The notes under the pieces: model-generated
What the model was told of the DNA's origin: nothing
The model's input: the letters and a program-made list of their open reading frames with translations, nothing else
The model's database searches: none
Translations under genes and position numbers: made by a program
Source of the DNA: Macrostomum lignano
Taxonomy: Eukaryota
Assembly: GCA_002269645.1 (NCBI GenBank)
Contig: NIVC01002842.1
Span: 1 to 64,000 of the forward strand
Length of the DNA stretch: 64,000 nucleotides
Direction of reading: 5' to 3'
Shown: piece by piece, positions 1 through 64,000 of the stretch
Layout: every line of letters starts with the position of its first letter
Numbering within the stretch: position 1 is the stretch's first letter

Positions 1-1406
1 GGAGAATCGCAATGAGTCAGGAATGGTCAGGAAAATCGCAGCAGAGTCAGGAATGGTCAGTGAGAATCGCAATGAGTCAGGAATGGTCAGGGAGAATCGC
101 AATGAGTCAGAATGGTCAGGAGAATCGCAATGAGTCAGGAATGGTCAGGGAGAATCGCCATGAGTCAGAATGGTCAGTGAGAATCGCCATGAGTCAGGAA
201 TGGTCAGGGAGAATCGCAATGAGTCAGGAATGGTCAGTGAGAATCGCAATGAGTCAGGAATAGTCAGGGAGAATCGCCATGAGTCAGGAATGGTCAGGGA
301 GAATCGCCATGAGTCAGGAACGGTTAGGGAGAATCGCAATGAGTCAGGAATGGTCAGGGAGAATCGCAATGAGTCAGGAATGGTCAGTGAGAATCGCAAT
401 GAGTCAGGAATGGTCAGGGAGAATCGCCATGAGTCAGGAATGGTCAGTGAGAATCGCCATGAGTCAGGAATGGTCAGGGAGAATCGCCATGAGTCAGGAA
501 TGGTCAGTGAGAATCGCAATGAGTCAGAAATGGTCAGGAGAATCGCAATGAGTCAGGAATGGTCAGGGAGAATCGCCATGAGTCAGGAATGTCAGGGAGA
601 ATCGCAATGAGTCAGGAATAGTCAGGAGAATCGCCATGAGTCAGGAATGGTCAGGGAGAATCGCCATGAGTCAGGAATGGTCAGGGAGAATCGCAATGAG
701 TCAGGAATAGTCAGGGAGAATCGCCATGAGTCAGGAATGGTCAGGGAGAATCGCCATGAGTCAGGAACGGTTAGGGAGAATCGCAATGAGTCAGGAATGG
801 TCTGGGAGAATCGCCATGAGTCAGGAATGGTCTGGGAGAATCGCCATGAGTCAGAATGGTCTGGGAGAATCGCATGAGTCAGGAATGGTCAGTGAGAATC
901 GCAATGAGTCAGGAATGGTCAGGAGAATCGCCATGAGTCAGGAATGGTCTGGGAGAATCGCCATGAGTCAGGAATGGTCAGGGAGAATCCATGAGTCAGG
1001 AATGGTCAGTGAGAATCGCAATGAGTCAGAAATGGTCAGTGAGAATCGCCATGAGTCAGGAATGGTCAGGGAGAATCGCCATGAGTCAGGAATGGTCAGT
1101 GAGAATCGCAATGAGTCAGAAATGGTTAGGGAGAATCGCCATGAATCAGGAATGGTCAGGGAGAATCGCAATGAGTCAGGAATGGTCAGTGAGAATCGCC
1201 ATGAGTCAGGAATGGTCAGGGAGAATCGCAATGAGTCAGGAATGGTCAGGGAGAATCGCAATGAGTCAGGAATGGTCTGGGAGAATCGCCATGAGTCAGG
1301 AATGGTCAGTGAGAATCGCCATGAATCAGGAATGGTCAGGGAGAATCGCAATGAGTCAGGAATAGTCAGGGAGAATCGCCATGAGTCAGGAACGGTCAGG
1401 GAGAAG
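1..1406 (+). repeat. 30-bp minisatellite (GAGAATCGCCATGAGTCAGGAATGGTCAGG)n, probably intronic in TUBE1
   Basis: About 47 tandem near-identical units; a 10-aa period in the shadow ORFs (SQEWSGRIAM) confirms the 30-bp unit. The array runs off the window start. Confidence 0.95.
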
Positions 1407-1483
1407 TTTCGCAGGTGCGAGTGAATTATCATGGTTAGTTGCGATCAGGATGAGGATTCCGAGCCACAATTCCTTGTCCGCAG

Positions 1484-1802
1484 GCTCTGAAAGCTCGCGC
1501 AGTGCTGTGGACATGGAGGAGGGCGTGGTCGGCGAACTGTTGAAAGGCCGACTACGCGGTGTGTTCGATCATTCCGCGCTGATCACGGACGTGTCGGGGT
1601 CCGGCAACAACTGGGCTGTCGGGCACTGCGAATACGGCCTCAGGCACCGGGAGGCCCTGTCTGAGTCCATTCGGAGATGCGCCGAGCAGTGCGACTGCCT
1701 GCAGTGCTTCTTCCTGCTGCACTCCATGGGCGGCGGCACCGGCTCCGGCCTGGGCACGGCCATCCTCCAGCTGCTGCGGGACCAGTATCCCGAAGTGTAC
1801 AG
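1484..1802 (+). CDS. TUBE1: TUBE1 exon (GTP-binding region, GGGTGSG signature)
   Basis: ALKARAVL / VDMEEGVVGELLKG...HSMGGGTGSGLGTAILQLLRDQYPEVYR; CAG acceptor at 1481-1483 and GT donor at 1803. Confidence 0.9.
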
Positions 1803-4800
1803 GTGGGGGTGCAGTGAGCTAGGCATTGATCTGGGCCTGGTGCACAAAAACAACACCTCAAACGCAACCCCTGTACAACCTCTCCGCTAACTCAGGTTCG
1901 TCACCGCTGTCTACCCGTCTGAAGATGATGACGTCATCACTAGTCCATACAACAGCGTGCTGGCAATGCGCTGCCTGACAGACTACGCCGATTGCGTTAT
2001 GCCCATAGACAATGCCTGTCTGGCTGGCATCGCGCAGCGGGTGCAGGACTCGGGCCGCACCGCTGCCGGGTCTTCTGCTGCTGCCGGGGCTGCGGCGGTC
2101 AGTGCTGCATCGGGGCATTTGAGCTGATTTGAGTGATGGATGGGGAAGAATGAAGGCTGATCTTCATGGCTAAGGACTGGGAGGAGCCATGAAGATAACT
2201 GAGATGGTATCGGGAGAGAGCGGATAACTGAGGATTGGGAGCTGGGAGAGAGCGGATAACTGAGATGGTATTCGGAGGGAGCGGATAACTGAGATGGTAT
2301 CGGGAGGAGCGGATAACTGAGATGGTATTGGGGGAGAGCGGATAACTGAGATTGTATTGGGAGAGAGCGGATAACTGAGTTGGTATGGGAGAGAGCGGAT
2401 AACTGAGGATTGGGAGCTGAGAGAGAGCGGATAACTGAGATTGTATTGGGAGGCAGCGGATAACTGAGTTGGTATGGGAGAGAGCGGATAACTGAGATGG
2501 TATGGGAGAGAGCGGATAACTGAGATGGTATGGGAGAGAGCGGATAACTGAGATTGTATTGGGAGAGAGCGGATAACTGAGATTGTATTGGGAGAGAGTG
2601 GATAACTGAGGATTGGGAGCTGGGAGAGAGCGGATAACTGAGGATTGGGAGCTGGGAGAGAGCGGATAACTGAGGATTGGGAGCTGAGGGAGAGCGGATA
2701 ACTGAGGATTGGGAGCTGGAGAGAGCGGATAACTGAGGATTGGGAGCTGGGAGAGAGCGGATAACTGAGGATTGGGAGCTGGGAGAGAGCGGATAACTGA
2801 GGATTGGGAGCTGGGAGAGAGCGGATAACTGAGGATTGGGAGCTGGGAGAGAGCGGATAACTGAGGATTGGGAGCTGGGAGAGAGCGGATAACTGAGGAT
2901 TGGGAGCTGGGAGAGAGCGGATAACTGAGGATTGGGAGCTGGGAGAGAGCGGATAACTGAGGATTGGGAGCTGGGAGAGAGCGGATAACTGAGGATTGGG
3001 AGCTGGGAGAGAGCGGATAACTGAGGATTGGGAGCTGGAGAGAGCGGATAACTGAGGATTGGGAGCTGGGAGAGAGCGGATAACTGAGGATTGGGAGCTG
3101 GGAGAGAGCGGATAACTGAGGATTGGGAGCTGGGAGAGAGCGGAAGGATGCGTCAAGAAGCACACTAGAAAGCGCTCACTTCAACCCCAACTCCAACCCT
3201 AAGCAGAAGGACGCCAAGCCATTCGACGCGATGAACAGCATAGTGGCCAACCTGCTGCTGAACCTCACGGCTTCCGCCCGCTTCTCCGGCACGCTGAACG
3301 TGGATCTGAACGAGATCAGCATGAACCTGGTGCCGTTCCCCCGCCTGCACTACCTGCTGGCCGCGCAGAGTCCGCTGTCCCCGGCCCTGCCGCCCAGGCG
3401 GCCGGATCAGGCATTCAACGAGTCGTTCGGCAAGGAGGCTCAGTTGTTCTCGGCCGAGCCGCGATCGCATCTCTACCTGGCCTGCGCCCTCCTGCTGCGG
3501 GGTCGAATCGATCTAAGCGACGTCCGGCGCTGCGTCGATCGGCTGGGAAATCGGCTGGCATTCGCGGACTGGAATCCGGACTGCTGGAAGATCGGGCACT
3601 GCGCCGTGCCCCCGGCTGGGCAGCAGTTCGCGCTGCTCAGTCTGGCCAACAACACTGCCATTGGGGCCAGCCTGCACCTGCTCGGGGACAGGTTCAGCCG
3701 GCTCTATAAGCGGAGGGCGCATCTGCATCACTATACCCAGGCAGGTTTGCAGCTAATCTGTTTGAGTCCGCTAGGAATCTGTTTGAGTCAGCTGGGAATC
3801 TGTTTGAGTCAGCTGGGAATCTGTTTGAGTCAGCTGGGAATCTGCTTGAGTCAGCTAGGAATCTGTTTGAGTCCGCTAGGAATCTGTTTGAGTCCGCTAG
3901 GAATCTGTTTGAGTCCGCTATTAATCTGTTTGAGTCCGCTAGGAATCTGTTTGAGTCAGCTGGGGATCTGCTTGAGTTAGTTGGGAATCTGTTTGAGTCA
4001 GCTGGGAATCTGTTTGAGTCAGCTGGGAATCTGTTTGAGTCAGCTGGGAATCTGTTTGAGTCAGCTGGGAATCTGTTTGAGTCAGCTGGGAATCTGTTTG
4101 AGTCAGCTGGGAATCTGTTTGAGTCAGCTGGGAATCTGCTTGAGTCAGCTAGGAATCTGTTTGAGTCCGCTAGGAATCTGTTTGAGTCCGCTAGGAATCT
4201 GTTTGAGTCCGCTATTAATCTGTTTGAGTCCGCTAGGAATCTGTTTGAGTCAGCTGGGGATCTGCTTGAGTTAGTTGGGAATCTGTTTGAGTCAGCTGGG
4301 AATCTGTTTGAGTCAGCTGGGAATCTGTTTGAGTCAGCTGGGGATCTGCTTGAGTTAGTTGGGAATCTGTTTGAGTCAGCTGGGAATCTGTTTGAGTCAG
4401 CTGGGAATCTGTTTGAGTCAGCTGGGAATCTGCTTGAGTCAGCTAGGAATCTGCTTGAGTCAGTTGGGAATCTGTTTGAGTCAGCTGGGAATCTGTTTGA
4501 GTCAGCTGGGAATCTGTTTGAGTCAGCTGGGAATCTGTTTGAGTCAGTTGGGAATCTGTTTGAGTCAGCTGGGAATCTGTTTGAGTCAGCTGGGAATCTG
4601 TTTGAGTCCGCTAGGAATCTGTTTGAGTCAGCTGGGAATCTGTTTGAGTCAGCTGGGAATCTGCTTGAGTCAGCTGGGAATCTGCTTGAGTCAGCTGGGA
4701 ATCTGCTTGAGTCAGCTGGGAATCTGTTTGAGTCAGCTGGGAATCTGCTTGAGTTAGTTGGGAATCTGTTTGAGTCAGCTGGTAATCTGTTTGAGTCAGC

Positions 4801-5277
4801 TGGGAATCTGCTTGAGTCAGCTGGGAATCTGCTTGAGTCAGCTGGGAATCTGCTTGAGTCCGCTGGGAATCTGCTTGAGCCAGCCAGTTTGGTTCTGCAT
4901 CATTTGAGCTTTATGGATCCTTCTTAGCCACCTGAGACGATTCTGAGTCATTTCAGTAGTCTGGGATCGTTCCGGGTTACGAGTATTTCAGTAATTGAGG
5001 ATCATACAGAACTGGGTCATGTGAAATAATTATTGAGTCATGAGTAGTCAATCGGAAATATTGGTAACAATTTCGGCCTTACATAATTCTAAAATATATC
5101 TTTTCTCCGTTATTCGCTTCCTCGCCCGCGCAGGTTGACGGCTTTGAGGCCGCCACCTTCGATTCCGCATTCGCTTCGCTCAACGATCTGCGCGAGGACT
5201 ACGCAGCTCTAGAGAGGCGCCACGCGGCCGGGGCCTCGGCTGAGCCGCCTTTGCCTCGGCTGAAGATCGCCTCCTGA
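1484..5277 (+). CDS. TUBE1: Epsilon-tubulin, 3' part; exons 1484-1802, 1896-2097, 3207-3740, 5134-5277 (5' exons lie outside the window)
   Basis: The spliced translation has epsilon-tubulin-type motifs: LKARAVL-DMEEGVV, DVSGSGNNWAVGH, CDCLQCFFLLHSMGGGTGSGLGT, DDVITSPYNSVLAM, KPFDAMNSIVANLLLNLT, DLNEISMNLVPFPRLHYL, RAHLHHYTQ-VDG and the C-terminal PRLKIAS*. Splice sites are AG|GT at 1802/1803, CAG at 1895, GTCAGT at 2098, CAG at 3206, GC donor at 3741 and CAG at 5133, with consistent exon phases. One 1-nt deletion lies near 1508. Confidence 0.93.
1896..2097 (+). CDS. TUBE1: TUBE1 exon
   Basis: FVTAVYPSEDDDVITSPYNSVLAMRCLTDYADCVMPIDN...; CTAACTCAG acceptor and GTCAGT donor. Confidence 0.9.
2194..3143 (+). 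repeat. ~32-bp intronic minisatellite (GAGAGAGCGGATAACTGAGGATTGGGAGCTGG)n, with 30-31-bp variants at the 5' end
   Basis: About 30 tandem units between TUBE1 exons; the 32-aa period in the shadow ORFs equals 3 x 32 bp. Confidence 0.93.
3207..3740 (+). CDS. TUBE1: TUBE1 exon
   Basis: KDAKPFDAMNSIVANLLLNLTASARFSGTLNVDLNEISMNLVPFPRLHYLL...YKRRAHLHHYTQ. Confidence 0.92.
3755..4885 (+). repeat. 21-bp intronic minisatellite (GGGAATCTGTTTGAGTCAGCT)n
   Basis: About 53 units, giving a 7-aa shadow period (GICLSQL). It contains a higher-order duplicated block: the variant series with CCGCTATTAATC occurs twice. Confidence 0.95.
5134..5277 (+). CDS. TUBE1: TUBE1 terminal exon
   Basis: VDGFEAATFDSAFASLNDLREDYAALE...PRLKIAS-TGA, preceded by a polypyrimidine tract and CAG. 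Confidence 0.88.
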   Translation, partial: VDGFEAATFDSAFASLNDLREDYAALERRHAAGASAEPPLPRLKIAS

Positions 5278-5389
5278 GTCACAGGAGTCGCCTGAGTCAC
5301 CCGAGACTCGAGGAGTCACCTGAACCTATTGAGCCTTCTAAACTTTGAAAAATCTAGCTTTCTGAAATATGAACACGCTTGAATTTGAA

Positions 5390-6330
5390 CCATATGAACC
5401 CACTGATTCCTGAGCCCACTGATCCCTGAACCCACTGATCCCTGAACCCACTGATCCCTGAGCCCACTGATCCCTGAGCCCACTGATCCTTGAACCCACT
5501 GATTCCTGAGCCCACTGATTCCTGAGCCCACTGATCCCTGAACCCACTGATCCCTGAACCCACTGATCCCTGAACCCACTGATCCCTGAGCCCACTGATC
5601 CCTGAGCCCACTGATCCTTGAGCCCACTGATCCCTGAGCCCACTGATCCCTTAACCCACTGATCCCTGAACTCACTGATCCCTGAGCCCACTGATCCCTG
5701 AACCCGCTGAACCCTGAACCCACTGATCCCTTAACCCACTGATCCCTGAACTCACTGATCCCTGAGCCCACTGATCCCTGAACCCGCTGAACCCTGAACC
5801 CACTGATCCCTTAACCCACTGATCCCTGAACTCACTGATCCCTGAACTCACTGATCCCTGAACTCACTGATCCCTGAACCTACTGATCCCTTAACCCGCT
5901 GAACCCTGAACCCACTGAACCCATGAACCCACTGATCCCTGAACTCACTGATCCCTGAACTCACTGATCTCTTAACCCACTGATCCCTTAACCCACTGAT
6001 CCCTTAACACACTGATCCCTGAACTCACTGATCTCTTAACCCACTGATCCCTGAACCTACTGATCCCTTAACCCGCTGAACCCTGAACCCACTGAACCCA
6101 TGAACTCACTGATCCCTGAACTCACTGATCTCTTAACCCACTGATCCCTGAGCCCACTGATCCCTGAACCCACTGATCCCTGAACCCACTGATCCCTGAA
6201 CTCACTGATCTCTTAACCCACTGATCCCTGAACCCACTGGACCCATGAACCACTGATCCCTGAACTCACTGATCCCTGAACCCACTGATCCCTGAACCCG
6301 CTGAACCCTGAACCCACTGACCCATGAACC
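5390..6330 (+). repeat. 16-bp minisatellite (CACTGATCCCTGAACC)n downstream of TUBE1
   Basis: About 58 degenerate units; the 16-aa shadow period equals 3 x 16 bp. Confidence 0.92.
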
Positions 6331-7550
6331 ACCTCAATCTTGAGCCTCCTAAACAGAGCCTAAACCTGCTAAATCCATCTACCTAAAAATCTTGAACTCT
6401 GTTTTTGTTGACGAAAAATGTTTTAAATGCCTCGCATTTATATAAAAGCTTCTTTGTGTCGAACGTCACAATTAATTTCAAAATTTGACTCTGTTTTAGC
6501 GAAACCGTTATCTCCGCCTCAAAGATGCTTGTTCTCGGCCAACTAATAATTATTATTCCTATTTTACATACTTATCTCTAGTTTTTTTCCTGTTCATTTA
6601 GTGCGAACCAATTAAGAGAACAAACGTTTAGCATGTGTCTAAACTTTCGAAACACTTTCTTGTACTTTTCTAGCGTTTATTTATTTAGTATAACTACTTA
6701 CAGGCTTCTCATCGTTAGTAGTCTATTTGCGCATATCGAGCGAATACTCGTAGCTGGCAGCATAGGACAATTCGGCATTCTGCGGCTAAAGAATGGGTCT
6801 TGAATGACGAAAAGATGCGTTTATAAAGTCACATAGCCTGACATATTGAATAATTGACAGGTGTACGTTGTGGCTTTGCCCTCTTCATTATATACAGCTC
6901 AGTGCCTGGTTTCCAATGCTCCAGCATAGCCTTCAGCGGCTGAATTTGTTCAATGAGACGGTCTCAACACACAGCCAGTCGCAGTCGAAGAGTTCCTCCG
7001 TCGGTCTGGCTAGAAACAAATATTTGCAATTCAACGACTTACTAATTTATTACCTGTGTCTGCGAGTATTTGTAGCATAATTTCCCAAACTTTAAAGCCG
7101 ATTGTTATATGTCGAGTCGGTTCTTTTTACGATATTTTCAAATACGACAGATGCCTCACTACACATTGAATAAATGAACGGACATCTGCAGTTTCTTCAG
7201 CCCATTAAATTTCTTGATACTTCCATATTAAGAAATAGATTGCATGAATGCTTTGTATACCCTATATACTCGTACTCCTATCTTTTTGACTTCTTGCCGA
7301 TGGTCGAGAAGTAGGAGACTGAGGAATTGGGATTTTGGCTTCGGCTTAAAATACAAATATTGGCGCTCTGTGTTAGCTCAATTCTCTGTAGTCAACCACG
7401 GCATGCTGTGTGGTCCCTACACAACACTTCCTAAGACTCAAGGCATAGGAATGTTTGAAAAACACGCAATCTCCTACATATATAGTAGTGTCTATGGTTA
7501 CATGTAGGCCGCAACCGCTAAAAGTCGCGCTTGATCTCTGAGCCATAATT

Positions 7551-7558
7551 TATAAAAG
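7551..7558 (+). promoter_or_regulatory. Possible TATA box upstream of the giant ORF
   Basis: TATAAAAG about 165 bp before ATG 7716, but in AT-rich DNA, so it could be chance. Confidence 0.2.
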
Positions 7559-7715
7559 CCTTTCCCAATCAACATTCATCGTTAATTTTTATGGCCAAAA
7601 ATTACGTTATTTAACTTCAACGCTACAAAATAACAAGTCTAAAACATGTTCCTTGAAGTAACCAAACTATACGGATTTTATAATACCGTTGCTTTGTATT
7701 AAAAAGCTAAAAGAT

Positions 7716-10700
7716 ATGGAAAGAAAATCTTCCGAAAAAGCTTCAAAGCAGCCGCCAGAGGAAGCAGCACCGACCAGCGCGGCTGTGACGGAGCTGATGA
7801 TCTCGAGGCTGAACAAGTTGAAGGCGTCTGGACTGTATGACGAGTCGGTGCTGACATCTGTCGGAATGGCACGGGCTCTGCTGTCGAGTGGTGCAACACC
7901 CGGATCGATGGAACGCCTCGACGGTGCGTTGGATTCTTACAAGAAGCAAGCGTCAGATAGAGACGCTCTTCTGGCCGCGGCTGTCGTTGACAAGGAAGAT
8001 GGCGTACAACCGGACGAGACTCCAAAGTCAGAAGCTCCTGCAGCTGAGGTCGAGAAGCCACAGGTTTCCACGGACGAGGTTGGAAAGCGTGTCGAGTCAA
8101 AGCAGCCGCCAGAGGAAGCAGCACCGACCAGCGCGGCTGTGACGGAGCTGATGATCTCGAGGCTGAACAAGTTGAAGGCGTCTGGACTGTATGACGAGTC
8201 GGTGCTGACATCTGTCGGAATGGCACGGGCTCTGCTGTCGAGTGGTGCAACACCCGGATCGATGGAACGCCTCGACGGTGCGTTGGATTCTTACAAGAAG
8301 CAAGCGTCAGATAGAGACGCTCTTCTGGCCGCGGCTGTCGTTGACAAGGAAGATGGCGTACAACCGGACGAGACTCCAAAGTCAGAAGCTCCTGCAGCTG
8401 AGGTCGAGAAGCCACAGGTTTCCACGGACGAGGTTGGAAAGCGTGTCGAGTCAAAGCAGCCGCCAGAGGAAGCAGCACCGACCAGCGCGGCTGTGACGGA
8501 GCTGATGATCTCGAGGCTGAACAAGTTGAAGGCGTCTGGACTGTATGACGAGTCGGTGCTGACATCTGTCGGAATGGCACGGGCTCTGCTGTCGAGTGGT
8601 GCAACACCCGGATCGATGGAACGCCTCGACGGTGCGTTGGATTCTTACAAGAAGCAAGCGTCAGATAGAGACGCTCTTCTGGCCGCGGCTGTCGTTGACA
8701 AGGAAGATGGCGTACAACCGGACGAGACTCCAAAGTCAGAAGCTCCTGCAGCTGAGGTCGAGAAGCCACAGGTTTCCACGGACGAGGTTGGAAAGCGTGT
8801 CGAGTCAAAGCAGCCGCCAGAGGAAGCAGCACCGACCAGCGCGGCTGTGACGGAGCTGATGATCTCGAGGCTGAACAAGTTGAAGGCGTCTGGACTGTAT
8901 GACGAGTCGGTGCTGACATCTGTCGGAATGGCACGGGCTCTGCTGTCGAGTGGTGCAACACCCGGATCGATGGAACGCCTCGACGGTGCGTTGGATTCTT
9001 ACAAGAAGCAAGCGTCAGATAGAGACGCTCTTCTGGCCGCGGCTGTCGTTGACAAGGAAGATGGCGTACAACCGGACGAGACTCCAAAGTCAGAAGCTCC
9101 TGCAGCTGAGGTCGAGAAGCCACAGGTTTCCACGGACGAGGTTGGAAAGCGTGTCGAGTCAAAGCAGCCGCCAGAGGAAGCAGCACCGACCAGCGCGGCT
9201 GTGACGGAGCTGATGATCTCGAGGCTGAACAAGTTGAAGGCGTCTGGACTGTATGACGAGTCGGTGCTGACATCTGTCGGAATGGCACGGGCTCTGCTGT
9301 CGAGTGGTGCAACACCCGGATCGATGGAACGCCTCGACGGTGCGTTGGATTCTTACAAGAAGCAAGCGTCAGATAGAGACGCTCTTCTGGCCGCGGCTGT
9401 CGTTGACAAGGAAGATGGCGTACAACCGGACGAGACTCCAAAGTCAGAAGCTCCTGCAGCTGAGGTCGAGAAGCCACAGGTTTCCACGGACGAGGTTGGA
9501 AAGCGTGTCGAGTCAAAGCAGCCGCCAGAGGAAGCAGCACCGACCAGCGCGGCTGTGACGGAGCTGATGATCTCGAGGCTGAACAAGTTGAAGGCGTCTG
9601 GACTGTATGACGAGTCGGTGCTGACATCTGTCGGAATGGCACGGGCTCTGCTGTCGAGTGGTGCAACACCCGGATCGATGGAACGCCTCGACGGTGCGTT
9701 GGATTCTTACAAGAAGCAAGCGTCAGATAGAGACGCTCTTCTGGCCGCGGCTGTCGTTGACAAGGAAGATGGCGTACAACCGGACGAGACTCCAAAGTCA
9801 GAAGCTCCTGCAGCTGAGGTCGAGAAGCCACAGGTTTCCACGGACGAGGTTGGAAAGCGTGTCGAGTCAAAGCAGCCGCCAGAGGAAGCAGCACCGACCA
9901 GCGCGGCTGTGACGGAGCTGATGATCTCGAGGCTGAACAAGTTGAAGGCGTCTGGACTGTATGACGAGTCGGTGCTGACATCTGTCGGAATGGCACGGGC
10001 TCTGCTGTCGAGTGGTGCAACACCCGGATCGATGGAACGCCTCGACGGTGCGTTGGATTCTTACAAGAAGCAAGCGTCAGATAGAGACGCTCTTCTGGCC
10101 GCGGCTGTCGTTGACAAGGAAGATGGCGTACAACCGGACGAGACTCCAAAGTCAGAAGCTCCTGCAGCTGAGGTCGAGAAGCCACAGGTTTCCACGGACG
10201 AGGTTGGAAAGCGTGTCGAGTCAAAGCAGCCGCCAGAGGAAGCAGCACCGACCAGCGCGGCTGTGACGGAGCTGATGATCTCGAGGCTGAACAAGTTGAA
10301 GGCGTCTGGACTGTATGACGAGTCGGTGCTGACATCTGTCGGAATGGCACGGGCTCTGCTGTCGAGTGGTGCAACACCCGGATCGATGGAACGCCTCGAC
10401 GGTGCGTTGGATTCTTACAAGAAGCAAGCGTCAGATAGAGACGCTCTTCTGGCCGCGGCTGTCGTTGACAAGGAAGATGGCGTACAACCGGACGAGACTC
10501 CAAAGTCAGAAGCTCCTGCAGCTGAGGTCGAGAAGCCACAGGTTTCCACGGACGAGGTTGGAAAGCGTGTCGAGTCAAAGCAGCCGCCAGAGGAAGCAGC
10601 ACCGACCAGCGCGGCTGTGACGGAGCTGATGATCTCGAGGCTGAACAAGTTGAAGGCGTCTGGACTGTATGACGAGTCGGTGCTGACATCTGTCGGAATG

Positions 10701-13700
10701 GCACGGGCTCTGCTGTCGAGTGGTGCAACACCCGGATCGATGGAACGCCTCGACGGTGCGTTGGATTCTTACAAGAAGCAAGCGTCAGATAGAGACGCTC
10801 TTCTGGCCGCGGCTGTCGTTGACAAGGAAGATGGCGTACAACCGGACGAGACTCCAAAGTCAGAAGCTCCTGCAGCTGAGGTCGAGAAGCCACAGGTTTC
10901 CACGGACGAGGTTGGAAAGCGTGTCGAGTCAAAGCAGCCGCCAGAGGAAGCAGCACCGACCAGCGCGGCTGTGACGGAGCTGATGATCTCGAGGCTGAAC
11001 AAGTTGAAGGCGTCTGGACTGTATGACGAGTCGGTGCTGACATCTGTCGGAATGGCACGGGCTCTGCTGTCGAGTGGTGCAACACCCGGATCGATGGAAC
11101 GCCTCGACGGTGCGTTGGATTCTTACAAGAAGCAAGCGTCAGATAGAGACGCTCTTCTGGCCGCGGCTGTCGTTGACAAGGAAGATGGCGTACAACCGGA
11201 CGAGACTCCAAAGTCAGAAGCTCCTGCAGCTGAGGTCGAGAAGCCACAGGTTTCCACGGACGAGGTTGGAAAGCGTGTCGAGTCAAAGCAGCCGCCAGAG
11301 GAAGCAGCACCGACCAGCGCGGCTGTGACGGAGCTGATGATCTCGAGGCTGAACAAGTTGAAGGCGTCTGGACTGTATGACGAGTCGGTGCTGACATCTG
11401 TCGGAATGGCACGGGCTCTGCTGTCGAGTGGTGCAACACCCGGATCGATGGAACGCCTCGACGGTGCGTTGGATTCTTACAAGAAGCAAGCGTCAGATAG
11501 AGACGCTCTTCTGGCCGCGGCTGTCGTTGACAAGGAAGATGGCGTACAACCGGACGAGACTCCAAAGTCAGAAGCTCCTGCAGCTGAGGTCGAGAAGCCA
11601 CAGGTTTCCACGGACGAGGTTGGAAAGCGTGTCGAGTCAAAGCAGCCGCCAGAGGAAGCAGCACCGACCAGCGCGGCTGTGACGGAGCTGATGATCTCGA
11701 GGCTGAACAAGTTGAAGGCGTCTGGACTGTATGACGAGTCGGTGCTGACATCTGTCGGAATGGCACGGGCTCTGCTGTCGAGTGGTGCAACACCCGGATC
11801 GATGGAACGCCTCGACGGTGCGTTGGATTCTTACAAGAAGCAAGCGTCAGATAGAGACGCTCTTCTGGCCGCGGCTGTCGTTGACAAGGAAGATGGCGTA
11901 CAACCGGACGAGACTCCAAAGTCAGAAGCTCCTGCAGCTGAGGTCGAGAAGCCACAGGTTTCCACGGACGAGGTTGGAAAGCGTGTCGAGTCAAAGCAGC
12001 CGCCAGAGGAAGCAGCACCGACCAGCGCGGCTGTGACGGAGCTGATGATCTCGAGGCTGAACAAGTTGAAGGCGTCTGGACTGTATGACGAGTCGGTGCT
12101 GACATCTGTCGGAATGGCACGGGCTCTGCTGTCGAGTGGTGCAACACCCGGATCGATGGAACGCCTCGACGGTGCGTTGGATTCTTACAAGAAGCAAGCG
12201 TCAGATAGAGACGCTCTTCTGGCCGCGGCTGTCGTTGACAAGGAAGATGGCGTACAACCGGACGAGACTCCAAAGTCAGAAGCTCCTGCAGCTGAGGTCG
12301 AGAAGCCACAGGTTTCCACGGACGAGGTTGGAAAGCGTGTCGAGTCAAAGCAGCCGCCAGAGGAAGCAGCACCGACCAGCGCGGCTGTGACGGAGCTGAT
12401 GATCTCGAGGCTGAACAAGTTGAAGGCGTCTGGACTGTATGACGAGTCGGTGCTGACATCTGTCGGAATGGCACGGGCTCTGCTGTCGAGTGGTGCAACA
12501 CCCGGATCGATGGAACGCCTCGACGGTGCGTTGGATTCTTACAAGAAGCAAGCGTCAGATAGAGACGCTCTTCTGGCCGCGGCTGTCGTTGACAAGGAAG
12601 ATGGCGTACAACCGGACGAGACTCCAAAGTCAGAAGCTCCTGCAGCTGAGGTCGAGAAGCCACAGGTTTCCACGGACGAGGTTGGAAAGCGTGTCGAGTC
12701 AAAGCAGCCGCCAGAGGAAGCAGCACCGACCAGCGCGGCTGTGACGGAGCTGATGATCTCGAGGCTGAACAAGTTGAAGGCGTCTGGACTGTATGACGAG
12801 TCGGTGCTGACATCTGTCGGAATGGCACGGGCTCTGCTGTCGAGTGGTGCAACACCCGGATCGATGGAACGCCTCGACGGTGCGTTGGATTCTTACAAGA
12901 AGCAAGCGTCAGATAGAGACGCTCTTCTGGCCGCGGCTGTCGTTGACAAGGAAGATGGCGTACAACCGGACGAGACTCCAAAGTCAGAAGCTCCTGCAGC
13001 TGAGGTCGAGAAGCCACAGGTTTCCACGGACGAGGTTGGAAAGCGTGTCGAGTCAAAGCAGCCGCCAGAGGAAGCAGCACCGACCAGCGCGGCTGTGACG
13101 GAGCTGATGATCTCGAGGCTGAACAAGTTGAAGGCGTCTGGACTGTATGACGAGTCGGTGCTGACATCTGTCGGAATGGCACGGGCTCTGCTGTCGAGTG
13201 GTGCAACACCCGGATCGATGGAACGCCTCGACGGTGCGTTGGATTCTTACAAGAAGCAAGCGTCAGATAGAGACGCTCTTCTGGCCGCGGCTGTCGTTGA
13301 CAAGGAAGATGGCGTACAACCGGACGAGACTCCAAAGTCAGAAGCTCCTGCAGCTGAGGTCGAGAAGCCACAGGTTTCCACGGACGAGGTTGGAAAGCGT
13401 GTCGAGTCAAAGCAGCCGCCAGAGGAAGCAGCACCGACCAGCGCGGCTGTGACGGAGCTGATGATCTCGAGGCTGAACAAGTTGAAGGCGTCTGGACTGT
13501 ATGACGAGTCGGTGCTGACATCTGTCGGAATGGCACGGGCTCTGCTGTCGAGTGGTGCAACACCCGGATCGATGGAACGCCTCGACGGTGCGTTGGATTC
13601 TTACAAGAAGCAAGCGTCAATGTTGACGGTTATTGGTCAGGAAAACAAGGTAACCGAGCAGCAGCGTTGGAAAGACTTAGTGGACCAGATCAACTTCTTG

Positions 13701-16700
13701 TGCTCTGTTTATCCGTCTGATTCCTTGTCTCCTATGCCTCTGGTACATGGTCTCCATAAACTGGTGGACGCTCGTCCAATGTTTTTGCAAGAGCTTCGGC
13801 CTGGCATTCGTAGCCTAGCATCCGGGGTCCAGCTTTGCCATTCGAGTTTTCTTGTGAAAGGAGTTTTACAGCAGCTACGTATCGCCAGGTCTGCCGAGTT
13901 GATCCAGTTCCTTGTTTCGCCTCTTCGTCAGACTATGGTAGAGCTAATGCGGTGTAAGTTTTGGTCATGGATCTCAGAACGGCATACTGCTGAAGTTGCT
14001 CAAATCTCATATTGGATAGAAATCGCATCGAATTCGGAGAATCAACTGTCGTCGTGTAGGAACGTGAATTTATCAGAATTTTTTAATTCGATACATCGTC
14101 AACTTGAAATTTTACATAGTAGAAGATCATATTGGCACGGTCTTCAAATATCGATGGTATCAATGAATAAATTCTTGGTTACAGATTTTTCAGCAGAATT
14201 GTCTAATTGTTTAGCCATGCTAAACAAGTACGCACTTCTAAACAGCGACATGGTACGTTTTGAACTGTCAATGAAAACTGCGATGGGCCATATCTCAGAA
14301 GCTACAGACTACTATTGTGAGGCGATCCAATGCTCTTTACTCCGGATTCCTCTTAAAAAACTCCGATATGAATTTCTAACTGAGTCAACTAGAAGCTTTC
14401 TTTATCAAGCGCCTCGTTTACTATTAACGGAGGGGTCCACTTGGAAAAAGTTTTTATCCATATTTTTGCATGCAGAGAAAGGCCTTCAGCATCAGCTCAC
14501 TAAAGGTCAAAGTGCACCAGTAGGACGACAAGCACTGGGAAGGTTCAAGCGACTACTGCATATTTACACAAAGACTTTGATCACACTAGAAACTACATAC
14601 TTTCGACCGGATTATGGCAAATACAACAAAAAACAACAGACTCACTCCCAAAAATGCTACCATTCCGAAACGAAATCGCAGACACAATAGAATTCAATAC
14701 GAACAAAAGCACGAAACCAAAAAAGAAAACGCGGCAATGAACGCGGCACTGTTTGACGCTACGATCGAGCGACTGGCGCGTCTGAATCGCATCGGACTGT
14801 TCGACGCCTCGGTGCTGACGTCGGTGGAGCAGGCGCGAGCCGCGCTGCAGCATTCAGCTAGACCCGGAGCGATGCAGCGACTGAACGCGGAGCTGGCAGA
14901 GTACAAGCGCCGCCTTGATGAGATCACCGCAGCTGAACAGGCGGAAGCTGCAGCGCCAGAACAGGAGGAGGAAGAGCCAGAAGCTGAGCCGGTCGTCGAG
15001 GACGCGGCAATGAACGCGGCACTGTTTGACGCTACGATCGAGCGACTGGCGCGTCTGAATCGCATCGGACTGTTCGACGCCTCGGTGCTGACGTCGGTGG
15101 AGCAGGCGCGAGCCGCGCTGCAGCATTCAGCTAGACCCGGAGCGATGCAGCGACTGAACGCGGAGCTGGCAGAGTACAAGCGCCGCCTTGATGAGATCAC
15201 CGCAGCTGAACAGGCGGAAGCTGCAGCGCCAGAACAGGAGGAGGAAGAGCCAGAAGCTGAGCCGGTCGTCGAGGACGCGGCAATGAACGCGGCACTGTTT
15301 GACGCTACGATCGAGCGACTGGCGCGTCTGAATCGCATCGGACTGTTCGACGCCTCGGTGCTGACGTCGGTGGAGCAGGCGCGAGCCGCGCTGCAGCATT
15401 CAGCTAGACCCGGAGCGATGCAGCGACTGAACGCGGAGCTGGCAGAGTACAAGCGCCGCCTTGATGAGATCACCGCAGCTGAACAGGCGGAAGCTGCAGC
15501 GCCAGAACAGGAGGAGGAAGAGCCAGAAGCTGAGCCGGTCGTCGAGGACGCGGCAATGAACGCGGCACTGTTTGACGCTACGATCGAGCGACTGGCGCGT
15601 CTGAATCGCATCGGACTGTTCGACGCCTCGGTGCTGACGTCGGTGGAGCAGGCGCGAGCCGCGCTGCAGCATTCAGCTAGACCCGGAGCGATGCAGCGAC
15701 TGAACGCGGAGCTGGCAGAGTACAAGCGCCGCCTTGATGAGATCACCGCAGCTGAACAGGCGGAAGCTGCAGCGCCAGAACAGGAGGAGGAAGAGCCAGA
15801 AGCTGAGCCGGTCGTCGAGGACGCGGCAATGAACGCGGCACTGTTTGACGCTACGATCGAGCGACTGGCGCGTCTGAATCGCATCGGACTGTTCGACGCC
15901 TCGGTGCTGACGTCGGTGGAGCAGGCGCGAGCCGCGCTGCAGCATTCAGCTAGACCCGGAGCGATGCAGCGACTGAACGCGGAGCTGGCAGAGTACAAGC
16001 GCCGCCTTGATGAGATCACCGCAGCTGAACAGGCGGAAGCTGCAGCGCCAGAACAGGAGGAGGAAGAGCCAGAAGCTGAGCCGGTCGTCGAGGACGCGGC
16101 AATGAACGCGGCACTGTTTGACGCTACGATCGAGCGACTGGCGCGTCTGAATCGCATCGGACTGTTCGACGCCTCGGTGCTGACGTCGGTGGAGCAGGCG
16201 CGAGCCGCGCTGCAGCATTCAGCTAGACCCGGAGCGATGCAGCGACTGAACGCGGAGCTGGCAGAGTACAAGCGCCGCCTTGATGAGATCACCGCAGCTG
16301 AACAGGCGGAAGCTGCAGCGCCAGAACAGGAGGAGGAAGAGCCAGAAGCTGAGCCGGTCGTCGAGGACGCGGCAATGAACGCGGCACTGTTTGACGCTAC
16401 GATCGAGCGACTGGCGCGTCTGAATCGCATCGGACTGTTCGACGCCTCGGTGCTGACGTCGGTGGAGCAGGCGCGAGCCGCGCTGCAGCATTCAGCTAGA
16501 CCCGGAGCGATGCAGCGACTGAACGCGGAGCTGGCAGAGTACAAGCGCCGCCTTGATGAGATCACCGCAGCTGAACAGGCGGAAGCTGCAGCGCCAGAAC
16601 AGGAGGAGGAAGAGCCAGAAGCTGAGCCGGTCGTCGAGGACGCGGCAATGAACGCGGCACTGTTTGACGCTACGATCGAGCGACTGGCGCGTCTGAATCG

Positions 16701-19700
16701 CATCGGACTGTTCGACGCCTCGGTGCTGACGTCGGTGGAGCAGGCGCGAGCCGCGCTGCAGCATTCAGCTAGACCCGGAGCGATGCAGCGACTGAACGCG
16801 GAGCTGGCAGAGTACAAGCGCCGCCTTGATGAGATCACCGCAGCTGAACAGGCGGAAGCTGCAGCGCCAGAACAGGAGGAGGAAGAGCCAGAAGCTGAGC
16901 CGGTCGTCGAGGACGCGGCAATGAACGCGGCACTGTTTGACGCTACGATCGAGCGACTGGCGCGTCTGAATCGCATCGGACTGTTCGACGCCTCGGTGCT
17001 GACGTCGGTGGAGCAGGCGCGAGCCGCGCTGCAGCATTCAGCTAGACCCGGAGCGATGCAGCGACTGAACGCGGAGCTGGCAGAGTACAAGCGCCGCCTT
17101 GATGAGATCACCGCAGCTGAACAGGCGGAAGCTGCAGCGCCAGAACAGGAGGAGGAAGAGCCAGAAGCTGAGCCGGTCGTCGAGGACGCGGCAATGAACG
17201 CGGCACTGTTTGACGCTACGATCGAGCGACTGGCGCGTCTGAATCGCATCGGACTGTTCGACGCCTCGGTGCTGACGTCGGTGGAGCAGGCGCGAGCCGC
17301 GCTGCAGCATTCAGCTAGACCCGGAGCGATGCAGCGACTGAACGCGGAGCTGGCAGAGTACAAGCGCCGCCTTGATGAGATCACCGCAGCTGAACAGGCG
17401 GAAGCTGCAGCGCCAGAACAGGAGGAGGAAGAGCCAGAAGCTGAGCCGGTCGTCGAGGACGCGGCAATGAACGCGGCACTGTTTGACGCTACGATCGAGC
17501 GACTGGCGCGTCTGAATCGCATCGGACTGTTCGACGCCTCGGTGCTGACGTCGGTGGAGCAGGCGCGAGCCGCGCTGCAGCATTCAGCTAGACCCGGAGC
17601 GATGCAGCGACTGAACGCGGAGCTGGCAGAGTACAAGCGCCGCCTTGATGAGATCACCGCAGCTGAACAGGCGGAAGCTGCAGCGCCAGAACAGGAGGAG
17701 GAAGAGCCAGAAGCTGAGCCGGTCGTCGAGGACGCGGCAATGAACGCGGCACTGTTTGACGCTACGATCGAGCGACTGGCGCGTCTGAATCGCATCGGAC
17801 TGTTCGACGCCTCGGTGCTGACGTCGGTGGAGCAGGCGCGAGCCGCGCTGCAGCATTCAGCTAGACCCGGAGCGATGCAGCGACTGAACGCGGAGCTGGC
17901 AGAGTACAAGCGCCGCCTTGATGAGATCACCGCAGCTGAACAGGCGGAAGCTGCAGCGCCAGAACAGGAGGAGGAAGAGCCAGAAGCTGAGCCGGTCGTC
18001 GAGGACGCGGCAATGAACGCGGCACTGTTTGACGCTACGATCGAGCGACTGGCGCGTCTGAATCGCATCGGACTGTTCGACGCCTCGGTGCTGACGTCGG
18101 TGGAGCAGGCGCGAGCCGCGCTGCAGCATTCAGCTAGACCCGGAGCGATGCAGCGACTGAACGCGGAGCTGGCAGAGTACAAGCGCCGCCTTGATGAGAT
18201 CACCGCAGCTGAACAGGCGGAAGCTGCAGCGCCAGAACAGGAGGAGGAAGAGCCAGAAGCTGAGCCGGTCGTCGAGGACGCGGCAATGAACGCGGCACTG
18301 TTTGACGCTACGATCGAGCGACTGGCGCGTCTGAATCGCATCGGACTGTTCGACGCCTCGGTGCTGACGTCGGTGGAGCAGGCGCGAGCCGCGCTGCAGC
18401 ATTCAGCTAGACCCGGAGCGATGCAGCGACTGAACGCGGAGCTGGCAGAGTACAAGCGCCGCCTTGATGAGATCACCGCAGCTGAACAGGCGGAAGCTGC
18501 AGCGCCAGAACAGGAGGAGGAAGAGCCAGAAGCTGAGCCGGTCGTCGAGGACGCGGCAATGAACGCGGCACTGTTTGACGCTACGATCGAGCGACTGGCG
18601 CGTCTGAATCGCATCGGACTGTTCGACGCCTCGGTGCTGACGTCGGTGGAGCAGGCGCGAGCCGCGCTGCAGCATTCAGCTAGACCCGGAGCGATGCAGC
18701 GACTGAACGCGGAGCTGGCAGAGTACAAGCGCCGCCTTGATGAGATCACCGCAGCTGAACAGGCGGAAGCTGCAGCGCCAGAACAGGAGGAGGAAGAGCC
18801 AGAAGCTGAGCCGGTCGTCGAGGACGCGGCAATGAACGCGGCACTGTTTGACGCTACGATCGAGCGACTGGCGCGTCTGAATCGCATCGGACTGTTCGAC
18901 GCCTCGGTGCTGACGTCGGTGGAGCAGGCGCGAGCCGCGCTGCAGCATTCAGCTAGACCCGGAGCGATGCAGCGACTGAACGCGGAGCTGGCAGAGTACA
19001 AGCGCCGCCTTGATGAGATCACCGCAGCTGAACAGGCGGAAGCTGCAGCGCCAGAACAGGAGGAGGAAGAGCCAGAAGCTGAGCCGGTCGTCGAGGACGC
19101 GGCAATGAACGCGGCACTGTTTGACGCTACGATCGAGCGACTGGCGCGTCTGAATCGCATCGGACTGTTCGACGCCTCGGTGCTGACGTCGGTGGAGCAG
19201 GCGCGAGCCGCGCTGCAGCATTCAGCTAGACCCGGAGCGATGCAGCGACTGAACGCGGAGCTGGCAGAGTACAAGCGCCGCCTTGATGAGATCACCGCAG
19301 CTGAACAGGCGGAAGCTGCAGCGCCAGAACAGGAGGAGGAAGAGCCAGAAGCTGAGCCGGTCGTCGAGGACGCGGCAATGAACGCGGCACTGTTTGACGC
19401 TACGATCGAGCGACTGGCGCGTCTGAATCGCATCGGACTGTTCGACGCCTCGGTGCTGACGTCGGTGGAGCAGGCGCGAGCCGCGCTGCAGCATTCAGCT
19501 AGACCCGGAGCGATGCAGCGACTGAACGCGGAGCTGGCAGAGTACAAGCGCCGCCTTGATGAGATCACCGCAGCTGAACAGGCGGAAGCTGCAGCGCCAG
19601 AACAGGAGGAGGAAGAGCCAGAAGCTGAGCCGGTCGTCGAGGACGCGGCAATGAACGCGGCACTGTTTGACGCTACGATCGAGCGACTGGCGCGTCTGAA

Positions 19701-22700
19701 TCGCATCGGACTGTTCGACGCCTCGGTGCTGACGTCGGTGGAGCAGGCGCGAGCCGCGCTGCAGCATTCAGCTAGACCCGGAGCGATGCAGCGACTGAAC
19801 GCGGAGCTGGCAGAGTACAAGCGCCGCCTTGATGAGATCACCGCAGCTGAACAGGCGGAAGCTGCAGCGCCAGAACAGGAGGAGGAAGAGCCAGAAGCTG
19901 AGCCGGTCGTCGAGGACGCGGCAATGAACGCGGCACTGTTTGACGCTACGATCGAGCGACTGGCGCGTCTGAATCGCATCGGACTGTTCGACGCCTCGGT
20001 GCTGACGTCGGTGGAGCAGGCGCGAGCCGCGCTGCAGCATTCAGCTAGACCCGGAGCGATGCAGCGACTGAACGCGGAGCTGGCAGAGTACAAGCGCCGC
20101 CTTGATGAGATCACCGCAGCTGAACAGGCGGAAGCTGCAGCGCCAGAACAGGAGGAGGAAGAGCCAGAAGCTGAGCCGGTCGTCGAGGACGCGGCAATGA
20201 ACGCGGCACTGTTTGACGCTACGATCGAGCGACTGGCGCGTCTGAATCGCATCGGACTGTTCGACGCCTCGGTGCTGACGTCGGTGGAGCAGGCGCGAGC
20301 CGCGCTGCAGCATTCAGCTAGACCCGGAGCGATGCAGCGACTGAACGCGGAGCTGGCAGAGTACAAGCGCCGCCTTGATGAGATCACCGCAGCTGAACAG
20401 GCGGAAGCTGCAGCGCCAGAACAGGAGGAGGAAGAGCCAGAAGCTGAGCCGGTCGTCGAGGACGCGGCAATGAACGCGGCACTGTTTGACGCTACGATCG
20501 AGCGACTGGCGCGTCTGAATCGCATCGGACTGTTCGACGCCTCGGTGCTGACGTCGGTGGAGCAGGCGCGAGCCGCGCTGCAGCATTCAGCTAGACCCGG
20601 AGCGATGCAGCGACTGAACGCGGAGCTGGCAGAGTACAAGCGCCGCCTTGATGAGATCACCGCAGCTGAACAGGCGGAAGCTGCAGCGCCAGAACAGGAG
20701 GAGGAAGAGCCAGAAGCTGAGCCGGTCGTCGAGGACGCGGCAATGAACGCGGCACTGTTTGACGCTACGATCGAGCGACTGGCGCGTCTGAATCGCATCG
20801 GACTGTTCGACGCCTCGGTGCTGACGTCGGTGGAGCAGGCGCGAGCCGCGCTGCAGCATTCAGCTAGACCCGGAGCGATGCAGCGACTGAACGCGGAGCT
20901 GGCAGAGTACAAGCGCCGCCTTGATGAGATCACCGCAGCTGAACAGGCGGAAGCTGCAGCGCCAGAACAGGAGGAGGAAGAGCCAGAAGCTGAGCCGGTC
21001 GTCGAGGACGCGGCAATGAACGCGGCACTGTTTGACGCTACGATCGAGCGACTGGCGCGTCTGAATCGCATCGGACTGTTCGACGCCTCGGTGCTGACGT
21101 CGGTGGAGCAGGCGCGAGCCGCGCTGCAGCATTCAGCTAGACCCGGAGCGATGCAGCGACTGAACGCGGAGCTGGCAGAGTACAAGCGCCGCCTTGATGA
21201 GATCACCGCAGCTGAACAGGCGGAAGCTGCAGCGCCAGAACAGGAGGAGGAAGAGCCAGAAGCTGAGCCGGTCGTCGAGGACGCGGCAATGAACGCGGCA
21301 CTGTTTGACGCTACGATCGAGCGACTGGCGCGTCTGAATCGCATCGGACTGTTCGACGCCTCGGTGCTGACGTCGGTGGAGCAGGCGCGAGCCGCGCTGC
21401 AGCATTCAGCTAGACCCGGAGCGATGCAGCGACTGAACGCGGAGCTGGCAGAGTACAAGCGCCGCCTTGATGAGATCACCGCAGCTGAACAGGCGGAAGC
21501 TGCAGCGCCAGAACAGGAGGAGGAAGAGCCAGAAGCTGAGCCGGTCGTCGAGGACGCGGCAATGAACGCGGCACTGTTTGACGCTACGATCGAGCGACTG
21601 GCGCGTCTGAATCGCATCGGACTGTTCGACGCCTCGGTGCTGACGTCGGTGGAGCAGGCGCGAGCCGCGCTGCAGCATTCAGCTAGACCCGGAGCGATGC
21701 AGCGACTGAACGCGGAGCTGGCAGAGTACAAGCGCCGCCTTGATGAGATCACCGCAGCTGAACAGGCGGAAGCTGCAGCGCCAGAACAGGAGGAGGAAGA
21801 GCCAGAAGCTGAGCCGGTCGTCGAGGACGCGGCAATGAACGCGGCACTGTTTGACGCTACGATCGAGCGACTGGCGCGTCTGAATCGCATCGGACTGTTC
21901 GACGCCTCGGTGCTGACGTCGGTGGAGCAGGCGCGAGCCGCGCTGCAGCATTCAGCTAGACCCGGAGCGATGCAGCGACTGAACGCGGAGCTGGCAGAGT
22001 ACAAGCGCCGCCTTGATGAGATCACCGCAGCTGAACAGGCGGAAGCTGCAGCGCCAGAACAGGAGGAGGAAGAGCCAGAAGCTGAGCCGGTCGTCGAGGA
22101 CGCGGCAATGAACGCGGCACTGTTTGACGCTACGATCGAGCGACTGGCGCGTCTGAATCGCATCGGACTGTTCGACGCCTCGGTGCTGACGTCGGTGGAG
22201 CAGGCGCGAGCCGCGCTGCAGCATTCAGCTAGACCCGGAGCGATGCAGCGACTGAACGCGGAGCTGGCAGAGTACAAGCGCCGCCTTGATGAGATCACCG
22301 CAGCTGAACAGGCGGAAGCTGCAGCGCCAGAACAGGAGGAGGAAGAGCCAGAAGCTGAGCCGGTCGTCGAGGACGCGGCAATGAACGCGGCACTGTTTGA
22401 CGCTACGATCGAGCGACTGGCGCGTCTGAATCGCATCGGACTGTTCGACGCCTCGGTGCTGACGTCGGTGGAGCAGGCGCGAGCCGCGCTGCAGCATTCA
22501 GCTAGACCCGGAGCGATGCAGCGACTGAACGCGGAGCTGGCAGAGTACAAGCGCCGCCTTGATGAGATCACCGCAGCTGAACAGGCGGAAGCTGCAGCGC
22601 CAGAACAGGAGGAGGAAGAGCCAGAAGCTGAGCCGGTCGTCGAGGACGCGGCAATGAACGCGGCACTGTTTGACGCTACGATCGAGCGACTGGCGCGTCT

Positions 22701-25700
22701 GAATCGCATCGGACTGTTCGACGCCTCGGTGCTGACGTCGGTGGAGCAGGCGCGAGCCGCGCTGCAGCATTCAGCTAGACCCGGAGCGATGCAGCGACTG
22801 AACGCGGAGCTGGCAGAGTACAAGCGCCGCCTTGATGAGATCACCGCAGCTGAACAGGCGGAAGCTGCAGCGCCAGAACAGGAGGAGGAAGAGCCAGAAG
22901 CTGAGCCGGTCGTCGAGGACGCGGCAATGAACGCGGCACTGTTTGACGCTACGATCGAGCGACTGGCGCGTCTGAATCGCATCGGACTGTTCGACGCCTC
23001 GGTGCTGACGTCGGTGGAGCAGGCGCGAGCCGCGCTGCAGCATTCAGCTAGACCCGGAGCGATGCAGCGACTGAACGCGGAGCTGGCAGAGTACAAGCGC
23101 CGCCTTGATGAGATCACCGCAGCTGAACAGGCGGAAGCTGCAGCGCCAGAACAGGAGGAGGAAGAGCCAGAAGCTGAGCCGGTCGTCGAGGACGCGGCAA
23201 TGAACGCGGCACTGTTTGACGCTACGATCGAGCGACTGGCGCGTCTGAATCGCATCGGACTGTTCGACGCCTCGGTGCTGACGTCGGTGGAGCAGGCGCG
23301 AGCCGCGCTGCAGCATTCAGCTAGACCCGGAGCGATGCAGCGACTGAACGCGGAGCTGGCAGAGTACAAGCGCCGCCTTGATGAGATCACCGCAGCTGAA
23401 CAGGCGGAAGCTGCAGCGCCAGAACAGGAGGAGGAAGAGCCAGAAGCTGAGCCGGTCGTCGAGGACGCGGCAATGAACGCGGCACTGTTTGACGCTACGA
23501 TCGAGCGACTGGCGCGTCTGAATCGCATCGGACTGTTCGACGCCTCGGTGCTGACGTCGGTGGAGCAGGCGCGAGCCGCGCTGCAGCATTCAGCTAGACC
23601 CGGAGCGATGCAGCGACTGAACGCGGAGCTGGCAGAGTACAAGCGCCGCCTTGATGAGATCACCGCAGCTGAACAGGCGGAAGCTGCAGCGCCAGAACAG
23701 GAGGAGGAAGAGCCAGAAGCTGAGCCGGTCGTCGAGGACGCGGCAATGAACGCGGCACTGTTTGACGCTACGATCGAGCGACTGGCGCGTCTGAATCGCA
23801 TCGGACTGTTCGACGCCTCGGTGCTGACGTCGGTGGAGCAGGCGCGAGCCGCGCTGCAGCATTCAGCTAGACCCGGAGCGATGCAGCGACTGAACGCGGA
23901 GCTGGCAGAGTACAAGCGCCGCCTTGATGAGATCACCGCAGCTGAACAGGCGGAAGCTGCAGCGCCAGAACAGGAGGAGGAAGAGCCAGAAGCTGAGCCG
24001 GTCGTCGAGGACGCGGCAATGAACGCGGCACTGTTTGACGCTACGATCGAGCGACTGGCGCGTCTGAATCGCATCGGACTGTTCGACGCCTCGGTGCTGA
24101 CGTCGGTGGAGCAGGCGCGAGCCGCGCTGCAGCATTCAGCTAGACCCGGAGCGATGCAGCGACTGAACGCGGAGCTGGCAGAGTACAAGCGCCGCCTTGA
24201 TGAGATCACCGCAGCTGAACAGGCGGAAGCTGCAGCGCCAGAACAGGAGGAGGAAGAGCCAGAAGCTGAGCCGGTCGTCGAGGACGCGGCAATGAACGCG
24301 GCACTGTTTGACGCTACGATCGAGCGACTGGCGCGTCTGAATCGCATCGGACTGTTCGACGCCTCGGTGCTGACGTCGGTGGAGCAGGCGCGAGCCGCGC
24401 TGCAGCATTCAGCTAGACCCGGAGCGATGCAGCGACTGAACGCGGAGCTGGCAGAGTACAAGCGCCGCCTTGATGAGATCACCGCAGCTGAACAGGCGGA
24501 AGCTGCAGCGCCAGAACAGGAGGAGGAAGAGCCAGAAGCTGAGCCGGTCGTCGAGGACGCGGCAATGAACGCGGCACTGTTTGACGCTACGATCGAGCGA
24601 CTGGCGCGTCTGAATCGCATCGGACTGTTCGACGCCTCGGTGCTGACGTCGGTGGAGCAGGCGCGAGCCGCGCTGCAGCATTCAGCTAGACCCGGAGCGA
24701 TGCAGCGACTGAACGCGGAGCTGGCAGAGTACAAGCGCCGCCTTGATGAGATCACCGCAGCTGAACAGGCGGAAGCTGCAGCGCCAGAACAGGAGGAGGA
24801 AGAGCCAGAAGCTGAGCCGGTCGTCGAGGACGCGGCAATGAACGCGGCACTGTTTGACGCTACGATCGAGCGACTGGCGCGTCTGAATCGCATCGGACTG
24901 TTCGACGCCTCGGTGCTGACGTCGGTGGAGCAGGCGCGAGCCGCGCTGCAGCATTCAGCTAGACCCGGAGCGATGCAGCGACTGAACGCGGAGCTGGCAG
25001 AGTACAAGCGCCGCCTTGATGAGATCACCGCAGCTGAACAGGCGGAAGCTGCAGCGCCAGAACAGGAGGAGGAAGAGCCAGAAGCTGAGCCGGTCGTCGA
25101 GGACGCGGCAATGAACGCGGCACTGTTTGACGCTACGATCGAGCGACTGGCGCGTCTGAATCGCATCGGACTGTTCGACGCCTCGGTGCTGACGTCGGTG
25201 GAGCAGGCGCGAGCCGCGCTGCAGCATTCAGCTAGACCCGGAGCGATGCAGCGACTGAACGCGGAGCTGGCAGAGTACAAGCGCCGCCTTGATGAGATCA
25301 CCGCAGCTGAACAGGCGGAAGCTGCAGCGCCAGAACAGGAGGAGGAAGAGCCAGAAGCTGAGCCGGTCGTCGAGGACGCGGCAATGAACGCGGCACTGTT
25401 TGACGCTACGATCGAGCGACTGGCGCGTCTGAATCGCATCGGACTGTTCGACGCCTCGGTGCTGACGTCGGTGGAGCAGGCGCGAGCCGCGCTGCAGCAT
25501 TCAGCTAGACCCGGAGCGATGCAGCGACTGAACGCGGAGCTGGCAGAGTACAAGCGCCGCCTTGATGAGATCACCGCAGCTGAACAGGCGGAAGCTGCAG
25601 CGCCAGAACAGGAGGAGGAAGAGCCAGAAGCTGAGCCGGTCGTCGAGGACGCGGCAATGAACGCGGCACTGTTTGACGCTACGATCGAGCGACTGGCGCG

Positions 25701-28700
25701 TCTGAATCGCATCGGACTGTTCGACGCCTCGGTGCTGACGTCGGTGGAGCAGGCGCGAGCCGCGCTGCAGCATTCAGCTAGACCCGGAGCGATGCAGCGA
25801 CTGAACGCGGAGCTGGCAGAGTACAAGCGCCGCCTTGATGAGATCACCGCAGCTGAACAGGCGGAAGCTGCAGCGCCAGAACAGGAGGAGGAAGAGCCAG
25901 AAGCTGAGCCGGTCGTCGAGGACGCGGCAATGAACGCGGCACTGTTTGACGCTACGATCGAGCGACTGGCGCGTCTGAATCGCATCGGACTGTTCGACGC
26001 CTCGGTGCTGACGTCGGTGGAGCAGGCGCGAGCCGCGCTGCAGCATTCAGCTAGACCCGGAGCGATGCAGCGACTGAACGCGGAGCTGGCAGAGTACAAG
26101 CGCCGCCTTGATGAGATCACCGCAGCTGAACAGGCGGAAGCTGCAGCGCCAGAACAGGAGGAGGAAGAGCCAGAAGCTGAGCCGGTCGTCGAGGACGCGG
26201 CAATGAACGCGGCACTGTTTGACGCTACGATCGAGCGACTGGCGCGTCTGAATCGCATCGGACTGTTCGACGCCTCGGTGCTGACGTCGGTGGAGCAGGC
26301 GCGAGCCGCGCTGCAGCATTCAGCTAGACCCGGAGCGATGCAGCGACTGAACGCGGAGCTGGCAGAGTACAAGCGCCGCCTTGATGAGATCACCGCAGCT
26401 GAACAGGCGGAAGCTGCAGCGCCAGAACAGGAGGAGGAAGAGCCAGAAGCTGAGCCGGTCGTCGAGGACGCGGCAATGAACGCGGCACTGTTTGACGCTA
26501 CGATCGAGCGACTGGCGCGTCTGAATCGCATCGGACTGTTCGACGCCTCGGTGCTGACGTCGGTGGAGCAGGCGCGAGCCGCGCTGCAGCATTCAGCTAG
26601 ACCCGGAGCGATGCAGCGACTGAACGCGGAGCTGGCAGAGTACAAGCGCCGCCTTGATGAGATCACCGCAGCTGAACAGGCGGAAGCTGCAGCGCCAGAA
26701 CAGGAGGAGGAAGAGCCAGAAGCTGAGCCGGTCGTCGAGGACGCGGCAATGAACGCGGCACTGTTTGACGCTACGATCGAGCGACTGGCGCGTCTGAATC
26801 GCATCGGACTGTTCGACGCCTCGGTGCTGACGTCGGTGGAGCAGGCGCGAGCCGCGCTGCAGCATTCAGCTAGACCCGGAGCGATGCAGCGACTGAACGC
26901 GGAGCTGGCAGAGTACAAGCGCCGCCTTGATGAGATCACCGCAGCTGAACAGGCGGAAGCTGCAGCGCCAGAACAGGAGGAGGAAGAGCCAGAAGCTGAG
27001 CCGGTCGTCGAGGACGCGGCAATGAACGCGGCACTGTTTGACGCTACGATCGAGCGACTGGCGCGTCTGAATCGCATCGGACTGTTCGACGCCTCGGTGC
27101 TGACGTCGGTGGAGCAGGCGCGAGCCGCGCTGCAGCATTCAGCTAGACCCGGAGCGATGCAGCGACTGAACGCGGAGCTGGCAGAGTACAAGCGCCGCCT
27201 TGATGAGATCACCGCAGCTGAACAGGCGGAAGCTGCAGCGCCAGAACAGGAGGAGGAAGAGCCAGAAGCTGAGCCGGTCGTCGAACGCGGCAATGACGCG
27301 GCACTCGAGCGACTGGCGCGTCTGAATCGCATCGGACTGTTCGACGCCTCGGTGCTGACGTCGGTGGAGCAGGCGCGAGCCGCGCTGCAGCATTCAGCTA
27401 GACCCGGAGCGATGCAGCGACTGAACGCGGAGCTGGCAGAGTACAAGCGCCGCCTTGATGAGATCACCGCAGCTGAACAGGCGGAAGCTGCAGCGCCAGA
27501 ACAGGAGGAGGAAGAGCCAGAAGCAGATGCTGAAGCATACATCCTCTCTGAAGCATTTGATGAAAATTTGACATCTTTTTCTAAACATTTTTATTCGACG
27601 GATTCCATGGTGTGCAGCATTGAACGGCTTTTGAGCGTTTTTGATTGGTTTCGTTATAGGGTTGATCGTGGTCTTACGGCATTTTGCTGCGTACTTCAGG
27701 CACAGTTTGTTGGAGCTGCCCTTCGACAGTTAGTGCGTCAGCTTCAACTAATGACTTCATTGTTTAGAGAGGATTTGGTTTGTGGTCCTGTTAAAGAAAT
27801 TCTTTTCGCGGTTCAGCAAGAACCTCTTTGGTCCGAGATTAGAAAGCGCAACGAGGCATCATTTTCATATCTCTCATTGTGGATTGAGAGGTTCGGTGAC
27901 GCGGATGTTGTTCCCGCAGACGCTGCTGTGTCGGTCTGCATTATTTTTCTGAGCAATATTTCTCAGCCGTGAAGACATTTCAGCGGTACGGTCAGTACTG
28001 GTCTGGCGTTCACGTATGTCTCCTGAAAATAAGTGAGACACTGCAGAGCCATATAACTGAAGCGTCTCGTAGTTACCGCGAACAGTGTTGGCTATTGAAA
28101 GATACGCCAGGCTAAGCAAATCTTTGACGAAATTCGAGTATGCTTTGCTAAAATCAATTCAATATATTGTTCAGGCGGACAAAAATCATCTTGAAGTCAT
28201 TCAGTGCGCTCTCTGCCGTATTCCAGTTCATCATCGTGAGTTAAGATATTTTTCGAAAGAAACGAGAGAAAAGCTACTTAAAGCGTATCTAAGTACCAAC
28301 TTTCAAGGCAACACTTGGCAAAAGTACGCGATGCTATTCGCTAAGGCAGACGAAATGTTAGACTGTCATATGCAAGATAAAAAGAAGGCTAGAGCGGCAA
28401 GAAGGTCTATTTTTCGAATGAAACAACTATTAAAGTACTTCACAACCGACTTCGATACAACAAAAACGTATATACTATCTACGGGAGTTTGGGAGCAACA
28501 AGACCGCACAGTCTCAAAACTACCTCAACTTGGGCCACTAATAGTCGAAATAGACAGCCATTCCGAAATCGCTGACGACCAGGTCCACCATCAAGGACTC
28601 GACGTTATTAATCCAACGAAAATGTCACTTAAGTTTGACACTTTAGAAGAGCTATTGAACGAGGAAGTGGCCAGACTGATGGCGGATCGACTGTCGCAGC

Positions 28701-31700
28701 TTAGAAGCATCGGAGGCCCGTTCGACAGCTCGGTCGTGACCTCGGTCGAGCAGTCGCGAGCGGCGCTGCAGCCAGATGCGACGCGAGTAGCGCTGCAGCG
28801 ACTCGACTCGGAGCTGGGCGAGTACAGACGTCGCGTAGACGAGAGAGGCGCCACGGCGGCCGCTTTAGCAGAGGACGAGAAAGAGGAAACGCAGGTGATA
28901 CCGGACGACGCAGCAGTAGTAGAACAACAGGCGCAGCCAGACAGGTCAATGAACGAGGAAGTGGCCAGACTGATGGCGGATCGACTGTCGCGGCTTAGAA
29001 GCATCGGAGGCCCGTTCGACAACTCGGTCGTGACCTCGGTCGAGCAGTCGCGAGCGGCGCTGCAGCCAGATGCGACGCGAGTAGCGCTGCAGCGACTCGA
29101 CTCGGAGCTGGGCGAGTACAGACGTCGCGTAGACGAGAGAGGCGCCACGGCGGCCGCTTTAGCAGAGGACGAGAAAGAGGAAACGCAGGTGATACCGGAC
29201 GACGCAGCAGTAGTAGAACAACAGGCGCAGCCAGACAGGTCAATGAACGAGGAAGTGGCCAGACTGATGGCGGATCGACTGTCGCGGCTTAGAAGCATCG
29301 GAGGCCCGTTCGACAACTCGGTCGTGACCTCGGTCGAGCAGTCGCGAGCGGCGCTGCAGCCAGATGCGACGCGAGTAGCGCTGCAGCGACTCGACTCGGA
29401 GCTGGGCGAGTACAGACGTCGCGTAGATGAGAGAGGCGCCCCGGCCGCTTTAGCAGAGGACGAGAAAGAGGAAACGCAGGGATACCGGACGACGCAGCAG
29501 TAGTAGAACAACAGGCGCAGCCAGACAGGTCAATGAACGAGGAAGTGGCCAGACTGATGGCGGATCGACTGTCGCGGCTTAGAAGCATCGGAGGCCCGTT
29601 CGACAACTCGGTCGTGACCTCGGTCGAGCAGTCGCGAGCGGCGCTGCAGCCAGATGCGACGCGAGTAGCGCTGCAGCGACTCGACTCGGAGCTGGGCGAG
29701 TACAGACGTCGCGTAGACGAGAGAGGCGCCACGGCGGCCGCTTTAGCAGAGGACGAGAAAGAGGAAACGCAGGTGATACCGGACGACGCAGCAGTAGTAG
29801 AACAACAGGCGCAGCCAGACAGGTCAATGAACGAGGAAGTGGCCAGACTGATGGCGGATCGACTGTCGCGGCTTAGAAGCATCGGAGGCCCGTTCGACAA
29901 CTCGGTCGTGACCTCGGTCGAGCAGTCGCGAGCGGCGCTGCAGCCAGATGCGACGCGAGTAGCGCTGCAGCGACTCGACTCGGAGCTGGGCGAGTACAGA
30001 CGTCGCGTAGATGAGAGAGGCGCCCGGCCGCTTTAGCAGAGGACGAGAAAGAGGAAGCGCAGGGATACCGGACGACGCAGCAGTAGTAGAACAACAGGCG
30101 CAGCCAGACAGGTCAATGAACGAGGAAGTGGCCAGACTCATGGCGGATCGACTGTCGCGGCTTAGAAGCATCGGAGGCCCGTTCGACAACTCGGTCGTGA
30201 CCTCGGTCGAGCAGTCGCGAGCGGCGCTGCAGCCAGATGCGACGCGAGTAGCGCTGCAGCGACTCGACTCGGAGCTGGGCGAGTACAGACGTCGCGTAGA
30301 TGAGAGAGGCGCCCGGCGGCCGCTTTAGCAGAGGACGAGAAAGAGGAAACGCAGGGATACCGGACGACGCAGCAGTAGTAGAACAACAGGCGCAGCCAGA
30401 CAGGTCAATGAACGAGGAAGTGGCCAGACTCATGGCGGATCGACTGTCGCGGCTTAGAAGCATCGGAGGCCCGTTCGACAACTCGGTCGTGACCTCGGTC
30501 GAGCAGTCGCGAGCGGCGCTGCAGCCAGATGCGACGCGAGTAGCGCTGCAGCGACTCGACTCGGAGCTGGGCGAGTACAGACGTCGCGTAGATGAGAGAG
30601 GCGCCCGGCCGCTTTAGCAGAGGACGAGAAAGAGGAAGCGCAGGGATACCGGACGACGCAGCAGTAGTAGAACAACAGGCGCAGCCAGACAGGTCAATGA
30701 ACGAGGAAGTGGCCAGACTGATGGCGGATCGACTGTCGCGGCTTAGAAGCATCGGAGGCCCGTTCGACAACTCGGTCGTGACCTCGGTCGAGCAGTCGCG
30801 AGCGGCGCTGCAGCCAGATGCGACGCGAGTAGCGCTGCAGCGACTCGACTCGGAGCTGGGCGAGTACAGACGTCGCGTAGATGAGAGAGGCGCCCGGCGG
30901 CCGCTTTAGCAGAGGACGAGAAAGAGGAAGCGCAGGGATACCGGACGACGCAGCAGTAGTAGAACAACAGGCGCAGCCAGACAGGTCAATGAACGAGGAA
31001 GTGGCCAGACTCATGGCGGATCGACTGTCGCGGCTTAGAAGCATCGGAGGCCCGTTCGACAACTCGGTCGTGACCTCGGTCGAGCAGTCGCGAGCGGCGC
31101 TGCAGCCAGATGCGACGCGAGTAGCGCTGCAGCGACTCGACTCGGAGCTGGGCGAGTACAGACGTCGCGTAGATGAGAGAGGCGCCCGGCCGCTTTAGCA
31201 GAGGACGAGAAAGAGGAAACGCAGGGATACCGGACGACGCAGCAGTAGTAGAACAACAGGCGCAGCCAGACAGGTCAATGAACGAGGAAGTGGCCAGACT
31301 CATGGCGGATCGACTGTCGCGGCTTAGAAGCATCGGAGGCCCGTTCGACAACTCGGTCGTGACCTCGGTCGAGCAGTCGCGAGCGGCGCTGCAGCCAGAT
31401 GCGACGCGAGTAGCGCTGCAGCGACTCGACTCGGAGCTGGGCGAGTACAGACGTCGCGTAGATGAGAGAGGCGCCCCGGCCGCTTTAGCAGAGGACGAGA
31501 AAGAGGAAACGCAGGGATACCGGACGACGCAGCAGTAGTAGAACAACAGGCGCAGCACAGACAGGTCAATGAACGAGGAAGTGGCCAGACTCATGGCGGA
31601 TCGACTGTCGCGGCTTAGAAGCATCGGAGGCCCGTTCGACAACTCGGTCGTGACCTCGGTCGAGCAGTCGCGAGCGGCGCTGCAGCCAGATGCGACGCGA

Positions 31701-34700
31701 GTAGCGCTGCAGCGACTCGACTCGGAGCTGGGCGAGTACAGACGTCGCGTAGATGAGAGAGGCGCCCCGGCCGCTTTAGCAGAGGACGAAGAAGAGGAAG
31801 CGCAGGGGATACCGGACGACGCAGCAGTAGTAGAACAACAGGCGCAGCCAGACAGGTCAATGAACGAGGAAGTGGCCAGACTCATGGCGGATCGACTGTC
31901 GCGGCTTAGAAGCATCGGAGGCCCGTTCGACAACTCGGTCGTGACCTCGGTCGAGCAGTCGCGAGCGGCGCTGCAGCCAGATGCGACGCGAGTAGCGCTG
32001 CAGCGACTCGACTCGGAGCTGGGCGAGTACAGACGTCGCGTAGATGAGAGAGGCGCCCCGGCGCTTTAGCAGAGGACGAGAAAGAGGAAGCGCAGGGGAT
32101 ACCGGACGACGCAGCAGTAGTAGAACAACAGGCGCAGCCAGACAGGTCAATGACGAGGAAGTGGCCAGACTCATGGCGGATCGACTGTCGCGGCTTAGAA
32201 GCATCGGAGGCCCGTTCGACAACTCGGTCGTGACCTCGGTCGAGCAGTCGCGAGCGGCGCTGCAGCCAGATGCGACGCGAGTAGCGCTGCAGCGACTCGA
32301 CTCGGAGCTGGGCGAGTACAGACGTCGCGTAGATGAAGAGGCGCCCGGCCGCTTTAGCAGAGGACGAGAAAGAGGAAGCGCAGGGATACCGGACGACGCA
32401 GCAGTAGTAGAACAACAGGCGCAGCCAGACAGGTCAATGAACGAGGAAGTGGCCAGACTCATGGCGATCGACTGTCGCGGCTTAGAAGCATCGGAGGCCC
32501 GTTCGACAACTCGGTCGTGACCTCGTCGAGCAGTCGCGAGCGGCGCTGCAGCCAGATGCGACGCGAGTAGCGCTGCAGCGACTCGACTCGGAGCTGGGCG
32601 AGTACAGACGTCGCGTAGATGAGAGAGGCGCCCGGCCGCTTTAGCAGAGGACGAGAAAGAGGAAGCGCAGGGGATACCGGACGACGCAGCAGTAGTAGAA
32701 CAACAGGCGCAGCCAGACAGGTCAATGAACGAGGAAGTGGCCAGACTCATGGCGGATCGACTGTCGCGGCTTAGAAGCATCGGAGGCCCGTCGACAACTC
32801 GGTCGTGACCTCGGTCGAGCAGTCGCGAGCGGCGGCTGCAGCCAGATGCGACGCGAGTAGCGCTGCAGCGACTCGACTCGGAGCTGGGCGAGTACAGACG
32901 TCGCGTAGATGAGAGAGGCGCCCCGGCCGCTTTAGCAGAGGACGAGAAAGAGGAAGCGCAGGGGATACCGGACGACGCAGAGTAGTAGAACAACAGGCGC
33001 AGCCAGACAGGTCAATGAACGAGGAAGTGGCCAGACTCATGGCGGATCGACTGTCGCGGCTTAGAAGCATCGGAGGCCCGTTCGACAACTCGGTCGTGAC
33101 TCGGTCGAGCAGTCGCGAGCGGCGCTGCAGCCAGATGCGACGCGAGTAGCGCTGCAGCGACTCGACTCGGAGCTGGGCGAGTACAGACGTCGCGTAGATG
33201 AGAGAGGCGCCCGGCCGCTTTAGCAGAGGACGAGAAAGAGGAAGCGCAGGGATACCGGACGACGCAGCAGTAGTAGAACAACAGGCGCAGCACAGACAGG
33301 TCAATGAACGAGGAAGTGCCAGACTCATGGCGGATCGACTGTCGCGGCTTAGAGCATCGGAGGCCCGTTCGACAACTCGGTCGTGACCTCGGTCGAGCAG
33401 TCGCGAGCGGCGCTGCAGCCAGATGCGACGCGAGTAGCGCTGCAGCGACTCGACTCGGAGCTGGGCGAGTACAGACGTCGCGTAGATGAGAGAGGCGCCC
33501 CGGCCGCTTTAGCAGAGGACGAGAAAGAGGAAGCGCAGGGGATACCGGACGACGCAGCAGTAGTAGAACAACAGGCGCAGCCAGACAGGTCAATGAACGA
33601 GGAAGTGGCCAGACTCATGGCGGATCGACTGTCGCGGCTTAGAAGCATCGGAGGCCCGTTCGACAACTCGGTCGTGACCTCGTCGAGCAGTCGCGAGCGG
33701 CGCTGCAGCCAGATGCGACGCGAGTAGCGCTGCAGCGACTCGACTCGGAGCTGGCGAGTACAGACGTCGCGTAGATGAGAGAGGCGCCCTGGCCGCTTTA
33801 GCAGAGGACGAGAAAGAGGAAGCGCAGGGGATACCGGACGACGCAGCAGTAGTAGAACAACAGGCGCAGCCAGACAGGTCAATGAACGAGGAAGTGGCCA
33901 GACTCATGGCGGATCGACTGTCGCGGCTTAGAAGCATCGGAGGCCCGTTCGACAACTCGGTCGTGACCTCGGTCGAGCAGTCGCGAGCGGCGCTGCAGCC
34001 AGATGCGACGCGAGTAGCGCTGCAGCGACTCGACTCGGAGCTGGCGAGTACAGACGTCGCGTAGATGAGAGAGGCGCCCCGGCCGCTTTAGCAAGAGGAC
34101 GAAGAAGAGGAAGCGCAGGGATACCGGACGACGCAGCAGTAGTAGAACAACTAGGCGCAGCCAGACAGGTCAATGAACGAGGAAGTGGCCAGACTCATGG
34201 CGGATCGACTGTCGCGGCTTAAGAAGCATCGGAGGCCCGTTCGACAACTCGGTCGTGACCTCGGTCGAGCAGTCGCGAGCGGCGCTGCAGCCAGATGCGA
34301 CGCGAGTAGCGCTGCAGCGACTCGACTCGGAGCTGGGCGAGTACAGACGTCGCGTAAGATGAGAGAGGCGCCCCGGCGTTTAGCAGAGGACGAGAAAGAG
34401 GAAGCGCAGGGATACCGGACGACGCAGCAGTAGTAGAACAACAGGCGCAGCCAGACAGGTCAATGAACGAGGAAGTGGCCAGACTCATGGCGGATCGACT
34501 GTCGCGGCTTAGAAGCATCGGAGGCCCGTTCGACAACTCGGTCGTGACCTCGTCGAGCAGTCGCGAGCGGCGCTGCAGCCAGATGCGACGCGAGTAGAGC
34601 GCTGCAGCGACTCGACTCGGAGCTGGGCGAGTACAGACGTCGCGTAGATGAGAGAGGCGCCCGCGGCCGCTTTAGCAGAGGACGAGAAAGAGGAAGCGCA

Positions 34701-35513
34701 GGGGATACCGGACGACGCAGCAGTAGTAGAACAACAGGCGCAGCCAGACAGGTCAGAACGAGGAAGTGGCCAGACTCATGGCGGATCGACTGTCGCGGCT
34801 TAGAAGCATCGGAGGCCCGTTCGACAACTCGGTCGTGACCTCGGTCGAGCAGTCGCGAGCGGCGCTGCAGCCAGATGCGACGCGAAGTAGCGCTGCAGCG
34901 ACTCGACTCGGAGCTGGGCGAGTACAGACGTCGCGTAGATGAAGAGAGGCGCGCCTGGCCGCTTTAGCAGAGGACGAGAAAGAGGAAGCGCAGGGGATAC
35001 CGGACGACGCAGCAGTAGTAGAACAACAGGCGCAGCCAGACAGGTCAATGAACGAGGAAGTGGCCAGACTCATGGCGGATCGACTGTCGCGGCTTAGAAG
35101 CATCGGAGGCCCGTTCGACAACTGCGGTCGTGACCTCGGTCGAGCAGTCGCGAGCCGCGCTGCAGCCAGATGCGACGCGAGTAGCGCTGCAGCGACTCGA
35201 CTCGGAGCTGGGCGAGTACAGACGTCGCGTAGATAAGAGAGGCGCCCCGGCCGCTTTAGCAGAGGACGAGAAAGAGAAGCGCAGGGGATACCGACGACGC
35301 AGCAGTAGTAGAACAACAGGCGCAGCCAGACAGGTCAATGAACGAGGAAGTGGCCAGACTCATGGCGGATCGACTGTCGCGGCTTAGAAGCATCGGAGGC
35401 CCGTTCGACAACTCGGTCGTGACCTCGGTCGAGCAGTCGCGAGCGGCGCTGCAGCCAGATGCGACGCGAGTAGCGCTGCAGCGACTCGACTCGGAGCTGG
35501 GCGAGTACAGACG
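7716..35513 (+). CDS. Giant intronless tandem-repeat protein (more than 9,000 aa, 3' end lost in the gap); ORF-track ORFs 7689-14690, 14614-27972 and 28085 onward are probably one gene broken by single-base deletions
   Basis: The first in-frame ATG is at 7716. The region holds three arrays of homologous units whose lengths are multiples of 3, separated by two homologous unique domains. U1/U2 similarity continues through shifted frames at about 14586, about 14720, about 27920 and about 28075. Confidence 0.72.
7743..13619 (+). repeat. Coding array R1: 354-bp (118-aa) unit x 16.6
   Basis: Shadow ORFs recur exactly every 354 bp (7743...13407). The units appear identical at nucleotide level on inspection. 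Confidence 0.97.
13620..14728 (+). other. Unique coding domain U1 (~370 aa, predicted alpha-helical, family unknown)
   Basis: Non-repetitive in-frame continuation of R1, homologous to U2 (WSWISERHTAEVAQISYWIE, YWHG, EAIQCSLLRIP, STWKKF, NYILSTGLW). Confidence 0.8.
14729..27524 (+). repeat. Coding array R2: 273-bp (91-aa) unit x ~47
   Basis: ATG AAC recurs at 14737+273n up to 27022 (46 standard units), followed by a last unit that is 18 bp shorter. The units appear identical on inspection. Confidence 0.97.
27525..28655 (+). other. Unique coding domain U2 (~375 aa), paralog of U1
   Basis: WSEIRKRNEASFSYLSLWIE (frame 1), QYWSG (frame 3, position 27993), and EVIQCALCRIP, NTWQKY, TYILSTGVW (frame 2). 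It runs in frame into array R3. Confidence 0.8.
28656..35513 (+). repeat. Coding array R3: 294/291-bp (98/97-aa) unit x ~23, truncated by the gap
   Basis: The first units repeat at exactly 294 bp (shadow ORFs 28701, 28995). Later units carry increasing 1-nt indels, mostly in G/C runs. Confidence 0.93.
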
Positions 35514-35771
35514 NNNNNNNNNNNNNNNNNNNNNNNNNNNNNNNNNNNNNNNNNNNNNNNNNNNNNNNNNNNNNNNNNNNNNNNNNNNNNNNNNNNNNNN
35601 NNNNNNNNNNNNNNNNNNNNNNNNNNNNNNNNNNNNNNNNNNNNNNNNNNNNNNNNNNNNNNNNNNNNNNNNNNNNNNNNNNNNNNNNNNNNNNNNNNNN
35701 NNNNNNNNNNNNNNNNNNNNNNNNNNNNNNNNNNNNNNNNNNNNNNNNNNNNNNNNNNNNNNNNNNNNNNN
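35514..35771. other. Assembly gap (258 N)
   Basis: Run of N. Confidence 1.
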
Positions 35772-38700
35772 GCAATTATTGGGACACGACAGTGTTGTTG
35801 GCCACTGTGTGTGTGTCTAGTTTTTTCAGCATTTGTTAAGTCACCTAAGAACTCAATTAATAAAGGGCTCCAGAACAAATTGATGGGCAAACGGATGACA
35901 CACTGCACAGAGACTTGTTGGGACATATTAAAAACAGCTTATTTTAGAATGGGTACACTTTACTAAAGTAGAATGCTCCTACAGAAAGCTGCAAGCAAAC
36001 TAGCATCTTCTGGAGCTGACATGCAGAGAAGAATGATTTTGTCGTCCTTGAAATCACTAAACAGATATGCGAAATCGATCTTTTGCTAATCCCACCACAG
36101 GTTCCAGTGAAAAGAAGAAACGAAACCCATTGACTAAATTGGCAGTCGACTCAATCGATGCCGACTGCAACGGACCTGTCAGCTTCGAACTCAGGAGAGC
36201 AGCTAATAGTCTACGAGAGTAATGCTAGATGCCAGAATGCTTCACAGCATCAAAGTCTTAAGCAGAAGCTTCAATGAAAGGTTAGTTCATGCTGTGGCTG
36301 CATTCGTTTTCGTGTCTAGAAGCGTTATAACTTTTTGTACTTTTAACTCTCAGATCGGGTCTTAGCAGATTCTATAGCTATGCATGCAAGGGCCCCTCAG
36401 AGGAGATTCTTAAACACTGCAGTGCATTTTTCCTAGCAATTATTGGGACACGAAGTGTTGGGCCACTGTGTGTGTGTCTAGTTTTTTCAGCATTTGTTAA
36501 GTCACCTAAAGAACTCAATTAATAAAGGGCTCCAGAACAAATTGATGGGCAAACGGATGACACACTGCACAGAGACTTGTTGGGACATATTAAAAACAGC
36601 TTATTTTAGAATGGGTACACTTTACTAAAGTAGAATGCTCCTACAGAAAGCTGCAAGCAAACTAGCATCTTCTGGAGCTGACATGCAGAGAAGAATGATT
36701 TTGTCGTCCTTGAAATCACTAAACAGATATGCGAAATCGATCTTTTGCTAATCCCACCACAGGTTCCAGTGAAAAGAAGAAGCGAAACCCATTGACTAAA
36801 TTGGCAGTCGACTCAATCGATGCCGCTGCAACGGACCTGTCAGCTTCGAACTCAGGAGAGCAGCTAATAGTCTACGAGAGTAATGCTAGATGCCAGAATG
36901 CTTCACAGCATCAAAGTCTTTAAAGCAGAAGCTTCAATGAAAGGTTAGTTCATGCTGTGGCTGCATTCGTTTTCGTGTTTAGAAGCGTTATAACTTTTGT
37001 ACTTTTAACTCTCAGATCGGGTCTTAGCAGATTCTATAGCTATGCATGCAAGGGCCCCTCAGAGGAGATGCTTAAACACTGCAGTGCATTTTTCCTAGCA
37101 ATTATTGGGACACGAAGTGTTGGGCCACTGTGTGTGTGTCTAGTTTTTCAGCATTTGTTAAGTCACCTAAAGAACTCAATTAATAAAGGGCTCCAGAACA
37201 AATTGATGGGCAAACGGATGACACACTGCACAGAGACTTGTTGGGACATATTAAAAACAGCTTATTTTAGAATGGGTACACTTTACTAAAGTAGAATGCT
37301 CCTACAGAAAGCTGCAAGCAAACTAGCATCTTCTGGAGCTGACATGCAGAGAAGAATGATTTTGTCGTCCTTGAAATCACTAAACAGATATGCGAAATCG
37401 ATCTTTTGCTAATCCCACCACAGGTTCCAGTGAAAAGAAGAAGCGAAACCCATTGACTAAATTGGCAGTCGACTCAATCGATGCCGCTGCAACGGACCTG
37501 TCAGCTTCGAACTCAGGAGAGCAGCTAATAGTCTACGAGAGTAATGCTAGATGCCAGAATGCTTCACAGCATCAAAGTCTTTAAAGCAGAAGCTTCAATG
37601 AAAGGTTAGTTCATGCTGTGGCTGCATTCGTTTTCGTGTTTAGAAGCGTTATAACTTTTTGTACTTTTAACTCTCAGATCGGGTCTTAGCAGATTCTATA
37701 GCTATGCATGCAAGGGCCCCTCAGAGGAGATGCTTAAACACTGCAGTGCATTTTTCCTAGCAATTATTGGGACACGAAGTGTTGGGCCACTGTGTGTGTG
37801 TCTAGTTTTTTCAGCATTTGTTAAGTCACCTAAAGAACTCAATTAATAAAGGGCTCCAGAACAAATTGATGGGCAAACGGATGACACACTGCACAGAGAC
37901 TTGTTGGGACATATTAAAAACAGCTTATTTTAGAATGGGTACACTTTACTAAAGTAGAATGCTCCTACAGAAAGCTGCAAGCAAACTAGCATCTTCTGGA
38001 GCTGACATGCAGAGAAGAATGATTTTGTCGTCCTTGAAATCACTAAATAGATATGCGAAATCGATCTTTTGCTAATCCCACCACAGGTTCCAGTGAAAAG
38101 AAGAAGCGAAACCCATTGACTAAATTGGCAGTCGACTCAATCGATGCCGACTGCAACGGACCTGTCAGCTTCGAACTCAGGAGAGCAGCTAATAGTCTAC
38201 GAGAGTAATGCTAGATGCCAGAATGCTTCACAGCATCAAAGTCTTAAGCAGAAGCTTCAATGAAAGGTTAGTTCATGCTGTGGCTGCATTCGTTTTCGTG
38301 TCTAGAAGCGTTATAACTTTTTGTACTTTTAACTCTCAGATCGGGTCTTAGCAGATTCTATAGCTATGCATGCAAGGGCCCCTCAGAGGAGATGCTTAAA
38401 CACTGCAGTGCATTTTTCCTAGCAATTATTGGGACACGAAGTGTTGGGCCACTGTGTGTGTGTCTAGTTTTTTCAGCATTTGTTAAGTCACCTAAATAAC
38501 TCAATTAATAAAGGGCTCCAGAACAAATTGATGGGCAAACGGATGACACACTGCACAGAGACTTGTTGGGACATATTAAAAACAGCTTATTTTAGAATGG
38601 GTACACTTTACTAAAGTAGAATGCTCCTACAGAAAGCTGCAAGCAAACTAGCATCTTCTGGAGCTGACATGCAGAGAATGATTTTGTCGTCCTTGAAATC

Positions 38701-40178
38701 ACTAAACAGTTATGCGAAATCGATCTTTTGCTAATCCCACCACAGGTTCCAGTGAAAAGAAGAAACGAAACCCATTGACTAAATTGGCAGTCGACTCAAT
38801 CGATGCCGACTGCAACGGACCTGTCAGCTTCGAACTCAGGAGAGCAGCTAATAGTCTACGAGAGTAATGCTAGATGCCAGAATGCTTCACAGCATCAAAG
38901 TCTTTAAAGCAGAAGCTTCAATGAAAGGTTAGTTCATGCTGTGGCTGCATTCGTTTTCGTGTCTAGAAGCGTTATAACTTTTTGTACTTTTAACTCTCAG
39001 ATCGGGTCTTAGCAGATTCTATAGCTATGCATGCAAGGGCCCCTCAGAGGAGATGCTTAAACACTGCAGTGCATTTTTCCTAGCAATTATTGGGACACGA
39101 AGTGTTGGGCCACTGTGTGTGTGTCTAGTTTTTTCAGCATTTGTTAAGTCACCTAAAGAACTCAATTAATAAAGGGCTCCAGAACAAATTGATGGGCAAA
39201 CGGATGACACACTGCACAGAGACTTGTTGGGACATATTAAAAACAGCTTATTTTAGAATGGGTACACTTTACTAAAGTAGAATGCTCCTACAGAAAGCTG
39301 CAAGCAAACTAGCATCTTCTGGAGCTGACATGCAGAGAAGAATGATTTTGTCGTCCTTGAAATCACTAAACAGATATGCGAAATCGATCTTTTGCTAATC
39401 CCACCACAGGTTCCAGTGAAAAGAAGAAACGAAACCCATTGACTAAATTGGCAGTCGACTCAATCGATGCCGACTGCAACGGACCTGTCAGCTTCGAACT
39501 CAGGAGAGCAGCTAATAGTCTACGAGAGTAATGCTAGATGCCAGAATGCTTCACAGCATCAAAGTCTTTAAAGCAGAAGCTTCAATGAAAGGTTAGTTCA
39601 TGCTGTGGCTGCATTCGTTTTCGTGTCTAGAAGCGTTATAACTTTTTGTACTTTTAACTCTCAGATCGGGTCTTAGCAGATTCTATAGCTATGCATGCAA
39701 GGGCCCCTCAGAGGAGATGCTTAAACACTGCAGTGCATTTTTCCTAGCAATTATTGGGACACGAAGTGTTGGGCCACTGTGTGTGTGTCTAGTTTTTTCA
39801 GCATTTGTTAAGTCACCTAAAGAACTCAATTAATAAAGGGCTCCAGAACAAATTGATGGGCAAACGGATGACACACTGCACAGAGACTTGTTGGGACATA
39901 TTAAAAACAGCTTATTTTAGAATGGGTACACTTTACTAAAGTAGAATGCTCCTACAGAAAGCTGCAAGCAAACTAGCATCTTCTGGAGCTGACATGCAGA
40001 GAAGAATGATTTTGTCGTCCTTGAAATCACTAAACAGATATGCGAAATCGATCTTTTGCTAATCCCACCACAGGTTCCAGTGAAAAGAAGAAACGAAACC
40101 CATTGACTAAATTGGCAGTCGACTCAATCGATGCCGCTGCAACGGACCTGTCAGCTTCGAACTCAGGAGAGCAGCTAA
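35772..40178 (+). repeat. ~661-bp tandem array (about 6.7 copies visible), AT-rich, without a long ORF
   Basis: The same shadow ORF occurs at 36729 and 37390 (period 661). GCAATTATTGGGACACG recurs at 35772, 36436, 37098 and onward. A diverged tail extends to about 40220. Confidence 0.95.
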
Positions 40179-41512
40179 TTTATAATCTGCAAGTGTAATG
40201 CTGGATGCCAGAGTGCTCTAAATAACGAGACTCCTGTTTTCTCACTCGACCGGAATTTGTTGTTTAATCTGCTTAACTAATCTCTGCGTTTCAGTTTTTT
40301 AGTTTCACTGTCAATTTAGGTTTTTTCCTAAGCGCAAGTGTAATTGAATTTTTTATTCATATTAGTCAGGCATATTGCGTACAGCATTATAGCGTATTAG
40401 TAAAGGTAAAGGTAAATAGACTGCTTGTAACTAGTTTTTCCTTCATGTGGATTGGCTTCAACGAAGACTTGTATTTCAAGTAATGCTGAATTCGCTGGAC
40501 TGAGGACAATATAGTTACACGATGATATGCTATTCCTTCACTTTCAATAGATCATACTATTAGTATGGGACGTGCTTTTTTATTTCAATGTATGCTTTTT
40601 TTCATCATTTAAATACTAAAAATACTTAATAGGTCATTGCACTGTGTGTATGTGTGTGTTTTCGTGTGTCAAAAAAAATTGCAAAATAAGTGCCCACCAT
40701 TGTATACCGTACCAAAAAGTGCCCGGTGCGTGATTGTGTGTGTGTGTGTGTTTGTCAGGGCTCAAAATTTTATCGCAGGCTCACACTGGGAGGCTCGCGG
40801 CCCCCGCGCTGGGTTGCAGAATTTGAGGAGGCAGGAGAACTCGAAACCAGCATCCCTTCGATACCGAAGCTGTAGCACTTAACTATACTACATGTATATA
40901 TCATCTCCATGAAATATGGCCTATATATTGCTACCCAGCAGCTATAATAGGGGATCCGGCCCTCCCCTCTCAACCCCTTCTCTTTCTCGAATTTTAAATC
41001 GAAGGGACATCTGGGCTGTGCGAGAGAGCGCTGTCTGAGTGAGGGCTTGAGAATGAGCAGGCTGGTAGAACTAGGGGGGGGGGGGGCAATGGAGGCACGC
41101 GCGAGAACTGCCAGTATAATATATATATATACATATACGTATAAAAAATCAAAACGATCCCCCCTCCATGGCACAAATAATATGACACACTTTGCTTTTA
41201 TTCCCGCATCCCATCTGCAAAATTGATGAAGGAAGAAAAGAAAGAATTAGAGATATAAAAAGCTATATAAGCATGCCGAATAAAAACCTCTTCCTGCCCT
41301 CCTTTATTTCTGATGACTGTTTTTTATCCACACAGTTTAGAGGATAAAAAAACTACTCAACGAAATCCCCCTTTTGAGCCTGGGTTGGAGTTGGACTTGC
41401 GGCAATTTAATCATTTTCTTTCAGAGCCTCAGAGGATAACGGCTGGTCACGTGACATGAATGTTGCATTGGATAAACATGACAGCTCACCTGTGGCATTG
41501 TTTATCAATTAT

Positions 41513-41786
<274 letters not shown>

Positions 41787-42353
41787 ACCAGCCTTCAAGC
41801 CGGAAACCCCAAACCGCAGTCTCAGTCCCAAAAAACTCCCTTCTCACATGCAGAAGCGGCACCCCATGCCGGAAATGCCAGCTCCGCATCCGCATTCGCT
41901 GCTCGTGCCGCAGTCGTAAAAAATCCCAGTAAAGAAACTGTCGCCTAAAAGAAGTATCGAAAGCATTAATTGGGACAGGTTTTTACAACCTGACTAGTCC
42001 TGACCAATGGTTTACCTAACCCTCCTCGTCAAACGGCAAACAAAACAGGTTTAGAAGCCGATGTATTTCGACTGCCATACAGAACAGTTTCGATACAAGT
42101 TCAGTTTTCAACCCTTCGTGGCTGCAGTCGTTTTTTTACTTCAAAGCTAAACTTTCAACTGAAATCACAATTTATGATTATGACATCAATTTTTGCGCTG
42201 AAATTGTAACGAAACAATCTTCGGAATGCCGGACAGAATTTACAGTGGATGCGCTCACTGTCTGCAGAATCGGATTTCTTACTTTGGGCAGCTTCACTAA
42301 CAGCCATTCACAATCCAATTAATAGAACGTGGGAATGGGAGAAGGCCCTAATC

Positions 42354-42918
42354 TTCACAATATCCGAACCATTCACAATATCCGAACCATTTACAAAATC
42401 CGAACCATTTACAAAATCCGAACCATTCACAATATCCGAACCATTCACAATATCCGAACCATTCACAATATCCGAACCATTCACAATATCCGAACCATTC
42501 ACAATATCCGAACCATTTACAAAATCCGAACCATTTACAAAATCCGAACCATTCACAATATCCGAACCATTCACAATATCCGAGCCTTCACAATATCCGA
42601 ACCATTCACAATATCCGAGCCTTCACAATATCCGAACCATTCACAATATCCGAACCATTTACAAAATCCAAACTATTCACAATATCCGAACCATTCACAA
42701 TATCCGAGCCTTCACAATATCCGAACCATTCACAATATCCGAGCCTTCACAATATCCGAACCATTCACAATATCCGAACCATTCACAATATCCGAACCAT
42801 TCACAATATCCGAACCCTTCACAATATCCGAACCATTCACAATATCCGAACTATTCACAATATCCGAACCATTCACAATATCCGAACCATTCACAATATC
42901 CGAACCATTCACAATATC
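42354..42918 (+). repeat. 18-bp minisatellite (TTCACAATATCCGAACCA)n with 17-bp variants
   Basis: About 31 units; 6-aa shadow period (TISEPF). Confidence 0.94.
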
Positions 42919-44721
42919 ATAGCCTTAACAATATCCGTCCGTACCTTCGCAGCATCCGCAATACATATTTCAATAACCAGCCAATATTTTGAGCAAAGCA
43001 TGCCTATATGAACATGAATTCCATCGGTTGGCAACAAAGTTTCTAATATCTCAATGCTTTTAAGCAGTTTTTTCATGTTTAAGGCGTAGGTCAATGCAAT
43101 ACAATGGTAAACCGCCTCAACCGATTAAGGCAGCCACGTGTCCGTTGAAATTTCTCGGTTGCAGCTCTGAGGGACAAATGACGGCTCCGAGGGCACGCGC
43201 CACTCGCTAAAAAGACAGACAGACAGACGGACAGGGCCCGGCAGATGGTCAGTGAAGATTTTCAAGTCCAGGGAAATAATGGATTTGAACTTGCGCAGGG
43301 AATTCCGCCACTTTCTACGAGCTGCATGACTGCCCGGCACCCTCGCTCCGTTACTCCAGCTCGAGACTCCGAGAAGCGTTCTCAAACCCATCCCCGTGTC
43401 CGCGCTCCGAGCTCCCACCGAGCTGGGCGGGAGACGAGGCCGATTACGCAATCTGTCAAGCATTTCCCCCGGCCCCACCCACCAAGACTGCGGCGGACTG
43501 CAATCATGGCGCACCCCCCAGATGGCCAGGCTCATAACTATTGCACAGTATAGGAATTCATATAAAGCTACATGAATCGGTGAGTGCATTCCTTGATTCG
43601 GTGCCTATCTATAAATCTATATCTATCTGCTAAACAGCCTGCAGACTCAATAAATAATGACTCCTGGGAATCTCATTTAGATCTAGATGTAGACATTTAT
43701 TTCAATATCAGAATTTCCAAGTCTCCGAAGATAGTTGGTTATACATGTACAATGAGTAAGACGCGACACACGTGGACAAATTCCCATAGAGCTCGGTCTC
43801 ACAGTTCTCATTCCATAGGCTGCTTGCGGGCTTATGATAAAGGCAAACATAAGAGCAGACAGACAGACAAGTCAATTTTGTCCCAATGCCGTATGACTAT
43901 GGCGGCAAGACTGACAGGGGAATAAGTTTGAGTTGAGATGCTGGCCTCATGCATCCCAGCTGTGCGGGTTGTGTTTCCGTAAAGCAAACAGCTACAGCCC
44001 CCGTGTCAATGCTGGGCTCATCATGTGAGGCTTTTGAGCATTCAGCCGCGACCTCTGTTTGATCCCGTTTATTTAGGGCTGTCACCAAACCCCAAGGCAC
44101 AGTGAGTGTAAGCAGGAGTCAGCGGATGTCCTGAATCTCAACACTTGCAGTCGAGATTTACAAAGAATGATTCGTTGCTCAAATTCTAAATAAGCCAATT
44201 ATTTAAAAGCGGAAAGATACCCGGAAATTGTTGAACAAGCAAGCTCAGGAAACACCACCAAGAATGCCTGAATAATATAACCGGTTTAATTCCTTGTCAC
44301 GAAAGGCCAATGGCAGAAATTAATTAAAGGAAAAGAATTTTGCTTGCACGAAAGAAATTGTATCGAAATTGGTCCCCGCTACAGCCTGCCGCCACGCGTG
44401 CGGACCCATTGGGAATCTGGAATTTCTCATTGGAGCGAATCGACTAAAAAATCTGCAATCTCAAATGCCTTCACTGGGGGCAGCGAGCTCGGAAGGGGAA
44501 GGAATCTCAACTCAACGCAACTGCAGAAGTGGCCTTGGAACAGAATAATAGAAGAATGGAAAGAGGCTTGCGACACGCGCCATTCGCAAGCACAAGAGGC
44601 ACTGAATTCAATGCCCATTTTAATAAAGCAAAGCCAAGGAGAACTAGAAGGAGAATCTGGAGCATAAAAACAGGTAAACAGAGCTGGGCAAAAACAGGTT
44701 TTAGTGCCCAGATTACTACAA

Positions 44722-45512
44722 ATTCCCGAGGGTTAAGACCCAAAGAGAGAGGAGCGGATTCCGGGGGTGAAGATCAAAGAGGGGGGCGGATTCCGGGGTG
44801 AAGATCAAAGAGAGGAGCGGATTCCGGGGGTGAAGATCAAAGAGGGGGGCGGATTCCGGGGATGAAGATCAAAGAGGGGGGCGGATTCCGGGGGTGAAGA
44901 TCAAAGAGAGGAGCGGATTCCGGGGGTGAAGATGTCATGATGGCTAATTATGTGGAGCACAATGTTATTTAGTTGTCAGTCAATGAGAGTTTAGGGGCAT
45001 GGTCGTGCTTGCGGCCAAGCCAAATCGAGCGCTTGTATTTTGGAACTGAAAGAAGGCATACACACTGAAAGATGGTATTGATATACTCGCTTACAACTCG
45101 AAGGATTAACAAAGTTTGGACATAGACATAGTTTAAGCACATACGTATTGGCTGCATTAACGGATCATAAGGCATAACAGAAGATCAAAGAGAGGAGCGG
45201 ATTCCGGGGGTGAAGATCAAAGAGGGGGGCGGATTCCGGGGGTGAAGATCAAAGAGGGGGGTGGATTCCGGGGGTGAAGATCAAAGAGGGGGCGGATTCC
45301 GGGGGTGAAGATCAAAGAGAGGAGCGGATTCCGAGGGTGAAGATCAAAGAGGGGGGCGGATTCCGGGGGTGAAGATCAAAGAGAGGAGCGGATTCCGGGG
45401 GTGAAGATCAAAGAGGGGGGCGGATTCCAGGGTGAAGACCCAAGAGGGGGCGGATTCCTGGGGTGAAGACCCAAGAGGGGGCAGATTCCGGGGGTGAAGA
45501 CCCAAGAGGGGG
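44722..45512 (+). repeat. ~31-32-bp minisatellite (GAAGATCAAAGAGAGGAGCGGATTCCGGGGGT)n, interrupted by a 246-bp insert at 44934-45179
   Basis: The same unit lies on both sides of a non-repetitive insert, and GAAGAT is duplicated at the insert borders. Confidence 0.9.
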
Positions 45513-46010
45513 CAAAGCAGAAATCTGTGTGGGGGTTGAGCCACTCCAGACTCTAGTTTTTAGCTCTCTTTGAAGCAGAAGCCCAAAAGCGGGGAAGGGT
45601 GGAACAAAGACTTTGCCTGGCTCCTTCAATCCTATACATCAGGGGAAAAAATCGGGCAACTCTGAACTCATTAAATTTCTCAAGCGGAACAACAGACAGG
45701 GCTGTATGGCTGGCTGGCTGTATAGGAAATGGCGAACAACCCCGATTTGAATAATTCATGAGAGCTGGGGGGCCCGGCCCCGAATTGAATCCTGATCGAT
45801 TCCCAGTTTCATTGAGTGATTTATTAGCATTGAATACTGCTAGGGCTGAGCCTGCCAGTGTAGGAAATACAATACAGGGCAGGGCAGTTCCGCTGACCGG
45901 AGCAGTGCGGGCTTGCAGACTGTTTACTTAGAAACACCTGTATAGATGTTCAGGTAAATTCGTTGCATTTTGCATAGGCGAAGGAACTGGGGTTGGCGGC
46001 GTCCGCCAGA

Positions 46011-47060
46011 GTGGGAAAGGCGATTCTCTTGTGGGATGTGGAAGGGCGATGATTGTCTTGTGGGATGTGGAAGGGCGATTGATTGTCTTGTGGGATGTGG
46101 AAGGGCGATTGATTGTCTTGTGGGATGTGGAAGGGCGATAGTTTGTCTTGTGGGATGTGGAAGGGCGATAGTTTGTCTTGTGGGATGTGGAAGGGCGATG
46201 ATTGTCTTGTGGGATGTGGAAGGGCGATTGATTCTCTTGTGGGATGTGGAAGGGCGATTGATTGTCTTGTGGGATGTGGAAGGGCGATGATTGTCTTGTG
46301 GGATGTGGAAGGGCGATATTTTGTCTTGTGGGATGTGGAAGGGCGATAGTTTGTCTTGTGGGATGTGGAAGGGCGATTGATTGTCTTGTGGGATGTGGAA
46401 GGGCGATATTTTGTCTTGTGGGATGTGGAAGGGCGATATTTTGTCTTGTGGGATGTGGAAGGGCGATTGTTTGTCTTGTGGGATGTGGAAGGGCGATTGT
46501 TTGTCTTGTGGGATGAGGAAGGGCGATTGATTCTCTTGTGGGATGTGGAAGGGCGATTGATTGTCTTGTGGGATGTGGAAGGGCGATTGATTGTCTTGTG
46601 GGATGTGGAAGGGCGATTGATTGTCTTGTGAGATATGGAAGGGCGATTGTCTTGTGGGATGTGGAAGGGCGATTGATTCTCTTGTGGGATGTGGAAGGGC
46701 GATTGATTGTCTTGTGGGATGAGGAAGGGCGATTCTCTTGTGGGATGTGGAAGGGCGATTGATTGTCTTGTGGGATGTGGAAGGGCGATTGATTGTCTTG
46801 TGGGATGTGGAAGGGCGATTGATTGTCTTGTGAGATATGGAAGGGCGATTGTCTTGTGGGATGTGGAAGGGCGATTTATTCTCTTGTGGGATGTGGAAGG
46901 GCGATTGTCTTGTGGGATGTGGAAGGGCGATTGATTGTCTTGTGAGATATGGAAGGGCGATTGTCTTGTGGGATGTGGAAGGGCGATTGATTCTCTTGTG
47001 GGATGTGGAAGGGCGATTGTCTTGTGGGATGTGGAAGGGCGATTCTCTTGTGGGATGTGG
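46011..47060 (+). repeat. 30-bp minisatellite (TGGGATGTGGAAGGGCGATTGATTGTCTTG)n with 26-bp variants
   Basis: About 36 units. Confidence 0.94.
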
Positions 47061-48319
47061 ACGATAATCTGTCTGATAAAGTGCTATCACCCAAACCACA
47101 CAGTAAGCATAGTCTGTACTAAAAAACGTTAAAAGCTGTCGAACTGAATTAAATAAAGTTCAACTGTTTGAAATGCACATTTCATACTACTGCATAAAAG
47201 TGAAGTAGTAAAGGTAGAATCGTTATAAGCAGAATAGATAAAACAGAATGACACAAATTTGCCGTTGAACACGAGCCTTACCTGGCTTCAGCAGAGTAGA
47301 TTAAAACTACTGGGGCTGTTAGCGATGAGCTCAAAAGTGCAAGTAGATTGAGTCAAGCTTCTAAGAAGATAAACTGTAATTAATAATTCAGATAGCAGCT
47401 TATAGTCAGTTTGTACGGGTGGAAAAATTAAGACAGCCATGCTGACCGCAAAGGTCTATAATTAAAAAGATATTTCTATGTTAAGGGCCTTTCAAACATT
47501 TTTACACGATGTCACATAATAATGCAGAATATGGGGATTGACAATGGTATATCCTTGGCAAAACATGAGGTAGGCTTCCTAGGTCTCAGGTCTGGATAAA
47601 TATGAGCTAGAGACATACCCAAATGCATCATGCTACTCGAATAACAGTAGTATAAAAAACTTTCTTGCAAATATCTAATTTACACATCACAATAATATAC
47701 TTTATTTTTATTAGATACCAGACTATAATTTTACAAAAAACTAATTACTACTTAAAATAGCCATCCAGTGAGTAGTATATACTTGACTACAACTAGGATA
47801 CTACCACATAAAGATAAAGTACATGGAATAGTTGCATCTTTCATAATAAATGCTCGATTTTTGCTCCTGATATAATAGTTAATATATGTGGGGGACTCTA
47901 CTGATGAGTACTATCTAAAGAAATATTCAAACTTTCAGTTTTACAATGCCTAAACTGCTGTTAAACACAGCACTTGATCAGAGCCAGTTGAAGGTACCTT
48001 GGTAGTTTTTTCGGTACTCTTATAGGTCCCTTAATAAATACTAAAATTAATAATTGGCAACCCTTAACAGAGCCTGGCATACTCGTACCATCGAAACTTG
48101 CTTATTGACCAGCTCCCAGTAGGCTGCCCCATGAGCATGTTCAGAGCAGCGAAGACTAATGGCTGCATCTTCATCTGGTACAACTCAAAGAAGAGCAGCT
48201 GGAGCTTGCACAAGCTTCTGCCAAACCTGAATTGGCCTGAGAAGCACAGTAAACTCACCTTTGTCAGCGAGGGCAAATTTCAAAAAGCCAGCAGGACCAA
48301 GTAACAGATTTGGCCATTC

Positions 48320-49480
48320 AAAGGAAGAAAAGTCTCTTTCTGCAAGCAGACTAAATGCCTAGGGATTATCCTAGACCACAGGTTGAACTGGTCACCCCAC
48401 GTACAAGCAAAAGCCAAGATGGCCATTGCAATCAGCTGCACAAGGTCATTGAACACCACCTGGGGGCTCACCCCAAGTGCCTCTGGTAGATCTACACTGC
48501 AATGGTCAGGCCTACATGCTCAGATGGCAGCCTGATCTGGGCTAGTGCTCTGCAGATGAAGACCTGCCTAGAGACTCTCGGGAGAATGCAAGGGCGCACA
48601 TGCTGCATGATCTGGGCTAGTGCTCTGCAGATGAAGACCTGCCTAGAGACTATCAGGAGACTGCAAGGGCGTACATGCTGCCTGATCTGGGCTAGTGCTC
48701 TGCAGATGAAGACCTGCCTAGAGACTCTCAGGAGAATGCAAGGGCGCACATGCTGCATGATCTGGGCTAGTGCTCTGCAGATGAAGACCTGCCTAGAGAC
48801 TCTCAGGAGACTGCAAGGGCGTACATGCTGCCTGATCTGGGCTAGTGCTCTGCAGATGAAGACCTGCCTAGAGACTCTCGGGAGAATGCAAGGGCGCACA
48901 TGCTGCCTGATCTGGGCTAGTGCTCTGCAGATGAAGACCTGCCTAGAGACTCTCAGGAGACTGCAAGGGCGCACATGCTGCATGATCTGGGCTAGTGCTC
49001 TGCAGATGAAGACCTGCCTAGAGACTCTCAGGAGACTGCCAGGGCGCACATGCTGCCTGATCTGGGCTAGTGCTCTGCAGATGAAGACCTGCCTAGAGAC
49101 TCTCAGGAGAATGCAAGGGCGCACATGCTGCATGATCTGGGCTAGTGCTCTGCAGATGAAGACCTGCCTAGAGACTCTCAGGAGAATGCAAGGGCGCACA
49201 TGCTGCATGATCTGGGCTAGTGCTCTGCAGATGAAGACCTGCCTAGAGACTCTCAGGAGACTGCAAGGGCGCACATGCTGCCTGATCTGGGCTAGTGCTC
49301 TGCAGATGAAGACCTGCCTAGAGACTCTCAGCAGAATGCAAGGGCGCACATGCTGCATGATCTTGGGTGCCCCCCCCCTATCTGCTCCATATGATGACCT
49401 CAATGCCTTCTTTAACATTCCCCCGCTGGACATCTTTGTCCACAGGGAAGCTGGCAAGACTGCCTGTCATTTTATTGATG
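48320..49480 (+). mobile_element. Degenerate non-LTR retrotransposon ORF2 fragment (region C-terminal to the RT core; resembles LOA/R1/I-type elements)
   Basis: GRKVSFCKQTKCLGIILDHRLNWSPHVQAKAK...TTWGLTP, MVRPTCSDGSLIWASAL...ILGAPPLSAPYDDLNAFFNIPPLDIFVHREAGKTA. This matches the typical LINE pattern YLGV.LD..LNW..H..., WGL, VRP...YGS.VW, GA..S.P...L......PPLD. Confidence 0.78.
48535..49359 (+). repeat. 75-bp (25-aa) unit x 11 amplified inside the LINE fragment
   Basis: IWASALQMKTCLETLRRMQGRTCC[M/L] repeated 11 times in ORF 48502-49659. Confidence 0.95.
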
Positions 49481-52327
49481 TCAGCACATTCGTTTCCAAA
49501 ACTATAGGGCCATGGCTAAGTGCAAGATCTTGCCTCATGCTGACCTCTGCCTCAGACTTCAGAGATGGTGGCCAGTTCCACATCTTATATGTGCTAAGAG
49601 TGCTACAAGGTCACCACCCCCCCTCAATAGATGCTGCCACTGACCACTGGAACTTTTAGGAGGTCCACTGTTACACATAGATCTATCAAAGATGGCTATA
49701 CTAGCTTTGGGAGTCTACATCATTGTGAATGGCTATATTATTGCTGCATATGTCTAGCACACTGGCAAACCCTCCACAGTCTTCTAGAATAGTCTGCGAT
49801 TAGCTTTTGCACTGCAAAGCTAAATGCCAAAGGTATGAGAAGAGAGACTATTGTTATCCATTCTAAAAGCCAAGTGGCCTTATAGACCCTCAGTTGCACT
49901 ACTATAAACTCTTGGACAATTGCTAACTATACCTAGTACCTAGCAGCTCAACCTCTTGTCCAATAGCAATACTGTTAGGCTGAAGTAGATCTCAAGGCAC
50001 ATAGGGTTTCTAAGGAACAAGTTGATAGATAGGGATGGTTCTAACAATTACTAAATCAATGACTAGGCTAATTCCCTCCCCTATTGGAATAAGTTGACAA
50101 AACATGGACTGTCCATTGCATTTTCAGATTCTCCTGGTATTGCGTCGTGCGACAATGGTATCAAGTTTTATGTTGCGTCGCGCAACAATGCCATCTAGCA
50201 TTATGTCACATTGCGGCTGCCCAACACTGTGGCAACCTAGTGTCATCATGTGTTGCATTGTGGCCTGGATCTGCAACCAAAACCTCGCAAACTGCATTTC
50301 ATTGTAATCTGTTCACAGTTGTTTCTTAATATTTAAATGTTTGAAACATGTTTGATAATAACTAGTTCTTGAATTGTTTTTTTATTTTGACAATAAAGTA
50401 ACTATTACTTCAAATATAATTTTTTAAAATGTTACTTGTTAGTTACAATGCATGCACTGTTTTTCTAACTGCTGTACCTTTGTTGTTTTACTTTTTATTG
50501 TTTTTAAAAGTTCATTTCTTTTTCTACGAAATTGAAAGGAATATTCTTGTCCCCCACCCCATGGTCTCAGTCTCTGGAGTGAACAACAGAATGGGAATTG
50601 TCAATTTAAGCGAATGCTTGATACCTTGATTTTGTCCCCCTCCCAGTCATTCGGTCAATAGACATTGGTGTCGCGTCGCCCTTTTGAAGGCACAATTTTG
50701 GTCGCGCGTCTGCAGGTTTTTGAAACTTTTTCCAATAGGGATTCCTTCTATAGAGCCTCTATGTTGATAATAGGCTATTATGATGATAAGTCATCATTTT
50801 AGAAACAAAAAATATTTTATTCCCAAATAGAAGATTCAATAAGTGTCATAATCTAAAATATGTCATTCATGATAGTAGAATTTTCTAATATGCATTCAAT
50901 TTGGCAAGAATTCTATAATACATATATAAAGTTCTAGCATGCTTTCCAGTATGCATTGAAATTGATCCAGAAAATGGAGTGAGTGATCATTTTAGTGACA
51001 GGATAGTTTATTTGTCTGTTTTACTTTTATTATATTTTTAAAATATAAGATTTCAATATAAATGTCAATAGGCCTATTAAATAAGAATTATATAATAAGA
51101 TAAAATTTGTTTGTTATAGAAATGACTGTTAACTTTTTTATCAAATCGCCTAGCTATAAAATTAACAATATTAAACAGAAACTTGTGCACAACACTAGTT
51201 CAAGAAGTGAGGCTTAAGAAACAATCCACATATACTAAATACAGTTTCTAAATAGCAATTAAATAAACTGTACAAATATTTGCTACAAATTTTGTATATT
51301 TATAATAAATTATTAAGACTATATTATACAGCACAATATGTCTCCTATCGGTCAACTCTAAAAAATTAAAATAGACATTAATCGATTTTGCTAAGCGTCG
51401 TTATATTTATGAATAAAAATAAAATTACACATACATAGATAGGAAATCTAATATCAAACTGGTAGTTTAAAGTTAGTAGTAGCCTATGTGGGCGATTGGC
51501 GGCAATATTTTTTAAAATATTAATTTCCAATATAGAAGTAGATTGTAGTGCGGAAATATAATTAGTACATAGCTCAAAAGCAACTGAATGTCGTCCATTT
51601 GACATACAGGAAATTTTAAGATCTTGGAAAGTATAGATATCGTAGAAAATTATTGCTTTGAAATTTGCTTTTTCGCTTTAACAAAAGTTACAGACAAAAA
51701 GTATTTTTGCAATACATACTATTATTACCGCCATCTAAATTTTGCGCATGTTTTAAAAATTACAATAATTTTAGAATCAATGTGCAATTAAATAATGACA
51801 CGCGTGCACGCTTGAGTAGTGTGACATGCTGTGTCCAGGATTCGAGTCGAGTCGGAGAGAACCCCTTTGCATTGCATGGAGCCCTTCAAATAGATTGCTG
51901 GGCTGATATCATGACTTGGCCTAAAGTCAATAACTATGTTTTCACAATAACTAATATATCTTTTTTCTTATTAGTCTAATTAGTTTAGTTATAAAATATA
52001 TCCGGGACTATAGTATAGAAAAAATTTTTGCTATTTTTCTATAGTATAATTTCAACTAATTCAAATTGCACTTGTTATTTATGCAATATTGTCCTATATA
52101 GATAATGCCAATGTTATTTGCCTAGTACCATATAAATGGTATTGCCAATTATTGACATAGTAATTAAAATAAATACTAGTAGGCCTATTACATATTATAG
52201 TACATATAGCTTTGTCTACTTAATATTTAACTATAGGGCCTAATCTATCATTTTGAAGGCAAATATGACATGTCTAATTTTCAATTTTCATTTAATTCAA
52301 TATACTCCTCATACTTTGCTAGGTCTA

Positions 52328-53792
52328 ATTAATAAACCTCTTAAACTTTGTCTAACTTGGATACTCTGACTGTTATTCCAAATTTCCAACTTGTATTCGT
52401 AATGAGGTTAATTTAATTACAAGTTGGAACAATAGTGGAATATTCCAACTCTTATTCTAACTGATTATTAAATACACTACATAAGTCTATAAATATTATT
52501 CCAACTCTTATTCCAACTGATAAACTATAATAATTGACTTATAATTGAGGTGGGGCAAAGAAAGAAATGTACTTTGGGTTACTGTTATTAGCTGACATTG
52601 AAAAATGGGCAGTTTTGAACTTTGACTTCTGCCTCTATTGTCTTAGCACTCATAAAGCTAAAAAATTTCATGAACTGAAGCACTGATCCTTCTCCTTGGA
52701 TGCTCTATCTGCCAGGGTCCTCAATTCTAGGGGGAGAGTAGTCGTAATTGCAATTGAGTGGTCTTTTAGTGGCATGGTCATTCAAATTAGGTCCTTAGAC
52801 ACCATAAATTCCATAATCTGTCAATATGCTCAGTTTATTTCTCTCAGTACTAAAGTAGTGCTGCCACTACCATAATTTCGTATTATGGAACATTGAGGGT
52901 CTTAGAGCTTTCTTTGAGTTGAGACTGATTGGTTATTTTATGCCTTGTGGGCAAATGACTCAATATAAACTAGAGGCTTCAATCAGGAATAAACGAATAA
53001 ATATTTGACATAACTTTTGGCTTGTTATTATTTATAGTATTATGCACTAGATAATGAGTAGTTACAATTCAAGTACTAAAAGATTATTATTACTATTGTT
53101 GGCTGATATACGAGTGAGGCAAATCGGCAGTGCTGAGAGTGAGCAAGAAATTAATAAATGATTAGACGCTAAGAGCTAGGGCAAAACAAGCTAAACAGAG
53201 TAAGACAGAGTAAAGAAGATGCATGAGAGCAAGATTGGTTTCACGTAACACTTAAATATTAAATGGCAGAGCTAAACCTAGAGGGTGGGACAACAGAAAG
53301 GACAAGGGAAGGGGCACCCAAAGGAAAAAGGAAAAAACCTGGCCACTGGAAATGGTATAACAACAAAAGAACATGGGAAGGAGCAGCGAAGGGAGCAGGC
53401 AAAGGAGCAAAGGCGGGGACACAAAAGAGCAGGCGAGGGGACATATGTCATAAATAAAATAAGTGATGTCAGCTGTCAATGCCTGGAAAATAATAACAGT
53501 CTGCCTTGTCCATGCTAAAGGTCTGCCATCGTTCTCCCAGTGGTAGACTGGCCTACCACATAATTTATAATAATCAGTTTATATTAAAGTTGGAATCAGT
53601 CAGAAGACTACAAGAATTAGTTGGAATAAAATTTAACTCTTGCAATGTATTAGATTATTAGTTGGAATAAGAGTAAAATATTTTAACTATTGTTCCAACT
53701 TGTAATTAGGCCAAACCTCATTATGAGTTAGAAATTCAAAATAACAGTCAGAATATTCAGAATCAGACACAAAGTTTAAAAGGTAATTAATA
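52328..53792. mobile_element. Non-autonomous TIR/foldback element with ~220-bp diverged inverted repeats
   Basis: 52328-52545 matches the reverse complement of about 53565-53792, including TAATTACAAGTTGGAACAATAGT, TTAAACTTTG, TCTGACTGTTATT and TAATGAGGTT. Confidence 0.72.
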
Positions 53793-54640
53793 ATAATAGA
53801 TAATAAGCACTAAGAAATCAAAACATGTTGCATATTATTCAAAAAGTCAAATCAATACTAAAAGGACTTGTTATTTTTCTAAATTTTGATTAAAACTATA
53901 TGTAGCATTGTTGGTGGATATTATTATTACCTAGTTAAGTCTTTTTAGCACTCATTCTAAGTGTAGCCTTGTCATTTGTGCTTTTGTATATAATATAAAT
54001 ATTTATATTTAGCAAATGATATAGTGTATTCATTTTAAAAGACCTTCCAATATAAGTATTAAATATGTTATGAAGCATTTCTAGGAAATCATAGTTCTAT
54101 CATAGTTCAAATCTGTGCAAAAAAAGAAATCATTATTATTTTAGTTTTATTATTGTGAGTTCAAATAATATTTCACGAAATAATTTTTGTTTTAAATACA
54201 TTTCACAACTAGTACGAAGCCTGAGCCAAATTCTCTTACTACTACTACTACTACTAAATAGGAGCCCAGAATGGGCCTAAAGAAGTCAACCTGGGAGTAA
54301 CCTGTCTTAATCGCAAAATTCTGAGTTCTACTAAATCCTATTTGCAAGACTTAAAGACTTCTTCATTTCTTAGCGTAAACCCCAATTGGGAGTATTGTTA
54401 GAAAACCGCTGAAAAGCAAGAGAATTGACTAAGAGTAGAAAGGACTTGCGGAGTAGTAGGAGAAAATTGCCTCAGGGCAGAGAAAATGCTTCATAGCAGG
54501 AAAAGATCGCCTCAGGGCAGAAAAGGAGCATAAGCTGTGACCCTCTGATCTAGGGAACGCCAGGACTAAGAGATATAAGAGTAGACAGTGCCAATAGACC
54601 GCTCAGGCAAAAGGTACAGTACATGTATAACCGCTACCAT

Positions 54641-55880
54641 TAGATAAGTAGATGCTACCAATATAAATAGATAAGTAGACGCTACCAATATAAATAGATA
54701 AGTAGACGCTACCAATATAAATAGATAAGTAGACGCTACCAATATAAATAGATAAGTAGATGCTACCAATATAAATAGAAAAGTAGACGCTACCAATATA
54801 AATAGATAAGTAGACGCTACCAATATAAATAGATAAGTAGACGCTACCAATATAAATAGATAAGTAGACGCTACCAATATAAATAGATAAGTAGACGCTA
54901 CCAATATAAATAGATAAGTAGACGCTACCAATATAAATAGATAAGTAGATGCTACCAATATAAATAGATAAGTAGACGCTACCAATATAAATAGATAAGT
55001 AGACGCTACCAATATAAATAGATAAGTAGACGCTACCAATATAAATAGATAAGTAGATGCTACCAATATAAATAGATAAGTAGACGCTACCAATATAAAT
55101 AGATAAGTAGACGCTACCAATATAAATAGATAAGTAGACGCTACCAATATAAATAGATAAGTAGACGCTACCAATATAAATAGATAAGTAGACGCTACCA
55201 ATATAAATAGATAAGTAGACGCTACCAATATAAATAGATAAGTAGACGCTACCAATATAAATAGATAAGTAGACGCTACCAATATAAATAGATAAGTAGA
55301 CGCTACCAATATAAATAGATAAGTAGACGCTACCAATATAAATAGATAAGTAGACGCTACCAATATAAATAGATAAGTAGACGCTACCAATATAAATAGA
55401 TAAGTAGACGCTACCAATATAAATAGATAAGTAGACGCTACCAATATAAATAGATAAGTAGACGCTACCAATATAAATAGATAAGTAGACGCTACCAATA
55501 TAAATAGATAAGTAGACGCTACCAATATAAATAGATAAGTAGATGCTACCAATATAAATAGATAAGTAGATGCTACCAATATAAATAGATAAGTAGACGC
55601 TACCAATATAAATAGATAAGTAGACGCTACCAATATAAATAGATAAGTAGACGCTACCAATATAAATAGATAAGTAGACGCTACCAATATAAATAGATAA
55701 GTAGACGCTACCAATATAAATAGATAAGTAGACGCTACCAATATAAATAGATAAGTAGACGCTACCAATATAAATAGATAAGTAGACGCTACCAATATAA
55801 ATAGATAAGTAGACGCTACCAATATAAATAGATAAGTAGATGCTACCAATATAAGTAGATAAGTAGACGCTACCAATATT
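54641..55880 (+). repeat. 27-bp minisatellite (AGATAAGTAGACGCTACCAATATAAAT)n
   Basis: About 46 nearly identical units; 9-aa shadow period. Confidence 0.97.
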
Positions 55881-56804
55881 AGTAGTACATTTATGCAAAA
55901 AGTACATTAAATAGAAAGACAGAATTAACAGGCCTGTAACAACTTTGGTGGCAGCGAGTAAAGCTAAACAAAAGAATAATTAAGAGCCCTGGGACAGCTT
56001 TTGGTGGCATTTAGTGAGATTCTCAATGTACAGAAAACACCCCTAGCACACAAATATTTAGCATATTTAGCAAATGCAATTAAATTAAATCGATTTTTCA
56101 AAATTTAAGAAAAAGTAGGCTAGCTTAACAAAATAGATACTACATTTATTAGGAAAAAAGTTTTTTAAAAAATATATTATATTGTTATAAGATTACTTTA
56201 TTATTTAGGCATCATAAACTAAGGCCACCAAAAAGCAATCTGAGATACTAAAAATTTGAGTAAAAAGCACAAAAAACACAAAGCACAAGCACCAAAAAGT
56301 ATAAAAATCTAAATTTTACCTATAGATACTTTACAATTAGGCCTACCTTTCATTAGTTTTAACTTATTATGAAAATATAAGATAACTATTTATTATATAT
56401 TTATATTTGTTACAGTATATATAACTCTAATACTATATTATATGATAGCAGGCAAATAACACTCAGTATTTATACAATCACATACAAATAAAGAATGCTT
56501 TCATTTAAACCATCCTTCTGTATAATTTGCATAATTAATAGTAATAATAAGCACTAAGGTATAAACATGCATAAATCATGCCTATAATTTAGTTACCTTA
56601 AGTTAGTTTTAACTCATGAAAATATAAGATAGCTATTTATCAGATATTTATTTCAGTTTCTATATAAAAATTCTAGTACTATTTATTAGGCATACAACAT
56701 TAGCAATATTTAAACAAAACTATAGAAATAACAAATGCCATTACCAATGTTTTTTTAATTTATTTTTCCTCTTGTAGTCTTTCTAGTTTATATCATATAC
56801 CCTA

Positions 56805-57095
56805 GGTTTATAGCCTAGTGGTTAGAGCATCAGACTCATGACTTGAAAGTCAGAAGTTTGATTCCCAAATCCCACTGCAACAATTTGTGTCCTTGAGCAA
56901 GACACTTAACTCTGCATTGCTTCAGTTCATCTAGCTATAACTAGCATTAGCTGGGGTAATTGAGGGTGTGTGGTGACCCCTTTGTCTTTAGACTAAATAG
57001 CAAATATAGCTTTCAGATGTGCCATGCAATGGCTATAGCTAAGCTTTCAGTTGCACATCTGCCTATTAGGGAAAGTATAATCAATTATTATTATT
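56805..57095 (+). mobile_element. tRNA-derived SINE, CpG-decayed
   Basis: A-box-like TAGCCTAGTGG and B-box-like GTTTGATTCCC, followed by the SINE core motif TGTGTCCTTGAGCAAGACACTTAAC and an (ATT)n tail. Confidence 0.7.
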
Positions 57096-60000
57096 TTATA
57101 TTAGAATAAATAATGTGCCACAAGCATATTTATACTTAGTAAATCAGTTTTTTACTTTTAATTCAGTAAGAATAAAGAATATATAGGTTATTTTATAAAA
57201 TAAAGGCAACTGAAATGACTTAAATAAGTTTAGAAGCCCAAGCTTACAAGTGTAAATAGCTTGCTAATTGGTTCAGCAATAATGTACACTAACCACTAAA
57301 ATATAAAAGGCAGATTTAGGCTAGGACAACTAAAGAAAATAATAAAAATTGGATGGCAAGGTTGGTATAGAGGTTTTGCATAGAGTTTAAAGGTTTAGGC
57401 TTGAGGGTAAGAGCCAATAAATAAGCATTGTCTTTAAAATACATTAAAATACTTTAGTTTAACTTACTACTGAACTAAAATTAGCTTGCATGCAAATGTG
57501 CTGAGTGGCCTATCTAGTTATTCTAGTATCTATAGTTTATATTCATTTTTTCTATGTAATTGCATTCCAAAGTTATGAATTTGCAAAAATTTATGTTTCT
57601 TTATTTAAATTTGCCTTATTTATCTGTATATTAGTAAGTCAATAGAACCTCATTGAGTTTCTACTTTTTATTGTTTCTTTTTCTTAGCTCTTAAGGGATA
57701 CAAAGTTGCAATGATTTAAAATAATTTATACTAGACTTATCCTACATAAGGGTTGGTCTATAGGCCATATAATTATATAATGGATTTTTTATTTGTTATT
57801 AGGTCAAAACTAAGTCATATACTAGTATATTATAAAGTCATATGCCAAGTATTGTATACCATATATATGAGATAGCATTGACTTTCATGGTATATATTTA
57901 GGACTATAATATTCAAATAGTTTTAAAATCATTTTCAGCTAAGATTATCTTGACTTATAAGCAAAAAAATTAGTGTAAATTTATTAGTATAAAACTAAAG
58001 AGTTTTAATAAGAATCAATAATAATGCATATCAAATTTTAGTTTAAGTTTAGATTTAGATATAAAATTAATTTAGCAAGTCTAGTCTTAATGATAATATT
58101 GTGGTAATCAGAATATATACAACTGGTAAGCACTAGTGCAGCTACATTTGAAACCCCACAACCTTTGCTTAGCTTAGGTGGGTAGGTGTACCAAGCTAGC
58201 TGGCTTGCTAAGCCAGGGGTTGGCAAAGTCTATCATGCCACCTTTTTGCACTTCCCTAGGCCTATCAATCTTGCACTATTTGTAAATATAAATATATGCA
58301 CAAAGTAGCACAAAATCTTCACTGAAATTATATCCATTAAACTTAATAGCCTTCCCTTTTAATATATCTGATAACATTTAGAATCTTCAAGTAATAAACA
58401 ATTGTTACTCTTGGATAAAGTAGTAATATAGTAGATAATATTCTTTAAATCCTAGTCAGAGATAGTCATAGGTAGATGCCAAATCAGCAAAGTAGATCTG
58501 GTAAAGCCTGCTATTGCAGCCAAAGGCCATTTTTGGATAGTGTACATGTACAGCTATAAAGCTGTATACAGCTTTGATCTACCTAGCAAAATGGCAACAC
58601 AGTGTAAGGCATGTATAAAAAAAGAGGTGCAATATTGCAGTGAAGTAAACTAGTGAAGTAAAAAAAACACTAGGCAAAGTAAGGCAAAAAATCATCATTT
58701 TTTATCTACCCTAATCTTTCTAGTTGAGATTTATAGATAAATCTAAAATTTATCATTTAAAATTTGTAATAACTGTCTATAAAGAATCTTATTTTATCTT
58801 TATCAATGATCTTTTTGTAGCAATTTTTAAAGAAAGAAAGTAGAATAATTGCTAAGAATGCAGAATTTTGCTATATACAGTAATATATCTTTTTATGATT
58901 AATGCTATATAAACTGTTTTTTTCTGGAGAGCCTATAATACCATCTATAAAGCCATTTAAGTAATAATATTCCTTTAACTTCTATTTTACCCTATATTTA
59001 CCCAACCCTTGAAAAAGATTGCAAAAAGTCAGCTAGCAAAAACTAGAATAATGCAGAATGACCAAGCTTATGGGTTTATTTGCTTTTGTTTATCATTTGT
59101 TCTATTGATTTATGTGAAGACTATCTCCATATGTACTTGTAGCTGATTTATCTCAGAAAGAAATCTATTCATTTTGCTTTCAATAACTGCGTTTCTATTC
59201 AAAATAATGATAGTTTTGTTTTAACTACATTAACATATTCTGTGACAACTAATTATTGCAATAAACTTTTAGACATGCAAGATTCTGCTCTGCATATTTT
59301 TGACTAAAGTGCTTTTACTGTATTGTTTTGTCTTAAGCTTTTATTAAATTTTTAGTATATAGAATGTTTCTTAACGTGCACATAAATGACTACTGCTCTA
59401 TGAGTAGTGTATAAAATTTATTCTCTATTGCACACATTGCAGATGTAAATATTCTGTTTGCTTCCAGATTGTACAAGACAAGTAAACACTGAATTTCATT
59501 GATTTCAAGTCAGCGAGACAATTGGGTGCCATGAAATCTTTTATTGCAGGTGAGAGCATTATTTCTGTTGCATTTTTTTGCAAAATTGAAAATGCTAGGT
59601 GTATGCTAGTGGTATATTTGGAATAACTGGAATTCTACAGTTGCTAAGTGCATACTGCCGAACTGCTCGGGTCGGGCTTGCGAGTTTTTTATCTACTATT
59701 TGAGCTCAATCTCAATCTTGCGGAGCGATGCGCTCTTATCAACAGCTTATATAATAAAGTTAGTTTCAAGAAATTCGAATAGCATAGAAATTGCTGCCAC
59801 GTTTCTTATAAAGCTAATTGAATCAGATTAGCATTGTTGATTCGCTGGGTCAGTCATAATGCTCAAAAGTTCAAGAGCTCGCAGTCAGTCTGCAAAACGG
59901 TCAGGCTCAACATCTGGCATCGATCAGGTGCGTGAGGTGCTGAACACTTCGATAATTAACAGTGCTGTAATGCCTGTGCTTTAATGAATTCATAAATACA

Positions 60001-60200
60001 TTTACTGCATTTTTGACAGATTGCCAAGCTTTCAAGTTCCCAGACAGCATCATTTATTAGCTGCTTCAGGCTTTCTCCTTCTTTAAGCAAGCCTGTCTTA
60101 AGTCAGGGGTCGGAAAACTGCGGCCGGCGGCCACATGCAACCCGCGAAGCCTCTCTATCCGGCCCTCGGGTCTTTGGAGACCTCTTACTTACTTACTTAC

Positions 60201-60756
60201 TTGTTGTTGTTGTTAAACGGGGGTGGGAAGCTGGGCTTACCCGCGGATCAGCCCTGGGAGAGGCTCTGCCACTAGTGGGGCACTTTCCAAGGGCACGGGG
60301 AATTCCGTGTACCCGAGATACCCTCCTCGGAAGTCCGAGAATCAATTTAGTTGGGCCCTGACTTAAGCCAGGGAAGAGCGAGGGACTTCAAGCCTACGGT
60401 ACAAGACACCGCCAACCCAATATTAGTGGAATCAGGGACGGTACAAGGACCGAGTCCACCCAGGCCACCCCCCAGCAGACAAGCCCTCGGGAGTGCGCGA
60501 AAGCAGAATTGGATTTATTACTAAAAGCTGTCCAAGAGCGGGAAACCCAGAAGTCTTGGAAAGGGCTTGATTATTGGAGTGAGTCTGGAAGGCTTGTTTC
60601 CGAGGGCGAGACTCCAGGCAGGAAGACCGTCTACCGGCTACAAACCCAAGGGTATCGCCTATCCAGCTCAGTATTGGGGGCCAGGCCAAGGGGGGGGGCA
60701 CAAGGAGCAAGAGGAAACCGGACTCAGCCGGTTTTCCCTGATTCGGGACGAACATC
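60201..60756 (-). mobile_element. Retroposed insert with an (AAC)n tail and a hairpin-rich 3' part, lying within a (TAAG)n tail
   Basis: Bounded by (CTTA)n on both sides and ends in (TTG)n on the plus strand. Hairpins include GGGCACGG...CCGTGTACCC and CTCGGAAGTCCGAG. Confidence 0.5.
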
Positions 60757-60846
<90 letters not shown>

Positions 60847-61178
60847 ACTGACGGGGGGGCGCAGGCGCCGCGAATAGGCCGCGAGGCCCCTATCGCAACC
60901 CCAAGGTAAAAAAGCGCAAGGATTAACCTTGGGGGTGCGCCCAGTCCCCGCCAGTAGTCGGCAGGTTAGCAGTGGAGGCATCGGCGACCCTCGTCCGGCC
61001 GGAGTCCCGGACGAAGGCGCGAAGGTCACGGATATTGTCCAGGGTGGTCAGCTTGTCCATCGGCTGGGGGTGGCCGAGGTATTTGTGCCGCGCCTTGTTG
61101 AAGTAAGGGCAGAAAGTGACGTGATGCTCCGCGGTCTCCTCTCCTATGCCACAGAAATGACAGGTGGGAGGGCAACCG
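60757..61178 (-). mobile_element. 5'-truncated LINE 3' end with a CCHC zinc knuckle and a (TAAG)n tail
   Basis: The minus strand reads [19 protein letters not shown]...[11 protein letters not shown], then a stem-loop 3' UTR and about 22 TAAG units. A 10-bp TSD, TGGAGACCTC, lies at 60175-60184 and 61179-61188. Confidence 0.82.
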
Positions 61179-62805
61179 TGGAGACCTCGCAATAGCAATT
61201 CAGCCCGCTCAATGTTTATCTCTTGATTCTCTTCTCAGTTCTCTTTTCTCTAATCTCATCCTCTCCTCTCTCTCCCCTTCACTCCCTCTTATTTGTCAAT
61301 CCTCTCTTACTCTCCGGCCCGCAGTCATTCTTTAGGTTTTCTATCTGGCCCTTGAGGTTCATAGTTCGCCGACCCCTGTCTTAGATGAATAGTAGATAGA
61401 TAGTTTACTTAACACAGTCTTGACAGTAAGACCGACCCCCAAGCCCATTACAATCCTTTGTTAAGCAATCTTCTCAAACAATTAATCAAATCGCCAGCCT
61501 TCCGTATAGTCGAGATATTCAACAGTTCGGCCAGAAGATTAGCTGCTCCCATAAGCTTCGACTTTGGCAGCCTTCTGTACCTTCAACAGATGACATAGAC
61601 GCATTGTGGCGACCATGTTTGACTTTCCTGATCAAGCCTCAACTGCTGGACTTCCTCAATAAGTCTCTCAAGCGATCAGTCGTCATCCTGACAGCTTCAA
61701 GACAATAAAAATTAGCCCCTGTAATTTCTTTTAAATTAAAAATTTCATCATTCGCACTTGAACTACTTATGACCGGTAGTAGTTTCTTAGCGCATATTTA
61801 AAATCAAAAAAGCTGATTTCATTATGGAGTTGCTTTTCTTACAAAATATTGAAGTATTGGAAATATTGAATGATTGCAACCCAGAAAACATCTGCAGTTA
61901 CAACCAAGGTTTTACGTCGTATAACGTAAATATCGATTTTTCCCTCAGAGCTCTCTCAGTTCCAGCATAGCTATCCGTATATGCTTATAATATCCGTATA
62001 TATTATTAATTAAATTAATAATTTAATTTAAACATGCCCAACAAAGGCCAGTTATGGTTTGTGCCTCAGTTTTACGAGGCCTTCCACTCTAGTAATTCGT
62101 ATCCAGGCTTGTTTTTTAAGGCGTTGCCGTTAATACTGTGTACCCGATTTTATGGTAGGAATTGGTTGGCATGAGCAGACTCAGAATTATGACTTCTCTC
62201 TCTCCCTCTTGCCTCCACTTCATCTCTTCTAAAAGCAAGCGCTTTAGCTCTGCACACCACACTGCGTACTCTCTGCTTGCGTTTCCCACCATCGCCCGTC
62301 GCTTCCCTGTGTAGCCAATTGGGCTTCTCTTTCTGCTCCCCTCCTCACTGTGACAACCGCCGTCTCCTCCTCTATTCCCTAATCTTCCACCTGCCCGCCC
62401 GTCGCTGCATAGGAAAAAGGAAACAATGGGGCAATGGGGTGGGGGCGGAAGACAGAGAGGCGGGCTGTGGCGGGTTGGCGCATTGCTGGGTGAATTATGG
62501 GGACAGGTATAGAGGTAGGTAGGGCCTAATAATATAGCTACTGAGTCAGCAGGGGGCATAGCCGGCGGGAGCAGCAATTCTCTCATTTTTCCCGTCTGTC
62601 GCAGTCAGAAAGCCAGCCAGCCAGCCAGAAAGTCATGCCGGTTTCTCTTAGGCGAACCGCCTCAGCCAGGGGCTCCGTAAGTTGTGCCTTTGAATCTTCT
62701 CTATGAATTTTCTAAACCTGAATTTGATACCTAATAGGAACGGTTTCTGAGTTTGTTTTGAGTAACTTTTAAGGCGAGGGGCATTTGTGACGCTTTTGCA
62801 GATCA

Positions 62806-63148
62806 ATGAACTGGAACCAAACCCCCACCCCCTCCCCCCGGCAGGAGCGCAAGCGGCACCAGGATTCCGCCAACTCCGTGCGTCGCCGGGCGGCCGCCGC
62901 GCCTGCTGCCTCTGGAGCGCAGAGGCTGCCGGGGACTGTCGCAGTTCGAGGAGGCGCTGCTGCTCCGGGGGCACCCACCGCCGTTGCCGTGGTCGAGCTG
63001 GACCATCGGCATCAGCATGCGCCGCAGGGGAAACAGCAGGGGCAGCAGCAGAGACACCCCGGACCCGTTGCTAATGGCGACAGTTTCAGCTCAGCGAATC
63101 CTGATGTGCATCGGCTGTCGCAGCAGGTGGCCAGGCTGGAGGCTGCCG
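62806..63148 (+). CDS. Probable first coding exon of an unknown gene (Ala/Gln/Pro-rich N-terminus); upstream exon ends at about 62676
   Basis: TTTTGCAG acceptor at 62801 and ATG at 62806, then an open GC-rich frame (MNWNQTPTPSPRQERKRHQDS...LSQQVARLEAA) ending at a G|GTAAGA donor at 63149. An upstream GTAAGT donor lies at about 62677. Confidence 0.45.
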
Positions 63149-63173
63149 GTAAGACTGCAGTTGCTGTGTCAGC

Positions 63174-63985
63174 CTCCCAGATCCTCAGTTGCTGTGCCTG
63201 CCAGCCTCCCAGATCCTCAGTTGCTGTGCCTGCCAGCCTCCCAGATCCTCAGTTGCAGGGTCAGCCTCCCAGATCCTCAGTTGCAGGGCCACCCTCCCAG
63301 ATCCTCAGTTGCAGGGCCAGCCTCCCAGATCCTCAGTTGCAGGGCCAGCCTCCCAGATCCTCAGTTGCAGGGCCAGCCTCCCAGATCCTCAGTTGCAGGG
63401 CCACCCTCCCAGATCCTCAGTTTCAGGGCCAGCCTCCCAGATCCTCAGTTTCAGGGCCACCCTCCCAGATCCTCAGTTTCAGGGCCACCCTCCCAGATCC
63501 TCAGTTGCAGGGCCACCCTCCCAGATCCTCAGTTTCAGGGCCAGCCTCTCAGATCCTCAGTTGCAGAACCACTCTCCCAGATCCTCAGTTTCAGGGCCAG
63601 CCCCCCAGATCCTCAGTTGCTGGGCCACAGCCTCCCAGATCCTCAGTTTCAGGGCCACCCTCCCAGATCCTCAGTTGCAGGGCCACCCTCCCAGATCCTC
63701 AGTTGCTGGGCCACAGCCTCCCAGATCCTCAGTTTCAGGGCCACCCTCCCAGATCCTCAGTTTCAGGGCCACCCTCCCAGATCCTCAGTTGCAGGGCCAC
63801 CCTCCCAGATCCTCAGTTTCCGGGCCAGCCTCTCAGATCCTCAGTTGCAGGGCCACTCTCCCAGATCCTCAGTTTCAGGGCCAGCCCCCCAGATCCTCAG
63901 TTGCTGGGCCACAGCCTCCCAGATCCTCAGTTGCAGGGCCAGCCTCCCAGATCCTCAGTTGCTGGACCAGCCTCTCAGATCCTGG
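63174..63985 (+). repeat. 28-bp intronic minisatellite (CCTCCCAGATCCTCAGTTGCAGGGCCAG)n
   Basis: About 28 units, starting just after the splice donor. Confidence 0.93.
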
Positions 63986-64000
63986 GACTAATTAAACAGT

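Follow-up and report, generated by a model that had tools for sequence, protein, structure and literature searches.

A probable giant repeat-protein gene of Macrostomum lignano, read as a single frame in sister copies of the locus

The 64,000-nucleotide stretch of DNA analysed here (hereafter, the window) corresponds to positions 1-64,000 of scaffold NIVC01002842.1 from the Macrostomum lignano assembly Mlig_3_7, which was produced from PacBio reads with Canu, followed by Pilon polishing and SSPACE scaffolding (PMC5730564). The window probably contains one genomic copy of a single protein-coding gene that is very large and species-restricted, for which we propose the model of array evolution and protein function detailed below. 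From the N- to the C-terminus, the product is characterized by a Met plus 9 aa, a first repeat array (R1; 118 aa × n), a unique domain (U1; ~370 aa), a second array (R2; 91 aa × n), a second unique domain (U2; ~377 aa), a third array (R3; 98/97 aa × n), and a 153-aa tail followed by a stop codon. Other genomic copies of this locus were found in the same assembly, here designated L002, L003 (NIVC01002841.1), and L004 (NIVC01000838.1). The features of the window copy are as follows:

6331..7715, + strand: candidate promoter/5'UTR, unique and AT-rich, flanked by a 16-bp minisatellite and the start codon, conserved with L004
7716..7742, + strand: start codon and 9-aa leader MERKSSEKA, with the same ATG and leader at position 2878 of L004
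7743..13619, + strand: R1 array, 354 bp (118 aa) × 16.6, with 16 of 16 full units identical
13620..14728, + strand: U1, unique domain of ~370 aa (1,109 bp), with two 1-bp deletions in the window copy
14729..27524, + strand: R2 array, 273 bp (91 aa) × 46.9, with 45 of 46 units identical
27525..28655, + strand: U2, helical domain of ~377 aa (1,131 bp), homologue of U1, with two 1-bp deletions in the window copy
28656..35513, + strand: R3 array, ~23 units of a 294-bp (98 aa) and a 291-bp (97 aa) type, ending at a scaffold gap
35514..35771, no strand: SSPACE scaffold gap of 258 N; the remainder of R3 and the 153-aa tail are absent from the window copy

The three arrays, with the unit sizes and copy numbers given in the initial annotation (118 aa × 16.6, 91 aa × 47, and 97/98 aa × ~23), were all recovered, as were the unique segments of ~1.1 kb described after R1 and R2. 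The unit lengths (354, 273, 294, and 291 bp) are all multiples of 3, and the peptide IGLFDASVLTSVEQAR was present in the R2 unit. Upstream of the start codon, positions 1489-2877 of L004 were collinear with, and nearly identical to, the region 6331..7715 of the window. Neither the C-terminal tail nor the DNA downstream of it was found anywhere in the window. The window was also rich in unrelated, non-coding minisatellites.

Copy numbers varied between genomic copies, with R1 present 25.6 times in L003 and 19.6 times in L004; R2 at least 36.5 times in L003, 17.9 times in L004, and at least 19 times in L002; and in-frame 294-bp R3 units 11.7 times in L004 and 17.5 times in L002, although the copy numbers of identical units in arrays of 6-13 kb may be mis-assembled. 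Similarly, the complete identity of units could partly be an artefact of polishing with multi-mapped reads. As assembled, the shortest copy encodes ~6,000 codons, and the window copy, once the tail is added, would encode ~9,500 aa (~1 MDa, pI ~4.5), so that the product ranges from ~6,000 aa to over 9,500 aa among copies.

As assembled, the window copy is not a single ORF. Its frame stops in U1 at 14688-14690 and resumes in another frame as an ATG-initiated ORF (14614-27972); this false stop results from private 1-bp deletions in U1, the frame-breaking deletions of that domain lying after 14568 and after 14694. U2 carries two further frame breaks, again 1-bp deletions (after 27926 and after 28080), and R3 is open for only its first ~3 units (ORF 28085-29503), later units measuring 288-292 bp. 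The other copies read through where the window breaks. In L003, R1 × 25.6, U1, and R2 × 36.5 are open for 6,743 codons; L004 has the ATG and R1 × 19.6, then U1, then an ORF of 3,343 codons (10837-20868) that runs through R2 × 17.9, U2, R3 × 11.7, and the tail to the stop. R2, U2, and R3 are in frame in L002, and U2 is intact in both L002 and L004. The gene is thus a single reading frame, as established in the sister copies rather than in the window itself, and the whole product is encoded without introns. The initial annotation had described a single exon encoding over 9,000 aa, uninterrupted over 27.8 kb; the single frame is borne out by L003 and L004, whereas the window frame is broken in U1, U2, and R3. 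Introns were considered as a cause of the frame changes and rejected, as homology runs across each break, leaving no room for an intron, and at these points the sister copies depart from the window by a single base. The sister copies contain no third unique domain of the kind envisaged beyond R3; what comes after R3 there is the unrelated, Ser-rich and acidic tail of 153 aa and the stop codon. The window sequence past the scaffold gap holds no such domain either.

The locus displayed several properties of protein-coding DNA: a frame that crosses unique, AT-rich segments, substitutions indicative of purifying selection, and paralogous parts that are homologous only as protein. U1 and U2 are stop-free stretches of ~370 codons at 42% GC. 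Between arrays, dN/dS ranged from 0.37 to 0.48, with third-position changes dominating, and between genomic copies pN/pS was 0.14 for U1 (6 synonymous and 3 non-synonymous changes) and 0.40 for U2; these patterns show purifying selection. In GenBank, whose annotation is based on RNA-seq transcript assembly and TransDecoder, the models on these loci (BOX15_Mlig011518g1/g3, Mlig002418g1, and Mlig012374g1) are all labelled "hypothetical", and the gene is spread over three or more "hypothetical, partial" models with different numbers. These RNA-seq-based models suggest, indirectly, that the gene is transcribed. The gene identifiers were not found in the full text or supplements of the M. lignano papers searched.

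R1, R2, and R3 were homologous as protein, with 37-52% identity and 18 invariant core residues. U1 and U2 shared 25% identity over 336 aa (E = 4e-34), at the protein level only, with no similarity between their DNA sequences. The homology that the initial annotation had proposed, among the arrays on the one hand and the unique segments on the other, was therefore found in both cases, and U1 and U2 are diverged duplicates. Duplication of a module, followed by independent expansion of the repeat in each array, fits these values: identity is 25% between the U domains, 37-52% between units of different arrays, and ~100% within arrays. The earlier proposal that a (repeat + U) module was duplicated at least twice can be kept in part: duplication and subsequent independent expansion fit, but duplication of U is shown once, and only two U domains exist. 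We also considered whether U might be a degenerate array of old units, but the match was not significant (hhalign probability of 3%, HMM score of 1.1 bits).

Homogeneity extended across copies, with the R1 and R2 units being the same in the window as in L003, against a difference of 0.8% in U1. GC3 ranged from 0.59 to 0.68 in the arrays, versus 0.40 in U1 and U2. Unequal exchange or gene conversion would have expanded each array and kept its units homogeneous, and would also explain the raised GC3 of the arrays.

To identify relatives of this protein, we searched sequence, profile, and structure databases with the repeat units, the unique domains, and the tail. Pfam scans of R1 × 2, R2 × 2, R3 × 2, U1, U2, and the tail returned only sub-threshold matches (Spectrin, Ish1, and HBM). 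The Spectrin repeat (PF00435) scored 19.7 bits on R2 × 2 and 14.3 bits on R3 × 2, versus a gathering score of 29.9; moreover, the spectrin fold is a left-handed three-helix bundle of ~106 aa, whereas the AF2 core of the unit, also of three helices, measured ~60-75 aa. The match to the helical bimodular sensor HBM (PF16591; 22.4 bits, E = 9e-5 on R3 × 2, versus a gathering score of 29.8), otherwise seen solely as a faint or precomputed hit, most likely reflects the composition of helices rich in Ala, Arg, and Glu, and the Ish1 repeat (PF10281) reached 20.8 bits on R1 × 2, versus a gathering score of 26.6. Foldseek against the PDB with a two-unit R2 model gave no match at E ≤ 0.001 (best E of 0.13, TM < 0.35). 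PDB sequence searches with the unit and U-domain profiles found no relatives either, the best unit match, a KDPG aldolase (E = 0.007), being judged spurious. Word-indexed searches of 5.8 billion proteins matched solely proteins encoded on the window's own scaffold, and an exhaustive phmmer (HMMER) search of 1.84 billion representative proteins returned M. lignano proteins and one bacterial TPR-like protein (E = 3e-7), which was dismissed as a compositional or repeat artefact. The protein therefore has no relatives outside M. lignano in the databases searched, in keeping with the earlier remark that neither unit was recognisable.

AF2 modelling of two R2 units (mean pLDDT of 73) predicted three helices per unit (core pLDDT of 75-88), together with a disordered spacer (pLDDT <50). 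A model of R1 units with U1, computed from a single sequence, reached a pLDDT of only 40 and was usable for secondary structure alone; in this model U1 was all-helical, with low confidence. Each repeat would thus consist, with moderate confidence, of a slightly basic three-helix core of ~60 aa followed by a strongly acidic, Pro/Glu/Ala-rich disordered spacer of 30-60 aa, the net charge being +1 to +3 for cores and -8 to -13 for spacers. No TM-like segment was seen in the protein. The repeats contain no Cys, and a single Cys is conserved between U1 and U2.

Given these properties, the protein may plausibly, at our tentative reading, be a cytoplasmic beads-on-a-spring scaffold or elastic spacer. 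The number of repeats would set its reach, with U1, U2, and the tail serving as hubs for attachment or interaction. The initial annotation had put forward, as candidate functions, a filament, ruler, or scaffold whose span is set by copy number, or a secretory or granule protein.

The alternative that fares best, although we regard it as unlikely, is that the same gene encodes a matrix protein that is secreted or stored in granules (as glue or as rhabdite, shell, or seminal material), akin to the giant adhesive protein Mlig-ap2 of this species or to the Balbiani-ring proteins of Chironomus, with a signal peptide supplied by an unrecognised 5' exon. Secretory matrix proteins commonly have strongly acidic, homogenised repeats, and the 5' end of the present gene was set by the ORF alone. 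M. lignano is also known to secrete giant repeat proteins, such as the adhesive protein Mlig-ap2, which comprises 14,794 aa with 21 repeats of 255 aa followed by 25 repeats of 221 aa (Wunderer et al. 2019, PMC6410801). The present protein resembles Mlig-ap2 in species, in giant size, and in consisting largely of successive arrays of long repeats that are nearly identical. However, Mlig-ap2 is a Cys-rich product of the adhesive glands, which secrete it, and bears vWD, TIL, LDLa, and TSP1 domains on either side of its repeat region, whereas the units, U1, U2, and the tail contain none of these domains, the repeats contain no Cys, and a signal peptide is lacking; judged from the published description, the two are further set apart by their unit sizes (118/91/98-97 aa versus 255/221 aa). 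As the initial annotation had noted, no signal peptide follows the ATG at 7716, which is conserved in two copies: the MERKSSEKA leader is not hydrophobic. An in-frame stop lies upstream of this ATG, at 7659, and the unique upstream region of 1.4 kb held no convincing candidate for a signal-peptide exon. The Cys-free repeats, the U-domain cysteines, which are largely not conserved, and the lack of extracellular domains likewise speak against secretion.

A second possibility, which we consider improbable, is that the window copy is a decaying pseudogene with real frameshifts, the other homeologous copies being functional. Four frame breaks within 2.2 kb of unique sequence, with many more in R3, would agree with decay, and some chromosomal material of M. 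lignano DV1 is duplicated and redundant (PMC5730564), so that one copy could be lost without cost. Nevertheless, every break is a 1-base deletion, and the four in U1 and U2, all of them private to the window and absent from the other copies of the assembly, shorten runs of two or three identical bases. L004 carries two private 1-bp deletions of its own, different from those of the window. Most of the 1-bp length changes of R3 fell within C4/G4 runs of its 291-bp units, and individual units also showed single-base gaps at other places, scattered towards the scaffold gap; in the part of the unit that was compared, a variable 3' stretch, length varied solely at the C4/G4 runs of the 291-bp type, and the 294-bp units were constant. 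Two of the window deletions sit at sites where the other copies disagree among themselves, which suggests consensus dropout. Finally, substitutions in the window copy were mostly synonymous. The frame breaks are therefore most likely residual PacBio consensus errors.

It is very improbable that the region encodes more than one protein, as three paralogous genes in tandem or as a trans-spliced polycistron, with each member consisting of an array and a C-terminal unique domain. The window stop at 14688, the ATG-initiated ORF from 14614, and the differently numbered GenBank models could be taken in this sense, as could the polycistronic precursors that make up about 7% of M. lignano transcripts (PMC5730564); but this stop arises from a private 1-bp deletion, and the sister copies have no stop between R1, U1, and R2 or between R2, U2, and R3. 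Least credible of all is a non-coding megasatellite whose open frames are incidental to GC-rich repeats, as might be imagined from the long antisense ORFs that also run through R1 and R2, the many unrelated minisatellites in the window, and the 15% of the genome made of simple or tandem repeats (PMC5730564), since the antisense ORFs stop at the array borders while the sense frame crosses U1 and U2 at 42% GC, the arrays and the U domains are each homologous as protein only, unit lengths are all multiples of 3, and pN/pS is below 1.

The product can be compared with several known systems. Spectrin, nesprin, and plakin proteins share with it long tandem helical modules and a predicted three-helix unit core, as well as the weak, sub-threshold Pfam Spectrin matches. 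It differs from them by a core of ~60 aa rather than ~106 aa, by long, acidic, disordered spacers in place of continuous helical linkers, and by the absence of CH or other terminal domains and of any Foldseek match. The spacers, rich in Pro/Glu/Val/Lys or in Glu/Ala, strongly acidic and predicted to be disordered, recall the PEVK and poly-E segments of titin, in which repeat number also sets length; this is an analogy only, as there is no sequence homology and the present protein has no Ig or Fn3 domains. AHNAK (desmoyokin) is an intracellular scaffold of ~5,900 aa without a signal peptide, most of which is made up of tandem repeats of ~128 aa lying within a single, very large exon. Its repeats, however, are non-helical and show no sequence relationship to the present ones, and the exhaustive search with the present protein returned no animal relatives outside M. 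lignano. The Balbiani-ring proteins BR1, BR2, and BR6 of Chironomus are ~1-MDa products of very long exons with homogenised units of ~60-100 aa, in each of which a structured "constant" part is joined to a "subrepeat" part that is charged and rich in Pro. The resemblance lies in the size of ~1 MDa, the very long coding stretch, and the homogenised units with a structured and a charged part; in contrast to the present protein, the BR proteins are secreted and contain Cys, and no homology was found between them.

If it is real and expressed, this protein would be among the largest of a model flatworm, in which only Mlig-ap2 has been reported to be larger. Current annotation hides it by dividing it among three or more "hypothetical, partial" models; joining these would provide a defined target for work on M. 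lignano, with U1 and U2 being unique and suitable for in situ probes and RNAi. The locus is also a reminder that very long ORFs can be masked by frame breaks when repeat-rich genes are assembled from long reads. It has no bearing on a long-standing open question, giant repeat proteins already being well known as a class, but it is a clean example of a two-tier repeat, combining strong homogenisation of arrays, differences in copy number between homeologs, and a marked GC3 contrast in a single ORF. It is possible, if still doubtful, that the gene represents a hitherto overlooked family of megadalton cytoplasmic "bead-and-spring" proteins confined to Macrostomum, whose lengths would differ by thousands of residues between homeologs of one genome, and whose arrays would be kept identical, within copies as well as between them, by ongoing exchange while their unique domains diverge. 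Should this be true, the family would offer a natural system in which to study concerted evolution, GC-biased conversion, and the scaling of function with length in a structural protein, in a flatworm open to transgenesis and RNAi.

The coding part of the window comprises three tandem-repeat arrays, R1, R2 and R3 (units of 118, 91 and 98/97 aa, respectively), with a unique segment, U1 or U2, after each of the first two. The array positions, unit lengths and copy numbers reported by Tandem Repeats Finder agreed with the initial annotation.

Features of the gene in the window (forward strand)
7689-14690: ORF1, with its ATG at 7716 and its stop at 14688-14690
7743-13619: R1, 354 bp × 16.6 (100% matches)
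13620-14728: U1, unique segment after R1
14614-27972: ORF2, in a frame other than that of ORF1
14729-27524: R2, 273 bp × 46.9 (99% matches)
27525-28655: U2, unique segment after R2
28085-29503: R3 frame, open over only about three units
28656-35513: R3, period of about 289 bp × 23.6 (98% matches, 1% indels)
35514-35771: scaffold gap of 258 N, terminating R3

All 16 complete R1 units and 45 of the 46 R2 units were identical within their array. R3 units ranged from 288 to 294 bp, with two genuine types, of 294 bp (...GATAAALAEDEKEETQVI...) and 291 bp (...GAPAALAEDEKEEAQGI...). Unrelated, non-coding minisatellites densely flanked the gene at 1-6330 (units of 30, 32, 21 and 16 bp) and 41510-63983 ((TATC)n and units of 18, 32, 30, 75, 27 and 28 bp), with 6-70 copies each and 89-98% identity.

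Window coordinates are those of the 102,980-bp scaffold NIVC01002842.1 of the Mlig_3_7 assembly (NIVC00000000; line DV1), in which PacBio reads were assembled with Canu, polished with Pilon and scaffolded with SSPACE (PMC5730564). The M. lignano genome contains 15% simple and tandem repeats and shows substantial duplicated redundancy (PMC5730564). Through database look-ups, the window was compared with sister copies of the gene at three other loci of the same assembly.

Sister copies of the gene
L003 (NIVC01002841.1): R1 × 25.6, U1, R2 × at least 36.5; one open frame of 6,743 codons that runs off the locus end
L004 (NIVC01000838.1): gap-free, complete copy of about 6,000 codons; R1 × 19.6, U1, R2 × 17.9, U2, R3 × 11.7, 153-aa tail, stop
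L002 (NIVC01001166.1): two pieces, R2-U2-R3, in frame throughout, and R3 × 17.5-tail-stop

The 5' side of L004 matched that of the window, including the 16-bp minisatellite, the 1.4-kb upstream region and the ATG/MERKSSEKA start. The end of a tubulin gene (Pfam Tubulin, Tubulin_C) was observed at L004 1-233, on the same strand and about 2.6 kb upstream of the ATG; its counterpart in the window would fall beyond the scaffold start. The two pieces at L002 meet head-to-head at a 14-N scaffold gap (8561-8574), the gene running on the minus strand in the R2-U2-R3 contig and on the plus strand in the R3-tail contig. Misjoining by SSPACE within the repeats probably accounts for this inversion, the alternative being an inverted duplicate copy.

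The gene had initially been described as encoding a protein of more than 9,000 aa in one exon, uninterrupted over 27.8 kb. This description suited the gene, which was open over R1-U1-R2 in L003, over R2-U2-R3 in L002 and from R2 to the stop in L004 (a single ORF of 3,343 aa), but not the window copy, whose frame was broken in U1, in U2 (two frame changes) and in R3. Since the sister copies read through where the window breaks, we conclude from their alignment that the gene forms a single reading frame. The four breaks in U1 and U2 corresponded to single-base deletions private to the window, after 14568 and 14694 in U1 (CC to C in both cases) and after 27926 and 28080 in U2. The U2 sites coincided exactly with differences between L002 and L004 (T/C and A/G), a pattern suggestive of consensus dropout at positions with mixed reads from different copies. 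U1 of L004 also carried two private 1-bp deletions, different from those of the window. In R3, when the 3' variable stretch only was compared, all frame-breaking length variation was confined to C4 and G4 runs in 291-bp units, the 294-bp units being constant; alignment of full units also revealed scattered single-base gaps elsewhere, more common towards the scaffold gap. The window's frame breaks are thus most probably uncorrected long-read homopolymer errors, while the copy may instead have truly decayed, with real breaks.

What follows R3 in L004 and L002 is a Ser-rich, acidic tail of 153 aa (pI 4.2), dissimilar to both U1 and U2, and then a stop. The model of modular arrays with U1 and U2 largely held, without the third unique segment that had been sought after R3. 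The window lacked both the tail and the DNA downstream of it; its segment 35772-50000 had nothing in common with the DNA 3' of the tail in L002, and no convincing ORFs or genes were found after the gap (35.8-64 kb). Based on these absences, the 3' end of the window copy would lie inside the gap, or the scaffold is joined there to unrelated sequence; the join at 35514-35771 may link unrelated contigs.

All four unit lengths (354, 273, 294 and 291 bp) are divisible by three, and U1 and U2 were stop-free over about 370 codons despite a GC content of only 42%. Purifying selection on the gene was strongly supported by sequence comparison: dN/dS between arrays was 0.37-0.48, with mostly third-position differences, and genomic copies differed by 6 synonymous versus 3 non-synonymous changes in U1 (pN/pS 0.14) and by 9 versus 13 in U2 (pN/pS 0.40). 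Two antisense ORFs on the minus strand, at 7699-13620 (1,973 aa, over R1) and 14694-27542 (4,282 aa, over R2), end at array borders and were therefore rejected as genes, being a mechanical product of stop-free, GC-rich units.

Pieces of the gene in the window (12966-14690 and 28085-29503) and in L002, L003 and L004 are covered by GenBank models (BOX15_Mlig011518g1/g3, Mlig002418g1 and Mlig012374g1), each labelled 'hypothetical protein' and most of them partial. These models derive from RNA-seq transcript assembly and TransDecoder, which is indirect evidence that the gene is transcribed. The current annotation thus divides one gene among at least three differently numbered models (Mlig011518, Mlig002418 and Mlig012374), and no mention of these identifiers was found in the papers searched or in the supplements searched for M. 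lignano.

The three unit types shared 37-52% identity and a common core of about 62 aa with 18 invariant residues (R..L..L...G..D.SV.TSV...RA.L). U1 and U2 showed no similarity as DNA, whereas as intact proteins they were homologous almost from end to end (pairwise E 4e-34, with 25% identity over 336 aa). A faint unit-like motif was also observed at about 188-215 of U2 (window ~28085-28170), AIERYARLSKSLTKFEYALLKSIQ versus TIERLARLNRIGLFDASVLTSVEQ in R2, and at 198-225 of U1. The match is statistically non-significant (hhalign probability 3%, HMM 1.1 bits) and only hints that U may hold an ancient degenerate repeat unit.

R1 and R2 units were identical between the window and L003, except for one variant site in 3 of 24 R1 units, while U1 diverged by 0.8%. 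Copy numbers in the window, L003 and L004 were 16.6, 25.6 and 19.6 for R1 and 46.9, at least 36.5 and 17.9 for R2, and R3 counted at least 23 units in the window, 11.7 in L004 and at least 17.5 in L002, although unit identity and copy-number differences could both be inflated by mis-assembled arrays and by the use of multi-mapped reads for polishing. Composition contrasted sharply inside one ORF, with GC of 0.58-0.64 and GC3 of 0.59-0.68 in the arrays versus 0.42 and 0.40 in U1 and U2. The identical units, variable copy numbers and raised array GC3 would fit frequent unequal exchange or GC-biased conversion.

With the tail, the product of the window copy would be about 9,500 aa long (~1.04 MDa, pI ~4.5). 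Cysteines were absent from the repeats and numbered 7 in U1 and 11 in U2, only one being conserved between them. AlphaFold2, run on a pair of R2 units aligned with R1 and R3 (mean pLDDT 73), predicted that each unit forms three helices (block pLDDT 75-88) and then a disordered spacer (pLDDT < 50); U1 was predicted to be all-helical (pLDDT 40). Net charge was +1 to +3 in the cores and -8 to -13 in the spacers, which contained 32-52% P+E+V+K. No TM-like segment was found in the protein, and the earlier observation that no signal peptide follows ATG 7716 was borne out by the lack of a hydrophobic leader at this ATG, which is conserved with L004. Helical cores with acidic disordered spacers and the lack of a recognisable targeting signal are strongly supported.

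The best Pfam scores were all below threshold (Spectrin, 19.7 bits for a cut-off of 29.9; Ish1, 20.8 for 26.6; HBM, 22.4 for 29.8). A Pfam scan of U1 and U2 gave no matches, PDB sequence-profile searches found nothing, and Foldseek returned no match at E ≤ 0.001. When 1.84 billion representative proteins were searched exhaustively by HMMER with the unit and U1 as query, relatives were identified only in M. lignano, besides one bacterial repeat protein regarded as spurious, and word-indexed searches of 5.8 billion clusters retrieved no proteins other than those encoded on the scaffold of the window itself. As far as the searched databases reach, the protein appears to be an orphan; its species restriction is provisional, because these databases appear to be without other Macrostomum transcriptomes. 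The closest known protein in kind is the M. lignano adhesive Mlig-ap2, also a giant with consecutive repeat arrays (14,794 aa; 21 × 255-aa then 25 × 221-aa repeats; PMC6410801). Membership of its family was rejected because Mlig-ap2, unlike the present protein, is Cys-rich and has vWD, TIL, LDLa and TSP1 domains.

A single giant ORF with a two-tier modular architecture is strongly supported by the sequence. We tentatively propose, with at best an even chance of being right, that its product would be a beads-on-a-spring scaffold, or an elastic spacer, in the cytoplasm; repeat number would set its reach, and U1, U2 and the tail would serve as its attachment points. A secreted or granule matrix protein, whose 5' exon would have been missed, is an unlikely alternative given the leaderless conserved ATG. 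Spectrin-type rods, titin PEVK, AHNAK and Balbiani-ring proteins are no more than functional analogies. The gene encodes a giant repeat protein that is new and uncharacterised, though familiar in general kind.

Follow-up and report, generated by a model that had tools for sequence, protein, structure and literature searches.

Residual indel errors in uncorrected PacBio CLR or nanopore assemblies are reportedly able to split open reading frames, as Watson and Warr are said to have described in 2019. Two long reading frames that overlap in a -1 relation are likewise known from genes with programmed ribosomal frameshifting, in which a slippery heptamer and a stable downstream RNA are looked for at each shift together with conservation of the arrangement in relatives, and tandem arrays of three-helix units of about 100 amino acids characterize the spectrin-repeat proteins, such as nesprins and plakins. 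We have analysed a stretch of 64,000 nucleotides of the flatworm Macrostomum lignano (the window; contig NIVC01002842.1, positions 1 to 64,000) that invites comparison with each of these systems. On its plus strand, from an ATG at 7716 to 35513, where a scaffold gap follows, we read one giant protein-coding gene, which in this broken copy would comprise about 9,266 codons and whose 3' end, lying outside the window, would be lost in the gap. The breaks that interrupt its reading frame are, with good confidence on the comparison of assembled copies, uncorrected long-read deletion errors. The locus shares with uncorrected long-read assemblies the single-base, deletion-biased gaps at base runs that are private to one assembled copy, their greater density near contig ends and gaps, and a multi-copy setting with weak short-read polishing; it differs in that one of the seven gaps in its non-repetitive parts does not fall in a run, and in that the diagnosis comes here from assembled copies alone.

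The assembly to which the window belongs (GCA_002269645.1, Mlig_3_7) was built from PacBio data with Canu 1.4, polished by Pilon with Illumina and RNA-seq reads and scaffolded with SSPACE, and 180 Mb of its non-repetitive blocks are duplicated at 95% identity or more (PMC5730564). The PacBio data are of the CLR type, and this combination of CLR reads, Canu 1.4, Pilon and extensive duplication makes leftover indel errors something to be expected. Each discordant base was judged by comparison of the assembled copies of the locus, two of which lie on other contigs of the same assembly: NIVC01002841.1 (hereafter L002) and NIVC01000838.1 (L003). The 90% cluster of the window's protein includes one deposited protein from each, PAA54916.1 (Mlig011518g1, from L002) and PAA76189.1 (Mlig011518g3, from L003), a shared gene-name prefix denoting transcripts clustered at 95% identity (PMC5730564).

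The gene is predicted to run from its start codon through array 1, linker A, array 2, linker B and array 3 to a C-terminal tail. The ATG at 7716 stands in the frame of the first listed open reading frame (ORF1), behind an in-frame stop and 27 bases before array 1, and is also present in L002 and L003. Array 1 (7743 to 13619, plus strand, as are all elements of the gene) holds 16.6 copies of a 354-bp unit (118 amino acids) that are 100% identical and in frame throughout, and array 2 (14729 to 27524) holds 46.9 copies of a 273-bp unit (91 amino acids), 99% identical and likewise in frame throughout. Array 3 (28656 to 35513) contains at least 23 units of nominally 294 bp (98 amino acids), with 98% identity, 1% indels and a computed nominal period of 289 bp in the window, and it is followed directly by the run of 258 N that represents the scaffold gap (35514 to 35771). 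Indel noise is thus uneven, since the same contig has no indels in arrays 1 and 2. All three types of unit are homologous, their shared core of about 60 residues being 36-37% identical. Between the arrays lie non-repetitive linkers of about 1.1 kb each: linker A (13620 to 14728; about 370 amino acids, basic and helical), which holds the junction flagged in the earlier note, and linker B (27525 to 28655), the last part of which reads unbroken into array 3. No similarity between the two linkers was found at the DNA level, so that their homology is confined to the protein level. The window copy carries two breaks at the end of linker A, two more in linker B and 11 or more in array 3; all are frameshifts from small indels, and no stop created by substitution was seen in either linker. 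On the opposite strand, the ORFs at 7699 to 13620 (minus, 1,973 amino acids) and 14694 to 27542 (minus, 4,282 amino acids) mirror the arrays and are most simply taken, instead of as genes, as reverse frames that lack stops in a GC-rich repeated unit. Beyond the 258-N gap the sequence is unrelated to the C-terminal tail of L003, which is absent from the window; the SSPACE join has therefore either left out the gene's 3' end or linked unrelated contigs.

The junction between ORF1 and the second listed frame (ORF2), at 14580 to 14740, had been proposed to conceal a third frame (frame 2, with codon starts at 2 mod 3) whose peptide would bridge the two. This peptide (14585 to 14677, in the C-terminal part of linker A) does read as quoted to 14677, except that its first residue is encoded at 14585 and not at 14582, the latter codon specifying the preceding residue. 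Its supposed counterpart, called 'U2', could be located in linker B, in the frame of the ORF 28085 to 29503, and the match between the two was borne out: by BLASTP the frame-2 piece 14504 to 14737 aligns with the corresponding piece of linker B at 21 of 58 identical positions and no gaps (E 5e-11), and the 31 residues from 14582, 30 of which are those quoted earlier, reach a local score of 77 against linker B, compared with 22.3 +/- 3.9 for shuffled sequences, none of 5000 shuffles attaining that value. Read in the two remaining frames, these bases give scores of 20 and 18. Upstream of the interval it is ORF1's frame that aligns with the linker-B protein (36 identities in 132 positions, E 2e-17, and a second block at E 1e-5). 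Linker-B homology thus follows the path from ORF1's frame through frame 2 into ORF2's frame that had been suggested, with both shifts of the same sign (-1). Across the first shift the alignment to linker B is gap-free and therefore leaves no room for an intron, and the deposited proteins PAA54916.1 and PAA76189.1 continue straight through this break. As to the exact sites, the proposed positions at about 14586 and at the A-runs of about 14718 to 14728 proved to be nearby, but judged against the other copies both are slightly displaced, and the second does not lie in the A-runs.

The three-way alignment of the linker-A region (1,601 columns, from the last unit of array 1 across linker A to the first unit of array 2) bears directly on these breaks. 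Private one-base gaps number two in the window, three in L003 and none in L002; each of the five makes a run of identical bases one shorter, and insertions are absent. Exactly one missing base per break, as had been claimed, is therefore what the window displays over these 1.6 kb. A stop-free frame through the region exists in L002, for all 534 codons, and in neither the window nor L003, so that ORF1 and ORF2 form a single reading path there; this in-frame copy also supports the view that the listed tail of ORF1 and the ATG at 14614 are artefacts of ORF listing. The reading of one ORF cut by missing bases, of the type left by assembly error, is thus supported, as far as assembled sequences can tell. 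L002 and L003 differ in this alignment by a single substitution but by three frameshifting gaps, a proportion that real divergence does not readily explain. The window has eight private substitutions in the 1,601 columns (0.5%), five synonymous and three non-synonymous, compared with a rate of about 0.9% in the upstream non-coding DNA (8 in 863 columns); it is thus a distinct copy that still looks constrained.

Similar observations were made outside linker A. Over linker B, the window and L003 differ in 1,363 columns by one substitution and two one-base gaps, both in the window, and in L003 an ORF from 10837 to 20868 takes in array 2, linker B, array 3, a 153-residue tail and the stop codon in one frame. 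Discrepancies private to the window are hence faced by a near-identical open copy in each linker, L002 across linker A and L003 across linker B. Over all copies, the seven linker gaps are without exception one-base deletions private to one copy, six of them shortening a base run. The non-coding DNA upstream of the ATG in L002, which lies within about 2 kb of a contig end, contains five private one-base deletions, one 7-base deletion and one insertion in 863 columns. Summed over the three alignments, 13 private one-base deletions (11 in runs of two or more) stand against one insertion. In the window, the units of array 3 measure 287 to 294 bp and never more than 294; the 23 units contain 27 gap blocks, and the frame undergoes a net change at least 11 times. 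Array 3 of L003 shows a clean 294-bp period over 11.7 units with 0% indels. No internal plus-strand ORF of 150 amino acids or more was found in L002, as is expected if a single ORF extends there from the ATG past the end of the locus.

The copies differ widely in the number of their repeats. Array 1 has 16.6 units in the window, 25.6 in L002 (1595 to 10654) and 19.6 in L003 (2907 to 9842); array 2 has 46.9 in the window, at least 36.5 in L002 (11766 to 21740) and 17.9, at the same 273-bp period, in L003 (10952 to 15848); and for array 3 the figures are at least 23.6 (window) and 11.7 (L003, 16982 to 20408), the units within an array being 99-100% identical in the assembled copies. These differences reflect either real variation with strong homogenization or collapse during assembly.

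Were the frameshifts real, the window copy would be a recently pseudogenised duplicate whose counterparts had stayed functional after whole-genome duplication, an account to which we assign a small probability. M. lignano is a recent hidden polyploid (PMC10468722) and, with the redundant copies left by recent duplication and an unstable karyotype (PMC10468722, PMC5730564), it is a species in which one copy could truly be decaying; moreover, the window copy is made distinct by its eight private substitutions in 1.6 kb. That one of three near-identical copies is being lost, its decay beginning with one-base deletions at domain junctions and in array 3, nevertheless seems to us rather improbable, given that L003, a single substitution away from L002, carries three different private one-base deletions of the same kind, that such deletions occur also in non-coding DNA of L002 near its contig end, and that the excess of deletions over insertions, mostly in runs, extends to all copies. 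The signs of a pseudogene amount to deletions alone, with no stop by substitution and a synonymous to non-synonymous ratio of 5:3, small numbers that come from assembled copies only, and the frame changes of array 3, at least 11, are concentrated beside the scaffold gap. Three observations count on the other side as counterpoints to sequencing error: the breaks outlasted Pilon polishing with genomic and RNA-seq reads, one of the seven linker gaps is situated outside runs of identical bases, and the noise is uneven along the contig, sparing arrays 1 and 2. Explanations that accept the assembled bases and call on recoding, introns or separate genes are, even when taken together, very improbable. 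Programmed -1 ribosomal frameshifting, by which the frames would be joined during translation, could appeal to the common -1 sign of both steps, to the overlap of two long ORFs in that relation and to an A-rich heptamer of the classical slippery form that lies near the end of the interval in the incoming frame. In contrast to known sites of this kind, even copies that are 99.5% or more identical do not share the arrangement, L002 being in frame and needing no shift and L003 being broken elsewhere; a heptamer is found near only one of the two steps, the first in order being without one; and a stimulatory structure is missing, since past the A-rich site the RNA is no more prone to folding than shuffled sequences (z +0.95) and past the first step it forms weak structure only (-9.9 kcal/mol). 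On these grounds programmed frameshifting was rejected, and we regard it as the least probable of all the accounts weighed here. Scarcely more credible is the view that ORF1 and ORF2 are separate genes, either tandem paralogues or parts of a trans-spliced polycistron, or that very short introns bridge their frames. The deposited annotation does divide the locus into the gene models Mlig011518, Mlig002418 and Mlig027191, polycistronic trans-spliced units do occur in M. lignano (PMC5730564), and every array-2 unit offers an in-frame ATG. However, the window itself is continuous from array 1 into linker A and from array 2 into linker B and unbroken from linker B into array 3, both junctions of linker A with its arrays are continuous in L002 and those of linker B in L003, no intergenic space exists, and the deposited models are flagged as partial. 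Because at least one copy reads continuously through each junction between an array and a linker, and because no gap interrupts the alignment to linker B at the first step, separate genes and tiny introns are contradicted; the intron model was rejected for this gap-free alignment and for the continuous ORF of L002.

Residual error in the long-read consensus is preferred over these accounts because the gaps are private, single-base, almost all deletions and mostly at base runs, and because they are denser near contig ends and the scaffold gap in a locus present in three copies. The interval 14580 to 14740 would then be the C-terminal end of a linker domain within a single very large gene, and its two frame changes would be single-base deletion errors left in the PacBio-CLR/Canu consensus. 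Pilon may have been unable to correct them, given that short reads would map ambiguously to three copies at 99.5% identity or more. The true transcript would run in one frame, the listed tail of ORF1 and the start of ORF2 being mere by-products of the missing bases. The homology path, the open frames of the other copies and the kind and sign of every discordant indel are observations; we infer that errors, and not mutations, underlie the discordances and that multi-mapping lies behind the failure of Pilon.

The protein thus restored is predicted to comprise three related arrays, with about 90 almost identical three-helix units in all, separated by two homologous linkers. The arrays are acidic (pI 4.4-4.6, 18-21% D+E and 14-23% A), linker A is basic (pI 9.4), and the N-terminus shows no hydrophobic signal. 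AlphaFold modelled three array-2 units at a pLDDT of 74, with three helices in each 91-residue unit (pLDDT 75-91) and, after them, an acidic spacer of about 16 residues that is disordered; the all-helical prediction for linker A, with a pLDDT of 42, is unusable. Like the spectrin-repeat proteins, the putative product has tandem arrays of units of 91 to 118 amino acids, three predicted helices per unit and weak Pfam hints to Spectrin and Spectrin_SYNE1_2. It differs from them in that Spectrin (PF00435) scores 19.4 bits against a gathering score of 29.9 and all Pfam matches stay below gathering, in that its units are 99-100% identical to each other, and in that known terminal domains, such as actin-binding or KASH, were not found. 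Searches of Pfam and NCBIfam gave sub-threshold noise only (best Pfam scores 19-20 bits), Foldseek returned nothing at E <= 0.001 for the array-2 model against PDB structures, and the PDB sequence search gave 0 matches. With neither a Pfam score above gathering nor a significant structural match, membership of the spectrin family is not demonstrable. Matches outside this locus were found neither among 5.8 billion clustered proteins by k-mer and HMMER searches, which also returned no Illumina-derived (Logan) protein of this locus, nor among 1.84 billion representatives by full phmmer, and literature and supplement searches for the identifiers Mlig011518, Mlig002418 and Mlig027191 found nothing. 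The protein appears, by sequence searching, to have no detectable relatives outside M. lignano. It presumably behaves as a beads-on-a-string helical repeat protein with an intracellular and structural role. M. lignano has large secreted adhesive proteins; an identity with one of these was considered but seems unlikely, since the protein is acidic and lacks a signal peptide. A scan for bacterial promoters and terminators was set aside as irrelevant to a flatworm gene.

Several other features of the window deserve mention. Upstream of the locus, at 1504 to 5277 on the plus strand, lies a divergent gene of the tubulin family (the TUBE1 of the earlier note), whose exons are separated by minisatellite-filled introns and whose last exon ends at a stop codon at 5275 to 5277. 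In the PDB it is matched best by alpha, beta and Asgard tubulins (about 1e-27), and the Pfam domains Tubulin and Tubulin_C are recorded for its copy in L003. The introns carry minisatellites of 30, 32 and 21 bp, and the inspected exons are in frame. Minisatellites are unusually dense at 1 to 6330, 41510 to 49363, 54641 to 55879 and 63158 to 63983, their periods ranging from 4 to 75 bp and their copy numbers from 6 to 70; simple and tandem repeats make up 15% of the M. lignano assembly (PMC5730564), a figure with which this density fits. A short ORF at 60923 to 61198 (minus strand) contains a motif rich in cysteine and histidine that, on visual inspection, is reminiscent of the C-terminal region of retroelement proteins.

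Concerning the annotation, Mlig011518, Mlig002418 and Mlig027191, deposited as partial 'hypothetical proteins', are one gene; the division is seen from 28331 onward in the window (PAA54910.1, Mlig002418g1) and at 15349 to 19848 in L003. The 470-residue model in the window fits no single frame and, not being collinear with any, itself steps over a break. The breaks are most probably absent from the animal and not a real feature of its genome. In themselves they carry no biology, and they call for caution over individual bases of Mlig_3_7 wherever the sequence is multi-copy or rich in repeats. As a by-product, their analysis yields a corrected gene model of at least 9,266 codons in this copy which, although unsurprising in itself, is relevant to the annotation of the Macrostomum genome and to the concerted evolution of coding repeats.
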